Shown here in pieces: positions 1 through 64,000 of a DNA stretch of 64,000 nucleotides. The notes under the pieces are model-generated. The model worked only from the letters and a program-made list of their open reading frames with translations, was not told the origin of the DNA and ran no database searches. The translations under genes were made by a program, and so were the position numbers. Positions within the stretch are counted from its first letter, which is position 1; every line of letters begins with the position of its first letter. The DNA lies in NCBI GenBank assembly GCA_963664815.2, contig CAXXHB010000003.1, forward strand, positions 1,600,001 to 1,664,000, written 5' to 3'. The DNA comes from Spirochaetota bacterium. Its GTDB lineage: Bacteria; Spirochaetota; UBA4802; UBA5550.

Positions 1-2
1 GT

Positions 3-341
3 GAATGGGAATGTACTTCATCTGATAACAGGTTTGGTATCAATATTATATGGAATTCAACAAAGAATAGATATGAAGGATTTCTCACCACACAATATGG
101 ATCTCTCGGTAAAAGTTCTGATTATGGTTATTATTCAGGTGAGCTTATCTACATAGCCTATCCAGCAAAAGATAATCCATACATCTTAAAAGAACAGGGG
201 AAAATAAAAACTAAAGGGTGCTGCTTATTGATGATTCCTCCAGGTGAACAATGGAATGAAGGCATGGTAGATGTACGGGCATGGAAATCAAAAAATGACG
301 GATTGTTTTATTCATCAAGCCCGTTTGTCAGGAACAGATAA
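3..341 (+). CDS. 3' end of a hypothetical protein (truncated by window edge)
   Basis: Frame 3 is open from the window start to TAA at 339-341 (EWECTSSDNRFGINIIW...SPFVRNR*); not in the ORF track. Confidence 0.6.
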   Translation, partial: EWECTSSDNRFGINIIWNSTKNRYEGFLTTQYGSLGKSSDYGYYSGELIYIAYPAKDNPYILKEQGKIKTKGCCLLMIPPGEQWNEGMVDVRAWKSKNDGLFYSSSPFVRNR

Positions 342-451
342 TTTCAATCTTCAGGTGCAGCATCTGTGATTCACTTATACAAAACTTTTTAGTTATCGCG
401 CTTTCATCATATAACAACGAAGTATGTTGCAAAAGTAAAATTAAACGGCAG

Positions 452-1057
452 GTGATAATGAAGGATATAATAACTGTCTTGTTTAATGATTTCGAAACAT
501 TAGATGCCTTCGGCCCTGTTGAGGTATTTGGCCGGCTTAAAGATTATTTCAATCCTCAGTTCTATTCGACTGCAGGTGGAGCGATTTTAAGCAGTCAAAA
601 TGTTTCAGTAAATACAAAAAAGATTTCTGAAATTCAATCATCGGAATATATTTTGTTTATACCTGGCGGAGTTGGTACACGTGAACTGGTTAAGGATGAA
701 TTCTTTATAAACAGCATCAGGAGATTATCAGAAAAAGCAGATTATATATTAACTGTTTGTACCGGTTCTATTCTGTTTTCCAAGACAGGATTACTGGACG
801 GAAAAAGGGCAACATCAAATAAACGCGCATTTTTCTGGACAAAAAATGAATCCCCTGATGTTTTATGGGTAAAAAAAGCACGATGGATAAAAGATGGTAA
901 TATCTATACCAGTTCCGGAGTAAGCGCCGGTATAGATATGGCTTTAGGTTTTGTTTCAGATACATTGGGGTATGATATTGCCAGGCAACTGAGCATTGAA
1001 ATTGAATATGACTGGAAAGAAAATTCCGGATGGGATCCTTTTTCGGAATTATACTAA
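452..1057 (+). CDS. DJ-1/PfpI (ThiJ/InhA-like) family protein
   Basis: FETLDAFGPVEVF, IPGGVG, nucleophile VCTGS and TSSGVSAGIDMAL motifs. Confidence 0.9.
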   Translation: MIMKDIITVLFNDFETLDAFGPVEVFGRLKDYFNPQFYSTAGGAILSSQNVSVNTKKISEIQSSEYILFIPGGVGTRELVKDEFFINSIRRLSEKADYILTVCTGSILFSKTGLLDGKRATSNKRAFFWTKNESPDVLWVKKARWIKDGNIYTSSGVSAGIDMALGFVSDTLGYDIARQLSIEIEYDWKENSGWDPFSELY

Positions 1058-1186
1058 AAATATTTTATAGCAGTATACTATGTGCCGCGATATTTGCCGT
1101 CTGAAATGAATCAGAAGAAGGCAATTTCATTATTAACTTGATTTTCCGCACAGTACAGCAATCTTAAAATTTATAAAAGGAGCTTT

Positions 1187-1825
1187 TTGATGAAAGTTGT
1201 AGCAATAAATGGGAGTCCCAACAAGGAAGGTAATACTTTTTATGCGCTTAAGGTTATAGGGTCAAGGCTTAAAGAAAACGGTATAGATCTGGAAATTATT
1301 CACATAGGCAATAAATCGATACGAGGTTGTATTGCCTGCGGAAAATGCGGTGAAAATAAAAATGAAAAATGTTCAATTACAACTGATCCTGTTAATGAAT
1401 TGATTCAAAGTATTAAAGCTGCTGACGGGCTTATTCTGGCGTCTCCTGTACATTATTCCGGGATTCCGGGTACAATGAAATGTTTTCTGGATCGGGTATT
1501 TTATGTATCTACAAGTAATGGCGGATTGTTCCGGCAAAAAATTGCTGCTGCAATCGTTGCTGTCCGACGTACCGGAGGTTCAGCCACTTTGGACAGTTTG
1601 TATCATTTCCTTGCTTATTCTGAAATGATACTTGCAACATCCAATTACTGGAATGTAATTCACGGAAGAATACCCGGAGAAGTTATTAATGATGAAGAAG
1701 GTGTTCAAATAATGGAGGTTCTCGGTAATAATATGGCCTGGCTACTGAAGATGCGGGAGCAGACTAAAGATACATTTAAGGCTCCGGCTCCGGTTCAAAA
1801 AGTTATAACCAATTTTATACGATAA
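1187..1825 (+). CDS. Flavodoxin-fold / iron-sulfur flavoprotein (NADPH-dependent FMN reductase family)
   Basis: INGSP..GNT, CIACGKC...C cluster, ASPVHY, MKCFLDR, RRTGG; RBS AGGAG. Confidence 0.9.
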   Translation: MMKVVAINGSPNKEGNTFYALKVIGSRLKENGIDLEIIHIGNKSIRGCIACGKCGENKNEKCSITTDPVNELIQSIKAADGLILASPVHYSGIPGTMKCFLDRVFYVSTSNGGLFRQKIAAAIVAVRRTGGSATLDSLYHFLAYSEMILATSNYWNVIHGRIPGEVINDEEGVQIMEVLGNNMAWLLKMREQTKDTFKAPAPVQKVITNFIR

Positions 1826-1891
1826 TTAAACACAGATTGTTGAGATCAGATTCACGGAGCTTTAACGCAGTTTCCCGGAAAGAAAACCAAT

Positions 1892-2047
1892 AATCATTTT
1901 TTCCTGAGTAATGATTTTATCCTTATGGGGAGAGCTGCAGCAATGGTCAGGGATAAAGGTGATGCTGAAGAAGATAAAGAAGGCATACAGTTTGCAAAAG
2001 CCCCCGGTCGGAGAATGGCGTGGATTATGAAGATAATTCAAAAATAG
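1892..2047 (+). pseudogene. C-terminal remnant of a second iron-sulfur flavoprotein paralog
   Basis: Translates NHFFLSNDFILMGR...DKEGIQFAKAPGRRMAWIMKIIQK*, aligning by eye with YHFLAYSEMIL...DEEGVQIMEVLGNNMAWLLKM of 1187-1825; no N-terminal half. Confidence 0.6.
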
Positions 2048-2061
2048 TGTAAATAAAAATA

Positions 2062-2457
2062 TGCAGCGGATAAAAATATCGGTAATACAGATCCTAAGTG
2101 CTTTTCAAAGGATAATAATATTTTTGGAATGCAACTTCCGGCAATGTTATAGCGGTAGAGTGTATTAACACTTCTCCGGCCTCTCAAAGTAATAGCTGCA
2201 GGGAATAATCGAAAACCAGTTGAATGGTGAACCTCTGAAAGGATAGCCCGGACTGGAAGGGGTAAGATGTTATTCACAGATAATCCCTTTGTCGGTTATA
2301 ATGTGGTCATAGGAGAAAACAAAAATGAACTGGAAATCTGGTTTGACGATTACCTTATAGGTGTACTGGATAAAAACTGACCTGGTTATTTATAAAAATG
2401 ATAGTATAATAGTACAGAACGCATTGTAGAGTATTACCGATGTCATCGGGTTATACC
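2062..2457 (+). mobile_element. Degenerate, internally deleted IS481-like element (MITE-like remnant)
   Basis: Inverted repeat core ATCGGTAATAC (2078-2088) / GTATTACCGAT (2431-2441) in IS481-style ~27-bp ends; internal peptide GKMLFTDNPFVGYNVVIGENKNELEIWFDDYLIGVLDKN* resembles IS481 transposase C-termini (family from recall). Confidence 0.45.
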
Positions 2458-3281
2458 ATATTATGTTTTATGTAATTGCCGGGTGTAGCCCCTACAATTT
2501 TTCTGAAAAATTTTGAAAAGTGACTCTGATCCGTGAAACCCATATTTAAAGAGACTTCAGCTATAGATCCGCTTTTAAGCAGAAGCTCTTTTGATTTCTC
2601 GATTCTTCTGTGTATCTGATATGAGTGAGGAGAAATCCCGACTTCGCTGCAGAATAGCCTGTTAAGATAAAATGGACTTACCCCTGAGATTTGTGACAGT
2701 TCATCAAGTGAAATCTCGTCAATGAAATTATTGTCAATATGCCCCTTCGCTTTCTGTATAATGCTGTTTCTTTTTTCAGGAACGGGAATCTCTTTTTTGG
2801 AGCTGGAATGGTATCTGATCAGCATCTCTAGGAATGAATATAATCTGCTCTCTCTGTCTAAAAGCATATTTGAGTTCAGCAGAGTATCAATAAGCCTTTT
2901 CATCCGGAGAGTAAGGTCTGTTTTGTCTGTAATGTAATTTTCAAATATAATTTCTTTTCTGTAAATTGAGAGTTTCTTTGCAATATCTGAAATAAGTCTC
3001 TGTTCTATATTGATGACTACATATGAATGAGAAGACATTTCAGGTGAAATGCATCCATGAGGTTCCCCCGGATTAATCACAAAGATATCATCTCTGTCAA
3101 GAAGCATGCTTTTCCCTTTGGCGGAGATGATTCTCTTACCATGTGTGATTATCCCTATACATAAATCGGCATGTATATGTTTCGGGAAATCATTTACTAT
3201 GTTGATTCCGGATACAACCCTTATAAAAGGAATATCCCGAATCTTTGTTACAGTAAGAATATTTTCCTGTTTTCTTCTCAT
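2451..3281 (-). CDS. AraC family transcriptional regulator (cupin ligand-binding domain + HTH)
   Basis: FPKHIH, INPGEPH cupin; C-terminal GFTDQSHFSKFFRKIVGATPGNY. Confidence 0.92.
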   Translation of the reverse strand: MRRKQENILTVTKIRDIPFIRVVSGINIVNDFPKHIHADLCIGIITHGKRIISAKGKSMLLDRDDIFVINPGEPHGCISPEMSSHSYVVINIEQRLISDIAKKLSIYRKEIIFENYITDKTDLTLRMKRLIDTLLNSNMLLDRESRLYSFLEMLIRYHSSSKKEIPVPEKRNSIIQKAKGHIDNNFIDEISLDELSQISGVSPFYLNRLFCSEVGISPHSYQIHRRIEKSKELLLKSGSIAEVSLNMGFTDQSHFSKFFRKIVGATPGNYIKHNMV

Positions 3282-3282
3282 C

Positions 3283-3666
3283 TCATATCAATGGCGGTGA
3301 AAATTTTGCAAAAAACTGAAGCCCGTCATTGCCTGCTTTTATAGAATGTTTAATGTCATCAGGGATATATGATACAACTCCCGGTGAGTAGTCAAATATT
3401 TCTTCTTCTATTGTAAAACTGCCGCTGCCACTTATTACTTCGTGAAGTTCCATTTTCCCTTCATGGATGTGACTACCGAGCTCACATAAAGGTTCAATTT
3501 TTACCAGATGGCAGCTCATCCTGTTCCCTGTCTCCATCCCTTTTATAATATGTTTTAAGAAAACACCTTTAAATGACGGGTGCTGGTTCCATTCAATACT
3601 CCCAAGATCATAAACTTTCCCCATGTAAATCATTCTTCCTTCATCAAAAAAATTTCTGTTATCCAT
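3283..3666 (-). CDS. Cupin domain protein
   Basis: HIHEGKMELHEV...IPDDIKHS cupin motifs; start moved to ATG 3666 (GAGGAGG RBS). Confidence 0.85.
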   Translation of the reverse strand: MDNRNFFDEGRMIYMGKVYDLGSIEWNQHPSFKGVFLKHIIKGMETGNRMSCHLVKIEPLCELGSHIHEGKMELHEVISGSGSFTIEEEIFDYSPGVVSYIPDDIKHSIKAGNDGLQFFAKFSPPLI

Positions 3667-3914
3667 AGTAGACCTCCTCAAAATGATTTAAGATGTTTAC
3701 CATAATATTTTTATATGTTATTGTATAATCTTGCTATTTTAAAAAATTTTTTAACGAAAACTGAGTTTAAGCACAGAAAGTATATTCCAACTCTTTGCAG
3801 TCAATGACACATACTGAGGGTTATCTGAAGCTGAAAAAAGATACACAATGGTCAATAATTCTTCATTGAGCTGTTTTAAATTAAATATTTTGAGGGGAAC
3901 TGTTTACTGATCTG

Positions 3915-4043
3915 TTATTTAACTGGTATCTTTACAGGAACAGCTCTGCTGAATAAAATCTTCGGTTCACTTGCAATTTCAAACCCTAGCCCCTTCATGA
4001 TTTCTATCTGATTCCGGAAGCCATCTTCTTTAGTTACCTGAAA
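3915..4043 (-). pseudogene. Possible degraded gene remnant (class I SAM methyltransferase-like C-terminus)
   Basis: FQVTKEDGFRNQIEIMKGLGFEIASEPKILFSRAV resembles methyltransferase C-termini from recall; upstream frame has stops. Confidence 0.25.
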
Positions 4044-4328
4044 TCAGGCTATTGTATTATTTTCTCTATCAGCTGATGTCTGACAGTTATACTCCTGATA
4101 AATTCGGCAGCTGTCTTTTATAAGCCCTGTGTTAAACTCTTTCAGATCAATGCCTGCCGGTATTATGAAGATTATTCAGTAATAATAGAGGTATGTTGTA
4201 ATCTCTTTAATCCTGTAATCGTGTTCAGAATTTTATATAACAGGCTTAAGTATGTACCTGATTTTTTTTGCAGTGATCCTGCTGGTGTAAAAGATATAAG
4301 TAGTTATCGGAATTAATTTATATCATAA

Positions 4329-4432
4329 TTTATACATGTGTTTAATACATCTGTATAAATAATTAAAATTTAAAGCGCTGATTAGGTTTTTTTATTGCAA
4401 TTTTATACATCTGTTTAATACGGTTGTATAAA
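4329..4432. promoter_or_regulatory. Two copies of a 31-bp imperfect palindrome, putative TetR operators
   Basis: TTTATACATGTGTTTAATACATCTGTATAAA (4329-4359) and TTTATACATCTGTTTAATACGGTTGTATAAA (4402-4432), upstream of the hydrolase-TetR genes. Confidence 0.65.
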
Positions 4433-4490
4433 ATAGTTGTGTGATATACACGGCAGCAGTATTACAAAACATCTGAATCAGGAGATTTAT

Positions 4491-5423
4491 ATGCCAAAAA
4501 AACATCAAACCTCAGGAGCCGCTGCAAAGAAAAACAAGTTCCCCCCTTTTCATCCATTCAGATCAGGTGAAGCTAAAGAGAAATTTCTGAAATTCTATGA
4601 TGAACTTGCAAAAAAATGGCCGGTTTCGTCTGAAACACTGATGCTTGATACACCTTTCGGCAATACATTTGTACGGATAAGCGGACCTGTTGACGCCCCG
4701 CCGCTGGTTCTGCTGCATGCAGGGGGAAACAATTCACTTTCATGGATACCACAGGTGAAGGTGTTTTCCGGAAATTTCAGGATATATGCGATTGATGATC
4801 TGTATGGTCATGGACTGACAGCAAATGTCAGATCTATAAATGGGCCTGAAGAATATACGGACTGGCTTACCGGAATATTTGATACTCTTAATCTGACAAG
4901 CGGTATAAACCTGATAGGTATGTCATGGGGAGGCGGGCTTACATGCCATTATGTGCTGCGGTATCCGGAGAGACTCGGTAAAATTATAATGCTGGCTCCT
5001 GCAGCAGGAATATACCCGGTAAGTCATTTATTCATGATGCGGGCTTTAATAAGCCTGCTGGCAGGGGAATATTTTTATAAAAAACTGCTGCAATGGCTTT
5101 TTAAGGATTATTTGAAAAAAGACAGAGCAGAAGCTGAAAAAGAAATAGAAATACTACAGTCAGGAGACAGACTTTTTAAGCCTCAGCGTTTGCCGAATCT
5201 TCCCCTGTTAACAGACAGAGAACTGGCGAATATTGCTGTACCTGCACTTTATATAGTCGGTGAAAACGAAAAAATATATTCTCACCGGAAAGCTCTGCTG
5301 CGTCTTCATACCATTGCGCCGCAGATAAAGACAGAATTAATTCCCGGAGCAGGGCACGATCTTACGGCGGCACAGCCAGAATTGATAAACAAAAAAATTA
5401 TGGATTTTTTAATGAAGTCATAA
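4491..5423 (+). CDS. Alpha/beta fold hydrolase (esterase-like)
   Basis: LLHAGG, nucleophile elbow GMSWGG, catalytic GAGHD; start at ATG 4491 after AGGAG. Confidence 0.9.
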   Translation: MPKKHQTSGAAAKKNKFPPFHPFRSGEAKEKFLKFYDELAKKWPVSSETLMLDTPFGNTFVRISGPVDAPPLVLLHAGGNNSLSWIPQVKVFSGNFRIYAIDDLYGHGLTANVRSINGPEEYTDWLTGIFDTLNLTSGINLIGMSWGGGLTCHYVLRYPERLGKIIMLAPAAGIYPVSHLFMMRALISLLAGEYFYKKLLQWLFKDYLKKDRAEAEKEIEILQSGDRLFKPQRLPNLPLLTDRELANIAVPALYIVGENEKIYSHRKALLRLHTIAPQIKTELIPGAGHDLTAAQPELINKKIMDFLMKS

Positions 5424-5544
5424 TAAAGCTCCAGGTATAAATTTATGCTGTATTTATAACGCAGTATTGAACATGATGCATGGTTTAAAGGATATCTGAA
5501 CAGGTGAAGAAACAGTACATGCAGCAGATAATAAAGGATAAAAA

Positions 5545-6201
5545 ATGGAAAAAAAAACCGGACAGGATAATACAACACGCGAAAAGCTCTTCAGAGCAGC
5601 CCTGATGCTGTTCGCCGAGAAGGGATACCGCGGCACAACCGTCAGGGACATATGCAAACTTGCAGGCGCTGCAAATGTCAACAGCATAAACTACTATTTT
5701 GGCGATAAGGAGAAACTTTACCGCTATATTCTTGAGTATATGTATTCCGAATTTTCCAGACGCAAATCAGAATATCCGGACGATATCCCACCCGAACAGC
5801 ATCTGAGGGATTTCATCAGGGCATACTGTGAAATGCAGTATGCTGACACCGAATACACAAAGGCATTTATGGCGATAGCCAGAGCGGAGCTGACACACCC
5901 CTCACCATGGATGAAACCGCTTGTAAAGAAGTATGTAAAACAGCAGGCGCTCGATTTTCTCGTTGTCATGCGCAAACTCCTTGGACCTGAGGTGCCGGAA
6001 GATGTTGTGCGCGACTGCAACCTGAGCGTGGGGGGGCAGATAGCATACCATGCCCTTGCATGGCCGCTGGTATCCACAGTGTTCCCGGATCACCCAAGGA
6101 TGGACAGGTATCACAGGGTAATCGCAGATCACATCTATGAATTTTCCCTGGCAGGGATAAAGGCCATAAGAAAAAAATATGAATCCGGAAAAAATAAGTA
6201 A
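5545..6201 (+). CDS. TetR family regulator with CecR/YbiH-type (DUF1956-like) C-terminal domain
   Basis: LFAEKGYRGTTVRDICKLAG...INYYFGDKEKLY HTH; C-terminal SVGGQ and HIYEFSLAGI. Confidence 0.88.
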   Translation: MEKKTGQDNTTREKLFRAALMLFAEKGYRGTTVRDICKLAGAANVNSINYYFGDKEKLYRYILEYMYSEFSRRKSEYPDDIPPEQHLRDFIRAYCEMQYADTEYTKAFMAIARAELTHPSPWMKPLVKKYVKQQALDFLVVMRKLLGPEVPEDVVRDCNLSVGGQIAYHALAWPLVSTVFPDHPRMDRYHRVIADHIYEFSLAGIKAIRKKYESGKNK

Positions 6202-6249
6202 ACCGCTGATGTCATCTATAAAAAAAGAAGAATCATGAGGTGCCGTAAT

Positions 6250-6852
6250 ATGGATATTAAAGATAAACTCTTAACAATAATACCTGAACTCGAATCTCAC
6301 TGGGATGAAATTAAAAATATTTTTATGGTGCAGAAAATTCCGGCAAAGACTGCACTTCTTGAAAGTGGAGATATATCGAAATATCAGTACATAGTATTAA
6401 AGGGGTGCCTCAGGCTTTTTATTATAAAAGAGGATGGCAGTGAAGTCACGGTTCAGTTCTTTTTTGAGAACCAGATGGTCGCATCAATGGAGAGTGCTTT
6501 CACCGGAAAACCGGGAAGAATGTACCTCGAAAGTATTGAAGATAGTGAGGTTATTATTGCAGAACTTAAGGATTGGAAAGAACAGTTTATGCGCTATCCG
6601 GAGTATGATAAGGTGATGATACGGTTTTTACAGAAACGTCTTCTTTACTATGCTGATCTATATACCTCTTTTATCCTTAAAACACCGGAGCAGAGATATG
6701 AAAAACTTATAAATGAAAATCCCGAGATAATTGAAAGAGTTCCTCACTATTACATAGCGTCTTATCTCGGCATCACCCCGGTTTCACTCAGCAGAATAAG
6801 ATCGCGTCTTTTAAAAAAGGCCGATCCGTTAACATATGTTAATGACAAATAA
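6250..6852 (+). CDS. Crp/Fnr family transcriptional regulator
   Basis: cNMP-binding IVLKGCLRLF; TPEQRY...IASYLGITPVSLSRIR. Confidence 0.9.
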   Translation: MDIKDKLLTIIPELESHWDEIKNIFMVQKIPAKTALLESGDISKYQYIVLKGCLRLFIIKEDGSEVTVQFFFENQMVASMESAFTGKPGRMYLESIEDSEVIIAELKDWKEQFMRYPEYDKVMIRFLQKRLLYYADLYTSFILKTPEQRYEKLINENPEIIERVPHYYIASYLGITPVSLSRIRSRLLKKADPLTYVNDK

Positions 6853-6896
6853 ATTCCGTCATGCTAACGTTTGGAGAAACTAAAAAAGAGGAATTT

Positions 6897-7187
6897 ATGA
6901 TGCAAAAACAAAACAGAACCTCAGTTAATCCGAACATCCGCCGGTTGGAGAAAAAAAGACCCGGACGGGAGACTGATTACATTCAGCTTAACACTTCAAA
7001 ATGCACCGCATGTTTTAAATGCATTGAAGCCTGTTCAAAGAATGTAATCGGTAAAATAAATATTTTAATACATAAACACGCAATAATCAGGAATGGAGAA
7101 GAGTGCGTCGGTTGCGGCAAATGCTTGAAGGTATGTAATGCGGGGGCTATTAGCCATATGATACAAAAAAAAGGTGTTAATATATGA
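6897..7187 (+). CDS. 2x[4Fe-4S] ferredoxin
   Basis: CTACFKCIEAC and CVGCGKCLKVC; GAGGA RBS before ATG 6897/6900. Confidence 0.88.
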   Translation: MMQKQNRTSVNPNIRRLEKKRPGRETDYIQLNTSKCTACFKCIEACSKNVIGKINILIHKHAIIRNGEECVGCGKCLKVCNAGAISHMIQKKGVNI

Positions 7188-7471
7188 GTAAAACATTAGA
7201 AAATAATAAGACTAAAAATACAGGCAGAAGATCAGTTTCGCTCATTATGCTTTTTGCCTTTATTGCTCTGATACCATCGGGTATACTGATGCATCTGAAT
7301 GATGCTGCAGGTTCGCATGAAGATAAATTTATACCAATGGCAGTACACAACTTAAGTGCCATAGTATTTGTTGTTTCCGGATTATTTCATATAAAGTTTA
7401 ATTTTAAACTCATAAAAAAATATATTTCGGAAACCTGGTATGAAACATCAGGCAAAAAAACAGAAAATTAA
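7184..7471 (+). CDS. Small membrane protein (DUF4405-like, His-containing)
   Basis: Two TM segments, SGILMH, VHNLS, FHIKFN; overlaps the ferredoxin stop by 4 bp. Confidence 0.7.
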   Translation: MSKTLENNKTKNTGRRSVSLIMLFAFIALIPSGILMHLNDAAGSHEDKFIPMAVHNLSAIVFVVSGLFHIKFNFKLIKKYISETWYETSGKKTEN

Positions 7472-7485
7472 TTATTTCACATGGG

Positions 7486-7800
7486 GTGTTTATGCCGGTT
7501 TTAGATGCTAATGAAATTACAATCAGTAATTATCTCCCCGGAATTTCGGGGAGATTCTTCAAGTCAGAAAATAATTCGTTTTCATTCACTCATTTTGAAA
7601 AAAAGGCTGTTTCACCGATACATAAGCATTCGTTTGAGCAGGTAATTATAATTCTTAAAGGGGAGATGGAATTTCTGCTTGAAGATAAAAAACACACAAT
7701 GAAAAAAGGTGGGGTAATGATAGTTCCATCCAACATCTGCCATCAATGTACTGCATTGACAGATTGCCTGCTTATTGAAATTTTTCAACATTATGAATAG
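7486..7800 (+). CDS. Cupin domain protein
   Basis: PIHKHSFEQ...G..EF, VPSNICH. Confidence 0.8.
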   Translation: MFMPVLDANEITISNYLPGISGRFFKSENNSFSFTHFEKKAVSPIHKHSFEQVIIILKGEMEFLLEDKKHTMKKGGVMIVPSNICHQCTALTDCLLIEIFQHYE

Positions 7801-7825
7801 ATATATACTAAAAAAATTTTTTAAA

Positions 7826-9142
7826 TTACTCGAGTTAGGCGTTTTTTGGACATAGCTACGCCACGAGTTTTAGTTTTTTATAAATGTCCCTCTTGGAGAC
7901 ACCCTTTTTATGCATTATAATCACTTGATCAACGTACTCCCGCTTCTTCATTATTTTGAAATACTGTCGAGATTTCCCAAGACTCTGTTCATTGTTAGCA
8001 ACTCTCAATGATTCAAGTAAAGCATACGCAGCAAATACAAGAGCACAGTATTTTTCTATTGCCTTCAGTTTCCTCATCTGGTATTGACTCATACCAAGAC
8101 GATCTTTACAATAAAGATATCCAACTTCAATATCCCAGCGAAAGCTGTAATATTTCAAGATGCCTTCATTATTCAAGTTCATATCCGTACTAAGGATGAA
8201 CATTCTAGATCCGTCCTTGACTCTCTTTGATATCAGTATAATTGCATTACCGATACCTTTCAGCCAGACTTCTATCTGTCTGACTTTGAAGGCTTCATCC
8301 TTTAATTTTACTTTCTCAAAGGATGAGTTTCTTAAGTTTTTCACATAAGCTGACAGCTTATGTTTTTTACCATGCTCTTTGAACTGGAATACTCTATTGC
8401 TCTTAAGCGCTCCTATAAGTTCAAATTCCCGGTCTTTTACAGCTTTTACGACTTTCTCCGATGTGTGCCAGCTATCTACTAAACAGTATATCTTATCTCC
8501 TGTAAAAGGTTCAAACTTATCTATCAATTCACATGCTATATCCGGTTTTGTTTTAAATACTTCTCCGGATTCAGTTGCCACTTACTCATTTAGATAAAAC
8601 CGGAAATCATATGGGAAAGATATATCCCCTGATCTATAATGACTTGTCACCAAGCTGTGATCATATACCGTTCTGCCTTTTGAATGAGAATAATGCCACC
8701 CGAGACTTTCTATCTTCTTCGGTTTTCCCGGCTTCTCTATCACAGTATCATCTATTATTAAAAAGCCTGTCCCGTTTTTCTTAGCGATACATTTTAAAAA
8801 ATTCCTGTTAACTCTTAAAAGATCTTTACAGGTCCAAGCTGTATCTCTTATAAACTTTATATCATTACTAACATCTCTTGTGTCAACCTGAATGGAGTTG
8901 ATACTTGAGATTGTATGACGACCATCATATTCTATTATCCCTTTCAGCATCTTAGTAAAATGCCTCATTTGCGGTTTTGAAAAAATTTCTTTCGCCGCTG
9001 TAAAATACTTGCCTTCTGTAATCTGTTGTTTATTTTTTTATTCATTAGAGTTTTTAAAATACTTTTCATAATGGGGTAAAAAATTAATACTATTTTTTGC
9101 CCCATTATCTTTTTCTTTTAAAAAAACGCCTAACTCAAGTAA
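7826..9142 (-). mobile_element. IS701-family-like (DDE) insertion sequence, ~1.3 kb
   Basis: 22-bp terminal inverted repeats with 1 mismatch: TTACTCGAGTTAGGCGTTTTTT (7826-7847) / AAAAAACGCCTAACTCAAGTAA (9121-9142), flanking a transposase; exact ends and target duplication are ambiguous by 2-3 bp. Confidence 0.88.
7856..9069 (-). pseudogene. Inactivated IS701-type DDE transposase
   Basis: IIDDTVIEK, LVDSW, RWDIE..Y..K motifs. ORFs 8582-8968 and 7856-8581 are in the same frame, split by one TAA (8582-8584). The N-terminus (ATG 9069) is frameshifted near 9010. Confidence 0.85.
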
Positions 9143-9226
9143 AGTAGTGGATAAATTTAATTAAAAAACATTTTAAAATTATAAAATTAACAATTTAATG
9201 AAAATATAAAAATCCGGCTTTGAAAT

Positions 9227-9236
9227 TTTCGTCTAT
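9227..9236 (+). promoter_or_regulatory. Putative ECF-type -10 element TTTCGTCTAT upstream of the large operon
   Basis: The same 10-mer recurs in sense orientation upstream of other genes (37042-, 40832-); CGTC is a typical ECF -10 core; no clear -35. Confidence 0.5.
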
Positions 9237-9289
9237 ATGAGGCGATGAATTTTATTTAAATTTTGAATTAATGATTCTGGAGGTCTACA

Positions 9290-10243
9290 GTGCAGAAAAA
9301 TGGCAGTAAAAGTCCGAAGAACAAAAATCAGAATAAAATATGGGATAATATTTCGATAAAAGATCATCCTCTTGATGGTATGGGAAATCCTTCTTATAAA
9401 AAATATGATCCCATATTAAGTGTTTATAAATATTCAGCAGACTATAGGGATCCGGTTCTGGGGAAAATTGATAAATCAGAAAACCTGTTCAGCAAAAAAT
9501 ATAAGTGGAGAATGAAAGGGCTTAGTATAGATTCAAGATTTTTTGCTGTCTGGTCAAATGAGAAAATTTATAAAAACTATTTCAATTCACTTTATAAAAC
9601 AGCAAAAAGTATGCATAACAGGTATAGAGATAGTGATAGTGTTATGGCGGTTGAGCCGGAGGATTATGTTGCTATGACTATAGGTTATTTTATTAAAAGT
9701 ACAGAGAAGTGTCAGCTGGAATATAATAATCTTATAGATAAGATCGGCTATTATAGTCATTACCCCCTTGATGATACATATAAAAGTTCTGAAGAGATAG
9801 GCCTTGGTGTAATGAAAATGTATAATCAAAAGCTGAAGTCTAACTTCACGGATGCTCTGCGAAGACGAGGACCTGTGCCGCAGGGTAATATACTGAACAT
9901 TGTTAACTCCGACCAGTCGTTTACTGATTCCGTAATTTCAATCGAGCAGGAAGTCTCTTCGCTTCCTTACTTGAAAAAAAAAGGTTATGCCGGGGCTGTG
10001 TTTTATTATCTTGCACTTGGTTCCCTTTCCAAAAAGGAGATAGAAATCAGTGTTAAAGAAAAATTTCAGATAGCAGGAAATGATTTTAAATACTGCATTC
10101 AGCGGGCTGTCCATGAAATTAAAAGTGATATAATATACAGGATTTTATCTATTCAGAAGGAAATCTGTAATCATGGTGATATAGAAGTGCTGCTTATCAG
10201 AATTGGAGAGTATCTGAGTTTACAGTATGAAGGAGTTGCCTAA
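9290..10243 (+). CDS. Divergent ECF/sigma-70-like factor (putative)
   Basis: EPEDYVAMTIGYF (~region 2.2 DAEDLVQE), KSNFTDALRRR (~region 2.4 N..IDYLRR), AVFYYLALGSLSKKEI...KYCIQRAVHEIK (~region 4 HTH); GGAGG RBS, GTG start; motif resemblance only. Confidence 0.5.
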   Translation: MQKNGSKSPKNKNQNKIWDNISIKDHPLDGMGNPSYKKYDPILSVYKYSADYRDPVLGKIDKSENLFSKKYKWRMKGLSIDSRFFAVWSNEKIYKNYFNSLYKTAKSMHNRYRDSDSVMAVEPEDYVAMTIGYFIKSTEKCQLEYNNLIDKIGYYSHYPLDDTYKSSEEIGLGVMKMYNQKLKSNFTDALRRRGPVPQGNILNIVNSDQSFTDSVISIEQEVSSLPYLKKKGYAGAVFYYLALGSLSKKEIEISVKEKFQIAGNDFKYCIQRAVHEIKSDIIYRILSIQKEICNHGDIEVLLIRIGEYLSLQYEGVA

Positions 10244-11811
10244 TGGAAAGATATAATGAAGCTGTTGCATCACTTAAAGATACATTTCGAAATACCTTTT
10301 TTTCTGAATATGACCCTTTTAATGCGGGCGGCAGAGATCGTGAAATTATGGAAAGCTTCTACTCTGTTTTGAATAATTTTTTATCAGACATGAGTGTAAC
10401 GGGGAAAAAAGATCTTCTGGACCTGCTTGATAATTCGGAAGAGTTTTCATCTAATAATTCATTTGAGATGGATTTTGATCCGTACTTTATTCTTCAGCTT
10501 GCTGCTGACGGAAATCCCCTCTTTGATTCATTGCCTGATGAAACACTGCGCATGGTTGAGCAGCTGCTGAGATCTGAATCTGAATTTCTTGAAGATCTTT
10601 TTGTCTGTGTCGGTCTGAATAATGTGAATCTGCAGAATGAATATATGCTCCAGATGGCGTTGCCTTCATGGAGTGAAATAATGACGCGGATCTTTTTTGA
10701 AGAGAGGAATATTCTTGATGACCTTAGAGCTCCCGATTCAGTTGCGTCAATGGACCCTTCGGTGATTGTTTCTTTTTATCTTGATAGGGATTTTGATAAA
10801 GAAAAGTATAGTTCCTTTGATTTTTTTAAAGATAACGTTCTCAGGAGAGATTTTGAGAAGGCCGCATATATTATTCCGGGTATTTTTAATTTTATTGCCC
10901 AGAGAATTGCAGATCCGGAAAGCTTTTCTTCTTTCCCGGTTGATTTTAATATAATCAAAGAAGTTCAGCATTATATACTGCTCAAGAGTATTGTGGAGCT
11001 GCTTGTATCAGGATCACTTGCCACTGATGACGGCAAAGCCCTTCTTTCAAGGCTATACCTTATTTTTGCAGCATCTGCCGGAGTTAATGATGATAGCCCC
11101 AACTGGAGCTTTAATGCAGGACTGCTGGAAAAATTGTGTAATAATCCGGTAAGAATTGATTCTCTTAATTCGGTACCGTTTACAAGGATTAACAGGGTTG
11201 TTCTTAATTTTCTGACCTCCGTGGCGTATCTCTGTTCTGATGATGAGGGATTTATTAAATCATGTTCAAAACTTCCTGACAGATATGATGGGGTAGTCGA
11301 GTTGATGAATTCTCTGCATATGCAGGATATTACCAAAGAACGGGAGGCTGATTCTGTTCCGTATACTGCAAGGCTTTTTAATAATTTTACAGATGCAGTT
11401 TCGAGGTTTATGGAATCCGGGCTTCAGAGAGAGATGAAGGTTGTTGTTTTAAGGGAGCCTGCAGTAGCGGTGTTTGGTACTGTCCAGGTGCCGGAGAAAA
11501 AATACACAATAAGCGGAACAATAGGGGAATCCTCTTTCACCGCTAAAATTTCAACAGAACTGATAATGGATGAAAAAGCTATTATGCTTGAACTGGATTT
11601 TGATATTGATACTCCCGATCCGGACGGATATGAAGTTGCTTTATATATTAATTTTAAAGGTGTTAAGAAAAGAATTAACTCAAGGTTATTTAAGGGATCA
11701 GCCTTTCATCGGGTTTATAAGCTTGATCCTATGATTCGTATTTCCTATTCCCTTGAACTTTCCCTGACAGATGGAGAAGAATCCCTTATCCTTTTTTCAG
11801 CGGAGTACTGA
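10243..11811 (+). CDS. Acidic hypothetical protein, candidate anti-sigma / protease substrate
   Basis: TAATG overlap with the sigma-like gene; helical N-terminus and beta-rich ~110-aa C-terminus; function inferred from position only. Confidence 0.75.
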   Translation: MERYNEAVASLKDTFRNTFFSEYDPFNAGGRDREIMESFYSVLNNFLSDMSVTGKKDLLDLLDNSEEFSSNNSFEMDFDPYFILQLAADGNPLFDSLPDETLRMVEQLLRSESEFLEDLFVCVGLNNVNLQNEYMLQMALPSWSEIMTRIFFEERNILDDLRAPDSVASMDPSVIVSFYLDRDFDKEKYSSFDFFKDNVLRRDFEKAAYIIPGIFNFIAQRIADPESFSSFPVDFNIIKEVQHYILLKSIVELLVSGSLATDDGKALLSRLYLIFAASAGVNDDSPNWSFNAGLLEKLCNNPVRIDSLNSVPFTRINRVVLNFLTSVAYLCSDDEGFIKSCSKLPDRYDGVVELMNSLHMQDITKEREADSVPYTARLFNNFTDAVSRFMESGLQREMKVVVLREPAVAVFGTVQVPEKKYTISGTIGESSFTAKISTELIMDEKAIMLELDFDIDTPDPDGYEVALYINFKGVKKRINSRLFKGSAFHRVYKLDPMIRISYSLELSLTDGEESLILFSAEY

Positions 11812-11813
11812 AA

Positions 11814-14800
11814 ATGTTGGTGCTGCGGTTTAAAAAGAAGTCTGACAGAATCGATATTATCGAGTTTTATATTCATAATCAGGGAGATGAACTGAATTCT
11901 ACAGACAGTATAGATATATCAATGGGGGGCACCGGGTGGGCCGGTTATCTTGCTTCAATCTGGAAATGCAAACAGATTATTGAGGGGGCAGTTCTTTCCG
12001 GAAAATTTACTAAAGAGATTCTGAATAAAATGCTGCCGCAGTTTGAAGTGCGGAAGCTGTTTCCGCATCTTGCAGAGAGGAGCGATGGACCGCTCAGTGT
12101 CAGGGATATCTGGCTTAAAAGTGTAGTCTCATCAAACCAGCCCCAGAGAATGGTTCTTCAGGTTGATTCGGATACAGGAATGGTACCATGGGAGTATGGA
12201 GATCTTTCTGAAAATGAGTATTTTTTCAGCAGGCATATACTGACACGACTCCCTTCCGGCATATCTTATACAAAATTGAAGAAACTCGCCAGTTCTGATA
12301 ATATAAATTTTAATCGCGGAATAAGAATATTCCCTGTACTTGCAGATGTAGGGGAGGTAAAATATTTTTCTGAAACGAAAAAATTTATAGATAAGATGAC
12401 TTCTGATCTTGGACAGGAGTATTTTGATGATGACTATAATAATTCATACACCCTGTTTTTGAAAAGTTTCTGCAGTTATCCGGTTGTACATCTTATCTGT
12501 CATGGACCCGGACTTGAAAACAGCTCTAATGCGATTCAGGTAGACCATAGATTTATACCGGTCAGAGATTTTATTAATAACCTGATTGAGCAGTATGTTA
12601 TAAGGAATGAATTTCCCGCTCTTCTCATCCTTTCAGTTTGCGGAGGCGGTTCAGCTATAACTCCTGATCTGATAGCTGAACTCTTTGAAAGGACTTCTGT
12701 CAGTAATATCATTGTATCTTTTTTTTCAATTCCGGTTAATAATACTACTTTTGATTTCTATACAGAATTATACAGAAATATAATTCATAAAGGGATGGCT
12801 GTTTCAGAGGCCTTTCACAAGGCTGTCAATGACCCGTTTAATCCTATAGGAGCAATACACCAGCTCTGGGGAAACCCTGATGTAAAATTTACCCGCATGA
12901 CTGCTGTAGACCAAAATACTGCCGTGAAGGTTCATGATACTGCAACAGCATCGATCTCCGATGCTATAATGGCAAACAAGGTAATGGACCTTATGAAGTC
13001 AAACTCCTTTGACGAGGCATCTGCGGTTATTGACGGCATAAACGATGATGAGACGCAGCAGAAGCTTAGATCAATGAGCAGCAACCTTGAAGCGGATGTT
13101 GCAGAACTTCTGGATAAAGCCCGTTTATCGAGCAGGGATGTTTACACAAATATATTTAAGGAAGGGAGTATCATTGACGGTATTGCTGAATTGGGACTGT
13201 GGCCCGATGGAGAGATATATCACATTGCGTGCGGATTTTATGATTATATAAATAAGGAGAAAAGTATAAGGATCAGGATCCCGGAGGACCAGAGCAGCCA
13301 AAATATTGAACGCCTCAGCTCCCTTGTCAATTCAGACAGCTATAATTCGGCAGCAGGTCTTGAGAAATACTATTACTGTTCAGACTACAGGCTTTTCGGG
13401 GAGAATTTTTCAATATTTTATATCTGCGGCGAAATGCCCGTGGGTGAAAATATTAATTCAGATTCTTTGAAGGAGATTCTGCAGGGGATGTCCCCGGAAG
13501 AGAAAATAGGGATTGCTGTAAAAACCGCTTCTGATCTGTGCAGCGCAATGAATCTTTTTCATAAAAATGATCTGTATTTCCAGACGATTGAACCTTCAAA
13601 AGTATATATAAATCTGAACGGACCTTCTGCCGAGTCCATATATATTGCAGACGCTATGTTTTGTGCTGTCACGGAGGATAAAATAAGCGGCCTTCCTGAA
13701 AACGATGAATGTATATCTGATAGATTAATTGTTTCTAACATGATGGATGTTGCAGGGATAGTGTTTCATGATATTCTTGGTTATGAAGGAGACCTGGGGT
13801 CTCCGTTAAAACCGGGAGTAGCTCTGGTGATTGATGATCATCGCAATCTTATCCGCTGTTATTTTATGAATGAAGAAGGTTATGACAGGGTAATCTCTGA
13901 TAGAAGATTTCATGCATTACTTAAGCTTACTGACTGTAGAAAAGCGAGCAGATACCGGAGTGCGGGTGAAGCGGCTATAATCCTTAAAGGGGGGAATACG
14001 GTTTTTATTAATGAAATGAAAGAAACCGTTATGGCAGGTTCCCGGTTATTATATCTTATGGACAGATATGAAGATCCTGTTACTGTTGATGATATATGCA
14101 ATAATTTCGGGAGGACTGTGCTTCTTGATGAACTGCTGAAAAAAGGGTCGGATATGGCCTCTCCGAAGGTAGTAATAGTTAATGCGATGAACAGGCATGA
14201 TTTTTATCGTTGCCTTGAACCCTCTAAAACTTCCGGTGATCCATTTTTTATAGTTCTTCTTAAAAGTGGAATTAATATTATGATTCTTGATATTAACGAT
14301 GTGTTTGATGTCGATGAGAAAGCAGTGAGATACTATCATTTTTTTATGACATATATGAAAAGATATCTTGAACAGCCGTCGAGACCGTCTGTAGTAATGC
14401 TTTATTCTAACGCGGTTTACAGTTTTTTTAAAGATAAAAATCTGCTCAAGCATATGAAGATTTTATTTAATTCACCATATGATATTCATGATTATTATAG
14501 AGAAATTCACAATTCATCCCTGGCTTCCGAAATTCAGCTTGATGAAAATGAGATAAATGAAATTGCAGCGAATTGCATAGGACTGACATTACGCGAAGTC
14601 AAATACGCCATGGGTTATATTCTATCCTGCGATCTGATGAATTCAGTTTCGGGTGACGGTTTTAAGAGCTACCTGAATGAATACCGCATGAAAACAATGC
14701 TTTCAGGATCGAGGATTCTCAGGTTATATACTCCAAAGGATGATGTTTACGGGGGGTATCATGGTCTGGATGATTTCATAACTTCAGTCAGGATAAGTCT

Positions 14801-15539
14801 TGATTATAACTTCAGCATCAATTTCAAGTCATCTATTTTTACCGGGTTTTCCGGGACAGGGAAAAAATCCGCTGTGTCGTATCTGGTAAAAAGGCTGGAA
14901 ATCCCGGCTGTTTCGCTGGATATTTCGGAGATATTTGCAAACGGTTTAGACTCCAATCCAGTAGGCCTGCTAAGGTATGCTCTGGCACTTGTAAAACAGA
15001 TGCAGCCGTGTATATTGATAATTAACAGGTTTATAAAAGATATCATAGTTGCTTCAGAGAATTCATCAGCTCTGAAACTTATAATGGGGACTCTTCTCAC
15101 ATGGCTTCAGGATATCGGAAATACAAATATTCTGGTGTTTGCCCATGATTCTGTTAACAGTATAGCCGATGCAGAATCTCTTAATCATGAATTTACAAGA
15201 TCCGGACGATTTACGGAAAAATTTTTTTTTAATTACCCGTCTATTGACTCCGAAAAAGAGATTCTCGGATTATATGCCGGGTCTCTCGGTGTTAAGATAA
15301 GCGATGAAGAAGCAGTTGCCGTATTATCGGAAGAACAGATGTCCGGTTGTCTGACTCCTGCTGATATCCGTTATACAATGAATGAAACAGCGCTCAGGTA
15401 TATAAAGAATGAGAATGGTACAGTACCGGATCTTTTCAGGGGTGTTGTGAAGAGGGGGTTATATCTCAGGTCTGATAGAAATTATAATGCTGCACTGGCT
15501 GGAAGAATGAAAGATTCCGGATATACTATATTGAATTAA
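11814..15539 (+). CDS. CHAT (caspase/HetF-like) peptidase - pseudokinase - degenerate AAA+ fusion protein
   Basis: CHAT: VPWEY, VHLICHG (His230), LILSVC (Cys276), LWGNP. Kinase-like: LFHKNDLYFQTIEPSKVYI, YIADAM, SRYRSAGEA. AAA+: GFSGTGKK, ILIINRF (no DE), TRSGRF. Confidence 0.8.
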   Translation: MLVLRFKKKSDRIDIIEFYIHNQGDELNSTDSIDISMGGTGWAGYLASIWKCKQIIEGAVLSGKFTKEILNKMLPQFEVRKLFPHLAERSDGPLSVRDIWLKSVVSSNQPQRMVLQVDSDTGMVPWEYGDLSENEYFFSRHILTRLPSGISYTKLKKLASSDNINFNRGIRIFPVLADVGEVKYFSETKKFIDKMTSDLGQEYFDDDYNNSYTLFLKSFCSYPVVHLICHGPGLENSSNAIQVDHRFIPVRDFINNLIEQYVIRNEFPALLILSVCGGGSAITPDLIAELFERTSVSNIIVSFFSIPVNNTTFDFYTELYRNIIHKGMAVSEAFHKAVNDPFNPIGAIHQLWGNPDVKFTRMTAVDQNTAVKVHDTATASISDAIMANKVMDLMKSNSFDEASAVIDGINDDETQQKLRSMSSNLEADVAELLDKARLSSRDVYTNIFKEGSIIDGIAELGLWPDGEIYHIACGFYDYINKEKSIRIRIPEDQSSQNIERLSSLVNSDSYNSAAGLEKYYYCSDYRLFGENFSIFYICGEMPVGENINSDSLKEILQGMSPEEKIGIAVKTASDLCSAMNLFHKNDLYFQTIEPSKVYINLNGPSAESIYIADAMFCAVTEDKISGLPENDECISDRLIVSNMMDVAGIVFHDILGYEGDLGSPLKPGVALVIDDHRNLIRCYFMNEEGYDRVISDRRFHALLKLTDCRKASRYRSAGEAAIILKGGNTVFINEMKETVMAGSRLLYLMDRYEDPVTVDDICNNFGRTVLLDELLKKGSDMASPKVVIVNAMNRHDFYRCLEPSKTSGDPFFIVLLKSGINIMILDINDVFDVDEKAVRYYHFFMTYMKRYLEQPSRPSVVMLYSNAVYSFFKDKNLLKHMKILFNSPYDIHDYYREIHNSSLASEIQLDENEINEIAANCIGLTLREVKYAMGYILSCDLMNSVSGDGFKSYLNEYRMKTMLSGSRILRLYTPKDDVYGGYHGLDDFITSVRISLDYNFSINFKSSIFTGFSGTGKKSAVSYLVKRLEIPAVSLDISEIFANGLDSNPVGLLRYALALVKQMQPCILIINRFIKDIIVASENSSALKLIMGTLLTWLQDIGNTNILVFAHDSVNSIADAESLNHEFTRSGRFTEKFFFNYPSIDSEKEILGLYAGSLGVKISDEEAVAVLSEEQMSGCLTPADIRYTMNETALRYIKNENGTVPDLFRGVVKRGLYLRSDRNYNAALAGRMKDSGYTILN

Positions 15540-15552
15540 CAAGGAGAATGAT

Positions 15553-17388
15553 ATGTCTGCGCAGGAACAGGTACTCAAGGAGATAAAAAGTCACATTATA
15601 GCAGGGTTCCGTTTTATATATGTTTCGACATCTGAGGAGACTGAGTTTATAGACAGGATGAAAGATTCGGTTGAATCTGATTCTGCATTCGGTTCTCTTG
15701 TGCTTTTTGTTGATTACGACGAGATAACAACAATGTCCAGAATTTACGGAACAAATACAAAAAAAATTATAGATGACTATGGCTGGCCTATAAAGAATTT
15801 CAAGTATGAATGCAGCGATATCCAGAAAAAGGACTCGGCAACAATGGACAGGTATAATGGTATCAGCCACCCGCTTGAGATGGCGTTTAATCTTGAGAAC
15901 CTTAACCCTGTACTTGACAAAATCAATCAGTCTGAATTTCAGAGTGCCAAAGACAAGATCCGATTTATATTTTTTATCAAGGACGCTCACCTGCAGTTTT
16001 TTATCCGAACAAGAAATTTTAAAAGAATTGAAGATTTTTTTGAAAAGAGGGGATATAACCGTGCTGATTTTTTCTTTGTTCTTATCTCATCATTTCCGGG
16101 AAGTATTATTCCTGAAGATTTTTCCCGTTACGTTGTGAGTTTTGATTATCCGCTGCCGGGAATGGATACTATGAGAAAAATCATTGCAGAAAAGATTTTT
16201 GCAGGGAGCGAAAAGATTAATGAAGAGACAGATGTGCTGGTTGACAATTTTGCAAGAGCCGGAGTGGGTCTCTCCGAGAGGGAGTTCAGGCTCTCTTTAA
16301 ACCTTGCTATGCAGGAGGGGGAGGGCAAGCTCACCCTGAACACACTGGGTACCATACATAATCAGAAGTCACAGATACTGAAAACATCAAATCAGTTTCT
16401 TGAATATATTACAGACAGCACCATTTATGGAGGAGATGAAACTTTTAAGGATATAGGCGGAATGGACCAGCTCAAAGACTGGATAAAATTAAGGAAACTA
16501 CTTATTAACCCATCGGAGAAACTTGCATTTAACGAGGAACAACTTGCAATTCTCAACAGACTTGATAAACCCAAGGGCCTGCTGCTCTTTGGTATTTCCG
16601 GGGGAGGGAAATCCCTCATGGTACGTCACATAGCCCGACTATTCAAAGTACCTCTCCTACGTCTTGATATAGGGCGTATTTATGGCCAGTATGTAGGGCA
16701 GTCTGAAAGAAATATCAGGGAAACCATACGGCTTGCAGAGGCTATGTCTCCATGTGTATTATGGATTGATGAAATTGAGAAAGGGTTTGCCGGATCTCAG
16801 GGAAGCGGCGACAGCGGAACCTCCTCCAGGGTCTTCGGTTCATTTTTAACATGGATGCAGGAAAAAAAGGCTATGGTTTTTGTTGTGGCCACGGCAAATA
16901 ATATAACTTCAATACCACCTGAAATGACAAGGATGGGGCGTTTTGATGCACTCTTCTTCGTCCCGCTTCCTGATCTGGAGGGGCGTAAGGAGATATTTAA
17001 AATACATCTCCGTAAATATATTCCTTTAACAGTGATGCCGGATGAAAATGTTGACAGACTTGCTGCAGATGTTTTTGAAACCGGATCCAATAGCGAAAAT
17101 TTAAGATGCATCACCGGTGCGGAGATTGAACAGTGTGTTAAAAACGCGATCCTTGTTAATCTTCATTCATCTGTTTCATCAGGTGATTCTAATCTTGAAT
17201 CTGCAATCAGGGAACAATTCATGATTGTCACACCTATGTACAAAAACCCGGTATTAAACGAACAATACAGAGGTCTGTGCAGATGGGCGGAATCGCGGGC
17301 AATAATTGCGGGAGCTTATGATGATAACGATGATGACGCTCTAAATAGTTTCGGGAGGGATCCCGGAGCCGGCAGATTGAATCATTAA
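15553..17388 (+). CDS. AAA+ ATPase, Ycf46-like
   Basis: DIGGMDQLKDW, Walker A GISGGGKS, YVGQSE, Walker B LWIDEIEK, ATAN, RMGRFD; AAGGAG RBS. Confidence 0.92.
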   Translation: MSAQEQVLKEIKSHIIAGFRFIYVSTSEETEFIDRMKDSVESDSAFGSLVLFVDYDEITTMSRIYGTNTKKIIDDYGWPIKNFKYECSDIQKKDSATMDRYNGISHPLEMAFNLENLNPVLDKINQSEFQSAKDKIRFIFFIKDAHLQFFIRTRNFKRIEDFFEKRGYNRADFFFVLISSFPGSIIPEDFSRYVVSFDYPLPGMDTMRKIIAEKIFAGSEKINEETDVLVDNFARAGVGLSEREFRLSLNLAMQEGEGKLTLNTLGTIHNQKSQILKTSNQFLEYITDSTIYGGDETFKDIGGMDQLKDWIKLRKLLINPSEKLAFNEEQLAILNRLDKPKGLLLFGISGGGKSLMVRHIARLFKVPLLRLDIGRIYGQYVGQSERNIRETIRLAEAMSPCVLWIDEIEKGFAGSQGSGDSGTSSRVFGSFLTWMQEKKAMVFVVATANNITSIPPEMTRMGRFDALFFVPLPDLEGRKEIFKIHLRKYIPLTVMPDENVDRLAADVFETGSNSENLRCITGAEIEQCVKNAILVNLHSSVSSGDSNLESAIREQFMIVTPMYKNPVLNEQYRGLCRWAESRAIIAGAYDDNDDDALNSFGRDPGAGRLNH

Positions 17389-17402
17389 GGATAAGTCTGA
17401 TT

Positions 17403-18242
17403 ATGGATAGCTGGAAATATAATTTATACCGGACAGCATTTTCCTCTATTTTTATGAGGGCTGATTATAATTTAGAATATGACAGCTACAGGTATTTTCT
17501 TGATACATTCGGGAGTCTGAACCATGAGATGTATCTGTTATTGTGGGATAACCTTCTCCGTTACGTATATTTAAAAGATGAAAAATATGATATGTTTCTT
17601 TATGGAGAACTTTCACCCGTTTCCTATTCATTAAAATGGCATATGGATTATCTTCAAAACCCTGAGAAAAAAACCAGATCCAGATGCCGGTTCAGAAAAA
17701 GGCGGAATCCCCCTTATATGGAAATTATGAATTCGATATCTGAAACTCCAAATGTAGTCGATTATTTTTTTATAAATTCTATCTTCAGGAAATCAGACTC
17801 TCAATTTATTAAAGATGTGCTATTAAGTAATGACAAGCCTGCAAAATCCCTGGTCCAGTTTATCCGGAATAATCGTCTTCTTATTGCAGGAACACCTGCT
17901 GATAATTATCTTAAAGAATATGAAGCATCTCTCAATGCCGGCAGAAAAGATTCAGATAAAAGGAAAGAAAAAAATAACAATAAATGTGAGGATGTGAATC
18001 ATCCGAAAGTTTATCTATACAATCCGCCCGATGTGAATAATATAAAACAGCTTGTTCAATCCGGTATGGCAACAGTATCTATTCAGGAGGCTTTTTCTGT
18101 TTTTATCTCTTCCCAAATCTTGAGCCTCGATAACTTTTTTAAAAATGATATTATTAAAATGTTTAATCCGGTTTATTTTCCCGAAACTGAAAAAAAATTT
18201 CTGAAACACTATGCTGTTTCAGCAGAAGTTTCGTCTAAGTAG
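17403..18242 (+). CDS. Hypothetical protein (operon member)
   Basis: 279-aa ORF 14 bp after the AAA+ gene, with AAGGA RBS. Confidence 0.75.
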   Translation: MDSWKYNLYRTAFSSIFMRADYNLEYDSYRYFLDTFGSLNHEMYLLLWDNLLRYVYLKDEKYDMFLYGELSPVSYSLKWHMDYLQNPEKKTRSRCRFRKRRNPPYMEIMNSISETPNVVDYFFINSIFRKSDSQFIKDVLLSNDKPAKSLVQFIRNNRLLIAGTPADNYLKEYEASLNAGRKDSDKRKEKNNNKCEDVNHPKVYLYNPPDVNNIKQLVQSGMATVSIQEAFSVFISSQILSLDNFFKNDIIKMFNPVYFPETEKKFLKHYAVSAEVSSK

Positions 18243-18316
18243 ATTTAATATAGGGTAAATATCCGGCTGTTCAGGATCAGGCCGGTTTGCAATGATAAAT
18301 GATTTAAGGGGGAATT

Positions 18317-18835
18317 ATGAGCGGCAGGATTACAATTTGCCTTCAGAAGAGCGTTACAAAAAGAAAATTTCGCGGAACCGTTGAATTTCCCGGAAATCTC
18401 TACTCGTCAATACTTGGTGACCTGATAAAAGAGGGTCTTCTTACAGAATGGAAAGATGGGGATTATGAGGGGAAACCCTGTAAAATTAAAGAAGTAACCC
18501 TTATGTATATGGAGAATGAACTCACAGCGCAGCTGATACTTCAGCGGGATCAGGATGGCTACAACATGAACATCAGATTTGATCAGCAGAAGATCGAAAT
18601 ATACGAAGAGTGGGAGAACCAGGCTGGAAGCAGTATTGAAGAAGCATTGCAGAAGGTCACAGCTGTTGAATCCGCCCTTATCGATTACGAGGTGCTTAAA
18701 TATTACCACAAGGACAGAATTGATGTGACCCTTAATGTAAATGAATTCTCCGATGATCTTGTTAAGATTAAAGTGAATGATAATTATGAAAACCGTTCCC
18801 AGAAGATAGAATATTATGCCGTGGAGAGGTATTAA
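18317..18835 (+). CDS. Hypothetical protein, resembles small FtsH-ternary-system component
   Basis: AAGGGGG RBS; abuts the next gene (TAA-ATG); N-terminus MSGRITICLQKSV resembles such families from recall. Confidence 0.75.
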   Translation: MSGRITICLQKSVTKRKFRGTVEFPGNLYSSILGDLIKEGLLTEWKDGDYEGKPCKIKEVTLMYMENELTAQLILQRDQDGYNMNIRFDQQKIEIYEEWENQAGSSIEEALQKVTAVESALIDYEVLKYYHKDRIDVTLNVNEFSDDLVKIKVNDNYENRSQKIEYYAVERY

Positions 18836-20533
18836 ATGCAGGATCTTCTTGAGGTAATAAAAAATGAATACAAAGCCGGATACAGGGCAGGTGTTGATGA
18901 ATTTTCTGATTTATTCTGGGACAGCGATGAGGAGAACAATCTCCATAATACTCATTTCCGGGTATTCAGAAAACAGATAGATTCAATTACTGAATCCCTT
19001 TTTAATAAAAAGAGTGTAGTGGTTTACTGTGACAGAAACCTTTCAAGACATATAGGCAGATGTCTGCGTGACAGGATAAAAGAGAAAAGCCGCATTTATG
19101 GCGGGGATAGCAGGCTCAACCCGATTGAATGCGGATTTCTAGAATATAACAGCAGCGCGAAAACAACATCTACAAGGGTAAGAGAATTTCTCATATCGGA
19201 GAAAATAGGTGCCGGCGAAACATGGATTGTATATAATTTTGACCTGATTTCAGTAAAAAATATCGGCGATTCATCTATTGATATAGATTTGTGTTTTAAT
19301 TTTCTTGAAAAAAAAAATCAGGGAGCCAAGCTTGTAGTATTTGTTGACCCGGATATTTGTACCCTTCCGAAATATTTTGAAAAACATTTTGATACGGTTT
19401 ATATTAATGGAATTTCATCCCCGGCATCTCTTCTCCCTGTGTTTACTTTTAAAGAGTTCCAGAAGATTGCATCAATAGAAAAAGGCAAATCATGGGATGA
19501 CGTTGAAATAGAAGACATTAATATTAACCCGGAGGTTCTATACCAGCTTTATAACTACCTTTCAGCATTTTCACCTGAAGAGATAAGGGTGATCCTTAAA
19601 ATGGAAAGGAAACCCGATGAAAGCTTTGTCGATTCGGTTAAAAGAAACAGAAACAGGTATCTCCATGATGTTATGGATCTTTATTCCGTAAGCAAGGATT
19701 TTAAAATCGAGGTTCCGTGGCTGAAAAAGGAAAAAGATCAGATTATAAATCTTATAAACTATTCACAGGTAAAGGTTCATGCAAATCCTCATAAAAAGAT
19801 AAGGGGTATAATCCTTTATGGCCCGCCGGGCAACTCAAAAACCACACTCATCAAGAGTATATGCCAGGATATAAATACAAACTATATTATAGTCAGTGCA
19901 TCTGATATAAAGAGCAGATATTTAGGCGATTCAGAGAAAGCTGTTAAGGATCTTTTCAGGAAAGCCGCCCAGGCTGCACCATGTATTCTTGTATTTGATG
20001 AGATGGAAGCGCTTTTCTTAAGCAGGGATATTCAGATGAGCAATCCATCAGGGGGTATGCTAGGGATTGTGAGCACGCTCCTTCAGGAGATGGACTCTAT
20101 TCAGAGCAGCGTTAATGTTTTTGTTATAGGAACTACCAATAAACTTGAAATGCTCGATAAAGCATTTCTCAGACCGGGAAGATTTGACCGGATAATGAAG
20201 ATAGACCATCCCCGGAGAAGTGATATCCCGGTGATTGTCGATTCGCTGCTGAGGATATACCTCGACGGAGGGGACCCGGAGGATACCGGCAGAATTTCTG
20301 AAAACCTTGTTAAAGTAATCCAGGCAAGGTGTACCGAAGCTGAATTGAAAAAAAAAGCAGCGTTTTCTATTGCTGATATTTCCCATATTATAAGAATGCT
20401 TGATATTGAACGTTTTAACGGTAATAAAGAAGAGATCATCAAACTTGTTTCTGCAATAGTTTATGACATTGATGAGGTCAGGGCTGATACGGTGTCATCA
20501 AAAACCGGCAGACCGGATGACAGCGTTTTTTAA
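18836..20533 (+). CDS. AAA+ ATPase, CDC48/FtsH-clade, no protease domain
   Basis: GIILYGPPGNSKT (variant Walker A), YLGDSE, LVFDEME, GTTNK, LRPGRFD; long N-terminal domain; no HEXXH or TM. Confidence 0.9.
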   Translation: MQDLLEVIKNEYKAGYRAGVDEFSDLFWDSDEENNLHNTHFRVFRKQIDSITESLFNKKSVVVYCDRNLSRHIGRCLRDRIKEKSRIYGGDSRLNPIECGFLEYNSSAKTTSTRVREFLISEKIGAGETWIVYNFDLISVKNIGDSSIDIDLCFNFLEKKNQGAKLVVFVDPDICTLPKYFEKHFDTVYINGISSPASLLPVFTFKEFQKIASIEKGKSWDDVEIEDININPEVLYQLYNYLSAFSPEEIRVILKMERKPDESFVDSVKRNRNRYLHDVMDLYSVSKDFKIEVPWLKKEKDQIINLINYSQVKVHANPHKKIRGIILYGPPGNSKTTLIKSICQDINTNYIIVSASDIKSRYLGDSEKAVKDLFRKAAQAAPCILVFDEMEALFLSRDIQMSNPSGGMLGIVSTLLQEMDSIQSSVNVFVIGTTNKLEMLDKAFLRPGRFDRIMKIDHPRRSDIPVIVDSLLRIYLDGGDPEDTGRISENLVKVIQARCTEAELKKKAAFSIADISHIIRMLDIERFNGNKEEIIKLVSAIVYDIDEVRADTVSSKTGRPDDSVF

Positions 20534-20548
20534 AAAGGAGGATTTTGT

Positions 20549-20854
20549 ATGATAAATCAGGATGCAAAGATAGTTTTCAGTATAAAGGGTTTTAATGAAA
20601 CCGGAAAGCTGGATGACCGGGAATTTTCAATCGAAGTGGATATTGATTGTGAATTAAAACATAAAGAGGGTATGCCAGATGCTGAACATGGGAATATGCA
20701 TGATCTGATTGTAAGTTATGTAAAAGACTTCATTATGGAGCCCGGGCCCGGGCCGTACCAGCGTCGTTCGCTTGATGTACATGACAGAGATAGTAAAGAG
20801 GCGGAGAAAATAAGCCAGCCGGATGTTTTACGGGTAGAAGTAACAGAGCAATAA
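20549..20854 (+). CDS. Small hypothetical protein between AAA+ and MoxR
   Basis: AGGAGG RBS; acidic; MPDAEHGNMHD His motif. Confidence 0.8.
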   Translation: MINQDAKIVFSIKGFNETGKLDDREFSIEVDIDCELKHKEGMPDAEHGNMHDLIVSYVKDFIMEPGPGPYQRRSLDVHDRDSKEAEKISQPDVLRVEVTEQ

Positions 20855-20870
20855 AAGACAGAGGTAATAT

Positions 20871-22112
20871 ATGAATCAGAGACTATCACAGAAGAAATTT
20901 AAAGAGGACCTACATAATAATATTACCGGAGGGGTTCTGGACCGGATAAAAAATATCAGAATGGAGATGAGGCAGCATTTCTGGGGGAGCAGATACGAAG
21001 AAATTATTGATAATATTATAATTGCAGCAATGGCCGGTCAGCCGATCCTCCTGATCGGGAAACCGGGAGTTGCTAAATCTCTTATAATGACAACCTTTTT
21101 TTCTCTCTTAGGACTTAATAAAACATATCAGGACGAAAAAGGGGAATCCCTGCCAGGGGCCAAGTATTTTCAATATCTTCTTCATAGCTTTACAATGCCG
21201 GATGAAATTCTTGGAGTAATCAAGATAGGAAAGTTTTTAGAGGAGAGCAAATTTGTAAGGGAGAGAGAGGGTTCCCTGAATGATCAATATGTGAAAGCCG
21301 CGTTTCTTGATGAAGTTTTTAATGCCAATTCTACCATACTGAATATGCTTCTTAGCATAATTAATGAGAAGGAGTTTTATGAAGGGGGGGTAGCTCACAG
21401 GAGCAACCTGTTTATAATTGCCGGTGCCGCTAACCGGGTTCCAAGAGAGCCAGAATTACATGCTTTTTTTGACCGGTTTCCCGTAAGGCTTATTGTTGAC
21501 CTTAACCTGAGTGAAAAAGTGAGCCTTGAAGAGTATAATAGAAGGTTGTCATTATCGTCAGACACTCTGCAGGATGAGGATCAGATAGACTTTGATCAGT
21601 CAGAGGAGATTTCGTTTGATGATCCGGTCTTTTTCAGAATAATAGATCAGGGTATAGAGAATCTGAAAAGACGATCATACTCTATCAAAGGTATAAAGTA
21701 TGACAGGTATCTCACCGGAGAGAATAGTATGCCGACTGTGGAGGATTTTGAAACGGTGCATAACTATATCGTTTCACATTATTCTGCATCGGACGGGAAA
21801 ACTTTCACGGATGACGCAAAAAAAGCCATGGCAAGGCTTGTAGAGGATCTCAGCGAAACAGATACCTGTAATATTAATGGCCGAAATATTGTAAAACTCT
21901 ATATGCTTTCAGCCGCTTCTGCAATTTTCAGGGCGGCTGTTGAAGGTCCGGGTGATGATGGATTCTCTCAGCCGCAAATAACTGTTCAGGATCTTTCCGT
22001 ATTCAGGAATATATGGAATTCAGATAATAATGAAATAATATCAATGCATTTCGGGGCGGTGGATAGTATATTGAACGAATATGACAGTGATTATAAAGGT
22101 TACAATGGATAA
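20871..22112 (+). CDS. MoxR/RavA-family AAA+ ATPase
   Basis: LLIGKPGVAKS, YFQYLLHSFTMPDEILG, FLDEVFNANSTILNMLL, GAAN..P, FFDRF. Confidence 0.92.
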   Translation: MNQRLSQKKFKEDLHNNITGGVLDRIKNIRMEMRQHFWGSRYEEIIDNIIIAAMAGQPILLIGKPGVAKSLIMTTFFSLLGLNKTYQDEKGESLPGAKYFQYLLHSFTMPDEILGVIKIGKFLEESKFVREREGSLNDQYVKAAFLDEVFNANSTILNMLLSIINEKEFYEGGVAHRSNLFIIAGAANRVPREPELHAFFDRFPVRLIVDLNLSEKVSLEEYNRRLSLSSDTLQDEDQIDFDQSEEISFDDPVFFRIIDQGIENLKRRSYSIKGIKYDRYLTGENSMPTVEDFETVHNYIVSHYSASDGKTFTDDAKKAMARLVEDLSETDTCNINGRNIVKLYMLSAASAIFRAAVEGPGDDGFSQPQITVQDLSVFRNIWNSDNNEIISMHFGAVDSILNEYDSDYKGYNG

Positions 22113-23520
22113 AGAATTCATATCTGAATTATACGATTATGCCGAATTTTCTCCTATTCTGAGGGAAATAGACAGGATATATTATACTTATTCAGATTAT
22201 ATTACTGATTCGAGTTCTCTCGGGGATGATATTCTTAAAATTCATTCTATAGAACTGGAGGATGCTTTTATTGTAGTTTATTTATTTTTAGTTTTAATAC
22301 TTTTACAATTTGATCCTGCAGGAAATCTAAAATACAGATTTAAAAGAATTGCTTCCGAGTTTTCCGGAACAATATGCTTTAACTTTGCTAAAAGGCTTGA
22401 TGAGTTTACCGGTTTTTCAGCTCCATCTGTAAAGGATTTCCGAAATTTTCCGGAAATCCTACCGGCTGTAATGGGGATTCTTTTCAATCTCCGGAGTCAA
22501 ACTGATTTATCTCTTTTTGTTGAATCAATACTCAGGGAGAGGTTTTATTTTTTTTCATCTATTTATCTTGATGACAGCAAAAGGCCGATGGTTAGAGGGA
22601 TAGCTGCAAAGTTGTACTCGGCTTATATCAACGATAAAATGAGAGTGTATGAATTATTTGACGGCCCGGAAGGCAGTTACGTGAAGAAACCGGTCAGCAG
22701 GTTTAAACAGATTAATGTAAATGAATTTGATGTTTACAGTTATTACGGAAGTATGCCTATACCTTCTGAATTCTGCAGGATGAAGGCCGGTAAATATTTT
22801 AAACCGGATAAAATTCTGAAAAAACATAACAATCCTATAGCGGGTTACAAAGATGATCCATTCAGAGATATCGGGATTGTTGCAAAGTACGATTATTTAG
22901 CAGGACGGATGATAAAGCTCGGTGAGTCGTTTGATAAAATAATTGAGAGGAGTTTCAATCTCAGATTTGTCATAATACATCCTGTTGCCGGACTTTTTCA
23001 AAGAGAACTGCTTGATATTATACCTCTTGTTTTTACTCATTTTTTTTCTGAATACGTTCCTGATGTAACTTCCATAAATCTTAAAATAATCAGGGGAAAC
23101 AGCATTGATGGTTTTTCAAAATATGAAATGGAGTTTGATACCATCCCTCTCATAGACTGTTGTTTTCTTTCTGATCATTACATGAATTCCTATTTTCTTC
23201 ATAATATGAATGAGGAACCGATGGACAGGATTACTTTAAAAAAATTTTTTGAAGAAAAAAGTTATATAGTAATAAACTCTCCGGATAGCCCCGGGCTGGA
23301 GCAGAATATGATGAAAAGTCTGTTAAATCCTTTATTCTGTATGGGGAATATTGAACTGCATAATGATGATTCATTGCTGTTTAAATCTGACAATATGTAC
23401 CGGGAGGAATTGCTTAAATTTTTTGACAGTCATTCACAGTCATTCACAGCCGGTTTTTATGATATCCTTCGTCATGTGTCTTCCAGAATTATTCGTGCGG
23501 GGGAAATGGAATATGTATAA
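22105..23520 (+). CDS. Hypothetical protein, candidate degenerate vWA/ViaA-like MoxR partner
   Basis: ATG 22105 overlaps the MoxR stop (ATGGATAA); position typical of MoxR vWA partners; no DxSxS MIDAS visible. Confidence 0.7.
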   Translation: MDKEFISELYDYAEFSPILREIDRIYYTYSDYITDSSSLGDDILKIHSIELEDAFIVVYLFLVLILLQFDPAGNLKYRFKRIASEFSGTICFNFAKRLDEFTGFSAPSVKDFRNFPEILPAVMGILFNLRSQTDLSLFVESILRERFYFFSSIYLDDSKRPMVRGIAAKLYSAYINDKMRVYELFDGPEGSYVKKPVSRFKQINVNEFDVYSYYGSMPIPSEFCRMKAGKYFKPDKILKKHNNPIAGYKDDPFRDIGIVAKYDYLAGRMIKLGESFDKIIERSFNLRFVIIHPVAGLFQRELLDIIPLVFTHFFSEYVPDVTSINLKIIRGNSIDGFSKYEMEFDTIPLIDCCFLSDHYMNSYFLHNMNEEPMDRITLKKFFEEKSYIVINSPDSPGLEQNMMKSLLNPLFCMGNIELHNDDSLLFKSDNMYREELLKFFDSHSQSFTAGFYDILRHVSSRIIRAGEMEYV

Positions 23521-25378
23521 ATATTACAAAACATCTAATTTGATGTTTACATTGAGGCAGCTTGAAAGGATTCCGGTCCAGGATATATCGTATAACGAAG
23601 AGTATTCGGTGTTCAGGGTCAAGTATACAAAAAGTTTCCGGCCGTCTTTTTATCTATTGTCTTATGAAGATGGTATATACTCTTCCATGAAAATAAAATT
23701 TTCTCCTGTCGGGGAATACCACGAAATAATACACCAGGAGATAGATTTCAGTGGAAGGAAGAAATACGGATGGGACGGAGGCTCCGTGCTTATTCTTTTC
23801 AGGAAGAATAAGCACGGAAAAAATGACGATGGGATCATCAGGATTCTTGAAAAAGTTGTGGCGAAACAGGATATTATTATAAAATCGTCATTTCTTAATA
23901 ATGAGATGTGGGACTTTGGTCTGCTTATTGATAATTTGAAGGATTACCTGTTTATTAAACTGATTCATGAATCGGGTGTCGCGGACGTTTTTGAAAGATG
24001 TGATAACTATGTTTTCTTTAAGGACATGCAGGGATATTATCCGAAATGTTTCACCCCCTGGGACAGGATTATTATTCCAAGAACTGATTCTGAACTTGCA
24101 GTGCCTGACATGCTTCTGATGATGGATGGTGATTCAAAGGTAACAGGCTGCATGATTCCATCAAAAAATTTTGAAACAGTTTTTACGAATCTAAAGGTAT
24201 ATCTTGACAGGGTCTCATTTGAAAAAACAGATATTGCGGAGTCAGAAAAAATTTCGCTTACCATAAGGCAGCCGGCTTTTAAACCTGTAACTGAATTTAA
24301 ATCAGAGATAATAAAACAGATTTCATACGTAAACAGTTTAAGGGAACAGCTTAGACGGCAGGAGATAAAACTCCGGAATATGGAGTCTAATCTATCTGTT
24401 GTACAGGATCAGGTTACCACACCTGCAGGATTGCTTAAGGTTACTATACCACAAAAACCTTCCAGATTATGGCAATCGGTTTTTAATAAAATTCTGATGT
24501 CGCTTCCAGGGCGTAATTTTTCATCTCAGGTTTTCAGAAAGAAAGAATCGTATGAAATTATTGTTATGGATAATGGCTGTATAGACCCTGATATGAAAAA
24601 TCCGGATGGTGTACTGGATGGGATGACTCTTCCTGATTATAGAGAAAGCCTCTATTCGCTGGATATGAGACTTTTTAATGAAACAGGACTTTCGTTGTTT
24701 TTTCCGAAGTATGATGGATCAGGCAGACCGTTTGTTATAGGGAGATTCAATAATGATCTTGCTCCTATGCTTTTCAGATCGTTGATACAGAAGTTAAGCC
24801 GGGAACTGGACTCCGGAGAAGAACAGCAGGAGGGTATGGCGGATACTATTGAGGTGCATAATCAGACTGGTTTTATGATTATTGGTGATGAAAACAGTGA
24901 TGATGAAAGCAGAGATTATTTAACGGAAGAATATTATTATATTATAGATAGCGGTATGGATGCGGATGATCCGCTGATTCATATATCACGCTACAGCAGG
25001 CATGATCTTCTTCCATTTGATAGCTTGTGTGACAGGTTTATGATTAATGCAAATATAAAACGGATTGAATTGGATAACTCAGATCATAATGACAGGATAG
25101 AGATATTCGGTGAAGGTGATTTTATTAAGTCATTTCAGGACAGGCTATATGGCAGGGATAATGAAGCTCTATTTAATAACCTTAATGAGAGGAAAAAGAC
25201 TTTTACTGATGATAAACAGGTTTTTGAAAAATCTATCAATGACTTTATTAAAGACAGGGACAGGTTTAACAGTATTACCTCTTCAGCCGGGAAAGCATTG
25301 AAAAAGATGCAGAAAATAATAGATAACGTATCAGGGATGGAGTCGGGAAGAAAAGTGGAAGGAGATGGAAAGGAATAA
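23513..25378 (+). CDS. Hypothetical protein with coiled-coil segments (operon member)
   Basis: Start reassigned to ATG 23513, overlapping the upstream stop (ATGTATAA); heptad-like LREQLRRQEIKLRNMESNL and C-terminus. Confidence 0.78.
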   Translation: MYKYYKTSNLMFTLRQLERIPVQDISYNEEYSVFRVKYTKSFRPSFYLLSYEDGIYSSMKIKFSPVGEYHEIIHQEIDFSGRKKYGWDGGSVLILFRKNKHGKNDDGIIRILEKVVAKQDIIIKSSFLNNEMWDFGLLIDNLKDYLFIKLIHESGVADVFERCDNYVFFKDMQGYYPKCFTPWDRIIIPRTDSELAVPDMLLMMDGDSKVTGCMIPSKNFETVFTNLKVYLDRVSFEKTDIAESEKISLTIRQPAFKPVTEFKSEIIKQISYVNSLREQLRRQEIKLRNMESNLSVVQDQVTTPAGLLKVTIPQKPSRLWQSVFNKILMSLPGRNFSSQVFRKKESYEIIVMDNGCIDPDMKNPDGVLDGMTLPDYRESLYSLDMRLFNETGLSLFFPKYDGSGRPFVIGRFNNDLAPMLFRSLIQKLSRELDSGEEQQEGMADTIEVHNQTGFMIIGDENSDDESRDYLTEEYYYIIDSGMDADDPLIHISRYSRHDLLPFDSLCDRFMINANIKRIELDNSDHNDRIEIFGEGDFIKSFQDRLYGRDNEALFNNLNERKKTFTDDKQVFEKSINDFIKDRDRFNSITSSAGKALKKMQKIIDNVSGMESGRKVEGDGKE

Positions 25379-25380
25379 TT

Positions 25381-25635
25381 ATGCCTCATAGTAATGAACC
25401 GGTTTATTATGACAGAAGCCGTATCGCCTCTATGTTGGATGAAGCGGCTGAGATAACTAATGTTCTGGTCTCTGACGCTGATATTATGTTGGATCAGTTT
25501 AATAGAATAACTAATAGAAAAAAGCCGTGGTATGAGGGTAATATACAGGGAGAGGGGGAATCCGGTTTGTTTGAAAATATACTGAGTTTTATTAAAAAGA
25601 TGCTGTTTCCGGTTAAATCCGGAGGTGGAAAATAA
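25381..25635 (+). CDS. Small hypothetical protein
   Basis: AAGGA RBS; 2 bp after the previous stop; its end carries the GGAGG RBS of the next gene. Confidence 0.7.
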   Translation: MPHSNEPVYYDRSRIASMLDEAAEITNVLVSDADIMLDQFNRITNRKKPWYEGNIQGEGESGLFENILSFIKKMLFPVKSGGGK

Positions 25636-25640
25636 TAATT

Positions 25641-27416
25641 ATGTTTTTGTTAGAGAAATATACTGATAGATTATTTTATAAGGTTCTGAAGTTTTATTTT
25701 TCAGAGAGATTCAATTTTCTATCCGGGTGTGCTTCATTTATCAGATCACGCAGAAAATCTGTTATAATATCTGCAATTATTATTCTCCCTGTTTTTTTTC
25801 TGTCGTATGATATTATATTAATGAATTTTATATATCCTTTGTCACTAAACAGGATTTCTTCTGTTTTTCATCTTCTCATGATAGGGATTTCGTATGCAGT
25901 ATTTTTTATGGATATTAATCTTCATGAGAGTGTCCGGAAACGGTTAGCAGCTTTCATTGTTTTTTCACTGCTGCTTATTCTGACTCTTAACGTTGTAATT
26001 AATGAAGCAAATTCATTGCCGGGTTATTTTAATAAGGTTCTTGCAATGTTGAATTCTGTAATTCTTTTTATGATAATTGCAGTTCTTACAGGTTTCTCCG
26101 CTACCGAGAGAGCTTTTATTGAAGGACTCAATGCTTTCAGTGAGACGGTGAAATCTGATTTTACTGACGTTATTGTGAAAAAAAAATTCCCGGGGGAAAA
26201 TGGTCGTATATTCAGACTATTAGGCATAGCCGGTGATCCGGAGCCCGGGGATATGAATGCCATGAATTCTCTTGTTGAGAGAATAGAGATTATCTCTATG
26301 ATGCTTTATCTTGTTGATATAAAGATGGCAGACATTGATGACGGGTATTTTAATAAATGGAAACCAGCAGGTATCAACAATTATCTGCAGAATAAAATTT
26401 CAATCGTTAACTACCGGATTATAAAGAGGGTTGATATATCTATTGGAGAGATTATAAGTACAGATTATGTTACATCCTCATCTTTTTCTCTTGTGATGTT
26501 TATGAATTATCTTATATCGCTTCTTGGTGAATCTATTAATATTCTAACTAAATTTAACAATTATCCGGATGATATCAGAGACGGTATTTTTGAAATATCA
26601 ACTTATGCTGCACGACTGGTTGCCGCTGAGTGCATGATTTTTGCCGATGATAGAAAGCTTTTCAGTTCTACATCTGAATCAGCCGGATATTATTATAACT
26701 CAGTAGATTTAATGGTTAAAAACTGGGAGTGGATAGATTATTCCGCCGCAGACTGTATATTTTTTAGTTTTAAAGCGGGCATCCTGAATCAAAATCCATT
26801 TATCTCTATTGCTGATCTTCTTGATCCAGCGGTTGAGGATATGAAAATTCATGTTGAGAAATACAGGAGCCCTTTCAGAAACAGACTCAGTGAAGCGGCG
26901 GCGATACTGTTTTTCTATCAGCTTATGGGATTGTTAGAAAAAGATCAGCCGGCAGAATCTGCTGCTGTTTTTTCTGACTCAGATGTCAGTCATGTTTTAA
27001 AAAGATACGGTGAAACAGCCTATTCTGTTTCTTCAAATGAATATTTCAAAGGAATTTTAGATTCATTGAATGAGGTTTTAAGATTTGCAATCAGGGATGT
27101 TAATACTACTGAGGCGTATTTCTGGATGATTTTTATAAAGAATAAAGGTAAATTGTATGATCCCTGGTTCAGATCTTTTTTTATACCATTAATGACGCAT
27201 TCATCAAGATGTAATTTTCTGAAGTTCTATGCAAATACTCCCGGGAGCTACTCTTCTGACAGGGAGTACGGTCTTTCCATATTCCCGGATAACCGGTCTG
27301 ATTCTCCGGAGGCGCAGATTATCTCTGATTTTCATGAGAAAATAATTATTTTTGATGTTATCAATCAGGAAAAGGCATCCCCTCTTGAACTTGTTGACAG
27401 CCGGGTTAAGGGATGA
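25641..27416 (+). CDS. Membrane protein (~4 N-terminal TM helices + helical C-terminal domain)
   Basis: Hydrophobic segments at aa ~40-155; ATGA overlap with the next gene. Confidence 0.8.
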   Translation: MFLLEKYTDRLFYKVLKFYFSERFNFLSGCASFIRSRRKSVIISAIIILPVFFLSYDIILMNFIYPLSLNRISSVFHLLMIGISYAVFFMDINLHESVRKRLAAFIVFSLLLILTLNVVINEANSLPGYFNKVLAMLNSVILFMIIAVLTGFSATERAFIEGLNAFSETVKSDFTDVIVKKKFPGENGRIFRLLGIAGDPEPGDMNAMNSLVERIEIISMMLYLVDIKMADIDDGYFNKWKPAGINNYLQNKISIVNYRIIKRVDISIGEIISTDYVTSSSFSLVMFMNYLISLLGESINILTKFNNYPDDIRDGIFEISTYAARLVAAECMIFADDRKLFSSTSESAGYYYNSVDLMVKNWEWIDYSAADCIFFSFKAGILNQNPFISIADLLDPAVEDMKIHVEKYRSPFRNRLSEAAAILFFYQLMGLLEKDQPAESAAVFSDSDVSHVLKRYGETAYSVSSNEYFKGILDSLNEVLRFAIRDVNTTEAYFWMIFIKNKGKLYDPWFRSFFIPLMTHSSRCNFLKFYANTPGSYSSDREYGLSIFPDNRSDSPEAQIISDFHEKIIIFDVINQEKASPLELVDSRVKG

Positions 27417-30400
27417 GTATGCAGAAAAACCACAGTAATAAAAGATTTTTACCATATATGCTTATTTCCGGATTACGTATACCTTATTTGAAGATTCTTC
27501 TGTTTATTTCTCTAATTATTGTTTTAATAACAATCTCTCTCTCTTTTGCTTTGAATTTTAAAGATTCAGAAATTCATGACGGCCGTATGTTTACAAAATA
27601 TTCAGACAGAAAAATTTTTAAGTTACAGGCTGACTCTACTGATAAAGTTTACTTTACATCGAGATCCGGAGGATTTATATATAATAAGCCGGCCGGGAGT
27701 CTGAAAGAATATAATATAGGATCCTCCGGGCACTTTGCGGTTCCGGTTAAATTTTTTAAAAGCAGCAACGGACTGTTTATTCTCTGCAGTGACGGTTCTG
27801 TGTATGATGCTGATAAGAATAGTTTTTTATTGAAACATCAACCTTTATTATCTTCAGATGGCGGAGGGAAGCTTCTGTACGAGGATAGTGAATATAGATA
27901 TGTACACCTTAAAGGGGGAGGGCTGGTTGTTCAGAATAAGGGGAACGGGAGTATAACCCCTATGGATATATCGCATTATATTAAACCTGAACGGCTGAAT
28001 TCTTCTTTTAATAAAGAAAAAGAATACTTAGGATCGATACTTTTCCCCGAGGATGGACTCCTTGCTTTCCAGATTGATAATAAAAGTCCGGGTATTTATA
28101 AAGACTTTAATTCTGAAATTATAAAAAAGCTGAATCTGATATCGCCTCTGCAGATGGATAAATATTATCCAGTTGGAGAGGTTGTCAGACAGTCATCAGT
28201 AAGGCATAATGTACGGGATATAACTGAATTGAATAAGGCTAAATCTTTTATTCAGTCTCTTGTATTCAGCGACTGCCAGGACGCCAGGATAAAAAAATTT
28301 ACAACAATTGATGATACTGTAGTAATTGCAGGGAGCAGCGGTATTAGTATTTTTGCGAAAAACGGTTCTTCTCTTGAAGACAGAAATCCTTATAAAAAAT
28401 TAAATCTTGATCTGTTTAAAGATGGTTTTAATTCCGCTGTTGAAGATTTTTCTCTTGATTATAAGAACTGTTCCGGAATTGCCAGGGTTTCAAACGATAT
28501 TCTTCTTTATAATCTGCCGGGTTCTAAAGGGTGGGAAAATCTTTTTTATAATTCTGAGTTTAAGGGACTTCCCGATACCCGTTTTGCATCCTATAGTAAG
28601 GAATCAGGTATTTTTACCGCTATTTCTGATAGATCTATAGGATTATATGATATTCATAAGAGAAAGTGGATTTCAGCTCCGGTAACATACAATTCTTCTG
28701 ATAATTCAAATAATAAGGATATACTGGTAAAGGATACAACAATTTATAAAAACAGAATTTATCTGATCTGCCGTAAGGGGAGTTCGACAAATTTTCTGTT
28801 TACCGCGGATCTTTCAGAGTTTTATAAGGCTCTTTCCGGAGAGGTATCTTTTTCAACAGCTACAAAGAGCTTTTCTCTTGAAGAGGATACAGTTGTTATC
28901 CCGGGGACAGAACCGGTTTTTATAGATAAGAGGTACGGATTTTACAGATGGAATAATAATATTCTCGGGAAAAGAGGATGTAAAGATGGAAGTGCAGATA
29001 TATGCGGCGGTGATCCCGGTCAAATAAAAGAGTGTTATGAAAAAGATGGTATCCTCTATCTTCTGACAACAAGAGGTTTTTTATTTTCCTATGATTCAGG
29101 GAAAAGATCTCTAACCATGATAGAGAATGATGTAATAAAGTTTCTAAATGAAAAAGCAGAGGTTTTTCAGACCAGAGATAAGGATCAGGATTATGTAAGT
29201 ATAAAGAGTGATGAAAAAGGGGAGAAAGGGAATAAATATATAAGGCATACTCTTCTCGGAAGGATAAATGACATCTTTACGGCTAATAATTTTTTATTTG
29301 CTCTTTCGGATAATTATCTCTGGCGGTATTCATTTGAGGAAAAGAAATTTCTTTTTTTCTTTAATCCGCTTCCGAAAGAGGTTAACAGGAACGGAATATT
29401 CTGTTCATCCGGAAAGAACCTTTTTATCTTTGACCCGGTAAACGGGAAGTTGTTCAGATATGATGCGGATCTTCGTTCATGGAGTGAACGTTCATACAAT
29501 ATCACTTTTGATGAAAAGTATATTATTAATTCAGTCAGGGACATATACGTGACCGATAAGGGGATTTTGTATGTATTAATGAGCGGTTCGATTAATGGGG
29601 AATCCTGTCATAGCATTGTTGTAAGTATAGATACAAATCTGGGGAAAGCGGATTTTATTTACAGAGGTAACAATATTGAGAAACTGCCGCGCGATATTGT
29701 CAGGGCTGTGAAGGAGGGGGACACTCTCCTTATACTTACTGCAGGTGGAAAATTAATGCTCTTCTCTTCCGGCATAGGATACTGGTATACATTGAAGGAT
29801 GAAAGAGTAAAGGATTTTGCATGTTCAGGAAGCAACCTTGCAGTCCTTTCTAATGAAGGAGTGCTTAATCTATATTATATAAAGTCTGGTACAGCAGTTT
29901 TTGTAAGTGCAATAAATAATGTGAACAGACTTTTTGACTTGAAGGGTGATGAAATTATTTTTGGAAAGGGAAATTCCATTGTTACAGGGAAATATACAGG
30001 AACGGAAATACAGGATAAAAAGATTTTATTCAGCGGCGGGATCAGAAGTGATAACCCAGATGAAATAACAGTATCGGCACTGAAAGGGGAGGAGGATAAG
30101 CTTTGGCATATAAACTGCGGTGAGGATAGATTTTACTATTACAATCTTTCTGCGGGGAATATTGAGCGGTGTGGAACCTCGTCTGTATATGATACAGAAA
30201 AATATAAATTTTTTGATGGAGGTTCTGCAGTTTACAGATTTGACGGGCGAAATATTGTTACAACATATATGTTTATTGATAATGCAGTAAAAAAGTCAAA
30301 AGAAATAAAGATTGAGAATTCACGTCATCTTTCATTCCTCTCATCAGCTGATTATAAACAGACCGGTTTTCTGAATATCAGGGGAGATCACGATAAAACC

Positions 30401-32788
30401 AGCGGCATTGATATCTACATGAATGTTATGGATTCACCGGAATTTAATCCTGCAGTTTCTATAGATACACCTGTACTTTCTGATTACGATGATACCCGTA
30501 CAGGATCTCTGATTGTATTTGACGGTTTTTTTAAACATAATCTGGAAACACTGCAGACACCGGAAAAGGAAGGCTATAATTCTATACTTATATTTCCTGG
30601 ACGGGAGATACTGATAAATCTTAAAACAATGCAGAGCTGTATGGTAGCCCTCAAGGATTCAATGTATAATGACAGAGGGAATATCGACTCTATTAAAAAT
30701 AAAGGAATCTTTCTGGTCAACGGATTTTATTATTACATTAATAAAGATGGATATATAGAAAAGTATAGTGGAGAGCTTAAGGGTGATTTTTTTTCAGTGA
30801 TTGTGATGCAGATAAGATCTTATTTTGCAAGACCTGATGATAAACTATGTTCAATGATACTCGGTTTTTACAGGGAGGTGCAGAAGAATTACCGCAGCAT
30901 AAAATTTTCTGCAGACAATAATACACCCGTGGTTTCAGCAGGAAATTATACCCTTAATATAAAAAGGTCCACGGATGGTTACAGAGTGAATTGGAGTGAA
31001 TCCATTGTAGATAACCCGAGGATTTTAAATTATGCCGGGAAGCAGAATGCTGCCGGGGGGTTGAATTCATTCTCTTTCGGCGAGATATCACGTACGCTGA
31101 CCGGATCAGATGAGGGCTTCAAGTTTTCATGTGATGTTCTGCGTGATCTGGTTACGGATGATCGCGGGTTAGTTGTTGATTCAGCCGGGGGATTCAGGCT
31201 GATTCCATATAATAACCTCTATTCCGTCATTGATGAGAAGAGCTTCTCGATGGATGACTTCAGAAAGATCAGGGAGGAGAAGCATAATTTTGAAAAATCT
31301 GCAATCAACAGATTTTTAACAGATTGGTTTGACAGAGATACTTTTATTAACAGGGCATATGCGGGTAGTTTTAAAGTAAATGGCGACAGGCCGGAATTAC
31401 GCATGGAAGGCCCGGATGAAAAAATAAAATCTGTTTATAAACTGACAGACAGAAGAAATGGATCTCTTCTTGATATAGTTAACAGCTACAGCAGCGGTAA
31501 TGTAACATCAGCAATAAAGTCAGATTACACGGATAGCCCATGGAATGGGAAATGTTTTTTTATAGATAACACTATGGCCATGACATTCAAGGGGGGGAGT
31601 ATTATTGCAAAGTTTCTCTCCCGCGAAAATAAAGAGAAATATATATATGCTGAAAATCCGGAAGCCGGGGTTTATGATCTCCCTGAATATTGTCTGTCCC
31701 TGCCTGTTTCGGAATCAGGAGGGAAGAGATTTTATTCAGACGATGGAGGGCTCTTTTTTATTGATGGAGGGATGAATAGAGTTTATGAAAAGAATATAAT
31801 CTGGAATATAGCAGATTATCCCAGGTTTGATATGTCTATAAACAAAAATCTGACTGACGGCAGGGTTGTATTTACCTGTTCAGGGAGAGAGATAAAGAAC
31901 GTTCTTAATGATTACCGTTTTTTTACAGATTCATTCATTGGCGGCGGTGTTTTTAGTTTTAATAACAGGGAGTATATTTATCTTGCAGGTAAAGATATGG
32001 TCCAGGTCGGCATTGACGAAAATAATAAATTTAAAATGGAAGGATGCTATATATACTCATCGGAGAATGAGAAACCGGCGGTCAGAAATAATTTTCTTTA
32101 TCTGCTGCGTGATGGGATGGCAAGGAGCCTGTCAACACTGAATTCCGGAAAGATCGGGTGGAGTAGTGATTCTGTAAATTTCAGAGAGATAGATCTTAAA
32201 ATAGTTCCAGATATTATATTCAGTCCAGGTAAGAGCAGACCGGAGATAGCAGATAAGACTATCGGGTTTTCTGAAAAAACGCCTTTTTTTATAAACGGGA
32301 GGGATCCCTCTTCTTATATATACAATAACCGGTTTTTCTTTGATTCATGCACGGGAATAACTCCATGGAATCATTATGAAAACATGCATTCATTTATACA
32401 GTATACAGGAACAATGGGTATAGAATATGAAATAGATTACCGGAGTGACAAAGAATTGAGGATAAAAAATGTTATTGAATCCGCAGCACCATTGACTGCA
32501 CAGGAAAATGACTACCCCGGGGTCAGGTTAAGAACGGATTGGAGCAGCAGTCTCTATGGTATGATAACAGATATTCTTTGTTCGGACGGGGAATATCTTT
32601 ACTGTTCATGCACAAACAGCAGGGATGAAATTGCGCGGATATCATTTAAAGATGGTTCCTTGTCAATGATCCGAATGAGCAAAAAAGACCTTTCTGAAAA
32701 AAATTCAAATGCTCTCGGTTCTGCGGAGCCGTTTGGATGGCGTCTGAAGAATAACAGGATATTTTATTTAAAGAGCGGCAGATTATGA
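27413..32788 (+). CDS. Giant (1791 aa) membrane-anchored/exported beta-rich protein, probable multi-beta-propeller
   Basis: N-terminal hydrophobic helix ILLFISLIIVLITISLSFAL; many blade-like strands (GILYLLT, NLFIFDP, YLWRYS); recurring (R/K)FFxD-type motif in the C-terminal third. Confidence 0.8.
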   Translation: MSMQKNHSNKRFLPYMLISGLRIPYLKILLFISLIIVLITISLSFALNFKDSEIHDGRMFTKYSDRKIFKLQADSTDKVYFTSRSGGFIYNKPAGSLKEYNIGSSGHFAVPVKFFKSSNGLFILCSDGSVYDADKNSFLLKHQPLLSSDGGGKLLYEDSEYRYVHLKGGGLVVQNKGNGSITPMDISHYIKPERLNSSFNKEKEYLGSILFPEDGLLAFQIDNKSPGIYKDFNSEIIKKLNLISPLQMDKYYPVGEVVRQSSVRHNVRDITELNKAKSFIQSLVFSDCQDARIKKFTTIDDTVVIAGSSGISIFAKNGSSLEDRNPYKKLNLDLFKDGFNSAVEDFSLDYKNCSGIARVSNDILLYNLPGSKGWENLFYNSEFKGLPDTRFASYSKESGIFTAISDRSIGLYDIHKRKWISAPVTYNSSDNSNNKDILVKDTTIYKNRIYLICRKGSSTNFLFTADLSEFYKALSGEVSFSTATKSFSLEEDTVVIPGTEPVFIDKRYGFYRWNNNILGKRGCKDGSADICGGDPGQIKECYEKDGILYLLTTRGFLFSYDSGKRSLTMIENDVIKFLNEKAEVFQTRDKDQDYVSIKSDEKGEKGNKYIRHTLLGRINDIFTANNFLFALSDNYLWRYSFEEKKFLFFFNPLPKEVNRNGIFCSSGKNLFIFDPVNGKLFRYDADLRSWSERSYNITFDEKYIINSVRDIYVTDKGILYVLMSGSINGESCHSIVVSIDTNLGKADFIYRGNNIEKLPRDIVRAVKEGDTLLILTAGGKLMLFSSGIGYWYTLKDERVKDFACSGSNLAVLSNEGVLNLYYIKSGTAVFVSAINNVNRLFDLKGDEIIFGKGNSIVTGKYTGTEIQDKKILFSGGIRSDNPDEITVSALKGEEDKLWHINCGEDRFYYYNLSAGNIERCGTSSVYDTEKYKFFDGGSAVYRFDGRNIVTTYMFIDNAVKKSKEIKIENSRHLSFLSSADYKQTGFLNIRGDHDKTSGIDIYMNVMDSPEFNPAVSIDTPVLSDYDDTRTGSLIVFDGFFKHNLETLQTPEKEGYNSILIFPGREILINLKTMQSCMVALKDSMYNDRGNIDSIKNKGIFLVNGFYYYINKDGYIEKYSGELKGDFFSVIVMQIRSYFARPDDKLCSMILGFYREVQKNYRSIKFSADNNTPVVSAGNYTLNIKRSTDGYRVNWSESIVDNPRILNYAGKQNAAGGLNSFSFGEISRTLTGSDEGFKFSCDVLRDLVTDDRGLVVDSAGGFRLIPYNNLYSVIDEKSFSMDDFRKIREEKHNFEKSAINRFLTDWFDRDTFINRAYAGSFKVNGDRPELRMEGPDEKIKSVYKLTDRRNGSLLDIVNSYSSGNVTSAIKSDYTDSPWNGKCFFIDNTMAMTFKGGSIIAKFLSRENKEKYIYAENPEAGVYDLPEYCLSLPVSESGGKRFYSDDGGLFFIDGGMNRVYEKNIIWNIADYPRFDMSINKNLTDGRVVFTCSGREIKNVLNDYRFFTDSFIGGGVFSFNNREYIYLAGKDMVQVGIDENNKFKMEGCYIYSSENEKPAVRNNFLYLLRDGMARSLSTLNSGKIGWSSDSVNFREIDLKIVPDIIFSPGKSRPEIADKTIGFSEKTPFFINGRDPSSYIYNNRFFFDSCTGITPWNHYENMHSFIQYTGTMGIEYEIDYRSDKELRIKNVIESAAPLTAQENDYPGVRLRTDWSSSLYGMITDILCSDGEYLYCSCTNSRDEIARISFKDGSLSMIRMSKKDLSEKNSNALGSAEPFGWRLKNNRIFYLKSGRL

Positions 32789-33753
32789 ATGTAAAAGAAA
32801 TGGCAGCCTTCTTTATACCATCAATACTCACTATTGCAGTATTGATGTATCTGCATGATACCGGTACGGCATGCTGGATTGTTTTTCTGGTGTCTTCGTT
32901 TTTTACTCTTGTTATGCTGAAGATGATATATGATGATGACTCCAGCTTTCTTCGTTTATCGGTCTTTGCCGGTTTTCTTTTTTTTAATCTTTCTTCAGAA
33001 TATTTCGTTATGCTTGATCCTGACAGGATACTTGTTTTTACATCGGTAATATTTTTTATGGTTCAGTTTATCCTTATATCTTTATCAGTTCTCAGACATG
33101 ATTATAAGGAGATGGAGACACATCGTGAAGCGGTCAGGAATATCATTGATAAACCTGTGAAAACTGTTGATCAGGGTTCTATTCCTGAACCTGAACTTTT
33201 TTTTATTCATATCCCCGGTTCTGCGTTGCTGATACTGATATTTCTTGTTATAGGGGGGGTGAGCACAACACCTCTGAGAATTATTGCAGGAAATATTGTT
33301 TACATTTATATATTCCGTTTTACCGGAAAAATGGATGGTTCATCAGAATTCTATACTTACGGGAAAATGATTCCCGCCGCCGGTTTATACCTGATGTTAT
33401 TTCTAGTGTCATATTTTATTTTTTTCACTACAGGCCTGGCAATCTCCGGTTCGGATAATACAATAGTTCATATAATCGTCATTCTTCTATCATCCTTCAT
33501 TTCAGCTCTGACATGCGCATTTGTTAATTATATTTCAGTGCGTTTTTCCGGCGGGGATGGTATGCTAAAGCTTATAATTAATCATGCGATTGCCATTTCA
33601 TTTATTATAGCTATACCGGTTCTAAAGGATTTGTTGTTCTTTGAATTTAAACTGTTATGGATATTGTCATTTATCCCGTTTCTGGTTTTATGCGGTTATA
33701 TTGCAGACCATATTGTAAAATCCAGACAGGAAAAAAAATCTGTATCTGAATAG
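32785..33753 (+). CDS. Polytopic membrane protein (~10 TM)
   Basis: Highly hydrophobic; ATGA overlap with the upstream gene. Confidence 0.8.
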   Translation: MNVKEMAAFFIPSILTIAVLMYLHDTGTACWIVFLVSSFFTLVMLKMIYDDDSSFLRLSVFAGFLFFNLSSEYFVMLDPDRILVFTSVIFFMVQFILISLSVLRHDYKEMETHREAVRNIIDKPVKTVDQGSIPEPELFFIHIPGSALLILIFLVIGGVSTTPLRIIAGNIVYIYIFRFTGKMDGSSEFYTYGKMIPAAGLYLMLFLVSYFIFFTTGLAISGSDNTIVHIIVILLSSFISALTCAFVNYISVRFSGGDGMLKLIINHAIAISFIIAIPVLKDLLFFEFKLLWILSFIPFLVLCGYIADHIVKSRQEKKSVSE

Positions 33754-33786
33754 CATATTTGAATTTTAAGATAGGAGGGATATTTA

Positions 33787-34992
33787 GTGGAAGAATTTAT
33801 CGGTGTTATAGTGGGAGGTATAATAATTCTGCTGCTTGCACAACAATTTCTGGCTTGGCTTCTGGCTTTTTCCGCCGCCAGGTTTGTTATTTTTCTGGTT
33901 CTCTCCACTGGTCCTGCAATCGTTTCACTGTGGAATCAGGGAGGGATCAGTAAAATTCCAAGAAAACCATGGTATATGATTGAAATAATAGTTTATGCTT
34001 TACTTGTTGTAAAATGGGTTTCCGGCAGTATTGATTTCAGTAAAAGCTATACGGGGAACCTTATATTTTTTCTTCTTTTCTTTTTACTTTTTCATCTGGT
34101 TATAATAATTATAAGTGATAAAAAAAATAAAGATTATTTACAGTTGTATGCGGCTGTTTCTCCATTTTTTATGACTGGCGTATCTGTAATTTTTTTTGGG
34201 GTAGGTGAGTATAAAGATATATTCAGTAATGAAGTGACCGTTGAAAGAGTTTTATTAATAGTACTGGTACCTCTTGCTATATCACTTGTACTTTTTAGTA
34301 TTTTTCTTGCATTGAAGTTTTTTGTAATGAAGATTATTAAATTTACCAGAATAGTTTTTTCTTTTATTTTTAAAAAGATACCCCTACCGCCTTCAGAACA
34401 ATGGGAATCAGGCATGAATATACCACCAGAGAAGATAGTAAGGATATCACCGCAGTTCATTTTAATCAGTTCAGTTTTTTTCCTTATTTTGTTATCATTT
34501 TTTGTTTTTAATCCGGTATCTTTTCTTTTTAATAAATATATAAACCGCAGCGATGAATGGCTTATATATAACGATTATTCTATTACTCCTGTGACCATGG
34601 CTTCTCTGGGAAATTTTAAAATTCCCCGTACAGTGAAAAATAAGGTTTTGAAGGTTTTACCGCAGAAACAGGCAAAGCCGGATAATTTAAACAGTCTTTC
34701 GGATGACTTCGATATAAAAGATAAAAGGGCCGTTAAACCCCTTAATGAACTGACAAAAAAATATAAAAAAGATAAACATACAGGCCTTAAAGTTGATAAA
34801 AATACAGATTTTTTAAAGATGTTTGATCAGTATGGAAAGAAAAAGAGTTCCGGTATAGATAATAAAAGCCTGGATGACATCCTGAAGATGCGTAATAAAC
34901 TCATAAATCCTGAAGTGAAATGGGAAAATATAAATAAATTAAAATATAATAAACTGAAGATAAGTGAAGATGATCTATCCAAACCGCTATAA
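33787..34992 (+). CDS. Polytopic membrane protein with Lys-rich soluble C-terminus
   Basis: AGGAGG RBS, GTG start; ~7 TM then a basic tail. Confidence 0.78.
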   Translation: MEEFIGVIVGGIIILLLAQQFLAWLLAFSAARFVIFLVLSTGPAIVSLWNQGGISKIPRKPWYMIEIIVYALLVVKWVSGSIDFSKSYTGNLIFFLLFFLLFHLVIIIISDKKNKDYLQLYAAVSPFFMTGVSVIFFGVGEYKDIFSNEVTVERVLLIVLVPLAISLVLFSIFLALKFFVMKIIKFTRIVFSFIFKKIPLPPSEQWESGMNIPPEKIVRISPQFILISSVFFLILLSFFVFNPVSFLFNKYINRSDEWLIYNDYSITPVTMASLGNFKIPRTVKNKVLKVLPQKQAKPDNLNSLSDDFDIKDKRAVKPLNELTKKYKKDKHTGLKVDKNTDFLKMFDQYGKKKSSGIDNKSLDDILKMRNKLINPEVKWENINKLKYNKLKISEDDLSKPL

Positions 34993-35602
34993 CAGCTTTG
35001 AAAATTCCAGGCTCAATGTGGCGTCTATTATTCACGGCTCTATGTGCAACGGACCCGGACCGCATACTGTGATACATCTCCAGGGGTGCAGGTTCAGATG
35101 TGAAGGCTGCTTTAACGCTGAACTTCAGCGGGAAACCGTGGTAAAACTTATTCATCCCGATGAGATAGTACGGAATTTTCAATCTTATTCCGGGAATTTG
35201 TCCGGGGTTGTGATTAGCGGTGGAGAACCGCTTCTTCAGCCGGTCGGGGTAGGACTTCTTCTTTCAGGTCTGAAGAATGCCGGATTACGGACAGTTCTAT
35301 ATTCCGGTTACAATATAGAAGAGATAATTTTTAACGGCCTGTATGATATGGTAAAAATGGCAGATCTGCTTATATGCGGCAGGTATGTTAAGGGTCTGGA
35401 AATTGAAAGTTTTCCATATACATCGGGCAAGGCTATGATGTTTTTTTCTTCTGCTTATTCTCAGGAAGAGTTTGAGGCAATGGACTGGTCAAAAAAATAT
35501 GAGATACGTATTACGCCTGAAGGAGCAGTGTTTCTCGGATTTCCGCCTGCTGCGGAGATTGAAAATATGCGGAAACTGTTCGGTTCAGGATTGATGGAAT
35601 AG
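34964..35602 (+). CDS. Radical SAM protein, NrdG/PflA activase-like
   Basis: NGPG, QGCRFRCEGCFN (CxxxCxxC), ISGGEP, YSGY, DLLICGRY. Confidence 0.9.
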   Translation: MKMIYPNRYNSFENSRLNVASIIHGSMCNGPGPHTVIHLQGCRFRCEGCFNAELQRETVVKLIHPDEIVRNFQSYSGNLSGVVISGGEPLLQPVGVGLLLSGLKNAGLRTVLYSGYNIEEIIFNGLYDMVKMADLLICGRYVKGLEIESFPYTSGKAMMFFSSAYSQEEFEAMDWSKKYEIRITPEGAVFLGFPPAAEIENMRKLFGSGLME

Positions 35603-35639
35603 TAAAAGGCAGCATACAGGTACTGATGCTGCCTTTTAC
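35602..35639. terminator. Bidirectional intrinsic terminator ending the large operon
   Basis: Perfect 14-bp stem GTAAAAGGCAGCAT / ATGCTGCCTTTTAC between convergent genes. Confidence 0.85.
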
Positions 35640-35661
35640 CGGATCCGCATACTTTAACATC

Positions 35662-35976
35662 TTAGCGGATTGAGGGGACAATTCTGACTTCAAGAATAAC
35701 TTTGTACCCGTCTTTTTCAAGAGATACCTGATCTCCGGAAGCCGTGAAATAACCTGAAAGAACTGTACCGTTATATTTATATATCCCGAAACCTGATACA
35801 GGGCGGCAGGACATAAAATTTCCGGTATAACTGGCTCCGTTTGAAAACTCGACTGTCTGTTCACCGTCTTTACAGTTAAGGGCTGCTGATCCGTATGTAA
35901 TGCTTTTATAGCTATCAGCAAAGAGAAGACCGGAACATACCATAACAGATGCCAGAACTAGAAATAATTTTTTCAT
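35662..35976 (-). CDS. Small secreted protein with MORN-like motif
   Basis: Signal peptide MKKLFLVLASVMVCSGLLFA; FSNGASYTGNF...GFGIY; GGAGG RBS. Confidence 0.8.
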   Translation of the reverse strand: MKKLFLVLASVMVCSGLLFADSYKSITYGSAALNCKDGEQTVEFSNGASYTGNFMSCRPVSGFGIYKYNGTVLSGYFTASGDQVSLEKDGYKVILEVRIVPSIR

Positions 35977-36175
35977 AATATCCTCCAAATTTTTTGTTTA
36001 TACCGGAACAGACGAAATTCATGGAATTTTTTTATAGAATTTTGGAAATTTTTTAAACTGTGTAATTTTTTTTGGGATTACCGGGTTTATTTTGTCTTTT
36101 TCAGTAAAGGGATGCAGCATAAATATATGTTTAACATACGAAGTAAATTTAATAGTTCAAAAGAAGTAGAATATT

Positions 36176-36697
36176 ATGAATAATCCTGGGAAAGGAATTA
36201 TCTATTTAGCGAGACTTGTAATTTTTATACCAGCTACTGTGTCTGTAATAGGGGCTATCTACTCAGGATTCAATTTAATTATGAATTTTATCTTCGGACT
36301 TAATCCGGTATGGACATTTTTTATTGTATTACTTACAGGATCTTTTGTGATGACTCTTTTTAAAAATCTGTCATTTTTAATTACTACTTACACTGCAAAG
36401 ATCAGCCCGTCTCCGCTTTTCGGATCGGCAGTAACCGGGATTGCGGCTGTGGGAGCATGCGGATATACAATCTACCTTATATGGAATATGTTTCCTAAAA
36501 TCGGATTTTTTGAAGTTGCAGGTACAGTGATATACTTAGGGTTTACAAGGGTAATTCCTGCAGGTGTGGTTGTACCTATTTCCTCAGGAGATGATAGGAG
36601 AAACAAAAGTTCTTTTGTTTCTCCTATTACAGCATTAGTGAAAACAGTATTTTTCATCTTGTTACCGGGCCACATCTCGAGTCAGAACATGAGGTAG
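36176..36697 (+). CDS. Hypothetical membrane protein
   Basis: ~4 TM segments; 3' end overlaps the convergent gene by 44 bp, so the C-terminus is uncertain. Confidence 0.6.
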   Translation: MNNPGKGIIYLARLVIFIPATVSVIGAIYSGFNLIMNFIFGLNPVWTFFIVLLTGSFVMTLFKNLSFLITTYTAKISPSPLFGSAVTGIAAVGACGYTIYLIWNMFPKIGFFEVAGTVIYLGFTRVIPAGVVVPISSGDDRRNKSSFVSPITALVKTVFFILLPGHISSQNMR

Positions 36698-37007
36698 GAG
36701 GAATTTCACCTGCCCTGTAAACACACCGGCATTTTCCTATCGAAGTATCAGGTATTCTGTTATTAATTCTTTCAAATGATTGTTCTGCATCATAACTATT
36801 TTTTAATCCCTGAATTGCTTTAAGCGAGTCATTAAATGATTTGCTATCACTTGATGAGAAATGAAAATTGTTATCGTAAGATTGATCATTTTTTTTCTCT
36901 GAGCAGCCTGATACCAATAATCCTGCAGCACCTGCCATCAGAATAGCAATACCGATTATTCGAAGAAAATTAAGACGTACTTTAAATTGATTAAACGGTT
37001 TTGTCAT
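36654..37007 (-). CDS. Putative lipoprotein with Cys-rich C-terminus
   Basis: Lipobox LVSGC after a hydrophobic stretch; CRC...C....C tail; GGAGG RBS. Confidence 0.7.
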   Translation of the reverse strand: MTKPFNQFKVRLNFLRIIGIAILMAGAAGLLVSGCSEKKNDQSYDNNFHFSSSDSKSFNDSLKAIQGLKNSYDAEQSFERINNRIPDTSIGKCRCVYRAGEIPPTSCSDSRCGPVTR

Positions 37008-37144
37008 TTTATATCCTCCATTTATTGTTAATTTTTATTTAATAGACGAAATAATTGTATTTTATTTTAAAATTTTTTTAAAAAAACCTGTAATTGACTT
37101 TTTAAAGGATGTATGCAATTACTGAAGTTAAGTACGAATTATCT

Positions 37145-37185
37145 GTCTAATACATATAACAAATCTGATCAAATATGTATTAGAC
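37145..37185. terminator. Hairpin downstream of the SPFH-like gene
   Basis: 13-bp perfect stem GTCTAATACATAT / ATATGTATTAGAC. Confidence 0.55.
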
Positions 37186-37193
37186 GATTTACA

Positions 37194-38228
37194 CTATTTA
37201 TTCCCTGGTTTAATTTTATCCAGTACTGATGAAACTTCAGAACTAATGAATGATACAACAGGCAATATGTTGTTTTTATCATAATCCCCGGCAAATATTG
37301 TTATTTTTGAATTTTGTATAGAATCTGCAATATTTTTTGTAACCTGAGTCAAAGCTTTGATATAGTGATATTCTTTCTCAGAATCATATTGAGAGCGTTT
37401 TTTTTAAAATTCTGAATCAATAATTATTTTTGCTGTTTCTGCTTTATGTATTTCCAGATCTTTATTTTTTTCTTCAAATTTTCTTAATTCTTCATTATGA
37501 CTGATTTCATATTTTATTTTCTGATTTTTTTGGATCTGTTCGTTGCTCATGGTTTTCATAATCAGGTTATGATCAATATCAGTGAGAATTTCATCCTGCC
37601 TTTTTTTCTCCTGTTCTAACTCCAGTGTCTGAGCGAGTAGATTTCTTTCTTTATTTAGATTAGTCAGCCCGATGATCTCTTCCCGTTTAATAATTTCTTT
37701 TTCCTCATTTAGTTTAAGATTCTGTATTTCCTCAGCAGCTTTCATTTTTATAATATCCGGATCTTCCGGGTAAACTTGATCAAGATGAACTTCCAATTTG
37801 AGCCAGAATTCACTATATATTGACGATAAGGATTCGGTGATTTTTAAAGCAATTTCAATTCTTTTCTGATTACAATAATCAAAGCTGAGACGTGAACAAT
37901 GATCTCTTACATTCTCATAAACATCGTTCATGAGCTGTTCTATAATTTTTTCATGAACCAGCGTATTATTCTCAATATAAAGATTAACGGCTTGAATGGG
38001 ATCAATAACGCGGTAAACAACATGCCCTTTGAAACGGGTAGAAATAAAGTCGTAAGTTTCATGCAGAAATTTATAAACTACACCCTGCTGATTAGAGTCG
38101 ACGATTACATAATTCCCAAAATTTAAAAATGCAGATGCACCTCTTCCTTTATTAATAAATTTCATTTTTTTATTATCCCAACACAGCAACCATTGGTTAA
38201 TTTCGGTCTTTATAAAAATATTTTTCAT
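37194..38228 (-). pseudogene. SPFH/band-7 (flotillin-like) paralog interrupted by one in-frame TAA
   Basis: The frame continues past TAA 37404-37406 for 69 codons (KKRSQYDSEK...NIADSIQNSKITIFAG...PGNK*); N- and C-termini align by eye with 41006-42076. Confidence 0.7.
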
Positions 38229-38325
38229 GTATACTCCTCTTTTTACAGTTTTAATTATAAATTTTCATTGAGCTCTTTTAATCTCTGGCCGGGTAATTAA
38301 GGGCTGCCGAGATACAACCCGGGTA

Positions 38326-40719
38326 TCATCTTCTCAAAACTTTACAGGCATCACTGTTTCCATTATTACATGACTTTATGGCATATAATCTTGCCTGAGA
38401 AATATTTTTTTCAATGCCGATTCCATTCGCATAATGAATTGCAAGATTCCAGCAGCCGAATGGATCATTTTTACGGCAGGCAATCTTAAAGTTATAAATT
38501 GCCTTCTGAGAATTTAATTTAATCTTTTTGCCGTCCGAATACATTACACCTAATCTATTACACGCTGTTGCATAACCATTGCTACAGGCAATGTTAAATA
38601 GATCCTCTGATTTTTTATAATCTGATTCTGTTCCATTTTCGTCAGAATACGTAATAGCAAGATTGATACAACCCCATGGATCATCATTTTGACATGCTTT
38701 AGTATAATAACTAATCGCCTTTTTTATATCGGCTGGCGCTCCTTCACCGCTCTGATAAATCATTCCTGCACCGTTGCATGCTATACCTGATCCCTTACTG
38801 CAATATGTTTCAAACAAGTTTAATGACTTTGCAGGATCTTTAATAACAATATTTCCTTTTCTGTACATTTCTGCAATATTGATACAACCCGATTCACTGC
38901 CATGACCGCATGTTTCATGAAAAAGACTATAAGCCTGTTGTTTATTACCGACTTCTAAATAAACATTTGCTAAAAAATTCTTAGTCATGTCAGATGAAGA
39001 GTTTATTTTAACTGCTTTTTTAAGATCAGCAATTGCAGATTTATAATTTTTCAGTATTATATAAGCTTTTGCTCTTCCCCGGAGAATGGACTCATCGGTC
39101 AATCCATTATTTATTTGTTTATTAAGCCATTCAATAGCTTTCCCTGCATAAAATTTCTGCGCTTTATTATCATATGCCTGTTCCTCAGCAAGGACTAACA
39201 ATCTGTTGACAATATCATAATGGCAAGAACCCTCCATGTTTTCTCTTACTGAGTTCCATCGCACAGAATACAGCCCACTTTCTTTATAAAAACAGCCCAT
39301 TATTCTATTCTTTAAACGATATAATGACGAATATACGCTGTAAAGTTGAGATGATTCATCTTCCCGTGTTATTCCATTTTCTAACACATAGATCAGTTCG
39401 TACAGTTGTTCACGATATTTTTTTGCTTTTAAAACATCTCCTGTAGCTGTTGAGAAATTCCATAAAAGATATGAGAGATAAAATTTATTATCTCTGTCAA
39501 GAGGCCTTTCTTGTATTTTATTCTCTAATATTGCGAGTGTTGTTTTTATTTCATCTGAATACCGTTTTGATTGATTTATGTATGTGTCCCATAAAATTGT
39601 ATATTTTTTCCGTTTCAGATAATTAACACGGATGTTATTGACACCCGCAACGGAGATGGAATTACTTTTTATAATTTTAAAGAACGAAAGCACTTCACCA
39701 TATTCTATTACTTTTTCTAATACTGGTTCATCTTTTACGTATTCATTGAAGTTTGCCGACATGTGCTGAGTTGCCCTTGCTACGGCTGGCCAGGAATCTT
39801 CAGGATTTCGGGAAGTAAATGTTATGCCCAGTAGTGATTCTTTATTAAAAGTGTTAAAAAATATTTTAATATCATGACTGCCCGGTTTAATGTTGTTCCC
39901 GTTTTTATTTATATTGAAATTGATATCACCAATTTGAAGAAACAGACGGACGTTCTGCATCCTTAATTGACGTTCCACTATGCGTTTTATATCAGGAAAA
40001 GAACCTTCTTTAATTCTAGAGAGATCATATAAAAATGGATTCTCATAGTTTTTTATTTTAGTATTCATAATATTTAAATCGGTTGTATAGCCATAAGCTA
40101 TGGCACCGAGAAGGGTATCAGCCAACGAAAGATTGACCGCTACAATATTATCCGGCTCCAACCCGGAGAAACTATCTTGGCTTGTAGCCCCAAAATGGTC
40201 AAAGCCATCGCCGTTAAATATGGAATCCCAGATAACTGCAATTTCCTCCCTGTTTATTGTTGGTTTATAAATATATTTACCATTGATTAGAAATGAATTA
40301 TGGTCATTATTATAACTTACTGTTTTAATATCATTACTAAATTTTCCAAATCCTGTAAGTAAAATTCCTCCAGGCATTTTCCCGAATTGCTGTTGAGTAT
40401 TATTAATTTGTTTTTTATCAGTTGAAATTTCAGATTTATATTTTCCAGGATCATTTCCAACGGATTCCCTGCGCCGTACCTGGAATTTCATTATATCATC
40501 GGCTAATTGCCGGACATCAGAGGAGTATTCAGGCGTACGATATGCTTTTTCAGATGCCTGTTCAGCGTTTGGATTACTATCTTTATAGTCCCGCGCGTAC
40601 CGGTATGCCTCCCAGTAGCTTGACATCGGTGTTATCTTTTCCTGAGCTATTGCAGGCATTATTGTTGTAATTAATGATAATCCGATTATTAACGTAGTTT
40701 TAAAACTTAATGATTTCAT
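38326..40719 (-). CDS. Secreted TPR/Sel1-like repeat protein
   Basis: Signal peptide; TPR (RAKAYIILKNYKSAIADLKKA); ~5 Cys-paired Sel1 repeats (ACNGAGMIY, GCINLA, ACNRLGVMY, GCWNLA). Confidence 0.88.
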   Translation of the reverse strand: MKSLSFKTTLIIGLSLITTIMPAIAQEKITPMSSYWEAYRYARDYKDSNPNAEQASEKAYRTPEYSSDVRQLADDIMKFQVRRRESVGNDPGKYKSEISTDKKQINNTQQQFGKMPGGILLTGFGKFSNDIKTVSYNNDHNSFLINGKYIYKPTINREEIAVIWDSIFNGDGFDHFGATSQDSFSGLEPDNIVAVNLSLADTLLGAIAYGYTTDLNIMNTKIKNYENPFLYDLSRIKEGSFPDIKRIVERQLRMQNVRLFLQIGDINFNINKNGNNIKPGSHDIKIFFNTFNKESLLGITFTSRNPEDSWPAVARATQHMSANFNEYVKDEPVLEKVIEYGEVLSFFKIIKSNSISVAGVNNIRVNYLKRKKYTILWDTYINQSKRYSDEIKTTLAILENKIQERPLDRDNKFYLSYLLWNFSTATGDVLKAKKYREQLYELIYVLENGITREDESSQLYSVYSSLYRLKNRIMGCFYKESGLYSVRWNSVRENMEGSCHYDIVNRLLVLAEEQAYDNKAQKFYAGKAIEWLNKQINNGLTDESILRGRAKAYIILKNYKSAIADLKKAVKINSSSDMTKNFLANVYLEVGNKQQAYSLFHETCGHGSESGCINIAEMYRKGNIVIKDPAKSLNLFETYCSKGSGIACNGAGMIYQSGEGAPADIKKAISYYTKACQNDDPWGCINLAITYSDENGTESDYKKSEDLFNIACSNGYATACNRLGVMYSDGKKIKLNSQKAIYNFKIACRKNDPFGCWNLAIHYANGIGIEKNISQARLYAIKSCNNGNSDACKVLRR

Positions 40720-41005
40720 AAATCCTCCAAATGAATATTTTGCACCGGCAAATCATTAACCTGCCTTTTACAATTGATTTAAACCTGCGGATGAACGTGC
40801 CATCTGCAAATAAATGTGGTGTCAAAACAGAATAGACGAAAAATATTTTAAAACTGACTTAAATGATTTATATAAATGAAAAATTTTTTTTATTCTGTGA
40901 AATGATTTAATCTCGTCTGTGATTATAAAGTTCAGCATTAAAAGATTTAACAAGATAATCTAATTAAAAATTATTGTATCAAAATATAGAATTAAGGAGG
41001 AAAAT

Positions 41006-42076
41006 ATGAGTTACATAACAGCCAGAGAGAGAACCTTCGATTCTTTCTTTTTTGTAAGAGCACTGCCTAATGAATACCTGGTTCTGGTGGGGAGAAGGAA
41101 ACTTCAATATTCACTTGGCGGGACAGCATTGCGGACTTTCAGACGGCACCTTAAGGTTCCAGCTTCTGCTGAAATAACATCATTTGAACTTGAATGCAGT
41201 ACTTCTAACTATCTTGGGGTAATTGTATCCGGTTATGTTGCATGGAGAATTGACCCGGTCAATGTAGAGATTGCGATCCGGAGCCTGGATTTTTATAATA
41301 CGGAGAATCCCCTTGACAAGACTTCGGGGCTTATCCGCGATATGGCAAAAGATGCTGTGAGAAGAAGTATTGCTGAAATTAAAATTGACGAAATTCTGAA
41401 ATCAGGGGACAGGTTAAAAGCTTCTATTGAGGGGATACTAAAAGATGTTGAAAAATGGGGTCTGATAGTTGATACGATAGGCGTTAACCGGATTTTTATC
41501 AAAAGCGAAAATGTCTATAATGACCTTCAAATGCATGACAGAGACAAACTTCGATTGATATCTGAAACATCCAACCAGGAGACTACATCCAAAATACGCC
41601 AGAATAAACTGGAGCAGGAGAGGGATATCCGCATAGGGGAGAGCCTTCTTAAGGAGACAGAGATTCGTGAAGGGCTGAAACAAAAAAAGATGTTCGAAGA
41701 GGCGGAAATGGAAAAAATGCGTCTTTTTAAAGAGAAGGAAAAAGAAGAGCTGCGACTTTCACAGGAACTTGAGGAAGCGAGGTATAACTACCAGAAAGAA
41801 CGTATTGAACATGATGATTATCTGCAGGGGATAAGATACGGAATTGAGATGAAAAATCTAGATATAGCTGAAAGAAAACGGCAGGTTGAAGGGGGCCTTA
41901 GCGATAGGGAACTGGCAGAGCTGATGGCGGAAAAACTTGAAAATATTTCCGGGATGTTCAGCAAATCCAATCTCACGGTGTTAGGAAACAGCGCGGAAGC
42001 GATGGGATCAATTCTTGCACCAATACAAATGGCGGGGGAACTGATAAAAGATATGTTGAATAAAAGCAGGGCGTAG
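41006..42076 (+). CDS. SPFH/band-7 (flotillin-like) domain protein
   Basis: ALPNEYLV, GYVAWRIDP, AVRRSIAEIKIDEIL, WGLIVDTI; coiled-coil tail; AAGGAGG RBS. Confidence 0.85.
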   Translation: MSYITARERTFDSFFFVRALPNEYLVLVGRRKLQYSLGGTALRTFRRHLKVPASAEITSFELECSTSNYLGVIVSGYVAWRIDPVNVEIAIRSLDFYNTENPLDKTSGLIRDMAKDAVRRSIAEIKIDEILKSGDRLKASIEGILKDVEKWGLIVDTIGVNRIFIKSENVYNDLQMHDRDKLRLISETSNQETTSKIRQNKLEQERDIRIGESLLKETEIREGLKQKKMFEEAEMEKMRLFKEKEKEELRLSQELEEARYNYQKERIEHDDYLQGIRYGIEMKNLDIAERKRQVEGGLSDRELAELMAEKLENISGMFSKSNLTVLGNSAEAMGSILAPIQMAGELIKDMLNKSRA

Positions 42077-42087
42077 AAAGAAATTTT

Positions 42088-42131
42088 AAATCCTGATTTT
42101 TTTCACAATTCGCAGAAAAAGATTAGGATTT
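42088..42131 (+). terminator. Probable intrinsic terminator
   Basis: Imperfect stem AAATCCTGATTTTTT / AAAAAGATTAGGATTT followed by a T run. Confidence 0.5.
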
Positions 42132-42251
42132 TTTATTATAAAAATATTTTCAGATAAAATTAATCTGTAATCGGAAGCAGCAGTATGGATATTTGTATTT
42201 TCAGTATAACGGAAGTTTTCTTAATATATAAAGTATATCTTTCTCCGGAAG

Positions 42252-42482
42252 AGGCGTGCAATTCAGCTGGGGCTAAAGGGTGACATGCGGAAAGAGTATT
42301 CGAAAGAGGCGATTATTAATATTTATGATATGACACAGTTTGTAAATGACCAGTTTAATAATCTTCAATCTGGAGTTGTTGATGGCCTGATTATTCCTCT
42401 GGAAGAGGAATACATTGAGGGTGATGAAAATATAAAAAGAAGAATCGGATTACAGAATGACATATTTCAAATTCAGAATTAA
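42252..42482 (+). pseudogene. C-terminal remnant of a DUF4291 family gene
   Basis: RRAIQLGLKGDMRKEYSKEAIINIYDMT...LIIPLEEEY aligns with KAIQIGLTPAVLREYSDAIVRIVDMS...LLPDERPY of 43596-44243. Confidence 0.7.
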
Positions 42483-42593
42483 ATCTGAAAATTGATTGAT
42501 TATTCAATTATAAGGAGAATATATTAAAACTTATTTTGTAAATCGTCTATATATAATTAAAATAATTAATTTTAAAAAGATTGGAGAAATCAT

Positions 42594-43559
42594 ATGAAAA
42601 AGGCTATGGCAATAATATGCATTTTATCCTGCGCATGCTGCATCAGCTGCAAAAAAAGCCGGATTGACTGGCATAAGGAATTAAAATTAATTAACCCGGA
42701 AACTGCGCTTCTTCATGGGAGAATAAAATCCCTACACTCTTTTTATTATAAGGCAGATGAAAAATTCGGCAAAGTGATCAAAGTTGAAAGAATACCAGCA
42801 TATAAACTTGATAATGGTATACCTGAACAGCAAGTTTTTGATAAAAACAGAAACATTATAGAATCAATTTGTTTTGAGTCTGACAGCTCGATTCGTACAA
42901 AAATAACATATAAATATAATGAGAATAATCATATAACTGAAAGAAATGTATTTGATAGTTCCGGAACTCTACTAAGAAAGAATTCTTATATATATAATGA
43001 AAACGAATGTCTGGTTGAAGAGTTAACAATTAATAATAAAAATGAAATAGAAGTAAAAAACACATTTATATATGACGCAAGAGGGGATTTTGTTGAAGGA
43101 AATTCTTATAATTCCGATGGGAAAATATCCGGAAAAACAAAATCAAAATATGACGATGATAATAATTCACTAGAGATTATCAAATATAATCCTGATGGGA
43201 AACCGAAAGATAAAAACATTTTTAAATATAATTCCAAAGGGAGTTTCATTGAAGAAGATAGTTTTAATAAAGCTGGAATTCTTCTGGTTAAAACATTTTG
43301 GCAATATGATAAAAATGAAAGAGTAATTGAATCATTTGATTACAAAGGAGAATCTTCAGTAAAACTATCAAGAATGACATCATTATATGATGATAGCGGT
43401 AATATAATTGAAAAATGTGACTATATGGATGATGGCAGTCTTTTCTATAAAGTAGAATTCAAGTATATTTATGATAAAAACAATAACTGGATATCAAAAA
43501 TTCAATACTATAATGGGGTTCCTACTTTATTTGCAGAAAGAGAGATTGAGTATTATTAA
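42594..43559 (+). CDS. YD/RHS-like repeat lipoprotein
   Basis: Lipoprotein signal (CCISC); ~24-aa repeats YKYNENNH, YIYNENE, FIYDARGD, KYDDDNN, YDKNNNWI; ends REIEYY. Confidence 0.85.
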   Translation: MKKAMAIICILSCACCISCKKSRIDWHKELKLINPETALLHGRIKSLHSFYYKADEKFGKVIKVERIPAYKLDNGIPEQQVFDKNRNIIESICFESDSSIRTKITYKYNENNHITERNVFDSSGTLLRKNSYIYNENECLVEELTINNKNEIEVKNTFIYDARGDFVEGNSYNSDGKISGKTKSKYDDDNNSLEIIKYNPDGKPKDKNIFKYNSKGSFIEEDSFNKAGILLVKTFWQYDKNERVIESFDYKGESSVKLSRMTSLYDDSGNIIEKCDYMDDGSLFYKVEFKYIYDKNNNWISKIQYYNGVPTLFAEREIEYY

Positions 43560-43595
43560 TGATTATTTCAAAGAAACTTAAAAGAAAGTAAAATA

Positions 43596-44243
43596 ATGAA
43601 CGAATCATTCTATAAAAACGAAAGGCCATACCGGGAGATACGGGCTGTGTTTGATGAAACTACAATCCGTGTTTACCAGGCCTTCAGCAGGGAGATAGCA
43701 CTCCCTGCTCTTGAAAAACAGAAATTTGTTGAGCCTTTCAAATTTGATATCAGGACTTCATGGATCAAACCTTCGTTTATATGGACGATGAAAAGAACGG
43801 GGTGGGGAAGGTTCAGTGCCGTTAGTAAAAACAAAGGCTATTCACTAAATGCCGATGATGCCCTTGTGCTGGCAGTTGATATTCCGCGTCCGTTTTTTGA
43901 ACGGATTCTCGCTGATGCATGGGTTAACCATTTTGAAGAGGATTTTGAAGAGAGCAGGAAATCGTGGCAGAGAAAAAGGGAGAGTTCGAATGTTTATGTA
44001 CAGTGGGACCCTGAGAAGTATCTGAGTGGCGGCGTAAGAAGATTCAAGGCCATCCAGATAGGCCTTACACCTGCTGTTCTCCGTGAATACAGCGATGCTA
44101 TTGTAAGGATTGTAGATATGTCTGGAGCGATTGAAAAAATTACAACTGCCGGGAGTGACGGGGAGAAGATTATGCTTCTCCCGGACGAAAGGCCTTATCC
44201 TGTTGATGAAAAATTGAAGTTTACGCTGCATATGCGGAATTAA
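43596..44243 (+). CDS. DUF4291 family protein
   Basis: EIRAVFDETTIRVYQAF, SWIKPSFIW, GWG, VQWDPE, AIQIGL. Confidence 0.88.
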   Translation: MNESFYKNERPYREIRAVFDETTIRVYQAFSREIALPALEKQKFVEPFKFDIRTSWIKPSFIWTMKRTGWGRFSAVSKNKGYSLNADDALVLAVDIPRPFFERILADAWVNHFEEDFEESRKSWQRKRESSNVYVQWDPEKYLSGGVRRFKAIQIGLTPAVLREYSDAIVRIVDMSGAIEKITTAGSDGEKIMLLPDERPYPVDEKLKFTLHMRN

Positions 44244-44653
44244 AAATCATAAAAAATCTTTATATTTCAAAACTTTTTGAAGAATGTATCCGTAAAGACA
44301 TCTTTGAAAACTGAAAAATCATACTTTACAAAACTCCTTGATAATTACCCACCTGCTGTTTATGGCGGGCTTTACCAGCTTGCAAGGTACGATAGTGTTA
44401 AATCTAAGGCTTTCTTCGATGATGCCTGCTGCTTTAAAAATGATATCTGGAACTGTAATAAAAACCAGGATTCTTATGACCTATTTATACAAATAGCCGG
44501 AGAAGTGCTATTTTTAAAAATCCGGTAGGGAGTCTAAAAATTTTCACTTGTTAAAAAAATTCATCAGATTAAAACTTTTAAAAGGAATTCATGATATATA
44601 CTAGTGACGTTTATCAATAGCATATGTGAATAAAAATTCTATGGAGAATTAAA

Positions 44654-44908
44654 ATGAAAAAGATACTTATAATATTCTGCATGATAGCCCTTGCAGGATG
44701 CGGCAACTGCAAAAAAAACACAAGCAACACAATCTGGGATAGTTTTAACCTTAAAGGGGAAATAAAAGAACTGCATACTTTTTACTACGAGGCTGAAGAA
44801 AAATTCGGCGAAATTCAGAAGGGAAAAAGATTAAGTGCATATGATAACTTTGAAGATGCAGAATTAATTACTTTTAATAAAAATGACCACGCAATTCAAA
44901 TAATTTAA
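44654..44908 (+). pseudogene. Truncated paralog of the YD-repeat lipoprotein
   Basis: Lipobox LAGC; LKGEIKELHTFYYEAEEKFGEI vs LHGRIKSLHSFYYKADEKFGKV in 42594; stops before the repeats. Confidence 0.7.
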
Positions 44909-45252
44909 AATATATACAATACAGATTTTGACAGTTTATTGAATGAATTTAAAAATAATGCAAAGAAATAGTTTAGTACCCACGCGTTATTGTATTCCGC
45001 AGATTTATTAATTCATAAGCCCGGTATCTGTTCTTATGGGCATGCTGCAAGGGCAGGTTGCAATACGACTATACGCATGATAAATAGGTACTTGTAGATA
45101 TGTCAGTAATAATGATGTAATTTTTCGAAAAAATGCATGATTTTTAAGTAATGTATAATTCTCTTTTTTACTATTATTTTATTAAAAAATACTTGCAAAT
45201 TGAAATTTATTTCTTTTTATTGCATAATCAGTTATATAATCGGGTATGATAA

Positions 45253-46215
45253 ATGAAATTTTTTGCAAAAACAGGAAAAATGGCTTTAGGTAGTCGATTA
45301 CGACTGCTCACTGCAAAAGTAACCGAAGACGCATCCGGAATTTATAAGCTGTACAACATAGAATTTTCTCCAAAATGGTTTCCCGTTTTTTTTATTCTTT
45401 CAGAAGAAGGTGAAAAAACTATTACTGAAATTGCCGATGAAATCGGGCATTCCCAGCCGTCTGTTACTAAAATAGTCAAGGAAATGACGGTAGCCGGATT
45501 AGTTCAGGAAAACCGAAAAGCCCGGGATAAACGCAAGAACGTTGTGGTATTAAGCAAAAAAGGGAAGAATATTTCAGAGAAGCTCAGAATTCAATGTACA
45601 GATGTGGATGCGGCAATTGGTAGTATCATTGATGAGGCCGAACATAACCTATGGGAAGCTATTGAAGAATGGGAGTTTCTGCTGGGACAGAAATCATTAT
45701 TAAAAAGAGTTCAGGAACAAAAAAAAATAAGAGAAAGTAAAGACGTGCAGATTGTGGAATTTGAACCACTATATCAATCGGCTTTTCGATCACTAAATGA
45801 AGAATGGATTTCAACTTATTTTGAGATGGAAGAAATAGATTATTTGGCTTTAGACAATCCAAAAGAATACATTCTGGACAAAGGTGGTAAGATATTTGTA
45901 GCACTTTACAACAATAAACCAGTTGGGGTTTGTTCGCTTATTAAAATGAACAATTTCAGCTATGATTTTGAGCTGGCCAAAATGGCCGTTTCACCTGTGG
46001 CACAAGGGAAAAATATCGGCTGGTTGCTGGGCCAGACTGCCATCAATACCGCTAAAGAAATGGGTGCATCCAAAATATATCTTGAAAGTAATACTATTCT
46101 GAAGCCGGCAATCAGTCTTTACCATAAACTGGGTTTTTGTAAAATTTCAGGAAACACATCACCATATAAACGCTGTAATATTCAGATGGAATTAAATTTA
46201 AGTATTAAAAAATGA
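45253..46215 (+). CDS. Bifunctional MarR-HTH / GNAT acetyltransferase
   Basis: ALGSRLR, TITEIA..IGHSQPSV; ELAKMAVSP.AQGKNIG, LESNT.L.PAI.LY.KLGF. Confidence 0.92.
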   Translation: MKFFAKTGKMALGSRLRLLTAKVTEDASGIYKLYNIEFSPKWFPVFFILSEEGEKTITEIADEIGHSQPSVTKIVKEMTVAGLVQENRKARDKRKNVVVLSKKGKNISEKLRIQCTDVDAAIGSIIDEAEHNLWEAIEEWEFLLGQKSLLKRVQEQKKIRESKDVQIVEFEPLYQSAFRSLNEEWISTYFEMEEIDYLALDNPKEYILDKGGKIFVALYNNKPVGVCSLIKMNNFSYDFELAKMAVSPVAQGKNIGWLLGQTAINTAKEMGASKIYLESNTILKPAISLYHKLGFCKISGNTSPYKRCNIQMELNLSIKK

Positions 46216-46404
46216 TGAATATAGTAAAAATGAATCAGGTGTTCATAAACATCCAGAAGAGCAAAAATAGTTATATTGTTCCAGATATATATTGAAATTT
46301 AAAGAAAAATTTTTCTTAACTTAAGGCGATACCTGTGACGAGTTTACACCAGTAAGACAGGATAATCTTTAGCTTCTTATATACATAATATTAATAGGTA
46401 AAAT

Positions 46405-46806
46405 ATGTTTGAAAGAATAAAACAGAGTTTTGATAAACAGGGCTTTATGCAGACGTTGGATGCACAGTTGCTGGAAGTAAAAAAAGGTCAGGTTAAAATA
46501 TCCTGCGAATTTTCAGATTCACTGACACAACAGCATGGTTTTTTTCATGCAGGAGTAGCAACAAGCATCGTAGACAGCGCCTGCGGTTATGCAGCTCTTA
46601 CAATGATGCCGGTTAATGTTGAAGTCTTAACAGTTGAATTTAAAATCAATTTTTTAAAACCCGCTCAAACGTCCAGACTTATCGCTACTGGAAAAGTTCT
46701 GCAATCAGGTAAAACTTTAATGGTTTGTGAAGGTTTTGTATTTGACAGTGATGAGAAAATTTTAATTGCAAAAATGACAGCAACAATGATTGCAGTAGCT
46801 AAATAG
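46405..46806 (+). CDS. PaaI family thioesterase
   Basis: QQHGFFHAG...DSACG, TVEFKINFLKPA. Confidence 0.92.
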   Translation: MFERIKQSFDKQGFMQTLDAQLLEVKKGQVKISCEFSDSLTQQHGFFHAGVATSIVDSACGYAALTMMPVNVEVLTVEFKINFLKPAQTSRLIATGKVLQSGKTLMVCEGFVFDSDEKILIAKMTATMIAVAK

Positions 46807-46954
46807 AAGTTTAATCTGATATCCATGGATTGTCTTAAAGTATAAATAGATGGAAGCTTGATCTGTATAAACTGTAGGAAATAGTCAGAAACCTACTAAA
46901 TGGTTAACTCATGAAAATTCTTTAATACCGGTTAAACACTGGATTTAAAATAAA

Positions 46955-47743
46955 ATGATACAGAAACAATTTATTGAACATGCATCTGTAATTATCAGGG
47001 ATAATCCGGAGGTTTCAGGATTGGCTGTTGGCGGCTCCTGGATATCTGATGAGATTGATGAATATTCCGATTTAGACTTGATTCTTGTGACCCGGGAAAA
47101 AATATCAGGTGATAAGGAAAAGATGTTAGGCATTGCAAAGACTCTTGGTAACCTGCTGAACGCTTTTACCGGTGAGCATGTTGGTGAAGAGAGGTTGCTG
47201 ATCTGCCTGTTTGATAATCCGCTGCTGCATGTGGACATAAAATTTTTAACTTCAGATGAATTTCATAACAGGGTGGAAGATCCATATATATACTGGGAAA
47301 GAGATAGTTGTTTAACAAAGATTATTAACTCAACAGAATCTGAATGGCCGAGGTTAGATTATCAATGGGTTGAAGACCGGTTCTGGACATGGGTGCATTA
47401 TGCGACTTTAAAGCTTGGTCGTGGAGAATATTTTGAAGCATTGGATTTTTTATCATATTTAAGGTCAAATGTTATTGCTCCGTTACTTCAGATTAAAAAC
47501 AGAAATCTGCCGAGAGGACTCAGAAAAGTTGAATTTAACTTTAAACAATCAGATATCGATAGATTAATAGAAACAGTACCGGCTTATTCATCACAGGACA
47601 TTTTCACTTCATTAGAAAAGACATTTATTCTTTATAAACAGCTTCGGGAATATCTATTTCCTGACACTGTTGCTTTACATGATAAAACCGAGATGAAAGT
47701 ACTTGATTATTTTTATGAAACAAAAACGAAAAGTGAAAATTAA
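46955..47743 (+). CDS. Pol-beta-type nucleotidyltransferase (aminoglycoside adenylyltransferase/Lnu-like fold)
   Basis: GGS...DEYSDLDL, HVDIKF, KLGRGEYFEA. Confidence 0.8.
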   Translation: MIQKQFIEHASVIIRDNPEVSGLAVGGSWISDEIDEYSDLDLILVTREKISGDKEKMLGIAKTLGNLLNAFTGEHVGEERLLICLFDNPLLHVDIKFLTSDEFHNRVEDPYIYWERDSCLTKIINSTESEWPRLDYQWVEDRFWTWVHYATLKLGRGEYFEALDFLSYLRSNVIAPLLQIKNRNLPRGLRKVEFNFKQSDIDRLIETVPAYSSQDIFTSLEKTFILYKQLREYLFPDTVALHDKTEMKVLDYFYETKTKSEN

Positions 47744-47997
47744 CCTGCAATGTAGTTGAACTAAAACGATCCAACTATGCGGCTGCAGATAAAGGAATGA
47801 TTATTAAAACATTAACAGGCGTTATAACGAAGATCAAACTGTTGAATCATTCTATGGTCAGGTTATAACAATTTTCAGGCGTGAAGATTACCGGAGAAGT
47901 TGTTGAAAATGTATGACAGCTGAACAATATGATCATACTTTAATGATTGTAAAAAACTTAACTACCGGTGAAGGAATATTGGAATATAATAATCTGA

Positions 47998-49155
47998 ATG
48001 AATGAACCAATAACAATTATAAATAATATCAGTATTTACCAGGGAATATTCCTTGTAATTGTTCTATTTAACAGAAAAGATAATAAATTTTCAAATAGGT
48101 TACTTGCTGCATTTTTATTTATTTCAACTCTATGCTCAATTGCAATCTCTCTTGCAATAAAAAGTAAGCCTGCACTTGTATATATACTGACATTTTTTAT
48201 CTTTCCACTGATGTTTTTATACGGCCCTATAATTTATTTTTATACAAAATCGATGACAGGTGATATAAACAGGTTAATAAAGAAAAATATATATCATCTT
48301 CTTCCCTCAATATTGATATTTTTAATTTATCTGATTGTTAATAGCTCCAATAAAAATAATTCTTTTGATTATTACTATTTAAAAATATTTATATTAGTGT
48401 TTTCGATACTCATGCCGGTATTTATTATAATTTATATTATTTTTTCATTGAAGGTGTTGGACCAGTATTCAAAAGAAATTGAAAATTTCTTTTCCAACGT
48501 AGAGGGCCTCAGGATTTTATGGATAAAAATTTTTATTGGAATAATACTAGTTTTGTCTCTTTATTACGATGCGATATCTTGGCTCAAAATTTTTAATATA
48601 ATAGATTCGTTGTTTTCACAGATTTTTACTCTTATCAACTCTTGTTTTATAATTATTACAGCGTTTTTTCTGTTGAATAATCCGGATATTTTCAAACATA
48701 CTCATAAGTCACTGATAGAATTAGCTGAATCAAAAAGGAGAATGCAAGAAGTATTTAATAAAGAAGCAAAAATTAAATATGAAAGAAGTAATATTGACAG
48801 TAGCAGAAAAGATGAATATCAAAAAATATTAGTCACTTATATGAAAGAAAAAAAACCTTATCTTGAAGAAAATATAACTTTAAAAGATCTGGCTAATGAG
48901 TTGTCAATGCCACCTTATCATCTATCGCTTGTTATTAATGAGCGGATGAATATGAATTTTTTTAATTTTATTAATTCTTATCGTATAGAAGAGGTAATAA
49001 ATAAATTGTCAGATCCTGATAAATTAAACAAAAATATTCTGAATATTGCATTTGAGTCAGGTTTTAATTCTAAATCATCCTTCAATATAGCTTTCAAAAG
49101 CTTAACCGGCATGACTCCTACTGAATTTAAAAAACAAAAACTGTTAAAAGTCTGA
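47998..49155 (+). CDS. Membrane-bound AraC family regulator
   Basis: ~7 TM N-terminus (LYGP, HLLP); C-terminal NFFNFINSYR...IAFESGFNSKSSFN.AFK..TGMTP. Confidence 0.92.
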   Translation: MNEPITIINNISIYQGIFLVIVLFNRKDNKFSNRLLAAFLFISTLCSIAISLAIKSKPALVYILTFFIFPLMFLYGPIIYFYTKSMTGDINRLIKKNIYHLLPSILIFLIYLIVNSSNKNNSFDYYYLKIFILVFSILMPVFIIIYIIFSLKVLDQYSKEIENFFSNVEGLRILWIKIFIGIILVLSLYYDAISWLKIFNIIDSLFSQIFTLINSCFIIITAFFLLNNPDIFKHTHKSLIELAESKRRMQEVFNKEAKIKYERSNIDSSRKDEYQKILVTYMKEKKPYLEENITLKDLANELSMPPYHLSLVINERMNMNFFNFINSYRIEEVINKLSDPDKLNKNILNIAFESGFNSKSSFNIAFKSLTGMTPTEFKKQKLLKV

Positions 49156-49286
49156 CCTCCATTTTTTTCGTTCGACCTTATAATCAAAGACGACTTTCAC
49201 TTCAAAATGGTCAATTCTAAACAGAATCGTATTGCAGTTTAAAATTACAAGTATATTTCACTCTTGCGCAATATAGCCTAGAGTAA

Positions 49287-50369
49287 ATGTCAGAAAGATT
49301 TGATCAATGGCAATACTATTTAATGTTAATTAACTGGAATACTATTATGCGCCTTCAAACAGGTATTTGTCTAACAATTTTCACTATATCATTAAGCTTT
49401 TATAGTAACAATGCATATGCGGTCGGGCCGTCTACATCTTCAAAAGGTTTTAGCGGGAAGATTGTTTTTGGAGGTCAGACAGTTACTTTGAAAAGTAATA
49501 TGATATATGGTCTTTCAGATTATAACAACTATTACGATAAAACAGACAACAATTCATCTGAATCTGCAGAAACTGAAACGATAATCAATCCCATATTTTC
49601 TCCGGGCATAGCCTATACATTTGAAAATAATACAAAAATATTTTTTTTAACAAAAAGCCTTGAACCATACAGTACAAATGACAGCGGTGTTTTTCTCGGC
49701 ATCTCATGTGAGAAAATTAATGGTATTGGAAATATCGGTATTTCGGGGATTTACGGAGTACCTGTAATGACATGGAAAGATCCATATGCTGTAAGCAGGG
49801 AAACGACAGAATCGGGCTGCTTCGGTGTATCAGCAGAGTGGGAAAAATTATTTGGTTCAAATTTCAATTTAAATTATATGTTCAGAAAGCTGACCATTGA
49901 AAATGAAAAGAGTGGAGAGACTGAAGGACTTTTATCGGATGAGATGGATTTACTTAAAAGAGATGGCTACCATCATAGAGCTGGAGCAGAATATATAGTT
50001 TTTATAGGGGGCTATACGAATATTTTAAAATTTGGATTTGATTATGACATCTATGATCTTGAAGGAGATGCTATGAGCTTTAAACGCTATACCGGAAAGA
50101 TGGCTTATACTTATATAAATACTGAATATCAGTTTAATATTAATTTATCAGCTCTGTATGCATATTCACAAAATGAAGAAATAAATCCATTATTTGAGAA
50201 AACTATTAAGACTAAAAAGGGTGGAGGTTCAATAACAGTTATGAAGGAACATTTTATATCTGACCTGGATTTAATAGTTAATATTCAATCTTATTTAAAT
50301 GTCACGAACCAGGATTTCTATGATTCATATTCATTAAGCATCGGCGCAGGATTGATTTATCACATATAA
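49287..50369 (+). CDS. Outer-membrane beta-barrel protein (DUF2860-like)
   Basis: Signal peptide (start probably ATG 49347), WKDPY motif, alternating beta strands, C-terminal GLIYHI. Confidence 0.7.
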   Translation: MSERFDQWQYYLMLINWNTIMRLQTGICLTIFTISLSFYSNNAYAVGPSTSSKGFSGKIVFGGQTVTLKSNMIYGLSDYNNYYDKTDNNSSESAETETIINPIFSPGIAYTFENNTKIFFLTKSLEPYSTNDSGVFLGISCEKINGIGNIGISGIYGVPVMTWKDPYAVSRETTESGCFGVSAEWEKLFGSNFNLNYMFRKLTIENEKSGETEGLLSDEMDLLKRDGYHHRAGAEYIVFIGGYTNILKFGFDYDIYDLEGDAMSFKRYTGKMAYTYINTEYQFNINLSALYAYSQNEEINPLFEKTIKTKKGGGSITVMKEHFISDLDLIVNIQSYLNVTNQDFYDSYSLSIGAGLIYHI

Positions 50370-50425
50370 ATACTATAAATCGTAAAGTAAAATATTAATA
50401 TTAAATTTTAAAATGTAGATAAAAA

Positions 50426-53400
50426 ATGAATATAGCAAAACTTGCAATCAAACGTCCTGTATTTATCACAAGTATAGTTGCAATAATTGTAATTCTTGGA
50501 GCTTTCTCATATAAAAATATCGGTGTAGAGATGCTTCCTGATATGTCGTTTCCCACATTGAGCATCACTACGGTCTATTCCGGATCATCTCCGGATGAGA
50601 TAGAGCAGCTTATAACAAAACCTCTTGAGGATGAACTCGGGGCTATATCCGGCATCAAGCACATGAGTTCCGAAAGTAAGGAGGGATTGTCTCTGATAAC
50701 AATAGAATTTGGTATGGAGGTAAACCTTGACAGAGCGGCGCAGGATGTGCGGGACAAAATCAGCGTGGCAAAAAATAATCTTCCTGATGATATAGCAGAA
50801 GATCCTGTCGTTTCGAAAATAGATTTTGATGCACAGCCTGTAATACGAGTGGCACTGATATCAGACCTCCCTGCCGGTGATGTGTATGACATTGCCAAGG
50901 AAACCATAAAACCAAAACTTGAGAAGATAAATGATGTTGGGAATGTGCAGATAACAGGTGGCAGCCGGAGGGAGATACAGATCGAAATAGATCAGAACAA
51001 AGTCAATGAATATGTTGTTCCTATGACCAGGATAGTAAACCGTATAAAGAATTCCGGATCAAATGTTCCAATAGGAAAACAGGAGGAAGGGTTTAATGAG
51101 ACTGTATTCAGAGCGATGGGTGAATATACTACCCTTGATCAGATACGTGATACAATGATCTCGTTTTCCGGTGATATGGGAAATTCCATCAGTGTCGGAG
51201 TTTTAGGCTGTGTAAATGATGGGACCAAAGATGTAGAAAGTATAGGATATTTTTATGATTCTCAGAAAATGAACAATATGCGGGTCCAGTCGTGCATATA
51301 CATCGATGTTATTAAACAGTCCGGTAAAAATACTGTCACTGTAGCAGATGCTGTTAAGTCAAAAATTGATGAGATAAATGCAGGTTTAAAGCAGGTTAAA
51401 GGGAATTCATATGTAAGAATAATATCGGATCAGTCAAAGTGGATTAAGACCAATGTTGAAGAGACTGTTAGTGCAATTATAATGGGGATAATCCTTGCCG
51501 TGATTATTGTTTATCTTTTTCTTGGAAATATCCGGTCCACTATTATTACCGGTATAGCCATCCCTAACAGTCTTCTTGGCGCAGTTATACTGATGGATGT
51601 TATGGGATACACTTTTAATATGATGACACTTATGGCGCTTTCACTGGTAGTAGGTCTTCTTGTTGATGACGCAATAGTTGTAAGAGAGAATATCTTCCGG
51701 AAAATTGAAGATGGGCATGATTCGTTTAAAGCAGCTGAGATCGGGACCACAGAGGTTACACTTGCGGTTATAGCTACGACATTAGCCATAGTTTCAGTTT
51801 TTTTTCCTATAGGAATGCTTACCGGTGTAATTGGAAAAGTGTTTAAACAGTTCGGCTTTACAGTAGTTTTTGCCATGATTGTAAGTCTCTTTGATGCGCT
51901 GACTGTTGCGCCATTTTTAAGTGCATACTTTGCCGGCGATGGTAAAAAGTCACAGAATAAAGTCGTGGTACTTTTTGAAAAGTTCCAGGCTAAAATGGAG
52001 GAGTACTATATCTCGATAATGGGATACTGCCTTAGACATCCGCTTATTGTTATAACAGCGGCAATTATGATATTTGCAGTCAGTATCGGGCTGCTATCTT
52101 TCGTTAAGCAGACATTTATAGCCCAGACTGACAACGGGGATTTTGCAGTAAATATTGAAATGCCTGCAGGTACCAGCCTCAAGGGCACCGCTGAAACAAT
52201 TTCAAAAATTGAAGAGAACCTCAGAGAGTTCTGTGATATTGATTATTACGGTGTAACGATAGGGAACTCCAATGGCGAAGTAAGAAAAGGGCAGATCATC
52301 TGTTTTCTACGTAAAGACAGAAAGATCGGTACAGTTGAGGTTAAAGAAAAGATAAGATCATTCCTTACAAAATTTGAGTATGCACATCCTACTGTCGGTA
52401 ATAAAGGGGGCACAGGTACACCCTTTTCACTTATTGTATCAGGAAAAGATCTGGCAACAGTGGAGAAAACAGCATCTATGATTATGAATCAGATTCGTAC
52501 AATATCTGATCTTACAGACATAGACTCATCAGCGAAAAAAGGTGGTAAAGAATTCAGGGTAATTTTTAACAAGTCTAAAATGCGTTCTCTCGGCATATCA
52601 AACAGTGTTGTGGGAATGGAGCTCAGATATAATGTCGCAGGTGCCGTAGTGGGGAAATTACGGGAAAATGGTATCGAATATGACATACGGGCCCGTTTAA
52701 AACCGGAGCAGAGGGATCTTCGTAAAAGATTCTATGAAACCAGGGTTCCGAATGCGGACAACAGGATGATACCTCTCAGCTCTATATCAAGAGGAGAATA
52801 CACAGCCGGATCTGCCCAGATAAGCAGAAGGGATAGAGCTTATGTTGTAAAGATAACAGCCAACCTTGCTAAGAATGGAGCTGTTGGAAGTGCCATGGCA
52901 AAGGCTAAAGATATTATAAAAAACAAAATGCAGCTTCCTCCAGATGTTGCATATTCGTTCAGCGGCGACTCTGAAAATTTTGCTGAGACCGGAGCGAGTG
53001 TAATTTTTGCTCTTGTTCTGGCAATTGTTTTTATATTTCTGGTGTTGTCCAGCCTCTATGAATCTTTTATTACGCCGTTTTCGATATTACTTGCAATACC
53101 TTTTGCTCTGACGGGCGCTTTATTGGCGCTTTTTGTGACAGGGGTAATGCTTGATCTGTTCAGCATGATTGGTATGGTTATGCTGATTGGAATTGTTACG
53201 AAGAACTCAATCCTGTTGGTTGACAATGCCGTACACGGTGTAAATTCCGGACTCGACAGGAAAGAGGCAATATTGCAAGCCGGGAAGAGAAGGCTCAGGC
53301 CAATTCTCATGACAACATTTGCCATGGTTGCCGGGACAATTCCGCTGGCTATGGGGATCGGAGAAGCAGCAAAACTGAGACAGTCAATGGGTATTTCAAT

Positions 53401-53530
53401 AATAGGTGGTCTCATAGTATCGACTCTTGTAACGCTGATTATGGTCCCGGCGGTATACGAATACATAGACAGATTCAGAGAGGCAACCGAAGGCAGAATT
53501 CTTATAAGAAAGGAAGAAAATGAACTTTAA
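50426..53530 (+). CDS. RND efflux transporter permease (AcrB/AcrD/AcrF family)
   Basis: AIKRPV, GLLVDDAIVVRENI, KNSILLVD, RLRPILMTT. Confidence 0.95.
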   Translation: MNIAKLAIKRPVFITSIVAIIVILGAFSYKNIGVEMLPDMSFPTLSITTVYSGSSPDEIEQLITKPLEDELGAISGIKHMSSESKEGLSLITIEFGMEVNLDRAAQDVRDKISVAKNNLPDDIAEDPVVSKIDFDAQPVIRVALISDLPAGDVYDIAKETIKPKLEKINDVGNVQITGGSRREIQIEIDQNKVNEYVVPMTRIVNRIKNSGSNVPIGKQEEGFNETVFRAMGEYTTLDQIRDTMISFSGDMGNSISVGVLGCVNDGTKDVESIGYFYDSQKMNNMRVQSCIYIDVIKQSGKNTVTVADAVKSKIDEINAGLKQVKGNSYVRIISDQSKWIKTNVEETVSAIIMGIILAVIIVYLFLGNIRSTIITGIAIPNSLLGAVILMDVMGYTFNMMTLMALSLVVGLLVDDAIVVRENIFRKIEDGHDSFKAAEIGTTEVTLAVIATTLAIVSVFFPIGMLTGVIGKVFKQFGFTVVFAMIVSLFDALTVAPFLSAYFAGDGKKSQNKVVVLFEKFQAKMEEYYISIMGYCLRHPLIVITAAIMIFAVSIGLLSFVKQTFIAQTDNGDFAVNIEMPAGTSLKGTAETISKIEENLREFCDIDYYGVTIGNSNGEVRKGQIICFLRKDRKIGTVEVKEKIRSFLTKFEYAHPTVGNKGGTGTPFSLIVSGKDLATVEKTASMIMNQIRTISDLTDIDSSAKKGGKEFRVIFNKSKMRSLGISNSVVGMELRYNVAGAVVGKLRENGIEYDIRARLKPEQRDLRKRFYETRVPNADNRMIPLSSISRGEYTAGSAQISRRDRAYVVKITANLAKNGAVGSAMAKAKDIIKNKMQLPPDVAYSFSGDSENFAETGASVIFALVLAIVFIFLVLSSLYESFITPFSILLAIPFALTGALLALFVTGVMLDLFSMIGMVMLIGIVTKNSILLVDNAVHGVNSGLDRKEAILQAGKRRLRPILMTTFAMVAGTIPLAMGIGEAAKLRQSMGISIIGGLIVSTLVTLIMVPAVYEYIDRFREATEGRILIRKEENEL

Positions 53531-53822
53531 GTGCAATCATTATAAAAGGTATTATGTTTAATCAGATAAATCCCTGCCTTATCCGATTATAATTATTATT
53601 GAATGATCTGATTCCGGGAAATGTAGAATTACAAAATAAATAATTTACATATTGTGGTATGCAGTTCAATAAGACGTTATTTCTTTATTCAAGAGGATTG
53701 TAATGGAACCGCGTATTGAAAAAGTTATATTCAGGCATATGTCTGGAATTAATATGGAGATGGCAATTACCGGAGACAAAGCTCCTGCGGTTGGGCAAAG
53801 TTTCAATCTTCATAGAAAAAAA

Positions 53823-54569
53823 ATGAAAAAGAGGACTATATTTGTATGCTGCTGTCTTTTACTGCAGATGTGTCTGCCGTTCAGCATTATTCATAAGAAC
53901 ATTGCTGCGGAAAGTTTTTCTGTTCAGCCAGACATGTCCCCTGATGAGTGGACATATACCCGCCTTGAAAATTTTGTGACAGGCACAATGGTAAAACGTG
54001 CCGATTGGGCCAATCTGCCACCCAATGATGGCAGTAGAAATGGTTTTTACCATGCTGAAAGAAAACCTGTCAGATTTATCGGCATTCATCACGATGGTTC
54101 ATCGGATTCAACATTAACATCTGTATTGAATTATCATATTAAAAAAAACGGCTGGGGGGATATTGCGTATCATTATATAATAGATAAAAAAGGACGAATC
54201 TACGCGGGGAGAGCTCCAGACAGGGCTTCCGATACCAACGACGTTTTTGAAAGCTATGGGGAAGAGAGACTTTCATGTATTATAAATATACTTCTTCTCG
54301 GGAATTACGATATAGAAAAAATTCAGGCTGATTCACCGCAGATACAGAGTGCAAAACTTCTTGTAAGCTATCTTTACTTGAAATATCCGCTTGTTGATCC
54401 GGATTCAATCCGCGGGCATAGAGATTTTATAACAGATTCAGAAAATGCAAAGAGTCAGATAACCTGCCCGGGAAAAAATATGTACAGCCCTGTAAACATG
54501 ATTGATGAGATTAAAAATTTTGTACAAAGAGTTGCAATTACAAATAAAGCGCAAAGAAAAAAAGGGTAG
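53823..54569 (+). CDS. N-acetylmuramoyl-L-alanine amidase (Amidase_2/PGRP-like), exported
   Basis: IHHDG, GWGDIAYHYII, GNYD, GHRDF, TCPG; signal-peptide start at ATG 53823. Confidence 0.88.
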   Translation: MKKRTIFVCCCLLLQMCLPFSIIHKNIAAESFSVQPDMSPDEWTYTRLENFVTGTMVKRADWANLPPNDGSRNGFYHAERKPVRFIGIHHDGSSDSTLTSVLNYHIKKNGWGDIAYHYIIDKKGRIYAGRAPDRASDTNDVFESYGEERLSCIINILLLGNYDIEKIQADSPQIQSAKLLVSYLYLKYPLVDPDSIRGHRDFITDSENAKSQITCPGKNMYSPVNMIDEIKNFVQRVAITNKAQRKKG

Positions 54570-54654
54570 TGCATGCGATGAGGTTTCTCATTACTATATA
54601 TTTCAGGCTGAGAATCTCCATTAATAATAAAACAAAACAGAGCCGGTTTGTATT

Positions 54655-55587
54655 ATGAAGAAAAGCAGGAAACGCCTTGTATATGAGCAGCGCATATATC
54701 GTGTGCAGGATTACATAAGTACACATTTTGACCAGGAGCTGAATCTCGAAAAACTGGCTCAGATATCCGCTTTTTCGCCATTCCATTTCCACAGAATATT
54801 CAAGGCTATTGCAGGTGAAACACTTTATGATTTTATTCAGAGAATAAGACTGGAAAAATCATGCGCAATGCTATCCTCAGATAACGACATGAGAATCATT
54901 GATATTGCCCTCTGCTGTGGTTTTTCTACACCATCATCATTTTCAAAAGCCTTTAAACAGCGATATAATATAAGTCCATCGGAATGGCGTAATGGCGATT
55001 ACCGGAAAAACAGCAATTCAGGAAAGCAGATAAGCAATAATGGAACATATGAAAGCAAAACAGGCAAAGAAAAACATTCTCCTGCAGGTTATAGTAGAGA
55101 AAACGATTTGGAACAAAACAGGAGAAAAAAAATGAATGTAAAGATTGAAGTGTTTCCGGAGTATCGTATTGCCTATATGCGTCAGATTGGTCCTTACGGG
55201 CCAGATAATGTTCAGTTAATGGAAAAACTGAAGAAATGGGCAGCTGCAAGAGAACTGCTCGCTGAATCTGCAATAATTCTTGGAATTGCTCATGATGACC
55301 CGGATATTACACCTCCGGAAAAATGCCGCTATGATTGCTGCATTGTTATACCGGATGATTATAAACCTGAAAGCAACATCAACGAAAATAAACTCCCTGG
55401 CGGACGATATGCAGTTTATCAGGTTAAGCATACTGCAGCGGATATCGGAAATGCATGGAATGATATTTTTTCAGTCTGGCTGCCGGACAGCGGATATCAG
55501 ATTGATGACAGGCCGATCTTTGAAAGATATGCCGGCACAATGGAGGAGGTTACATGTGAGATTTGTATTCCGGTAAAGGCATTATAG
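54655..55587 (+). CDS. AraC family regulator with GyrI-like effector domain
   Basis: FSPFHFHRIF, GFSTPSSFSKAFK; GPYG, HDDP..TPPEKCRYD, WLPDSGY. Confidence 0.93.
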   Translation: MKKSRKRLVYEQRIYRVQDYISTHFDQELNLEKLAQISAFSPFHFHRIFKAIAGETLYDFIQRIRLEKSCAMLSSDNDMRIIDIALCCGFSTPSSFSKAFKQRYNISPSEWRNGDYRKNSNSGKQISNNGTYESKTGKEKHSPAGYSRENDLEQNRRKKMNVKIEVFPEYRIAYMRQIGPYGPDNVQLMEKLKKWAAARELLAESAIILGIAHDDPDITPPEKCRYDCCIVIPDDYKPESNINENKLPGGRYAVYQVKHTAADIGNAWNDIFSVWLPDSGYQIDDRPIFERYAGTMEEVTCEICIPVKAL

Positions 55588-55799
55588 GTATTATGTGACC
55601 ATAGCGGCGGTGAGCTTTCGTCTATACATGAAGGCTCATCGTTTGTGGTGGTATTGATCGTTTATTTCAAATTAAAATACATATTAAGGAATTAACATCG
55701 TATTTATTTATGAAATATTATTCTGTACAAAATTATTTGACATTAACAGCAGAAGTCGTATAAAAGTAATTAAATTAAAATGAAATTCATGGAATCTTT

Positions 55800-56294
55800 A
55801 TGTTACTGAACTCCGGAAATATTAAAAAAAAGTCCCGCATATTAAAAAGTCATTTTTTTGATACAGGGATTCCGGGAGAAATTTCTGATCAGATTTATAA
55901 TGATTACTGTGCAGATCTTGACAATATTCCCGGTATTGAAAATTACAGGCTGATTTCGAAGGATCTTCATGATTCATTAATTTCCATAAGACTGTCAGCA
56001 GATGATGTTATACTGGCTTTGGAGTTATACAATGATTTTGCAGGCAGCTATAAAAAAACACTGATATTTAAAGATGCCCGGATAATATCTTATAATAAAA
56101 TTCTTAAATCCGGTAAAATTTCAAGAATAAACAGGAAGATTGAGCCTTATGAATATTTGTATGATGAACTTTATTATGATGATAATTACTGTTATATAAC
56201 AATAATAGTAACGACAAAAAAAAGAGTTAAAGTTGAAGTTTATTTTCCGATATTGACTATCAGATTTAAAAAGATTGATATAGATAATCTGTAA
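55800..56294 (+). CDS. Hypothetical protein
   Basis: 164-aa ORF with LHDS motif. Confidence 0.6.
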   Translation: MLLNSGNIKKKSRILKSHFFDTGIPGEISDQIYNDYCADLDNIPGIENYRLISKDLHDSLISIRLSADDVILALELYNDFAGSYKKTLIFKDARIISYNKILKSGKISRINRKIEPYEYLYDELYYDDNYCYITIIVTTKKRVKVEVYFPILTIRFKKIDIDNL

Positions 56295-56410
56295 AAGAAT
56301 ATTCCTACAGCAGATTAAAAGTTAAAAGGGCTGTGTCTGCAAAAAATCCAGTTTGCCCGGTTGTTCGCATTGGCAAAAAATATATTTCCCGTTGATTTAA
56401 AGAGGTGCAT

Positions 56411-57322
56411 ATGAGTAATCTTGAATACCATATGAAGCAGGCAGTCGAAGAGGCGATTCTCAGTCTGAGAGAGGGAAATCATGGTTTCGGTTCCGTTATA
56501 ATAAGAGGTGATGAGGTTATATCGAAGGCGCATGATCTTGAAGAAAGCAATTGTGACCCGACTTCACATGCTGAAATAAATGCCATAAAACTCGCTTCAG
56601 GCAGAATCGGTAAAAATCTTGAGGGATGCATATTGCTGTCAACCCATGAACCATGTCCAATGTGTTCAACGGCGATAGTATGGTCGGGGATAAATCATAT
56701 AGCCTATGGTTATTCAATTGATGAATCTGTAAGGCAGGGTCGCAGAAGAATCAATTTAACATGTGAAGAATTATTTAATCGAGCAGGAAAAGCTGTGAGA
56801 ATTGACAAAAATATCTTATCTGAACAATGCGGTATCTTATATCGCCAGGATGTCAGAAATGAAATTAAAAAACTGAGAAACATAACCTGTGAGAAGCTGG
56901 AATTTTATAATGCCGATTCAATAAAAAGAAGAGTGGAATGGTTTGATGAAAAAAAATCAACTTTCAGGTTCATAAGCGATAACCCGGCTGATTCTGCATA
57001 TAAATTACTGCTTCATCGATTTAATATAGACAGTTCAGAAGCCAGGATTGTCGAACAGTCAGGGAGCCGTATTGTATTTCATTCAAAAAATTTTTGTCCG
57101 ACTCTTGAAGCCTGCAAAATACTCGATTACGATACAAGATATATCTGTAAACAATATAATGAAGGTTCAACGGATGCACTTATAAAAAAAATAGACAGCC
57201 GTTTAAAATTTGACAGGAATTATGAAAAGCTGAGGCCATATACAGATTACTGTGAAGAGATGATTGTTTTTGAACAAAATGAGATCAACAGTATAGTAAC
57301 TGGTAATGATCCTGACTATTAA
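56411..57322 (+). CDS. Nucleoside/guanine deaminase-like protein with Cys-containing C-terminal domain
   Basis: PTSHAEINA, EPCPMC Zn motif; C-terminal FCPTLEAC...ICK...YCEE; GAGG RBS. Confidence 0.88.
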   Translation: MSNLEYHMKQAVEEAILSLREGNHGFGSVIIRGDEVISKAHDLEESNCDPTSHAEINAIKLASGRIGKNLEGCILLSTHEPCPMCSTAIVWSGINHIAYGYSIDESVRQGRRRINLTCEELFNRAGKAVRIDKNILSEQCGILYRQDVRNEIKKLRNITCEKLEFYNADSIKRRVEWFDEKKSTFRFISDNPADSAYKLLLHRFNIDSSEARIVEQSGSRIVFHSKNFCPTLEACKILDYDTRYICKQYNEGSTDALIKKIDSRLKFDRNYEKLRPYTDYCEEMIVFEQNEINSIVTGNDPDY

Positions 57323-57408
57323 GTTGTGAACTAAAGGGGAAGTGGTTTCCCCTGCAGAACTTATAATAATTGATTTTCCCGTATTACGGGCTGGATGGTT
57401 CTATAATA

Positions 57409-58092
57409 ATGAAATCAGAGGATTGTGTTGAAAAAATTCTTTTCAGCTGGAGCGGCGGGAAGGATAGTTCACTGGCATTACATGAAATACTGAAATCAGG
57501 GAAGTATAAAGTCGCGGCACTGATGACAACTGTTACTCAGGATTATGACCGGATAAGTATGCATGGCGTTCGTTCTGAGCTTTTATCGAAGCAGGCAGAG
57601 GCGTTAAATCTTTCACTTGAAAAGATGTTTATATCAAAGAATTCATCAAATATGGATTACGAGGAGATAATGGGCCGGTTGCTGAATCAATATCAAAGTA
57701 ACGGTGTAAATACAGTTGCTTTCGGCGATATCTTTCTTGATGACCTCAGGCGTTACCGGGAGGAGAATCTTGCAAAAGTACAGATGAATGCATTGTTCCC
57801 ATTGTGGAAGAAAGACTCAGTTAACCTTGCAGAGTATTTTATCGATTGCGGATTCAGGGCTATATTGACCTGTGTTGATACAGATTGCCTGGATAAAGGT
57901 TTTTGCGGGCGTGAATATGATTTATCGTTGTTGTCAGATCTGCCGGAGAATGTTGATCCATGTGGAGAGAATGGAGAATTCCATACTTTTGTTTATGCAG
58001 GCCCCATATTTGACAGGGAAATTCTCATCGCAAAAGGCGATATTATTTTAAAAGATGAAAGGTTCTGTTTCTGTGATCTGCTTCCGGTTTAA
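57409..58092 (+). CDS. Dph6/MJ0570-like PP-loop ATP pyrophosphatase
   Basis: SWSGGKDS, MHGVR, FGDIFL, DPCGENGEFHTFV. Confidence 0.92.
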   Translation: MKSEDCVEKILFSWSGGKDSSLALHEILKSGKYKVAALMTTVTQDYDRISMHGVRSELLSKQAEALNLSLEKMFISKNSSNMDYEEIMGRLLNQYQSNGVNTVAFGDIFLDDLRRYREENLAKVQMNALFPLWKKDSVNLAEYFIDCGFRAILTCVDTDCLDKGFCGREYDLSLLSDLPENVDPCGENGEFHTFVYAGPIFDREILIAKGDIILKDERFCFCDLLPV

Positions 58093-58388
58093 CATTTTAT
58101 TTTTTTAACAAAACCCTGTATTATAAACCTGTGGAAAATTCCGGAATAGAAACCGCTGCCTTATTATCTTCATCCGAACATAATGTGGATTAAAAAAAAC
58201 TGCAGGTTTATTTAAAACGCGCCTCATAATTGACATCATATCAGGAATGGTTTTAACCCGGTCGGCAGATAATATGTGATATTTTTTAATTGAATATCAG
58301 AGTCTTAAATAATACAATTGGAAACAGAACTGTAACTATTCAGTAAATAAGCTGAAACGAATTTACTGATTGTGGAGAGTAGTAATAA

Positions 58389-58880
58389 ATGAAAAAAGAG
58401 ATAAAAATAGATTCAGAGGATTTAATAAATGCGTTCGAAGATCATAGTGATTCATTTGAATACTTCCTGGATCTGGAAAATGGAAATGTAGTTGTCTTCC
58501 CCAAAGATTCTTCTGAGGATGAATTTGAAGAAGAACCGGCAGAGTCAGAGGGTTATAACCGTGAGATAGTTGAAAATAATCCCGGCAGATTCATTTATGT
58601 TGATCCAATTGAATCCAATGAAAGTTTTGAGATCATGGAAGATTTTACATCAACACTTTCAGATGACGTAATAAAAGATAAATTAATTTCAGCTTTATCA
58701 AAAAGAAAACCGTTCAGACATTTTAAAGATGCATTATATGACTTTCCTGCGGTACAAAAAGAATGGTATAAATTTCATGAAGAAGAAATGGAAAAAATTG
58801 CATATGAGTGGCTTGAAGCTTATAATATAAAGGGTGAATTAATACGGAAATATTATGTTGAAGATAAAGAGAAAGAATAA
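58389..58880 (+). CDS. UPF0158 family protein
   Basis: YFLDLENG, FEIMEDF, KPFRHFKDAL, WYKF. Confidence 0.85.
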   Translation: MKKEIKIDSEDLINAFEDHSDSFEYFLDLENGNVVVFPKDSSEDEFEEEPAESEGYNREIVENNPGRFIYVDPIESNESFEIMEDFTSTLSDDVIKDKLISALSKRKPFRHFKDALYDFPAVQKEWYKFHEEEMEKIAYEWLEAYNIKGELIRKYYVEDKEKE

Positions 58881-59031
58881 ATTATCATTAATATTTTTAG
58901 AAAAAACAGCTTAATATCGGCAACAGCATATACCGGATTTCCTATTCTGTACTGCGGAAAGAATTGCCTGCCTGCATAGTGTTTTGTAAACAGATTGATT
59001 TTTAAGTAATTTATTAATTCAATGGATAATT

Positions 59032-61197
59032 ATGATCAGTGAGCGTGAAATAAGGAATATACTCGGGAAGGTTCCGGGATTGGTGTATCGCTGTCTAAAA
59101 GACCCGGACTGGACAGTTGAATATATAAGCGAAGGATCTTTCCCCTTGACCGGTTATCACCCGGACGAACTTATACTCAACAGAAACATGCCGTACAGAA
59201 GCATTATTCACAGTGACGACAGAAGATATGTCAGTGAAGAGATTCATAAGTCTATAATGAGAAAAGAACAGTGGGAGATAGAATACAGAATCATCACTCG
59301 TGATAATATCGGGAAATGGGTATTTGAGCGCGGCCAGGTTTCAGGTTTAAATCCTGAGGGCATAGAAATACTTGAGGGATTTATTACCGATATTACTGAT
59401 CAGAAGAAATCAGAAAACGACATGAGGGTGAGTGAGGAGCAGTATCGAACCCTTTTTGAAAATACAGGGTCGGGAATAATTGTAATTGAAGAGGATACCA
59501 CTATCAGCCTTGCAAACCAGATCTTTGCAGATAATACAGGCTATACAAGGGAGGAGATACAGAACCGGAAGAAGTGGACCGAAATGGTTTATAAAGATGA
59601 TATTGAGTATGCATTGAAGGAACACCATCTGAGGCGGGAGAATCCGTCACAGGCAAGGTCAAGCTATGAATGCAGGTTTATAAACAGGAATAATGAAATA
59701 GGGTACTACCTACTCTTCGTTTCTGTTATACCGGGTACAAAAAGAAGCATCGCATCACTTGTCGATATAACCGACCGTAAAAAAGCCGAAGCCGCCCTGG
59801 AGGCTGCGGAAGAGAAGTACCGCAACCTTCTTATGAATGCCCCTATAGGCATTTTCAGAACCGAGGTGCATATGGGTCTTTTACTCGAGGCAAATGACTG
59901 CTTTGCGCAGTTGTTCGGATACAGGGACAGGGATGATATGCTGTCTGAACCTGTATATATTGAAAATTTCTATGTTGATAAAAATGCCCGGAAGGAGATG
60001 GTGGATATTCTCAAGGAGCATGGAGAAATAAAGAACTACGAAGCTGAGTTTATTCGCAGGGACGGCTCAACTTTCTGGATACGCTACTCGGTTAATCTTG
60101 TTGCTGATAAGGGATGGATTGAAGGAATAAATGAGGATATTACCGATCTGAAAATTTCAGAAGAGGAGAGAAACATCATATTCAATGAACTGATAGCCAG
60201 CGAGAAGAAGTACAGGCTTATCTTTGAAAACTCGCCGATGGGATTGTTTCATTTCAACAAAAGCGGGATTATAACCGACTGCAATCCTGCATTTGAGAAG
60301 ATTACAGAATCCGGATGGTCAGTTATAATAGGTCAGGATATGCTGAAGCTGTATAACGCAGGGATTGTTTCCGCAGCTGCTGATGCGTTATATGGTTACC
60401 CGGCTAATTACCAGGGTGTTTACCGTATTCTTAAGTCGGGGAAAGATAAGCTTGTAAATATACAGTTTGAACCTGCGTATGATGAACACAAGACCATCAC
60501 CGGCGGGATAGGGATAGTGCAGGACATTACGTATACCCGTGGAGTGGAAAGGGCTATATTCGATGAACTTGAGAAGGAGCGTTCGCGCATAGGGCATATA
60601 CTTCATGACAGCCTTGGTCAGAAGCTGGGGGCGGTTCTTTATCTATCACAGGCATTTCACCGAAAGTATAATAAAATCGGCAAGTTATCAGAACATGATC
60701 TGGGGCAGCTGGTTGAAATCGCTTCGTCTGCACTTGAAGAGACCCGGACACTCAGCAGGGGGCTTGATCTGTCAGTTATTGATACAGGTGGATTTATTGA
60801 GTCTCTTGGAGAGGTCGCAATGAGTACCAGAAGTGTGTATGGAATTGATGTGGATATTGATGTAAAGGATTCAATAAATTGTTTTGAAAAATTAAAACTT
60901 GTAAACCTGTATTATATAATACTTGAGTCGATAAATAATGCAATAAAGCATGGCAGGGCATCCAAAATATTGCTGAGGTATTACATGGAAAGTACAAAAG
61001 GCTTCTTTATAATCGAAAGCAGACAGAGATCTGTTATGAAGAATGAAAATTCAGGTATGGGGCTCAGAATAATGAAATACCGTGCCGAAGTAGCAGGAAT
61101 GGATTTTAGCATAAGTTCTGAAGGGAAAAAAGTTGTGGTAGCTGTTTCACTGGGGGACTGCCATGATGACGTTAATATTGAGAAACAGAGAGTTTAG
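59032..61197 (+). CDS. Multi-PAS sensor histidine kinase (NarX/HisKA_3-type)
   Basis: Four PAS/PAC modules; ERSRIGHILHDSLGQ H-box; ESINNAIKHG; GMGLRIM. Confidence 0.92.
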   Translation: MISEREIRNILGKVPGLVYRCLKDPDWTVEYISEGSFPLTGYHPDELILNRNMPYRSIIHSDDRRYVSEEIHKSIMRKEQWEIEYRIITRDNIGKWVFERGQVSGLNPEGIEILEGFITDITDQKKSENDMRVSEEQYRTLFENTGSGIIVIEEDTTISLANQIFADNTGYTREEIQNRKKWTEMVYKDDIEYALKEHHLRRENPSQARSSYECRFINRNNEIGYYLLFVSVIPGTKRSIASLVDITDRKKAEAALEAAEEKYRNLLMNAPIGIFRTEVHMGLLLEANDCFAQLFGYRDRDDMLSEPVYIENFYVDKNARKEMVDILKEHGEIKNYEAEFIRRDGSTFWIRYSVNLVADKGWIEGINEDITDLKISEEERNIIFNELIASEKKYRLIFENSPMGLFHFNKSGIITDCNPAFEKITESGWSVIIGQDMLKLYNAGIVSAAADALYGYPANYQGVYRILKSGKDKLVNIQFEPAYDEHKTITGGIGIVQDITYTRGVERAIFDELEKERSRIGHILHDSLGQKLGAVLYLSQAFHRKYNKIGKLSEHDLGQLVEIASSALEETRTLSRGLDLSVIDTGGFIESLGEVAMSTRSVYGIDVDIDVKDSINCFEKLKLVNLYYIILESINNAIKHGRASKILLRYYMESTKGFFIIESRQRSVMKNENSGMGLRIMKYRAEVAGMDFSISSEGKKVVVAVSLGDCHDDVNIEKQRV

Positions 61198-61209
61198 AGT
61201 GGTAATTAT

Positions 61210-61860
61210 ATGAGCGGATCAAAAATAAGAGTAATGCTTCTTGACGACCATCCTGCAATAAGGCATGGGCTTGCAATGGCTATTGATCTTGAGGATGATA
61301 TGATTGTAACTGCACAGAGTCCTGATGTGAATGGAGCAATGAATATACTAGCAAAGGAAGAGACAGATGTGGTTCTAGTTGATATATCTCTTGAAGGAAC
61401 GGCAGACGGTTTCGATTTCATAAAGGGGGCACATGAGAGGTATCCCGGTGTAAAGACAGTGGTTCTCTCCATGTACGATGAGGCCTTTTATGCTGAAAAG
61501 GCAATTCAGTCCGGCGCAACGGGATATATAACCAAGAGGGAACCTGTTCAGGTGATAATCACAGGGATACGGGATGTAATGAAGGGGAATCTTTATCTTC
61601 CTGGTGATATTTCGGGGAAGCTGATTAAAAAACTGATGAAAATGGATATGCCGGAGAAAGATCATTACAGCGGCCTTACACCCCGCGAGTGTGATGTGCT
61701 TCGTCTTATAGGAGCGGGATATACTCCGCAGGAGATTGCAAGAGAACTAAATCTGAGCGTAAATACAGTTGAAACCCACCGCAGGCATCTGAAGGAGAAG
61801 CTTGGTCTGGAGAGCAGCAGGGAGCTGTTCAAGCATGCCATAAAAGTATCGGAAAAATAA
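61210..61860 (+). CDS. NarL/LuxR family response regulator
   Basis: LDDHP, VDISL, LSMY, GYITK; LTPRE...LSVNTVETHR. Confidence 0.95.
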   Translation: MSGSKIRVMLLDDHPAIRHGLAMAIDLEDDMIVTAQSPDVNGAMNILAKEETDVVLVDISLEGTADGFDFIKGAHERYPGVKTVVLSMYDEAFYAEKAIQSGATGYITKREPVQVIITGIRDVMKGNLYLPGDISGKLIKKLMKMDMPEKDHYSGLTPRECDVLRLIGAGYTPQEIARELNLSVNTVETHRRHLKEKLGLESSRELFKHAIKVSEK

Positions 61861-62045
61861 AAATTATATATCCTTTCTGTCACAGCCGTATGTTATACAT
61901 AACATTTATCTGTGATGTTGTTATTCTGTCTCCATGTTATTGAATAAAAGCAATTTTATGGTTATGTATACTAGTTTTATTGTTAATGCAGCATTTTAAG
62001 ATTGAAATAGAAAATAGTCTGTCAATCGACAGAATCAATACACCG

Positions 62046-62145
62046 CATTTCGAAGAAGCGATAGCGACTGAGCAGTTCGGCAGACTCACTGACCGTTATA
62101 AATGGCTGCTGAGTTTAGCCGAAGCAATCACATACGTTCGAAATG
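62046..62145. repeat. Nested palindromic REP/MITE-like element
   Basis: Outer IR CATTTCGAA (62046-62054) / TTCGAAATG (62137-62145); inner IR TTCGGCAGACTCA / TGAGTTTAGCCGAA; GC-richer than flanks. Confidence 0.55.
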
Positions 62146-62468
62146 ACAAGGTCTGATTATTTCGTAAAATGCTATAGTTTAAATCGTTTAATTTATTAAT
62201 GTATATTTTTTAAGGTGAGGTTATTCCGATGGGCAAATACTTCGCGGAAACCTTACCGCTATAAATAAACGTAAATGTATTATACCTGTTAAAAACTAAT
62301 TAATTTAATCCCTTATGGCCGTTCATGATGTGGTGCAATGAGCCTGTCGATGGCAGGATTTGTATCAGGTACCATTTTGAGCGGCATATGAAGTTTTTAC
62401 TGTTTTAAAAAGCTGTGACTGCGAAATCTTAAAGACTTGCAGGTTAATATATATACGGATTTAATGAA

Positions 62469-64000
62469 GTGAATTTCTATAATAAGACAATTCTTCTTGT
62501 TGAAGATGAAGCAATAAATGCCAGGTTGAGCAAAAGAGCTCTTGAAAAATACGGGTACCGGGTGATACATGCAACTTCCGGCGAGGAAGCAGTGACTATC
62601 ATTAAGTCCACGCCGGAAATTGACCTGGCACTTATGGATATAGACCTGGGTGACGGCATTGACGGAACCGAGGCCGCAGAGATAATCCTTGAGAATCGTG
62701 ATATACCGCTTGTTTTCCTTTCCTCACATACAGAACCGGAAATAGTAAAAAAAACTGAAGAGATAACCTCCTATGGCTATATAGTCAAGAATTCCGGAGA
62801 TACTATTCTTATGGCCTCCATGAAGATGGCCTTCAGGCTTTTTGAGGCCAGGAAAAAGGAGGAGGAGAACGAGAGAAGGTTAACCGAAAGTGAGATGTAT
62901 TACCGCTCGATCTTTGAATATACCGGGACATCCATGTTTATTGTGGAGAATGATATGACAATCGTCATGGTCAATGACGAGTTTATCCATCGCTTCGGTT
63001 ACTCCAGGGAGGAGGTTGTCGGGATTATGAAATGGCCGGAGATTATACACCCTGACAGCTTAGAGTTTATGAAAGAACAGCACCGCCTGAGGCGTGTAAA
63101 TGAAAAAGAGGCATGGCAGGGATATGAACTAAAATACATAACCAGAACGGGGGAAACGCGCTTTGCATTCATTACAGTCGGGATGATACCCGGCACAGAA
63201 AGAAGCATTGCCTCGATAACAGATCTGAATGATCAGAAGAATGCAGAGATGGTTATAATTAATAAAAACGAAGAGCTGGCCGCCATGAATGAGGAGTTTG
63301 AAGCCGCAAACGAGGAACTTATTCAGATCATAAGCCAGCTTGAAGAGAGAGAGGATGAGTATCGTGTTCTCCTTGAAACATCATCTTCGGGAGTCTATAT
63401 AGTTTCAGAGGGGAAATTGAGTATTTTCAATCACTCGGTTGTAGATATTACAGGGTATCCCGAGGATGAACTGCTGAGTAAACCGCTTATATCTTTTATT
63501 CATCCCGATGATGTTGAGATGGTAATAGAACATTACAACAGTATAATCAGAAACAAAGATATTGAGATAAATACTCCCATGAGGATTTTATCACCGGATA
63601 ATAAGATCAGGTGGATTGGTTTAAAATCCAGGTTTATAAAATGGGGGGGGAAAAAGGCAACATTAAATTTTATCAGCGATATAACCGCACGAAAGGAGGC
63701 GGAGGAGTCTCTGATTATAGCGGAGGAAACATACAGGGATCTTTTTATGAATTCCCAGGTCGGAATTTTCAGGACAGAAACAGATACAGGGATGGTTGTG
63801 GAAGCGAATGATTATTTTGCACAGTTGTTGGGGTACAGAAACCGTGATGATATGCTGGCTGAACCGGTCTGTGTTAAAGGGTGGTACGCAGATTCCGGAG
63901 AGCGTGAAAAAATTATTGATATACTGAAAGAGAAGGGTGAACTGAAAAACTATGATGCCCGTTTCAGAAGGGATAATGGTCCTGTTATCTGGCTCAGATA
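62469..64000 (+). CDS. Receiver + multi-PAS signalling protein (runs off window end)
   Basis: GTG 62469: ILLVEDE...LMDIDLG.GIDG..FLSSH..GYIVK receiver, then PAS modules (YRSIFEYTG, GIFRTE); frame appears open to 64000; absent from the ORF track because it has no stop. Confidence 0.88.
   Translation, partial: MNFYNKTILLVEDEAINARLSKRALEKYGYRVIHATSGEEAVTIIKSTPEIDLALMDIDLGDGIDGTEAAEIILENRDIPLVFLSSHTEPEIVKKTEEITSYGYIVKNSGDTILMASMKMAFRLFEARKKEEENERRLTESEMYYRSIFEYTGTSMFIVENDMTIVMVNDEFIHRFGYSREEVVGIMKWPEIIHPDSLEFMKEQHRLRRVNEKEAWQGYELKYITRTGETRFAFITVGMIPGTERSIASITDLNDQKNAEMVIINKNEELAAMNEEFEAANEELIQIISQLEEREDEYRVLLETSSSGVYIVSEGKLSIFNHSVVDITGYPEDELLSKPLISFIHPDDVEMVIEHYNSIIRNKDIEINTPMRILSPDNKIRWIGLKSRFIKWGGKKATLNFISDITARKEAEESLIIAEETYRDLFMNSQVGIFRTETDTGMVVEANDYFAQLLGYRNRDDMLAEPVCVKGWYADSGEREKIIDILKEKGELKNYDARFRRDNGPVIWLR

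Follow-up and report, generated by a model that had tools for sequence, protein, structure and literature searches.

The window analysed is a 64,000-nt stretch of the genome of a Spirochaetota bacterium (GenBank assembly GCA_963664815.2, contig CAXXHB010000003.1, positions 1,600,001 to 1,664,000). ORF mapping identified 17 tightly packed, co-oriented ORFs on its plus strand that span positions 9290-35602, here termed g01 to g17 (Table 1). Six of the 16 junctions are overlaps (-1 to -32 nt) and eight are gaps of 0-16 nt; the two larger gaps lie upstream of g06 (74 nt) and g16 (33 nt). Neither a hairpin search nor a terminator scan found strong terminators between the 17 genes. The layout is that of a single operon, as the initial annotation had proposed.

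Table 1. Positions in the window of the genes and other features of the locus.
Feature	Position	Strand	Length (aa)	Description
IS transposase	7856-8968	-		DDE transposase, interrupted by an in-frame stop
Leader	8969-9289	+		AT-rich, putative promoter region
Leader hairpin	9068-9108			17 pairs, T-run
g01	9290-10243	+	317	Basic; no family match
g02	10243-11811	+	522	Acidic; start overlaps g01 stop; no family match
g03	11814-15539	+	1241	Three-part fusion
g04	15553-17388	+	611	Ycf46-like classical AAA; Walker A GISGGGKS and Walker B DE, both intact
g05	17403-18242	+	279	No family match
g06	18317-18835	+	172	No family match
g07	18836-20533	+	565	FtsH-ternary-type ATPase; P-loop-less N-domain and active AAA (GPPGNSKT, DE)
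g08	20549-20854	+	101	Small acidic protein
g09	20871-22112	+	413	MoxR AAA+; P-loop GKPGVAKS
g10	22105-23520	+	471	479 aa from ATG at 22081
g11	23513-25378	+	621	No family match
g12	25381-25635	+	84	Small protein
g13	25641-27416	+	591	Four N-terminal TM and soluble domain
g14	27413-32788	+	1791	Single N-terminal TM anchor and giant extracytoplasmic part
g15	32785-33753	+	322	8 TM
g16	33787-34992	+	401	6 TM, Lys-rich tail
g17	34964-35602	+	212	Small radical SAM enzyme; Fer4_12, CX3CX2C
3' hairpin	35605-35636			Perfect 11-bp stem (arms 35605-35615 and 35626-35636), 10-nt loop, 3' of g17 stop
Convergent ORF	35662-35988			

A GGAGG motif is placed 6 nt ahead of the GTG start of g01. The hairpin in the leader shields the operon from the IS that precedes it, which had been noted at the outset and is a multi-copy element of this genome. 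The 'perfect terminator' claimed for the far end is perfect in its stem, but the hairpin, which sits between g17 and the convergent ORF, has only about four T residues and was not called in the terminator scan. The GC content of the cluster, 37.55% compared with 37.78% for the genome (43.6th percentile), marks it as native. No recognisable defence island was found in its surroundings, the flanks consisting of ordinary accessory genes.

A divergent FtsH-MoxR-radical SAM core

Domain searches located four AAA+ modules, in g03, g04, g07 and g09, matching the number initially annotated. Two of these proteins, g07 and g09, together with g17, connect the operon to the FtsH ternary systems, described in the relevant sections of the source as subsystem 3 of the vWA-MoxR systems and as predicted conflict systems with simple and complex subtypes (Kaur, Burroughs, Iyer, Aravind 2020, eLife 9:e52696, PMC7159879). 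The sequence of g07 aligns with the FtsH component of reference locus L006 (BLASTP E 4e-32; residues 43-463 against 23-430), P-loop-less N-domain included. An M41 peptidase, present in all four reference FtsH components scanned (including those of L006, L007 and L013), was absent from g07 in the domain search; the passages of PMC7159879 that define FtsH ternary systems do not list this peptidase.

The designation of g09 as a MoxR was confirmed. In a tree of 81 MoxRs, g09 and four close relatives join ten FtsH-linked loci and five short contigs with a support of 0.963, the next clade (support 0.97) takes in all 13 FtsH-linked loci of the tree, and this phylogeny places g09 among the FtsH-linked MoxRs. 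The P-loop variant GXXXTAKS is described in PMC7159879 as common among FtsH and β-propeller MoxRs. The match of g09 to the Pfam model bpMoxR is not diagnostic by itself, as this model is unspecific and also hits RavA-like genes, in all 41 related genomes and in 12 of the 14 controls.

The radical SAM enzyme g17 matches its counterpart in L006 with 90.5 bits (31% identity), whereas no paralogue in the genome of the operon exceeds 31 bits, and matches radical SAM genes in 11 of 80 MoxR loci. The NrdG-like label of the initial annotation was confirmed, together with the CX3CX2C motif. As a true NrdG (anaerobic RNR activase) g17 was rejected, its score of 69 bits being below the NCBIfam cut-off of 126.1.

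The nearest genomic relatives of g07, g09 and g17 are loci carrying the Pfam labels ivWA (L006, L007, L013 and L059), ivWA-helical_N (L006) and fvmX5 (L007). In the operon itself the vWA and fvmX domains that had been anticipated did not appear, as Pfam at E≤10 detected no vWA, ivWA, fvmX or bpX domain in any of the 17 ORFs. By position and size g10 occupies the slot of the helical-N plus ivWA protein of the reference loci, to which it displays no detectable similarity, and hhalign comparison of g10 and g11 with an eight-sequence ivWA alignment returned probabilities of ≤0.2%. A low-confidence AF2 model of g10 (pLDDT 32.5) comprises helices at residues 10-183 followed by a mixed α/β region. 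Through g07, g09 and g17 the cluster is recognised as a strongly diverged relative of FtsH ternary systems, in line with the initial annotation, and we favour, with a probability of roughly 0.55, the view that the operon is a rare offshoot of the simple radical-SAM subtype of FtsH-type MoxR ternary conflict systems, diverged and greatly enlarged.

A predicted three-domain fusion protein

The initial description of g03 as a CHAT-pseudokinase-AAA fusion is supported at the profile level, the CHAT domain being a putative assignment. The putative CHAT/caspase-like domain (residues ~111-337) scored 15.1 bits with the Pfam model PF12770, for which the cut-off is 24, and the same search gave no match with the g03 homologues P0055 and P0056. 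Alignment with a 14-sequence CHAT profile (hhalign) returned a probability of 92.3% (E 5e-7) and put His230 and Cys276 opposite the CHAT dyad; His230-Gly-Pro and Cys276-Gly are invariant in all three sequences, g03 and its two homologues. The kinase-like domain (~490-620) aligned from helix C to DFG with a 13-sequence kinase profile (PF00069, hhalign probability 82%, E 1e-5), while its N-lobe did not align with that profile. Here HRD is replaced by FQT, with loss of the Asp, Asp613 at the DFG position is invariant, and the domain is probably inactive. In the degenerate classical AAA domain (1008-1140) the Walker B DE is replaced by NR, eliminating the Glu, and the TRSGRF motif and the arginine-finger region are retained. 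The structure model of g03 was of low confidence (pLDDT 39.6) and a fold search from it was uninformative.

An exhaustive scan of representatives of ~15 billion proteins retrieved only two homologues of g03, both of its length. With g10 as the query the cluster was not found in 40 related genomes, and 12 of the 17 proteins had no match in 80 related loci; across databases the cluster is extremely rare. P0055, a homologue of g03, and P0003, a homologue of g09, each lie on a Logan contig whose length is exactly 21,098 bp and, because these contigs are identical in size, linkage of g03 and g09 seems to be conserved once in another organism.

The Ycf46-like ATPase and the integrity of the operon

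Operons encoding a Ycf46-like AAA ATPase, DUF1257, DUF2997 and a small radical SAM enzyme occur on plasmids of Bacillales and Actinomycetota (for example Paenibacillus polymyxa pPPM1a, L142). Their ATPases are 32-38% identical to g04 over 67-77% of its length, which upholds the Ycf46-like label given to g04, and their radical SAM enzymes are 24-32% identical to g17. DUF2997 is present in three of four inspected genomic contexts of g04 matches, whereas neither DUF1257 nor DUF2997 was found in the operon described here (Pfam, E≤10). A limited literature search revealed no account of this module as a system.

The existence of g04-like and g17-like genes as a plasmid module of their own, with DUF2997 and DUF1257, is what would be expected if two or three independent units had come together in the cluster by chance, namely the CHAT fusion with the Ycf46-like AAA, a trimmed FtsH-MoxR pair, and the membrane genes with their own radical SAM enzyme. 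The gaps upstream of g06 and g16 could house internal promoters, and most of the genes lack relatives in the reference FtsH ternary loci. Such an origin is nevertheless rather improbable, as neighbouring genes overlap or are no more than 16 nt apart at 14 of the 16 junctions, strong terminators are lacking between the genes, homologues of g03 and g09 appear linked on one contig in another organism, and the radical SAM gene stands at one end of the cluster and its AAA partners at the other.

The first two genes

In the initial annotation g01 was regarded as sigma-like and g01/g02 as a sigma/anti-sigma pair, freed by the caspase-like protease to give a transcriptional output. Pfam detected nothing in g01 even at E≤10, the Sigma70_r2 model matched 14 places in the genome, g01 not among them, and hhalign against sigma profiles built here returned probabilities of ≤0.5% for g01 and ≤1.2% for g02. 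These data do not support g01 as a member of the Sigma-70 family (regions 2 and 4). Sigma70 domains and PDB sequence matches were likewise absent for the proposed pair, and a faint likeness is confined to the best hhalign stretch of g01 (residues 236-281), which is insignificant and falls on ECF sigma region 4. A switch of this kind is thus highly improbable. Of the extensions to the FtsH ternary core claimed initially, the caspase-like fusion protein and the membrane module stand, but not the sigma/anti-sigma switch.

Membrane module and orphan proteins

The three membrane proteins initially annotated correspond to g13, g15 and g16. The size and the one N-terminal transmembrane segment of the surface protein g14 were also as described, while the propeller-blade-like repeats of its extracytoplasmic part are a lead only. 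These genes are bracketed by g17, since this component of the system is located at the far end of the operon. For eleven orphan proteins, profile comparison with ten conserved ORF families from 15 FtsH-linked loci yielded no probability above 5%, and g08 and g12 did not match the family of 99-143-aa proteins that reference loci encode next to the radical SAM enzyme. The acidic g08 is one candidate peptide partner of g17.

The prominence of the membrane proteins is consistent with a role other than immunity, in which the operon would encode a machine for assembly or quality control of an envelope structure; maturation, insertion or turnover of g14 and its membrane partners would fall to the ATPases and the radical SAM enzyme, and the CHAT-like domain would be a processing protease. 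Four of the 17 genes encode membrane proteins, including the outward-facing g14, and their translation is coupled to that of the other genes; MoxR-family ATPases are known to serve as chaperones in complex assembly, with examples given in the relevant part of PMC7159879; and the native GC content and the ordinary accessory genes on the flanks are in keeping with such a function. The lack of the cluster in the g10 search of the 40 related genomes and its extreme rarity, however, are more typical of accessory conflict genes than of an envelope function, and the recognisable core is common to systems without such membrane genes. An envelope machine is therefore a possible but unlikely explanation.

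Proposed mechanism and significance

As an offshoot of FtsH ternary systems, the cluster would probably act in defence against invading elements or in conflict with them. The membrane module, comprising g13, g15, g16 and the giant outward-facing g14, may sense or anchor at the envelope. The assembly state of a large complex would be governed by MoxR, with g10 in place of the vWA co-chaperone, and by the pair of AAA unfoldases that are active. In g03, the inactive AAA domain could dock on or in the rings, and ATP-driven remodelling would then switch on the caspase-like protease, the likely effector. The radical SAM enzyme may modify a system protein or a small peptide, with g08 and g12 as candidates, a peptide or protein modification having been proposed for the simple FtsH ternary subtype in the section of PMC7159879 devoted to it. 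The sensing of envelope or phage attack and the cell-death output suggested initially are putative.

A related but doubtful possibility is that the operon is more than an embellished FtsH ternary system and encodes a distinct signalling protease machine that has no vWA partner. In this device, a transmembrane analogue of an apoptosome, an envelope sensor based on the giant, propeller-like g14 would drive a mixed AAA+ ring in which the dead AAA domain of g03 lies beside active subunits of g04 and/or g07; remodelling of the ring would free the caspase-like protease, with the pseudokinase acting as an allosteric switch.

As an offshoot of FtsH ternary systems, the favoured reading, the locus shows that the MoxR/FtsH-type/radical-SAM core can shed the vWA signature and the M41 peptidase and gain in their place a fusion of caspase-like, pseudokinase and dead AAA domains, together with a second AAA family and a membrane module. 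If g03 is the effector, His230 and Cys276 provide a clean genetic handle on AAA+ gating of a caspase-like protease in bacteria, a form of control relevant to how regulated cell death originated. The data also hint at a wider, undescribed theme in which small NrdG-like radical SAM enzymes are paired with AAA+ ATPases of several clades.

Comparison with known systems

A search of PADLOC-DB 2.0 yielded no complete-system match, only weak generic matches to IetA, TRIP13, RtcR and pVip, consistent with the initial view that the system is not catalogued. The anti-phage system IetAS also couples a classical AAA ATPase (IetA) with a protease (IetS), and the PADLOC IetA models match g04 (E 6e-17) and g07 (E 2e-25) weakly. 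With the NCBIfam model IteA, however, they score 59.9 and 78.2 bits, where the cut-off is 510, and the S8 protease is absent; the likeness is generic to the AAA domain.

No experimental test of FtsH ternary systems was found in the literature searched, in which the phrase 'FtsH ternary' is confined to PMC7159879. With the simple radical-SAM subtype the operon shares a MoxR with an AKS-type P-loop from the FtsH-linked clade (g09), followed by a ~470-aa protein in the slot of the helical-N plus ivWA protein, an FtsH-type ATPase in which the N-domain is inactive and the AAA domain active (g07), and a small Fer4_12 radical SAM enzyme (g17). It differs from that subtype in that ivWA and fvmX domains were undetected, and from the reference loci in that g07 lacks M41 and that the ~1000-aa protein between FtsH and MoxR has no counterpart. 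The operon extends to 17 genes compared with ~6-8 in reference loci, the CHAT-kinase-like-AAA fusion, the Ycf46-like AAA, the four membrane proteins and several orphan genes all going beyond the simple subtype.

In other respects the operon resembles the complex subtype, although the β-propeller-vWA fusion and the Ubl/E1/E2/RING/JAB genes of the latter were undetected here. Both include several lineage-specific proteins, suggesting a large multimeric complex, and both encode a caspase-like peptidase beside FtsH and MoxR. The claim of an undescribed architecture is consistent with the PADLOC result, but a caspase-like peptidase effector has already been described in the complex subtype (PMC7159879), so this element is less new than initially stated. 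Unlike in the complex subtype, the caspase-like domain is fused here to pseudokinase-like and inactive AAA domains.

Organization and borders of the gene cluster

The cluster comprises 17 ORFs (g01–g17), all on the forward strand, whose coordinates are listed with those of neighbouring and comparison features in the table below. The genes are tightly packed: of the 16 junctions, 14 are either overlaps (six, of 1–32 nt) or gaps of at most 16 nt (eight, of 0–16 nt), the two larger gaps being those 5' of g06 (74 nt) and g16 (33 nt). This agrees with the initial annotation, made from sequence alone, which had described 17 co-oriented, closely packed genes. The overlaps ATGGATAA and ATGTATAA quoted there are obtained with the start sites of g10 and g11 that we consider the more likely. 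The g01 gene begins with GTG, preceded by GGAGG 6 nt 5' of the start.

Coordinates of the cluster, its surroundings and comparison loci (window positions unless a sequence is named)
Feature	Sequence	Position	Strand	Description
Upstream flank	window	6235-6852	+	cNMP-binding protein
IS	window	7856-8968	-	DDE transposase, broken by in-frame stop
Hairpin	window	9068-9108		17 pairs and T-run, between transposase and operon
g01-g17	window	9290-35602	+	studied cluster, 17 ORFs
g10 start	window	22105	+	more likely start
g11 start	window	23513	+	more likely start
Downstream flank	window	38326-40719	-	Sel1/TPR repeat protein, 797 aa
L142	NC_017543.1	212946-215813		compact plasmid operon
L143	NC_019728.1, Calothrix pCAL6303.02			Hsp70 - 1316-aa TPR protein - g17-like radical SAM - hypothetical - 848-aa AAA ATPase
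CHAT region	G000:C3	3360171-3369798		canonical CHAT protein, 987-aa open frame
AAA domain 1	G000:C3	3367732-3368142		classical AAA, g07 tblastn match
AAA domain 2	G000:C3	3369310-3369798		classical AAA, g07 tblastn match

The insertion sequence said to precede the operon is indeed present. Its element occurs in six full-length copies of at least 96% identity in the genome, the upstream one included, together with one copy at 84% and fragments, so that it may lie beside the operon by chance. At the distal end, the 'perfect terminator' of the initial annotation holds as far as the hairpin is concerned, a perfect 11-bp stem with a 10-nt loop 3' of the g17 stop, but this is followed by only about four T and a consensus terminator scan made no call there. 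The GC content of the cluster (37.55%) is close to that of the genome (37.78%; 43.6th percentile of 26-kb windows), and the composition is thus not foreign. As the flanks showed no conservation in five genomes of the same genus, island borders could not be drawn.

Recognizable domains

Pfam and NCBIfam identified classical AAA domains in g03 (weak), g04 and g07, and a MoxR-type AAA_5/bpMoxR domain in g09, which accounts for the four AAA+ modules counted previously. In g17 a Fer4_12/Radical_SAM domain was found, so this part of the earlier 'NrdG-like radical SAM' stands; the NrdG score, 69 bits, falls under the cut-off of 126.1. Twelve of the 17 proteins lack a family match. When all these ORFs were rescanned with Pfam at a relaxed threshold (E≤10), together with those N-terminal stretches of g03, g04 and g07 for which no domain accounts, the only addition was a sub-threshold CHAT match on g03 (E 0.016; 15.1 bits, the cut-off being 24). 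No fvmX, ivWA, bpX, vWA or Sigma70 domain was returned even at this threshold, and the vWA and fvmX domains expected from the earlier assignment are accordingly not detected by Pfam. PADLOC gave only weak generic matches, consistent with the earlier expectation that the system is uncatalogued. Comparing g01, g03 and g14 with the sequences in the PDB yielded generic AAA matches or nothing.

The proposal that g01 is sigma-like is not supported: the protein has no Pfam match at E≤10, the 14 genomic matches of the Sigma70_r2 model all lie elsewhere, and hhalign probabilities against profiles made from sigma factors of this genome were at most 0.5%. That the cluster operates a sigma/anti-sigma switch, as the initial annotation inferred, is thus highly improbable.

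Simple hydropathy predicts four, eight and six transmembrane segments in g13, g15 and g16, respectively, in keeping with the three membrane proteins originally described, and a single N-terminal segment in g14. The β-propeller assigned to g14 stays a lead: its ESM Atlas neighbours are Reg_prop/PorZ propeller clusters, scoring 0.87–0.88 and so below the 0.9 mark, and the 13 copies of a blade-like motif (3.4 ± 1.8, maximum 8, in 500 shuffles) come from a post-hoc test, the motif having been written after the sequence was seen. The membrane module (g13–g16) is what an envelope-assembly machine would also contain; set beside the kinship of g07, g09 and g17 described below, we regard such a machine as an unlikely identity for the cluster.

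Probable kinship with FtsH ternary systems

The FtsH ternary systems are a MoxR-vWA-FtsH conflict class predicted by Kaur et al. 2020 (PMC7159879). A word-indexed search with g09 returned 52 proteins, of which four (P0002–P0005) are close, at 41–55% BLAST identity and all metagenomic, the others being about 30% identical. Scanning 185,579 species genomes with a pattern gave 593 matched stretches, 579 of which were confirmed as MoxR relatives; the best 80 loci were kept, and none of them is close to g09 (top segments 27–41% identical). Metagenome scans with the close-MoxR alignment and then with P0004 alone found no match, nor did two viral-contig scans, and among phages g09 had only partial matches, confined to the MoxR domain.

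When the 17 proteins were compared with these best 80 loci by tblastn, a g07-like AAA protein was found in 15 and a g17-like radical SAM in 11; 12 cluster proteins had no match there. In the reference locus L007, from Candidatus Uabimicrobium amorphum, the gene row is FtsH (AAA and M41), a 916-aa protein, bpMoxR, ivWA, radical SAM, proteins of 99 and 300 aa, and fvmX5. The ivWA domain also occurs in L006, L013 and L059, with ivWA-helical_N in L006. Judged by their predicted proteins these loci are genuine FtsH ternary systems, and their gene set is that of the simple subtype of Kaur et al. (PMC7159879).

The g07 ATPase is collinear with the FtsH component of L006 (E 4e-32; residues 43–463 against 23–430), the P-loop-less N-terminal domain included. 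In contrast to the FtsH component of L007, g07 ends before any M41 peptidase. Compared with the radical SAM of L006, g17 reaches 90.5 bits, but only 31 bits with its best paralogue in its own genome. The P-loop of g09, GKPGVAKS, is close to the GXXXTAKS variant that the same paper reports for FtsH and β-propeller MoxRs (PMC7159879). These comparisons establish, at the level of predicted protein sequence, that g07, g09 and g17 are homologous to FtsH ternary components.

The position of g09 was examined in a FastTree phylogeny of 81 MoxRs, comprising g09, its four close relatives, 13 of the 15 FtsH-linked loci, 62 of the 65 other loci and a RavA-like outgroup from the same genome; loci with a MoxR ORF outside 280–520 aa were excluded. 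The g09 clade is sister to ten FtsH-linked loci and five loci on contigs of 2.4–8.8 kb (support 0.963), the next clade encloses all 13 FtsH-linked loci (support 0.97), and the remaining large group of 53 loci is separate. Ordinary RavA-like genes also score above the cut-off of the bpMoxR model (PF20030), in 41 of 41 related genomes and in 12 of 14 controls; a match to this model does not suffice to assign a gene to a ternary conflict system. The kinship first proposed is supported by these comparisons, and within our favoured reading the cluster very probably descends from, or is related to, FtsH ternary systems.

The g10 gene occupies the slot of the helical-N and ivWA protein of the reference loci and is of similar length (471 aa against 415–475 aa), but hhalign against an eight-sequence ivWA alignment gave a probability of 0.2% (0.1% for g11). 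An AF2 model of g10 is of low confidence (pLDDT 32.5), its helices followed by an α/β part being compatible with the expected layout but no proof of it, and the ESM Atlas offered nothing usable (best score 0.80). None of 11 unassigned proteins exceeded 5% probability in hhalign against ten ORF families conserved in the 15 FtsH-linked loci, among them a protein of about 1100 aa between FtsH and MoxR and a small protein beside the radical SAM gene. The g10 protein was not found in 40 related genomes, and a word-indexed search returned only the window's own protein; as the same index missed a full-length g03 homologue of 40% identity, this lack of homologues is a weak observation.

The g03 fusion

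A word-indexed search with g03 residues 1–990 also returned the window's own protein alone, whereas an exhaustive phmmer scan of 1.84 billion representatives, standing for about 15 billion proteins, revealed two further homologues, P0055 (40% identity, 1246 aa, aligned over 4–988) and P0056 (26%, 1221 aa). His226, Leu227, His230, Gly231, Pro232, Val275, Cys276 and Gly277 are invariant in all three. Over residues 111–337 the family aligns with a CHAT profile, built from 14 domains of related genomes (probability 92.3%, E 5e-7), and His230 and Cys276 fall on the CHAT dyad. Residues ~490–620 match, from helix C to DFG, a profile built from 13 of 16 kinase domains, three having yielded no open frame on extraction (probability 82%, E 1e-5); FQT replaces HRD, and Asp613 at the DFG position is conserved. 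In the AAA domain the Walker A motif reads GTGKK, GTGKR and GTDPA in the three sequences and the Walker B Asp-Glu position NR, DR and DG, so that none of them has the catalytic Glu; the arginine-finger region, HEFTRxGRF, is retained. The earlier designation of g03 as a CHAT-pseudokinase-AAA protein, with Cys276 as a catalytic residue, is thus supported at the profile level; the AF2 model of residues 1–395 is of low confidence, and a PDB fold search with it gave noise (best E 0.08). A plasmid search with g03 produced only partial matches to the AAA domain.

P0055 and P0003, a homologue of g09, each come from a single Logan contig, given in both cases as exactly 21,098 bp long. We take this to be the same contig; if it is, another organism, clearly distinct from this one, shares the g03–g09 linkage. 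That the cluster is a row of unrelated modules that happen to be neighbours is quite improbable alongside this apparent linkage and the tight packing of the genes.

The genome also encodes one canonical CHAT protein (Pfam E 2e-57); two classical AAA domains lie some 7 kb away, and this may be another CHAT and AAA locus.

Radical SAM and AAA+ pairings on plasmids

The Ycf46-like ATPase g04 matches plasmid 'AAA family ATPases' at 32–38% identity over 67–77% of its length. Three of the four contexts inspected contain a DUF2997 gene, and in three a 4Fe-4S-cluster protein is encoded no more than 5 kb away, which tblastn identified as g17-like in two cases. Among plasmid proteins, g17 is best matched by one from an AAA - DUF1257 - DUF2997 - radical SAM operon on Paenibacillus polymyxa pPPM1a; a second match is on another P. 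polymyxa plasmid, and a third, on a plasmid of Calothrix, is separated by two genes' distance from an AAA ATPase of 848 aa. These contexts indicate that the g17-type enzyme is a recurrent partner of AAA+ ATPases of several clades, and the cluster holds two such partners, g04 and g07.

The Calothrix locus is a further radical SAM/AAA pairing, here with a chaperone. On plasmids of Paenibacillus, Bacillus cereus and Paenarthrobacter (L142, L138 and L140) a compact operon encodes a Ycf46-like AAA ATPase, DUF2997 (in Paenibacillus also DUF1257) and a small 4Fe-4S 'single cluster' radical SAM; no description of it as a system was found in the literature searched.

Proposed function and comparison with known systems

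We infer that the cluster encodes an FtsH ternary-related complex with a caspase-like effector, a membrane module and a role in conflict, a reading to which we assign a probability of about 0.55. The MoxR protein g09, with g10 as its partner, and two active unfoldases would control the assembly of a large complex, to whose MoxR/unfoldase machinery the dead AAA domain of g03 may dock. The caspase-like domain of g03 would be the effector, the radical SAM enzyme would modify a protein or peptide of the system, and the membrane module could provide envelope sensing or anchoring. Conflict with invaders is the presumed role; even within this reading, a defence function is a tentative assignment, somewhat short of even odds.

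In the literature searched, 'FtsH ternary' is confined to the 2020 prediction (PMC7159879), and no account of this architecture was found there, although the supplements of that paper may list similar variants. The core belongs to a described class, known from computation alone. What is new is that the cluster is without both vWA signature and M41 peptidase, that 12 of its proteins match no family, and that it joins to this core a CHAT-kinase-like-dead-AAA fusion with just two homologues in the exhaustive scan, a Ycf46-like AAA ATPase and a four-protein membrane module.

Follow-up and report, generated by a model that had tools for sequence, protein, structure and literature searches.

Could a protease gene encoded next to a sigma-like protein and its partner act as a transcription switch? 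The preliminary description of the window (the whole 64,000-nucleotide stretch of DNA that was analysed) had proposed that an ECF sigma-like protein (ORF1), an acidic 522-aa protein (ORF2) and a CHAT protease (ORF3) form such a switch with no CRISPR component. The gene arrangement is real: the sequence confirmed the three ORFs, the TAATG overlap that couples ORF1 to ORF2, the start of ORF3 2 nt past the TGA codon of ORF2 and the acidity of the ORF2 product (D+E 16.3%). ORF1 begins with a GTG start codon, preceded 7 nt upstream by GGAGG. The CRISPR-free setting also holds for the window, with zero tandem-repeat arrays and no Cas family among the ORFs scanned. The triad stands at the head of a ~26-kb run of orphan genes, all on one strand, that extends to about 35.6 kb (Table 1), and strand and spacing suggest that the triad and the ORFs beyond ORF4 make up one system.

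Table 1. Genes, domains and catalytic codons of the cluster, with positions in the window.
Feature	Position	Strand	Description
ORF1 (P0001)	9290..10243	+	317 aa, pI 9.06
ORF1 sigma2-like helical domain (predicted), residues 84-195	9539..9874	+	VIA-align of AF2 model
ORF1 sigma4-like helix-turn-helix domain (predicted), residues 206-291	9905..10162	+	VIA-align of AF2 model
ORF2 (P0002)	10243..11811	+	522 aa, pI 4.49
ORF2 N-terminal domain, about 150-160 aa	10243..10722	+	only part common to MAG partner genes
ORF3 (P0003)	11814..15539	+	1241 aa
ORF3 CHAT (caspase-fold) domain, residues ~101-355	12114..12878	+	hhalign with controls
ORF3 His230 codon	12501-12503	+	His of VVHLICHG
ORF3 Cys276 codon	12639-12641	+	Cys of LLILSVCGGG
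ORF3 classical AAA+ module, residues 906-1191	14529..15386	+	PF00004 and phrog_8638
ORF4 (P0004)	15553..17388	+	611 aa, intact classical AAA+ ATPase, 13 nt after ORF3
Remainder of same-strand cluster	17403..35602	+	orphans, AAA+, bpMoxR, radical SAM
Two orphans, 279 aa and 172 aa	in 17403..35602, after ORF4	+	
Second AAA+	18836-20533	+	
Orphan, 101 aa	between second AAA+ and bpMoxR ATPase	+	
bpMoxR ATPase	20871-22112	+	PF20030, E=1.1e-35
Orphans of 479, 675, 591, 1791, 322 and 401 aa	after bpMoxR ATPase	+	hydrophobic segments in several
Radical SAM protein	34964-35602	+	cluster end

Judged by its sequence, ORF3 is a genuine CHAT (caspase-fold) protease, though a divergent one. Its match to Pfam PF12770 (E=0.025, 14.5 bits, residues 221-338; 16.7 bits in the genome search) falls below the family cut-off of 24 bits. 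An hhalign comparison of residues 100-400 with 24 aligned CHAT domains of same-order genomes gave a probability of 90% and P=1.7e-6 over 248 aligned columns; His230 fell on the HG and Cys276 on the SAC catalytic motif. The controls were clean: the real segment scored 49.8, the best of 30 shuffles 22.4, the reversed sequence 13.9 and eight natural segments at most 20.9. The His-Cys dyad of the preliminary description thus holds, and a C-terminal CHAT motif lies at residues 297-337. No TPR was detected before the CHAT domain and no signal peptide or transmembrane segment was seen in ORF3, for which a cytoplasmic CHAT protease is the best explanation. The CHAT domain is followed by a ~550-aa region whose fold was not recognised and then by a degenerate AAA+ module. 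A search for relatives of ORF3 detected none.

The AAA+ module of ORF3 matches PF00004 (E=2.1e-6, residues 1008-1140) and phrog_8638 (E=1.1e-14) and is a paralogue of ORF4 (29% identity, E=5.9e-15). It has a Walker A motif (GTGKK), carries IINR in place of Walker B and keeps the Arg-finger motif (RSGRF); these motifs suggest that it is probably a non-hydrolysing subunit. ORF4 has intact Walker A (GGGKS) and Walker B (IDE) motifs and matches PF00004 with E=2.4e-28. ORF3 may dock onto ORF4 through this module, forming a CHAT-AAA assembly. The degenerate module, the neighbouring AAA+/MoxR genes and the extent of the cluster had been overlooked in the preliminary description, and the likely mechanism changes because of this module and these neighbours.

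ORF4 also matches phrog_8638, a phage-borne family, nearly end to end (E=8.9e-86, residues 121-589), and 130 phage records, the best of which is Agrobacterium phage JP1 (35% identity over 69% of the query). Such matches would be expected if the cluster were a phage or mobile-element remnant or cargo, with ORF1 as a transcription factor of phage type and AAA+ proteins that serve the element rather than the host. In line with this origin, ORF1 has viral clusters as its nearest named ESM neighbours, the cluster is immediately preceded by a split DDE transposase, and neither ORF1 nor ORF3 was found in the 60 relatives searched. We nevertheless consider it very unlikely, as PHROGs gave no structural, lysis, integrase or replication matches for the 14 cluster proteins scanned, the cluster G+C content (37.6%) falls at the chromosome's 41st percentile, neither of two viral-contig scans returned ORF1 relatives and the surroundings of the AAA gene in phage JP1 contain no CHAT or sigma-like gene.

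The resemblance of ORF1 to ECF sigma factors was weakly borne out in fold, by low-scoring matches to sigma2 and sigma4 domains, but not by any sequence match. The ORF1 family is tiny (9 relatives among 1.84 billion representatives) and its named members come solely from spirochaete MAGs. Pfam gave zero families for ORF1 even at E<=10, sigma families were matched by none of the 10 family members scanned, and the family profile matched nothing relevant in the PDB. Comparison with seven ECF sigmas of the same genome using hhalign was not significant (P=0.032, probability 1.6%), and a Foldseek search of the ORF1 model against the PDB and BFVD returned no match at E<=0.001.

The AF2 model of ORF1, built from 10 sequences, has a pLDDT of 66.6, rising to 84-94 over residues 211-290. 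It was searched against 48,161 chains using VIA-align. The sigma2-like domain matched SigK (4nqw_A; Z 5.3, rmsd 2.7 A over 75 residues), SigW (5wuq_A; Z 5.1, 2.8 A over 77 residues) and SigC (2o7g_B; Z 4.7, 2.5 A over 67 residues). The sigma4-like domain matched sigma-H (3mzy_A; Z 5.2), sigmaE region 4 (2h27_D; Z 4.7, 69 of 69 residues) and SigA region 4 (6ono_B; Z 4.3), with winged-helix domains of other proteins scoring similarly over residues 206-291. The two domains stand in the correct sigma order, with low Z-scores (4.2-5.9), all below the level that VIA-align itself rates as common for helical proteins. Of the 50 matches listed, 19 (17 of the first 23) are entries titled as a sigma factor, sigma-like domain or bacterial initiation complex, with chain F of the complexes presumed to be sigma. 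The nearest named ESM Atlas clusters carry Sigma70_r2 (100% of members, score 0.94) and Sigma70_r4_2 (69% and 34%, score 0.93), in rows that the Atlas labels "often chance". The model is consistent with a sigma function for ORF1.

Much of this evidence would also fit a different account, in which ORF1 is not a sigma factor and ORF1/ORF2 form some other module, found so far only in spirochaetes (of the envelope or flagellum, for example), that stands by chance before an unrelated protease/ATPase cluster. The sequence searches gave no evidence of sigma domains and the structural scores lie within the noise range of VIA-align. Conservation in the ORF1 family peaks in the N-terminal 25-90 region and a HYPL loop, outside the sigma-like helices and the sigma4-like helix-turn-helix; in sigma factors, a conservation peak outside the helix-turn-helix is unusual. 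The family profile also has a weak match, in each of two small genomes of the phylum, to the N-terminal extension of a ~900-aa GreA-like ORF (per-genome E=7.3e-5 and 4.4e-4). We think this account rather improbable, since the structural neighbours show a strong enrichment of sigma chains, matched over two correctly ordered domains, the protein-language-model neighbours point to sigma, and the partner genes have an anti-sigma layout.

ORF2 is a candidate soluble anti-sigma-like partner. It has no transmembrane segment, a k-mer search returned only ORF2 itself, Pfam, PADLOC, NCBIfam and PDB gave no sequence match, and none of the libraries identified an anti-sigma domain in it. Its AF2 model is unusable (pLDDT 39.9). 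The gene after the ORF1 homologue overlaps it and carries an ORF2-type N-terminal domain in three of the three readable loci (G000, L005 and L006); BLASTP between the ORF2 domain and its partners gave E=1e-8 for L005 and E=9e-5 for L006. After this domain, the partners at the two MAG loci (L005 and L006) have hydrophobic helices and an extensive C-terminal part, which carries an OmpA domain in L005. Anti-sigma factors are usually membrane proteins, and the predicted topology of the MAG partners, with an N-terminal cytoplasmic domain, membrane helices and an outer domain, would be the usual anti-sigma layout. Both MAG pairs are located after a flagellin gene, which, like the OmpA domain, favours an envelope or flagellar module.

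Prediction of a complex between ORF1 and ORF2 residues 1-165, a check proposed at the outset, was returned as "weak support", with a median score of 0.47 (runs of 0.47, 0.01 and 0.57) against 0.27 for the best of three controls. Agreement of contacts between runs was at least 34% and partner pLDDT at least 47. Among 80 solved complexes, 58 reached this mark, as did 2 of 110 mismatched pairs; at scores of 0.60 or below, it was reached by only 7 of the 80 solved complexes, together with both of the mismatched pairs that passed. The prediction suggests that ORF1 may bind ORF2. On weak evidence, a highly divergent sigma/anti-sigma pair is the best reading available: fold, language-model neighbours, a conserved overlapping partner and the predicted complex speak for the pairing first proposed, but a recognisable anti-sigma domain does not appear.

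Because the flanking ORFs scanned at the two MAG loci yielded no CHAT gene, the protease linkage is seen in one genome only. This would suit an arrangement in which the sigma/anti-sigma pair regulates the cluster while the CHAT-AAA protein is the peptidase of an NTPase-and-peptidase conflict (defence) system with other targets. The CHAT-AAA protein would be grouped with the two AAA+ ATPases, the bpMoxR ATPase and the membrane orphans, its caspase-like domain acting as a signalling or effector peptidase. The bpMoxR gene and two classical AAA+ genes do lie downstream on the same strand, and the AAA+ proteins match PADLOC IetA ATPase models (E down to 2e-25), although the common AAA core alone may produce these matches. 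MoxR-centred ternary conflict systems (Kaur, Burroughs, Iyer and Aravind 2020; PMC7159879) similarly combine bpMoxR-type and classical AAA+ ATPases (FtsH in one subtype), caspase-superfamily peptidases and membrane-associated variable proteins in one same-strand cluster. They are, however, defined by a vWA/beta-propeller component, for which the ORFs at 22081-23520 and 23351-25378 gave zero relevant Pfam families (E<=1), and PMC7159879 describes no sigma factors ("sigma" has 0 occurrences). The 2-nt spacing of ORF2 and ORF3 also favours co-translation of all three triad genes, and we regard this arrangement as unlikely.

The interpretation of the preliminary description is therefore partly supported, and we tentatively favour a possible switch in which a divergent sigma-like/anti-sigma-like pair is combined with a cytoplasmic CHAT protease that docks via its dead AAA+ module onto ORF4. 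The gene coupling, a TAATG overlap followed by gaps of 2 nt and 13 nt, speaks for this explanation. At rest, the N-terminal ~150 aa of ORF2 would keep ORF1 off RNA polymerase. Some cytoplasmic signal, possibly sensed by the ORF3 middle region or by N-terminal domains in the AAA+ proteins, would activate the protease. By analogy with Craspase, DdvA/DdvS and CalpL, ORF2 would be the substrate cut by the activated protease, and the leftover fragment would be unfolded or removed by the AAA+ partner. The freed ORF1 would then turn on its targets, most simply the cluster behind it; a search for a shared promoter motif found none.

Several known systems resemble parts of this scheme. In the RseA pathway, proteolysis by DegS and RseP is finished by the AAA+ unfoldase ClpXP (summarised in PMC10028731); a first cut followed by AAA+-driven removal of the sigma-holding fragment is likewise proposed here, where the operon itself would encode dedicated AAA+ components, including a dead one fused to the protease. 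CalpL-CalpT-CalpS, from an immune context of type III CRISPR (10.1101/2024.05.08.593097), has the same tripartite form of protease, anti-sigma and ECF-like sigma. CalpL is described there as a SAVED-Lon protease switched on by cyclic oligoadenylate via SAVED, whereas no SAVED, Lon or Cas10 signals were seen at this locus.

In Myxococcus xanthus, DdvA is an anti-sigma factor fused to TPR-CHAT with a His-Cys dyad, and DdvA and the ECF sigma DdvS head and control a multi-system defence island (PMC11506125). Self-cleavage by the CHAT domain as the trigger is presented in that source as a proposal only. In the present triad, a gene of its own encodes the cytoplasmic protease, ORF2 has neither a transmembrane segment nor a recognised anti-sigma domain, and AAA+/MoxR genes and orphans take the place of the CBASS and CRISPR genes described for the island.

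In Craspase, Csx29 (TPR-CHAT) cuts Csx30, the N-terminal domain of which binds the ECF-like CASP-sigma; cleavage relieves the inhibition and CASP-sigma then activates genes of its own locus (PMC10028731). Unlike Craspase, the window has no Cas7-11, crRNA or CRISPR array, the CHAT protease carries a degenerate AAA+ module with no TPR detected before its CHAT domain, and ORF2 matches no PDB chain in sequence. CASP-sigma is readily recognised as an ECF sigma (HHpred 100%, PMC10028731), whereas ORF1 is undetectable as a sigma by sequence. Both loci place the gene for a cytoplasmic CHAT protease beside that for a protein of no known family, and by this analogy the triad resembles a CRISPR-free relative of the protease-gated sigma switches already described.

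Re-reading of the sequence reproduced the arrangement given in the preliminary description, which had placed a sigma-like gene, a candidate anti-sigma gene and a CHAT protease gene in one triad: the coordinates of the three genes (ORF1, ORF2 and ORF3), the TAATG overlap between ORF1 and ORF2 and the 2-nt gap between ORF2 and ORF3 all match. That description had not noticed that coding continues nearly unbroken on the strand of the triad up to approximately 35.6 kb. The window is part of a 4.27-Mb contig (C3) in a 5.2-Mb bacterial genome, and ordinary chromosomal genes fill the remainder of it.

Features of the cluster, its upstream border and the related loci L005 and L006 (ORF1-family loci from two MAGs; pair, ORF1-type gene and its partner gene)
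Feature	Position	Strand	Details
DDE transposase, two abutting ORFs (128 and 241 aa)	7856-8968	-	DDE_5 / DDE_Tnp_1
Hairpin	9068-9108		17-bp stem and T-run; between DDE transposase and ORF1
ORF1, 317 aa	9290-10243	+	GTG start, GGAGG 7 nt upstream
ORF2, 522 aa	10243-11811	+	TAATG overlap with ORF1; pI 4.49; without hydrophobic segment
ORF3, 1241 aa	11814-15539	+	start 2 nt past ORF2 stop
AAA+ ATPase (ORF4)	15553-17388	same as triad	13 nt past ORF3
Two orphans	between ORF4 and second AAA+ ATPase	same as triad	
Second AAA+ ATPase	18836-20533	same as triad	
101-aa orphan	after second AAA+ ATPase	same as triad	
MoxR ATPase, bpMoxR type	20871-22112	same as triad	PF20030, E = 1.1e-35
Six further orphans, up to 1791 aa	after bpMoxR	same as triad	several strongly hydrophobic in places
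Small radical SAM protein	downstream part of cluster	same as triad	
Flagellin gene with the pair directly after it	L005 3408-7151; L006 65-3883		Flagellin_N/C, E ~1e-39

The transposase upstream of ORF1 is probably frameshifted, and the G+C content of the cluster (37.6%) is typical for the chromosome. We consider it very unlikely that the cluster is the cargo of a mobile element. The DNA of both flanks had no match in three genomes of the same genus, a result that is uninformative on the borders of the island. The absence of any CRISPR component, a part of the preliminary proposal, holds for the window: tandem-repeat arrays were absent from the 64 kb, no Cas family was found among the ORFs scanned with Pfam and PADLOC, and a Cas7-11/gRAMP effector with a CRISPR array next to the protease was not found within the 64-kb window. 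A search of the genome with the Pfam family Csc2 carries little weight here, this family being a weak stand-in for type III-E.

Within the cluster, only the AAA domains are related to one another (internal paralogy check). The bpMoxR gene is followed by orphans of 479 and 675 aa (20871-25378). Relative to the MoxR-vWA-beta-propeller ternary system (Kaur et al. 2020, PMC7159879), bpMoxR is present here and a vWA-beta-propeller protein was not detected in the next two ORFs (neither family in Pfam at E <= 1, divergent forms being possible); the stretch may be a very divergent ternary system of this type or a MoxR with new partners. Further downstream, four orphans in a row (591, 1791, 322 and 401 aa; 25641-34992) have strongly hydrophobic segments and 4-nt overlaps at their gene junctions, and are candidates for the membrane effectors of the cluster. 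None of them matches a family above threshold in Pfam, NCBIfam, PADLOC or PHROGs, the 591-aa ORF having sub-threshold matches only (Pfam Translin, E = 7.6e-4; a PHROGs endonuclease family, E = 0.0012).

The identification of ORF3 as a CHAT protease with a His230/Cys276 dyad was borne out by profile similarity and by the register of the dyad; Pfam alone stays below its cut-off (PF12770, 14.5 bits against a gathering score of 24 bits, E = 0.025; 16.7 bits in the genome search). CHAT domains were gathered from genomes of the same order, 38 of 122 of which have one, and the alignment was built from 24 of the 30 loci returned; the other six, shorter than 3,900 bases, were dropped because full flanks were lacking. 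Residues 100-400 of ORF3 aligned to it over 248 columns with hhalign (probability 90%, P = 1.7e-6), placing His230 (VVHLICHG on IIHFAAHG) and Cys276 (LLILSVCGGG on LVVLSACETG) in register, together with the opening CHAT motif and the closing, C-terminal motif (residues 297-337). The score of 49.8 compares with 22.4 for the best of 30 shuffles, 13.9 for the reversed sequence and at most 20.9 for eight natural control segments from proteins of the cluster. Other searches with ORF3 were silent: a k-mer homologue search recovered the query alone, 60 relatives yielded one weak AAA-domain match (genome G002) and nothing more, a scan of 400 genomes of the phylum with the N-terminal 420 aa gave four matches (E ~0.005), close to what chance alone would produce, and PDB sequence searches with ORF3 and with the CHAT segment returned nothing relevant.

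In the middle region of ORF3 (residues 545-602; 13446-13619), PknB kinase-domain sequences account for nine of 14 weak PDB matches (E ~0.9-1.2, not significant). A kinase in this region is unsupported, Pfam returning no kinase family at E <= 1. Outside the window, the same genome encodes one canonical CHAT protein (C3:3360171-3361124, in a 987-aa frame; PF12770, E = 2.1e-57); proteins of this type are frequent in its order (38/122 genomes).

The C-terminal 340 residues of ORF3 form a classical AAA+ module (phrog_8638, E = 1.1e-14), in which PF00004 exceeds its cut-off over residues 1008-1140 (28.7 against 21.2 bits, E = 2.1e-6) and which is paralogous to ORF4 (29% identity, E = 5.9e-15). Its Walker A motif reads GFSGTGKK, ending in KK and not in the K[ST] of the intact form (GxxGxGK[ST]), and its Walker B motif (hhhhDE when intact) reads ILIINR, compared with VLWIDE in ORF4 and ILVFDE in the second AAA+ ATPase (ORF 18836). 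The Arg-finger R-x-G-R-F is retained in all three. Judged by these motifs, the module would be a non-hydrolysing subunit that could join a mixed ring with ORF4, and ORF3 as a whole is, by sequence, a CHAT protease with a predicted dead AAA+ tail. ORF4 itself matches phrog_8638 over nearly its full length (E = 8.9e-86). Its relatives are found by tblastn in 130 phage records, the best in Agrobacterium phage JP1 and others in Rhizobium, Pseudomonas PaMx31-like and Mycobacterium Corndog-like phages; no protease or sigma-like gene was found near the relative in phage JP1. This type of phage ATPase is widespread, and in those 130 records its annotation never goes beyond AAA-ATPase or hypothetical.

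With 14 ordinary Sigma70_r2 matches, the genome clearly uses sigma factors. For ORF1, the sigma resemblance claimed in the preliminary description is weakly borne out: a sigma2-then-sigma4 order is predicted at low Z-scores, and sequence-level signal is absent from Pfam and hhalign. No Pfam family matched ORF1 at E <= 10, none of ten ORF1-family members matched a sigma family in Pfam, and ORF1 had no match in NCBIfam, PADLOC or PDB sequence searches. A profile of the family (alignment A1) found nothing relevant in the PDB, and when the family was compared with seven ECF sigmas from this genome, the short alignment, which falls on regions 2.1-2.2, did not reach significance (hhalign, P = 0.032, probability 1.6%). 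HMMER, run in full against 1.84 billion representatives, recovered nine relatives (E 9e-54 to 1e-5), those with names being a "hypothetical protein" from Spirochaetia or Spirochaetota MAGs. Strong family matches occur in three of 401 genomes of the phylum, this one included; the k-mer search recovered the query alone, and ORF1 was not found in 60 relatives with its own sequence as query. Alignment A1 was too variable for scanning for related loci, and the narrower A2 took its place. Metagenome scans gave nothing with alignment A3 and one locus with A2, a duplicate of L006, and two scans of viral contigs found no ORF1 relatives.

The AF2 model of ORF1, built from ten sequences, has a pLDDT of 66.6 overall and 84-94 over residues 211-290. 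Foldseek returned no match at E <= 0.001 in PDB or BFVD, sigma entries appearing in its list only at E ~0.4-1.7. In a fold search independent of Foldseek, against 48,161 PDB representatives, sigma factors, sigma-like domains or initiation complexes made up 19 of the 50 matches listed and 17 of the first 23. Residues 84-195 of the model superpose on sigma2 chains (Z 4.3-5.3, rmsd 2.5-4.2 A over 67-77 residues), SigK being one example (Z 5.3, 2.7 A over 75 residues), and modelled residues 206-291 superpose on sigma4 (Z 4.3-5.2; region 4 of sigmaE at Z 4.7 over all 69 chain residues). All Z-scores are at most 5.9, under the caution line of the search tool, and we weighed the enrichment and the domain order, not the scores, because such low values are common for helical proteins. 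The enrichment of sigma structures and their sigma2-then-sigma4 order along the model are moderate evidence for a sigma-like fold. The nearest named clusters in the ESM Atlas carry Sigma70_r2 and Sigma70_r4_2 (scores 0.93-0.94), matches of a kind that the tool itself treats as leads only.

Conservation in the ORF1 family is highest in a stretch near the N-terminus rich in Pro, Gly and aromatic residues (~25-90, poorly modelled) and in an HYPL loop. That the helix-turn-helix falls outside these motifs was counted against the sigma reading. Overall, ORF1 might be sigma-like by its predicted fold, not by its sequence. The pattern of conservation and the silent sequence searches point towards the alternative that ORF1 is not a sigma factor and that the pair has another role, known so far in spirochaetes only; the modelled fold points away from it, and we regard it as fairly unlikely. 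In two small genomes of the same phylum (G172 and G339; loci L011 and L012), positions ~96-220 of the family profile, which include the HYPL and GILxLY motifs, have a weak match (E = 7.3e-5 and 4.4e-4 per genome) in an open frame of ~900 aa; the match lies in an extension at its N-terminus, and a GreA_GreB_N domain forms its other end. The two count as one observation because the genomes are close kin, and the match may hint at a shared RNA-polymerase-associated module.

ORF2 was an orphan in all searches, including PADLOC and the ESM Atlas (the k-mer search found itself alone), and neither it nor ORF3 had detectable relatives in the searches of this analysis. Its AF2 model is unusable (pLDDT 39.9), and no anti-sigma domain was recognised in ORF2 or in an alignment of its N-terminal domain (A4) by Pfam, NCBIfam or PDB sequence searches. 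At all three readable loci the partner gene lies directly after the ORF1 homologue and overlaps it, by 4 and 17 nt in L005 and L006, where the partners are proteins of 583 or 637 aa. Only the N-terminal ~150 aa are common to ORF2 and both MAG partners (E = 1e-8 and 9e-5). Past this domain the MAG partners have two hydrophobic helices and then a large C-terminal part, mutually alike at E = 7e-53, with an OmpA domain at the end of the L005 partner. Anti-sigma factors are as a rule encoded directly behind the regulator and begin with a conserved cytoplasmic domain, followed by membrane helices and by an outer domain that varies. The comparison draws on what is established for ECF systems and on the accounts in PMC10028731 and PMC11506125. 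Where the MAG partners have their membrane and outer parts, ORF2 has a soluble rear of ~360 aa, and no TM-like window was seen in ORF2 or ORF3 (best 19-residue Kyte-Doolittle means 1.23 and 1.60). A soluble rear with a cytoplasmic protease encoded next would fit a shift of the input from the envelope to the cytoplasm.

Prediction of a complex between ORF1 and residues 1-165 of ORF2 gave a median of 0.47 (runs 0.47, 0.01 and 0.57), compared with 0.27 for the best of three controls. Of 80 solved complexes 58 pass the mark for such predictions, as do 2 of 110 mismatched pairs; it is passed at values of 0.60 or below by just seven of the 80 solved complexes and by both passing mismatches. Contact agreement in the ORF1-ORF2 runs was at least 34% and partner pLDDT at least 47. 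The prediction lends weak support to binding of ORF1 by the N-terminal domain of ORF2.

Apart from the flagellin gene, the scanned flanking ORFs encode a transporter, beta-helix proteins and a glycoside hydrolase in L005, and two proteins without a family, a TPR protein and MreB in L006. The linkage of pair and protease is seen once, because no CHAT or AAA family was found among these scanned flanks. This single linkage agrees with an alternative in which the pair regulates the cluster and the protease, together with the ATPases, belongs to a conflict system of its own, like those in Kaur et al. (2020); the 2-nt spacing between ORF2 and ORF3 speaks for co-translation of all three genes, and we judge the alternative rather unlikely.

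No recurring promoter motif was found in four intergenic stretches of the cluster, and 8- and 9-mers shared upstream of ORF1, the 172-aa ORF and the 591-aa ORF did not hold up. Counted over both strands of the window, the octamer ATCCGGCT is present 10 times where shuffles predict 1.33, and none of 100 shuffles reaches that count; it was rejected as a promoter motif, being enriched window-wide, on both strands and mostly within genes, and its excess may be an oligonucleotide bias of the genome. A second candidate, TTTCGTCTA, was not enriched. A sigma-70 consensus scan gave 69 sites against 62.5 expected, which is the chance level.

Our tentative reading, to which we give somewhat less than even weight, is the protease-gated switch, with the AAA+ proteins now included in it. 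The N-terminal domain of ORF2 would hold ORF1 until a cytoplasmic signal arrives, upon which the CHAT domain would cut ORF2. The ORF3-ORF4 AAA+ assembly would then clear the leftover ORF2, a step likened to the action of ClpXP on RseA, and the freed ORF1 would activate the cluster. In its fullest form, this would be a CRISPR-independent, wholly cytoplasmic switch in which a CHAT protease sits within a hetero-oligomeric AAA+ ring by way of its own dead AAA+ subunit, a soluble anti-sigma of a new family is cut and extracted, a member of an extremely divergent, hitherto unrecognised branch of sigma factors is freed, and a 26-kb island of uncharacterised membrane and ATPase proteins is turned on, presumably in immunity or conflict; taken whole, that version is distinctly improbable.

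If the protease-gated switch is real, its logic works without CRISPR and in the cytoplasm, a dead ATPase subunit can link a caspase-like protease with a dedicated AAA+ machine, and spirochaetes have a sigma-like family that is invisible to sequence searches. A regulator with its promoter targets would also give a handle on ~20 kb of genes without recognisable function. If ORF1 is not a sigma factor, the ORF1-partner pair by the flagellin genes is still an undescribed module, so far from spirochaetes only.

Protease-gated sigma/anti-sigma switches (Craspase, CalpL and DdvA/DdvS) are a recent theme in which immune detection is turned into a transcriptional response, each of the three being linked either with CRISPR systems or with an envelope sensor. 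This logic has been described for Csx29-Csx30-CASP-sigma (PMC10028731) and for CalpL-CalpT-CalpS (10.1101/2024.05.08.593097), and in DdvA-DdvS an anti-sigma factor fused to TPR-CHAT stands at the head of a defence island (PMC11506125). DdvA is a single transmembrane protein with a cytoplasmic anti-sigma part and a periplasmic TPR-CHAT part, whereas here ORF2 and ORF3 are separate genes. Compared with all three systems, the locus is without CRISPR parts, TPR, a transmembrane fusion and recognisable ECF or anti-sigma domains. Its working may resemble theirs, but the membership tests for each came out negative, and it belongs to none of the three. A CHAT-AAA fusion beside a sigma pair was not found in the literature searched, PMC7159879 included, although one may already be in print. 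What is distinctive here is the combination of a cytoplasmic protease, a dead AAA+ fusion with an active partner adjoining it, and the extreme divergence of ORF1, ORF2 and ORF3.

Follow-up and report, generated by a model that had tools for sequence, protein, structure and literature searches.

A CHAT-domain protein carrying a probable kinase-like domain and a degenerate copy of its neighbouring Ycf46-type AAA+ ATPase

The open reading frame described here extends from position 11814 to 15539 of the analysed window, a stretch of 64,000 nucleotides, and lies on the forward (+) strand, as do all the genes and domains given below. It encodes a protein of 1241 aa (P0001) in one open frame, and a GGAG is present 9 nt ahead of its ATG. 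The gene for P0004, an intact Ycf46-type AAA+ ATPase which we propose to be the ring partner of P0001, follows at 15553 to 17388. Strand and coordinates of P0001 agree with the sequence-only reading made earlier of this locus, and all the motif strings quoted there are present in the single frame: VHLICHG (residues 225–231), LILSVC (271–276), FQTIEPSK (589–596), DAM (613–615), SRYRSAGEA (712–720), GFSGTGKK (1011–1018), ILIINRF (1067–1073) and TRSGRF (1128–1133). That reading had described a fusion of three domains, namely a CHAT caspase, a pseudokinase and a degenerate AAA+ module. A CHAT domain, a degenerate AAA+ module and a region that is probably kinase-like, and degenerate as well, could be distinguished, but P0001 contains more than these three parts, since an N-terminal region (residues 1–104), a linker (residues 356–440) and the N-domain of the AAA module (residues 722–1000) are also present. 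PADLOC and NCBIfam matched no family to P0001.

The architecture had been called unusual, and the search for proteins of the same kind bears this out: among 1.84 billion representatives only three members of the fusion family were found, P0001 itself, P0006 (40% identity to P0001) and P0007 (23%). Identity between P0001 and P0007 is highest in the CHAT domain (32%) and in the AAA core (31%), and falls to 14–19% elsewhere. The N-terminal region (11814 to 12125) has no Pfam match and no assignable family, its model has a pLDDT below 50, and it shares 39% identity with P0006 and 16% with P0007. The linker (12879 to 13133) is weakly conserved, with many gaps in the alignment and identities of 31% and 14% to the same two proteins.

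The CHAT (caspase-fold, clan CD) protease domain occupies approximately residues 105–355 (12126 to 12878) and was identified with hhalign, Foldseek and VIA. The CHAT profile used for comparison consists of 29 domains from 29 of 30 loci, L025 being left out due to an internal stop. The alignment of the three family members matched these 29 domains with a probability of 96.3% (E 1.8e-9) in local hhalign mode and of 98.1% (E 5.8e-13) in global mode, and the real score was 63.1 as compared to 25.1 for the best of 25 column shuffles. His230-Gly231 and Cys276 line up with the HG and C of the profile, which places the catalytic dyad at positions 12501–12503 (His230) and 12639–12641 (Cys276). Both residues are invariant in all three members, although invariance within a family of three, here and below, is statistically weak. 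The catalytic motifs, described earlier as intact, thus fall on the dyad of the CHAT profile. Foldseek of the AlphaFold CHAT model, which is of low confidence (pLDDT 44.5), gave four matches at E ≤ 0.001, three of which are SAVED-CHAT chains and one a separase; the best is SAVED-CHAT 8tl0 (E 8e-5; VIA Z 9.8). With the same model, the top 10 of 48,161 chains compared by VIA all belong to clan CD (Z 9.8–7.3). Matches to the Pfam CHAT family (PF12770) are faint: the fragment 181–385 of P0001 scores 18.2 bits (E 0.0018), under the 24-bit gathering score, the whole protein gives no match at E ≤ 0.01, P0006 reaches 12.8 bits (E 0.079), below the cut-off, and P0007 has no match. We firmly assign the N-terminal part of P0001 as a CHAT domain of caspase-like fold with an intact-looking dyad, its peptidase activity being putative.

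Residues 441–721 (13134 to 13976) probably form a protein-kinase-like domain without catalytic residues. Comparison with 30 Pkinase domains by hhalign gave a probability of 34.0% (E 4.3e-4) in one run and 63.4% (E 6.9e-5) in another, and global mode gave 39–55% over 243 columns, with an alignment collinear across the whole kinase domain in which the landmarks of subdomains II, III, VIb, VII, IX and XI occur in order. The PDB match seen repeatedly for this region is PknB alone, weakly (E 0.36–0.44), and strands and helices are predicted in an order that a kinase could have, a weak indication from a low-confidence model (pLDDT 38.4). It seems rather unlikely that the region is instead an unrelated alpha+beta domain whose resemblance to kinase motifs arose by chance. 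The modest hhalign range of 34–63%, the high E values of the PknB matches and the outcome of two further searches would fit such a domain: Pfam finds no kinase family in residues 436–730 of P0001 even at E ≤ 10, nor in P0006 or P0007 at E ≤ 1, and Foldseek of the AlphaFold model retrieves no kinase (best E 0.8). Chance resemblance agrees poorly, however, with the ordered and collinear landmarks, with an hhalign score (39.1) about twice that of the best of 25 shuffles (20.1) and of the reversed control (19.9), and with cross-controls using the CHAT profile and other parts of P0001, in which the probability never exceeded 2.1%. ESM Atlas features point independently to Pkinase clusters (0.96, with 188–205 features shared). 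The kinase fold proposed earlier is therefore above chance in profile comparison, but it is not seen by Pfam, nor in the fold model, which is uninformative.

In the register of the hhalign alignment, the beta3 lysine is replaced by Arg488 in P0001 and by Val in P0007, HRD is replaced by FQT and the catalytic-loop Asn by Lys in P0001, while the alphaC Glu is kept. HRD, DFG and subdomain XI fall where the sequence-only reading had put them, and within the DAM given there for DFG the aspartate is retained as Asp613 in all three members. Provided that the kinase fold is right, the losses correspond to the pattern of a pseudokinase.

The remaining part of P0001 is related to P0004 as a whole. Residues 722–1000 (13977 to 14813) align with the N-terminal half of the P0004 family and represent the N-domain of a Ycf46-type AAA module, and residues 1001–1241 (14814 to 15539) form a degenerate classical AAA core and lid, assigned from Pfam PF00004, PDB matches to Rpt2 and AFG3L2 and a table of motifs. 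Residues 722–1211 match positions 12–508 of the 568-position P0004 family profile with a probability of 99.7% (E 6.6e-27, hhalign), the HMM of the P0004 family spans residues 731–1197, and PF00004 scores 28.7 bits on residues 1008–1140 as compared to a cut-off of 21.2. The best matches are Rpt, FtsH, AFG3L2 and CDC48-like proteins together with the Ycf46-type family, in agreement with the earlier view that this AAA+ module is classical rather than of the STAND type. No NB-ARC or NACHT-type STAND NTPase module is present in P0001, in which classical AAA is the sole NTPase signal.

The Walker A motif, aligned to GxGKS of the P0004 family, reads GTGKK in P0001, GTGKR in P0006 and GTDPA in P0007, so that its Ser/Thr is missing in all three and the Gly-Lys is also lost in P0007. 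Walker B reads IINR, VIDR and WIDG, respectively, as compared to WIDE in the family, and the Glu is gone from every member. The second region of homology (SRH), in contrast, keeps its two arginines within HEFTRxGRF, which is invariant in the family and aligned to LRKGRFD of the P0004 family. The description of a degenerate AAA+ module with a retained arginine finger is hence upheld. The AAA+ part of P0001 can be firmly assigned from these alignments and is larger (722–1211) than was first described; judged by sequence, it is a dead copy, paralogue-like and of whole length, of the intact ATPase whose gene begins 13 nt downstream.

P0004 itself has the Walker A motif GGGKS and the Walker B motif IDEIE, and its ATG is preceded at 7 nt by AAGGAG, a strong ribosome-binding site. 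It is a full-length member of the Ycf46 / SpoVK-type family (a JGI name; phrog_8638, E 9e-86), of which P0001 residues 722–1211 are a degenerate copy, and it shares 33–39% identity with many members. Its closest relatives are P0009 (55%) and P0012 (35%), each found in a single contig, of 21,098 and 19,202 bases, and P0006 and P0007 likewise occur on one contig each, again of 21,098 and 19,202 bases. From these equal sizes, intact orthologues of P0004 appear to share contigs with all three members of the fusion family. In the tree, the clade of the partners and that of the fusions branch congruently; given its long branches, the tree neither supports nor contradicts an origin of the dead module from P0004. 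At 80 loci of the general Ycf46-type family in other genomes, neither a second module of the family nor a CHAT match was found within 8 kb, with a positive control run alongside. The arrangement of fusion plus partner is restricted to a small subclade of the Ycf46-type family.

Both genes belong to a 26-kb island of 16 co-directional, tightly spaced genes, 11 of which have no significant match in Pfam, NCBIfam, PADLOC or PHROGs. Upstream, P0003 (317 aa) and P0002 (522 aa) occupy 9290 to 11811 and have no assignable family; P0002 has neither a homologue in the sequence search nor a PDB match. The upstream frames overlap or abut, suggesting translational coupling. The rest of the island (17403 to 35602) contains a third intact AAA (18836–20533), a bpMoxR ATPase (20871–22112; PF20030, 123 bits, E 1e-35), an NrdG-like radical-SAM protein (34964–35602) and large orphan reading frames, one of 1791 aa. 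A broken IS adjoins the island, and a search of 60 relatives, among them 7 genomes from the same genus, did not recover the N-terminal 730 aa of P0001. PADLOC recognised no known defence system at the island and gave P0004 and the third AAA generic AAA-type matches only, to IetA and TRIP13, plus PDC-S01 for the third AAA. Neither a serine protease in the island nor cyclase or CRISPR genes near P0001 were found. The many orphan genes around P0001, together with the bpMoxR ATPase and the broken IS beside the island, suggest a role in conflict or defence.

We propose, at a rough probability of 45%, that P0001 and P0004 are the two gene products of an AAA+ machine, that P0001 supplies its protease, and that the two proteins form a mixed ring. 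The dead AAA module would be unable to hydrolyse ATP itself but would still fit into the ring and lend its arginine fingers to the intact P0004 subunits, thereby docking the protease and the pseudokinase onto an active ATPase. A mixed ring with ATP hydrolysis in trans is likelier than an all-dead ring because an intact P0004 adjoins P0001 and its orthologues appear to accompany all three family members. The CHAT domain and the pseudokinase would be placed on the N-terminal face of the active unfoldase. Since parts added at the N-terminus of classical AAA proteins lie where substrates enter the ring, a degradation chamber of the FtsH or Lon kind is unlikely. The pseudokinase may sense a ligand or the docking of a substrate, and assembly of the ring, or its ATP state, may gather the CHAT domains or present the substrate, upon which the protease would cut its target.

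A different division of labour, which we consider unlikely, would resemble a toxin-antitoxin pair: the CHAT toxin would be restrained by P0004, in the part of an antitoxin or a remodeller, which would use the dead AAA module only as a handle to grip it, and blocking or titration of P0004 by an invader would free the protease. The tight coupling of the two genes is in keeping with such control, and a precedent exists in IetAS, a serine-protease toxin with an ATPase antitoxin whose anti-phage mechanism is given as unknown in PMC13069673. P0004 and the third AAA do match IetA in PADLOC (E 6e-17 and 2e-25), but these matches are weak; the NCBIfam IetA model scores 59.9 and 78.2 bits, respectively, as compared to a cut-off of 510, so that the equivalog level is not reached, and scores of this size are expected of any classical AAA. 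The protease here is moreover a cysteine CHAT protease and not of the subtilisin type of IetS.

It is improbable that P0001 acts alone, with P0004 as a separate enzyme and P0001 as a homo-oligomeric, non-hydrolysing and perhaps nucleotide-switched ring that activates CHAT by proximity. This version goes back to the sequence-only reading, in which the two dead enzymes would serve as sensor and oligomerisation scaffolds. The Walker A Lys kept in P0001 and P0006 makes nucleotide binding conceivable, the SRH arginines and the ring-forming core are conserved, and SAVED-CHAT is described as a CHAT protease activated by oligomerisation (10.1101/2023.06.23.546230). However, nucleotide binding is not a feature of the family, since the Gly-Lys is lost in the GTDPA of P0007, conserved arginine fingers would have no purpose in a ring without active sites, and an intact paralogue-like ATPase appears to go with each member. 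MoxR and classical AAA proteins typically act as assembly chaperones, and a role outside immunity, in which the protease matures or quality-controls products of the island (such as the 1791-aa orphan or P0002 and P0003) while the three AAA ATPases and MoxR assemble a large structure, would agree with the compact, largely family-less gene array and the negative PADLOC result; it is equally improbable, as the absence of the N-terminal part from the 60 relatives searched and the broken IS fit accessory conflict-type genes better, and as the bpMoxR family was defined from conflict systems according to its Pfam description and PMC7159879.

Several known systems share features with P0001 and its partner. 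SAVED-CHAT (associated with type III CRISPR or CBASS) likewise has CHAT fused to a sensor and oligomerisation module; its SAVED sensor binds cyclic oligoadenylate and forms filaments, whereas P0001 carries a dead AAA+ module of the classical type and a probable kinase-like domain. IetAS similarly pairs a classical AAA ATPase with a protease in a unit of two genes, but IetS is a serine protease on its own polypeptide (PMC13069673), in contrast to a cysteine CHAT protease fused to a dead AAA copy. According to Kaur et al. 2020 (PMC7159879), the fused modules of MoxR-vWA-centred ternary conflict systems include inactive kinase domains as well as caspase-like peptidases, and one subtype adds the classical AAA+ FtsH. 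A bpMoxR is likewise present in the P0001 gene array, 5 kb downstream, but P0001 has no fused vWA, VMAP or iSTAND component, and no vWA or beta-propeller family was detected in the downstream frames at E ≤ 5, these frames being orphans in which divergent versions are possible. The apoptosome and other STAND-NTPase caspase activators, as well as bacterial fusions of STAND with CHAT or caspase, follow the same logic of an NTPase oligomerisation module coupled to a caspase-fold protease; the NTPase of P0001 differs in being classical, catalytically dead and paired with a live paralogue-like partner.

Going further than the mixed ring itself, one may speculate, with considerable doubt, that P0001 and P0004 constitute an apoptosome-like platform for caspase activation, built on a hetero-oligomeric classical AAA+ ring and evolved independently of STAND NTPases. 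The live Ycf46-type ATPase would power the ring, the pseudo-ATPase subunits would carry the pseudokinase sensor and CHAT, and either the binding of a ligand to the pseudokinase or remodelling driven by ATP would trigger proteolysis.

Caspase-fold proteases switched by NTPases recur in prokaryotic immunity and in eukaryotic cell death. To our knowledge, the couplings known so far rely on STAND NTPases, on SAVED or TPR sensors, or on CRISPR effectors. P0001 belongs among these NTPase-coupled caspase-like systems as a variant, and what is new is that the coupling is provided by a dead version of a classical AAA+ unfoldase whose live counterpart is encoded alongside, a probable pseudokinase lying between this module and the protease. 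Since the fusion family comprises so few proteins, its direct importance in biology is limited, and the interest of the family is mechanistic. If true, the mixed ring would represent a new way of aiming or triggering a caspase-like protease, would give a clear use to a pseudo-ATPase and a pseudokinase in bacteria, and would provide the first functional handle on the Ycf46-type AAA+ family, which is widespread yet uncharacterised.

P0001 is encoded by one open frame of 1241 aa at window positions 11814-15539 (+), starting 2 nt past the stop codon of the ORF before it and with GGAG 9 nt upstream. All eight motif strings quoted for it in the sequence-only reading occur at the places given there. 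The gene is real, conserved and very rare. When 5.8 billion clusters were searched with a word index, one relative came up besides P0001 itself, namely P0006 (1246 aa, 40% identity, 100% of the length covered), and HMMER, run exhaustively with residues 1-730 against 1.84 billion representatives, gave three proteins at E <= 0.001, which are P0001, P0006 and P0007 (1221 aa, 23% overall identity to P0001). Both homologues are present in Logan assemblies only, on one contig apiece. A search of 60 genomes of relatives, including 7 of the same genus, did not recover the N-terminal 730 aa of P0001, and pattern scans based on a 2-sequence alignment found no relative in genome or metagenome contigs. 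Identity between P0001 and P0007 is highest in the CHAT domain (32%) and the AAA core (31%) and amounts to 14-19% elsewhere, which would fit a device having the protease and a ring contact as its essential parts. Within 12984-13489 the gene is matched at more than 98% identity by short contigs from a sludge metatranscriptome run (X2; two contigs of 151 nt on 12984-13316) and from wastewater, in a run with the label RNA-Seq (X1, a possible RNA run; one 269-nt contig). Since these contigs are too few and DNA carry-over is possible, they are no evidence of transcription or habitat.

The assignment of the N-terminal part of P0001 as a CHAT domain is firm. Whole-length P0001 receives no CHAT call from Pfam, and for the fragment 181-385 CHAT is the sole match (18.2 bits against a cut-off of 24, E 0.0018). 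A CHAT profile was built from 29 domains of same-phylum genomes (29 of 30 loci, L025 being dropped for an internal stop) and set against the alignment of the three family members. In local mode hhalign gave 96.3% (E 1.8e-9, 206 columns) and in global mode 98.1% (E 5.8e-13, 241 columns), and the domain-only query scored 63.1 as compared to at most 25.1 for 25 column shuffles and 14.7 for the reversed control. In this register V-H-L-x-x-H230-G falls on the CHAT motif I-H-f-a-t-H-G and S-V-C276-G on L-S-A-C, while the typical start of the domain is also matched (VDS..VPWEY to iiPDg.L..lPFE). His226, His230 and Cys276 are invariant in all three members.

The AlphaFold models of P0001 are of low confidence because only three sequences exist. 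The model of the CHAT part is poor (pLDDT 44.5), and still its structure matches are coherent. Foldseek with this low-confidence model returned four matches at E <= 0.001, three SAVED-CHAT chains and one separase, followed at lower ranks by separases, Csx29, DdvA, legumains and caspases. In a Foldseek-independent alignment against 48,161 chains the top 10 were all clan CD peptidases, with Z values of 9.8 for 8tl0, 9.6-7.8 for separases, 8.2 and 7.3 for gingipains, 8.0 for Csx29 and 7.4 for DdvA. ESM Atlas features (0.96 to CHAT clusters) agree with the CHAT call.

At the other end of the protein, the AAA module is equally firm and is bigger than the sequence-only reading had reported. Pfam assigns AAA to residues 1008-1140 (28.7 bits), and among solved chains Rpt2 and AFG3L2 come closest. 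A longer stretch, residues 722-1211, aligns with positions 12-508 in the profile (568 positions) of the family of P0004, the Ycf46-type ATPase encoded next to P0001 (99.7%, E 6.6e-27, 462 columns), so that N-domain, AAA core and lid are all part of the match. The family Walker A motif GxGKS is GTGKK in P0001, GTGKR in P0006 and GTDPA in P0007, and the Walker B motif WIDE is IINR, VIDR and WIDG, respectively. Therefore the residues for ATP hydrolysis are gone, and in one member those for ATP binding as well. In the SRH, where the family has LRKGRFD, P0001 and P0006 carry HEFTRSGRF and P0007 carries HEFTRDGRF. The BLAST and hhalign alignments disagree on the sensor-1 Asn of P0001. Judged by these motifs, the fusion modules are predicted to be dead ATPases with live-looking arginine fingers. 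The SRH arginines of AAA+ proteins act in trans on the adjacent subunit.

A candidate for such an adjacent subunit is P0004 itself, an intact classical AAA of 611 aa at 15553-17388 (+), which lies 13 nt downstream of P0001 and has AAGGAG before its ATG. Its family is widespread (JGI name SpoVK/Ycf46/Vps4); hundreds of proteins about 540 aa long are 33-39% identical to P0004, which also matches phrog_8638 at E 9e-86. Its closest relatives form a small subclade consisting of P0008 (93%), P0009 (55%), P0010 (43%), P0011 (38%) and P0012 (35%). P0009 and P0012 are present on single contigs of 21,098 and 19,202 bases, the same sizes as the sole contigs holding P0006 and P0007, and because of this equality in size we infer that each of the three fusion genes lies together with an intact partner gene on one contig. 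A quick tree separates the fusion modules (clade support 99) from the partners (clade support 90), and both clades branch in the same internal order. It does not place the fusion clade firmly, and since the fusion modules and a third AAA of the locus have very long branches, the tree is silent on an origin of the dead module by duplication of P0004.

The wider P0004 family has at least 594 loci in other genomes. Of 80 such loci, not one carries another family module within 8 kb; in a positive control, the dead modules of P0001, P0006 and P0007 were picked up by the family HMM (E 1e-24, 4e-29 and 5e-11). None of the 80 has a CHAT match either, with an HMM that detected P0001 only in its control and could miss a divergent CHAT. 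The arrangement of fusion plus partner is not general to the Ycf46-type family. P0004 and P0009-P0012 share long N-domain insertions that are absent from the general family (alignment A5, columns ~60-290), and these insertions could be a docking site for the fusion protein.

For the middle domain, residues 441-721, we consider a kinase fold likely. Pfam finds no kinase match here even at E <= 10, nor in P0006 and P0007. Against a profile of 30 Pkinase domains, local hhalign gave 34.0% (E 4.3e-4) with the whole 3-member family alignment and 63.4% (E 6.9e-5, score 39.1) with the middle domain alone, as compared to scores of 20.1 for the best of 25 shuffles and 19.9 for the reversed control. Cross-controls, pairing other P0001 parts with the kinase profile or the middle domain with the CHAT profile, stayed at or below 2.1%. 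In the local alignment, which extends from the hinge past the catalytic loop as far as the DFG, IIHRDIKPxNIlI lies over LYFQTIEPSKVYI and DFG over DAM, the register proposed in the sequence-only reading. The global alignment is collinear across all 257 profile positions, with IRIR488IP on the VAIK strand, E499 near the alphaC Glu, D645 on the subdomain IX Asp and K..RY.SA.EA on the subdomain XI Arg. ESM Atlas features reach 0.96 to Pkinase clusters, and nine of ten sub-significant PDB matches (E 0.36-0.44) are versions of PknB in the right register, which count as one. The AlphaFold model (pLDDT 38.4) is uninformative here, as Foldseek returned noise with a best E of 0.8 and no kinase.

If the kinase fold is right, the domain is a pseudokinase on the basis of its residues. 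The beta3 Lys is replaced by Arg (Val in P0007) and the HRD Asp by Thr or Ser (P0007 has Asp), and no catalytic-loop Asn is left. All three members retain the alphaC Glu and the DFG Asp. The three-domain fusion described earlier therefore holds for its CHAT (96.3-98.1%) and AAA (99.7%) parts, the kinase-like part (34.0-63.4%) being probable only.

We propose that the dead AAA module of P0001 would co-assemble with P0004 into a mixed ring, in which arginines of P0001 would complete the active sites of P0004. The pseudokinase and the CHAT protease would thus be anchored at the N-terminal face of an active motor. The protease may be activated by CHAT domains being brought close within the ring, and oligomerisation is described as activating SAVED-CHAT (10.1101/2023.06.23.546230). 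Alternatively, a substrate captured by the pseudokinase may be presented by the ATP-driven motor. A different relation of the two proteins, similar to toxin and antitoxin, would follow what is described for IetAS (PMC13069673). P0001 and P0004 resemble IetAS in being an ATPase-protease pair, but P0004 and the third AAA fall short of the IetA thresholds, and we regard this relation as unlikely. Less likely still is the stand-alone ring of dead P0001 subunits suggested in the sequence-only reading. Its catalytic dyad and its dead ATPase with arginines are retained here, and its dead-only ring is refined to a mixed ring with live P0004. That P0001, with its conserved dyad, is a maturation protease acting on products of the surrounding gene array is improbable to the same degree.

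P0001 and P0004 follow two upstream ORFs, P0003 and P0002, with which they are tightly packed at the start of an island of 16 co-directional ORFs at 9290-35602 (+). Eleven of the 16 have no significant match in Pfam, NCBIfam, PADLOC or PHROGs. An orphan ORF of 1791 aa (27413-32788, +) has no match in these databases or among PDB sequences, and PDB sequence searches were also empty for P0002 and a 479-aa ORF. The third AAA, of 565 aa (18836-20533, +), is an intact classical ATPase by Pfam, with Walker B DE and RPGRFD intact. Its Walker A motif is GPPGNSKT, with Ser in place of the usual Gly before Lys, and small orphan ORFs lie on either side. A bpMoxR ATPase lies within 20871-25378 (+; PF20030, E 1e-35). 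The bpMoxR family was defined via partnership with vWA and beta-propeller proteins; neither domain was detected in the two ORFs past this gene (479 and 675 aa), which have no PDB or Pfam match.

The island ends with an NrdG-like radical-SAM protein (34964-35602, +; Fer4_12, under the NrdG equivalog cut-off). It is homologous to radical-SAM genes of other genomes (best 32% identity, E 1e-28), and in 37 of 80 loci (L067-L146) such a gene immediately precedes a Ycf46-type AAA gene on the same strand. These two genes form a conserved pair. Also recurrent in the neighbourhood of Ycf46-type genes are HHH_3 proteins, DUF1257 and, as the gene that immediately follows in 14 loci, an SF1 helicase of about 1140 aa.

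Just upstream of the island, two abutting ORFs (241 and 128 aa; 7856-8968, -) encode by Pfam a DDE transposase, probably a frameshifted IS. Between the split transposase and the first island gene there is a hairpin at 9068-9108 (17-bp stem, T run). The GC content of the island (0.376 as compared to 0.362) does not set it apart. Its borders could not be drawn by synteny because DNA from either flank matches almost nothing in five same-genus genomes. Promoter and terminator scans were at chance (60 promoter-like sites against 57 expected), and PADLOC recognised no system here. The accessory, IS-flanked and orphan-rich setting and the presence of a bpMoxR gene suggest a role in defence or conflict, as does the use of caspase-like and inactive-kinase modules described for MoxR-centred conflict systems (PMC7159879).

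P0001 resembles the NTPase-coupled caspase-fold proteases SAVED-CHAT, the STAND-caspase fusions and Craspase, but differs from them in having no SAVED, STAND, TPR or CRISPR part, and unlike in MoxR-vWA systems no vWA was found for the island MoxR. It belongs to none of the NTPase-coupled caspase-fold systems, nor to IetAS. No publication joining 'CHAT domain', 'pseudokinase' and 'AAA' was found among the papers searched, nor did looking for Ycf46, or for a CHAT protease combined with AAA+, bring up anything relevant. Other proteins, unrelated to P0001, may combine these three domains. Read at the sequence level in a family of three proteins, the architecture of P0001 appears neat and testable, and the hypothesis that it offers would be a clear one.
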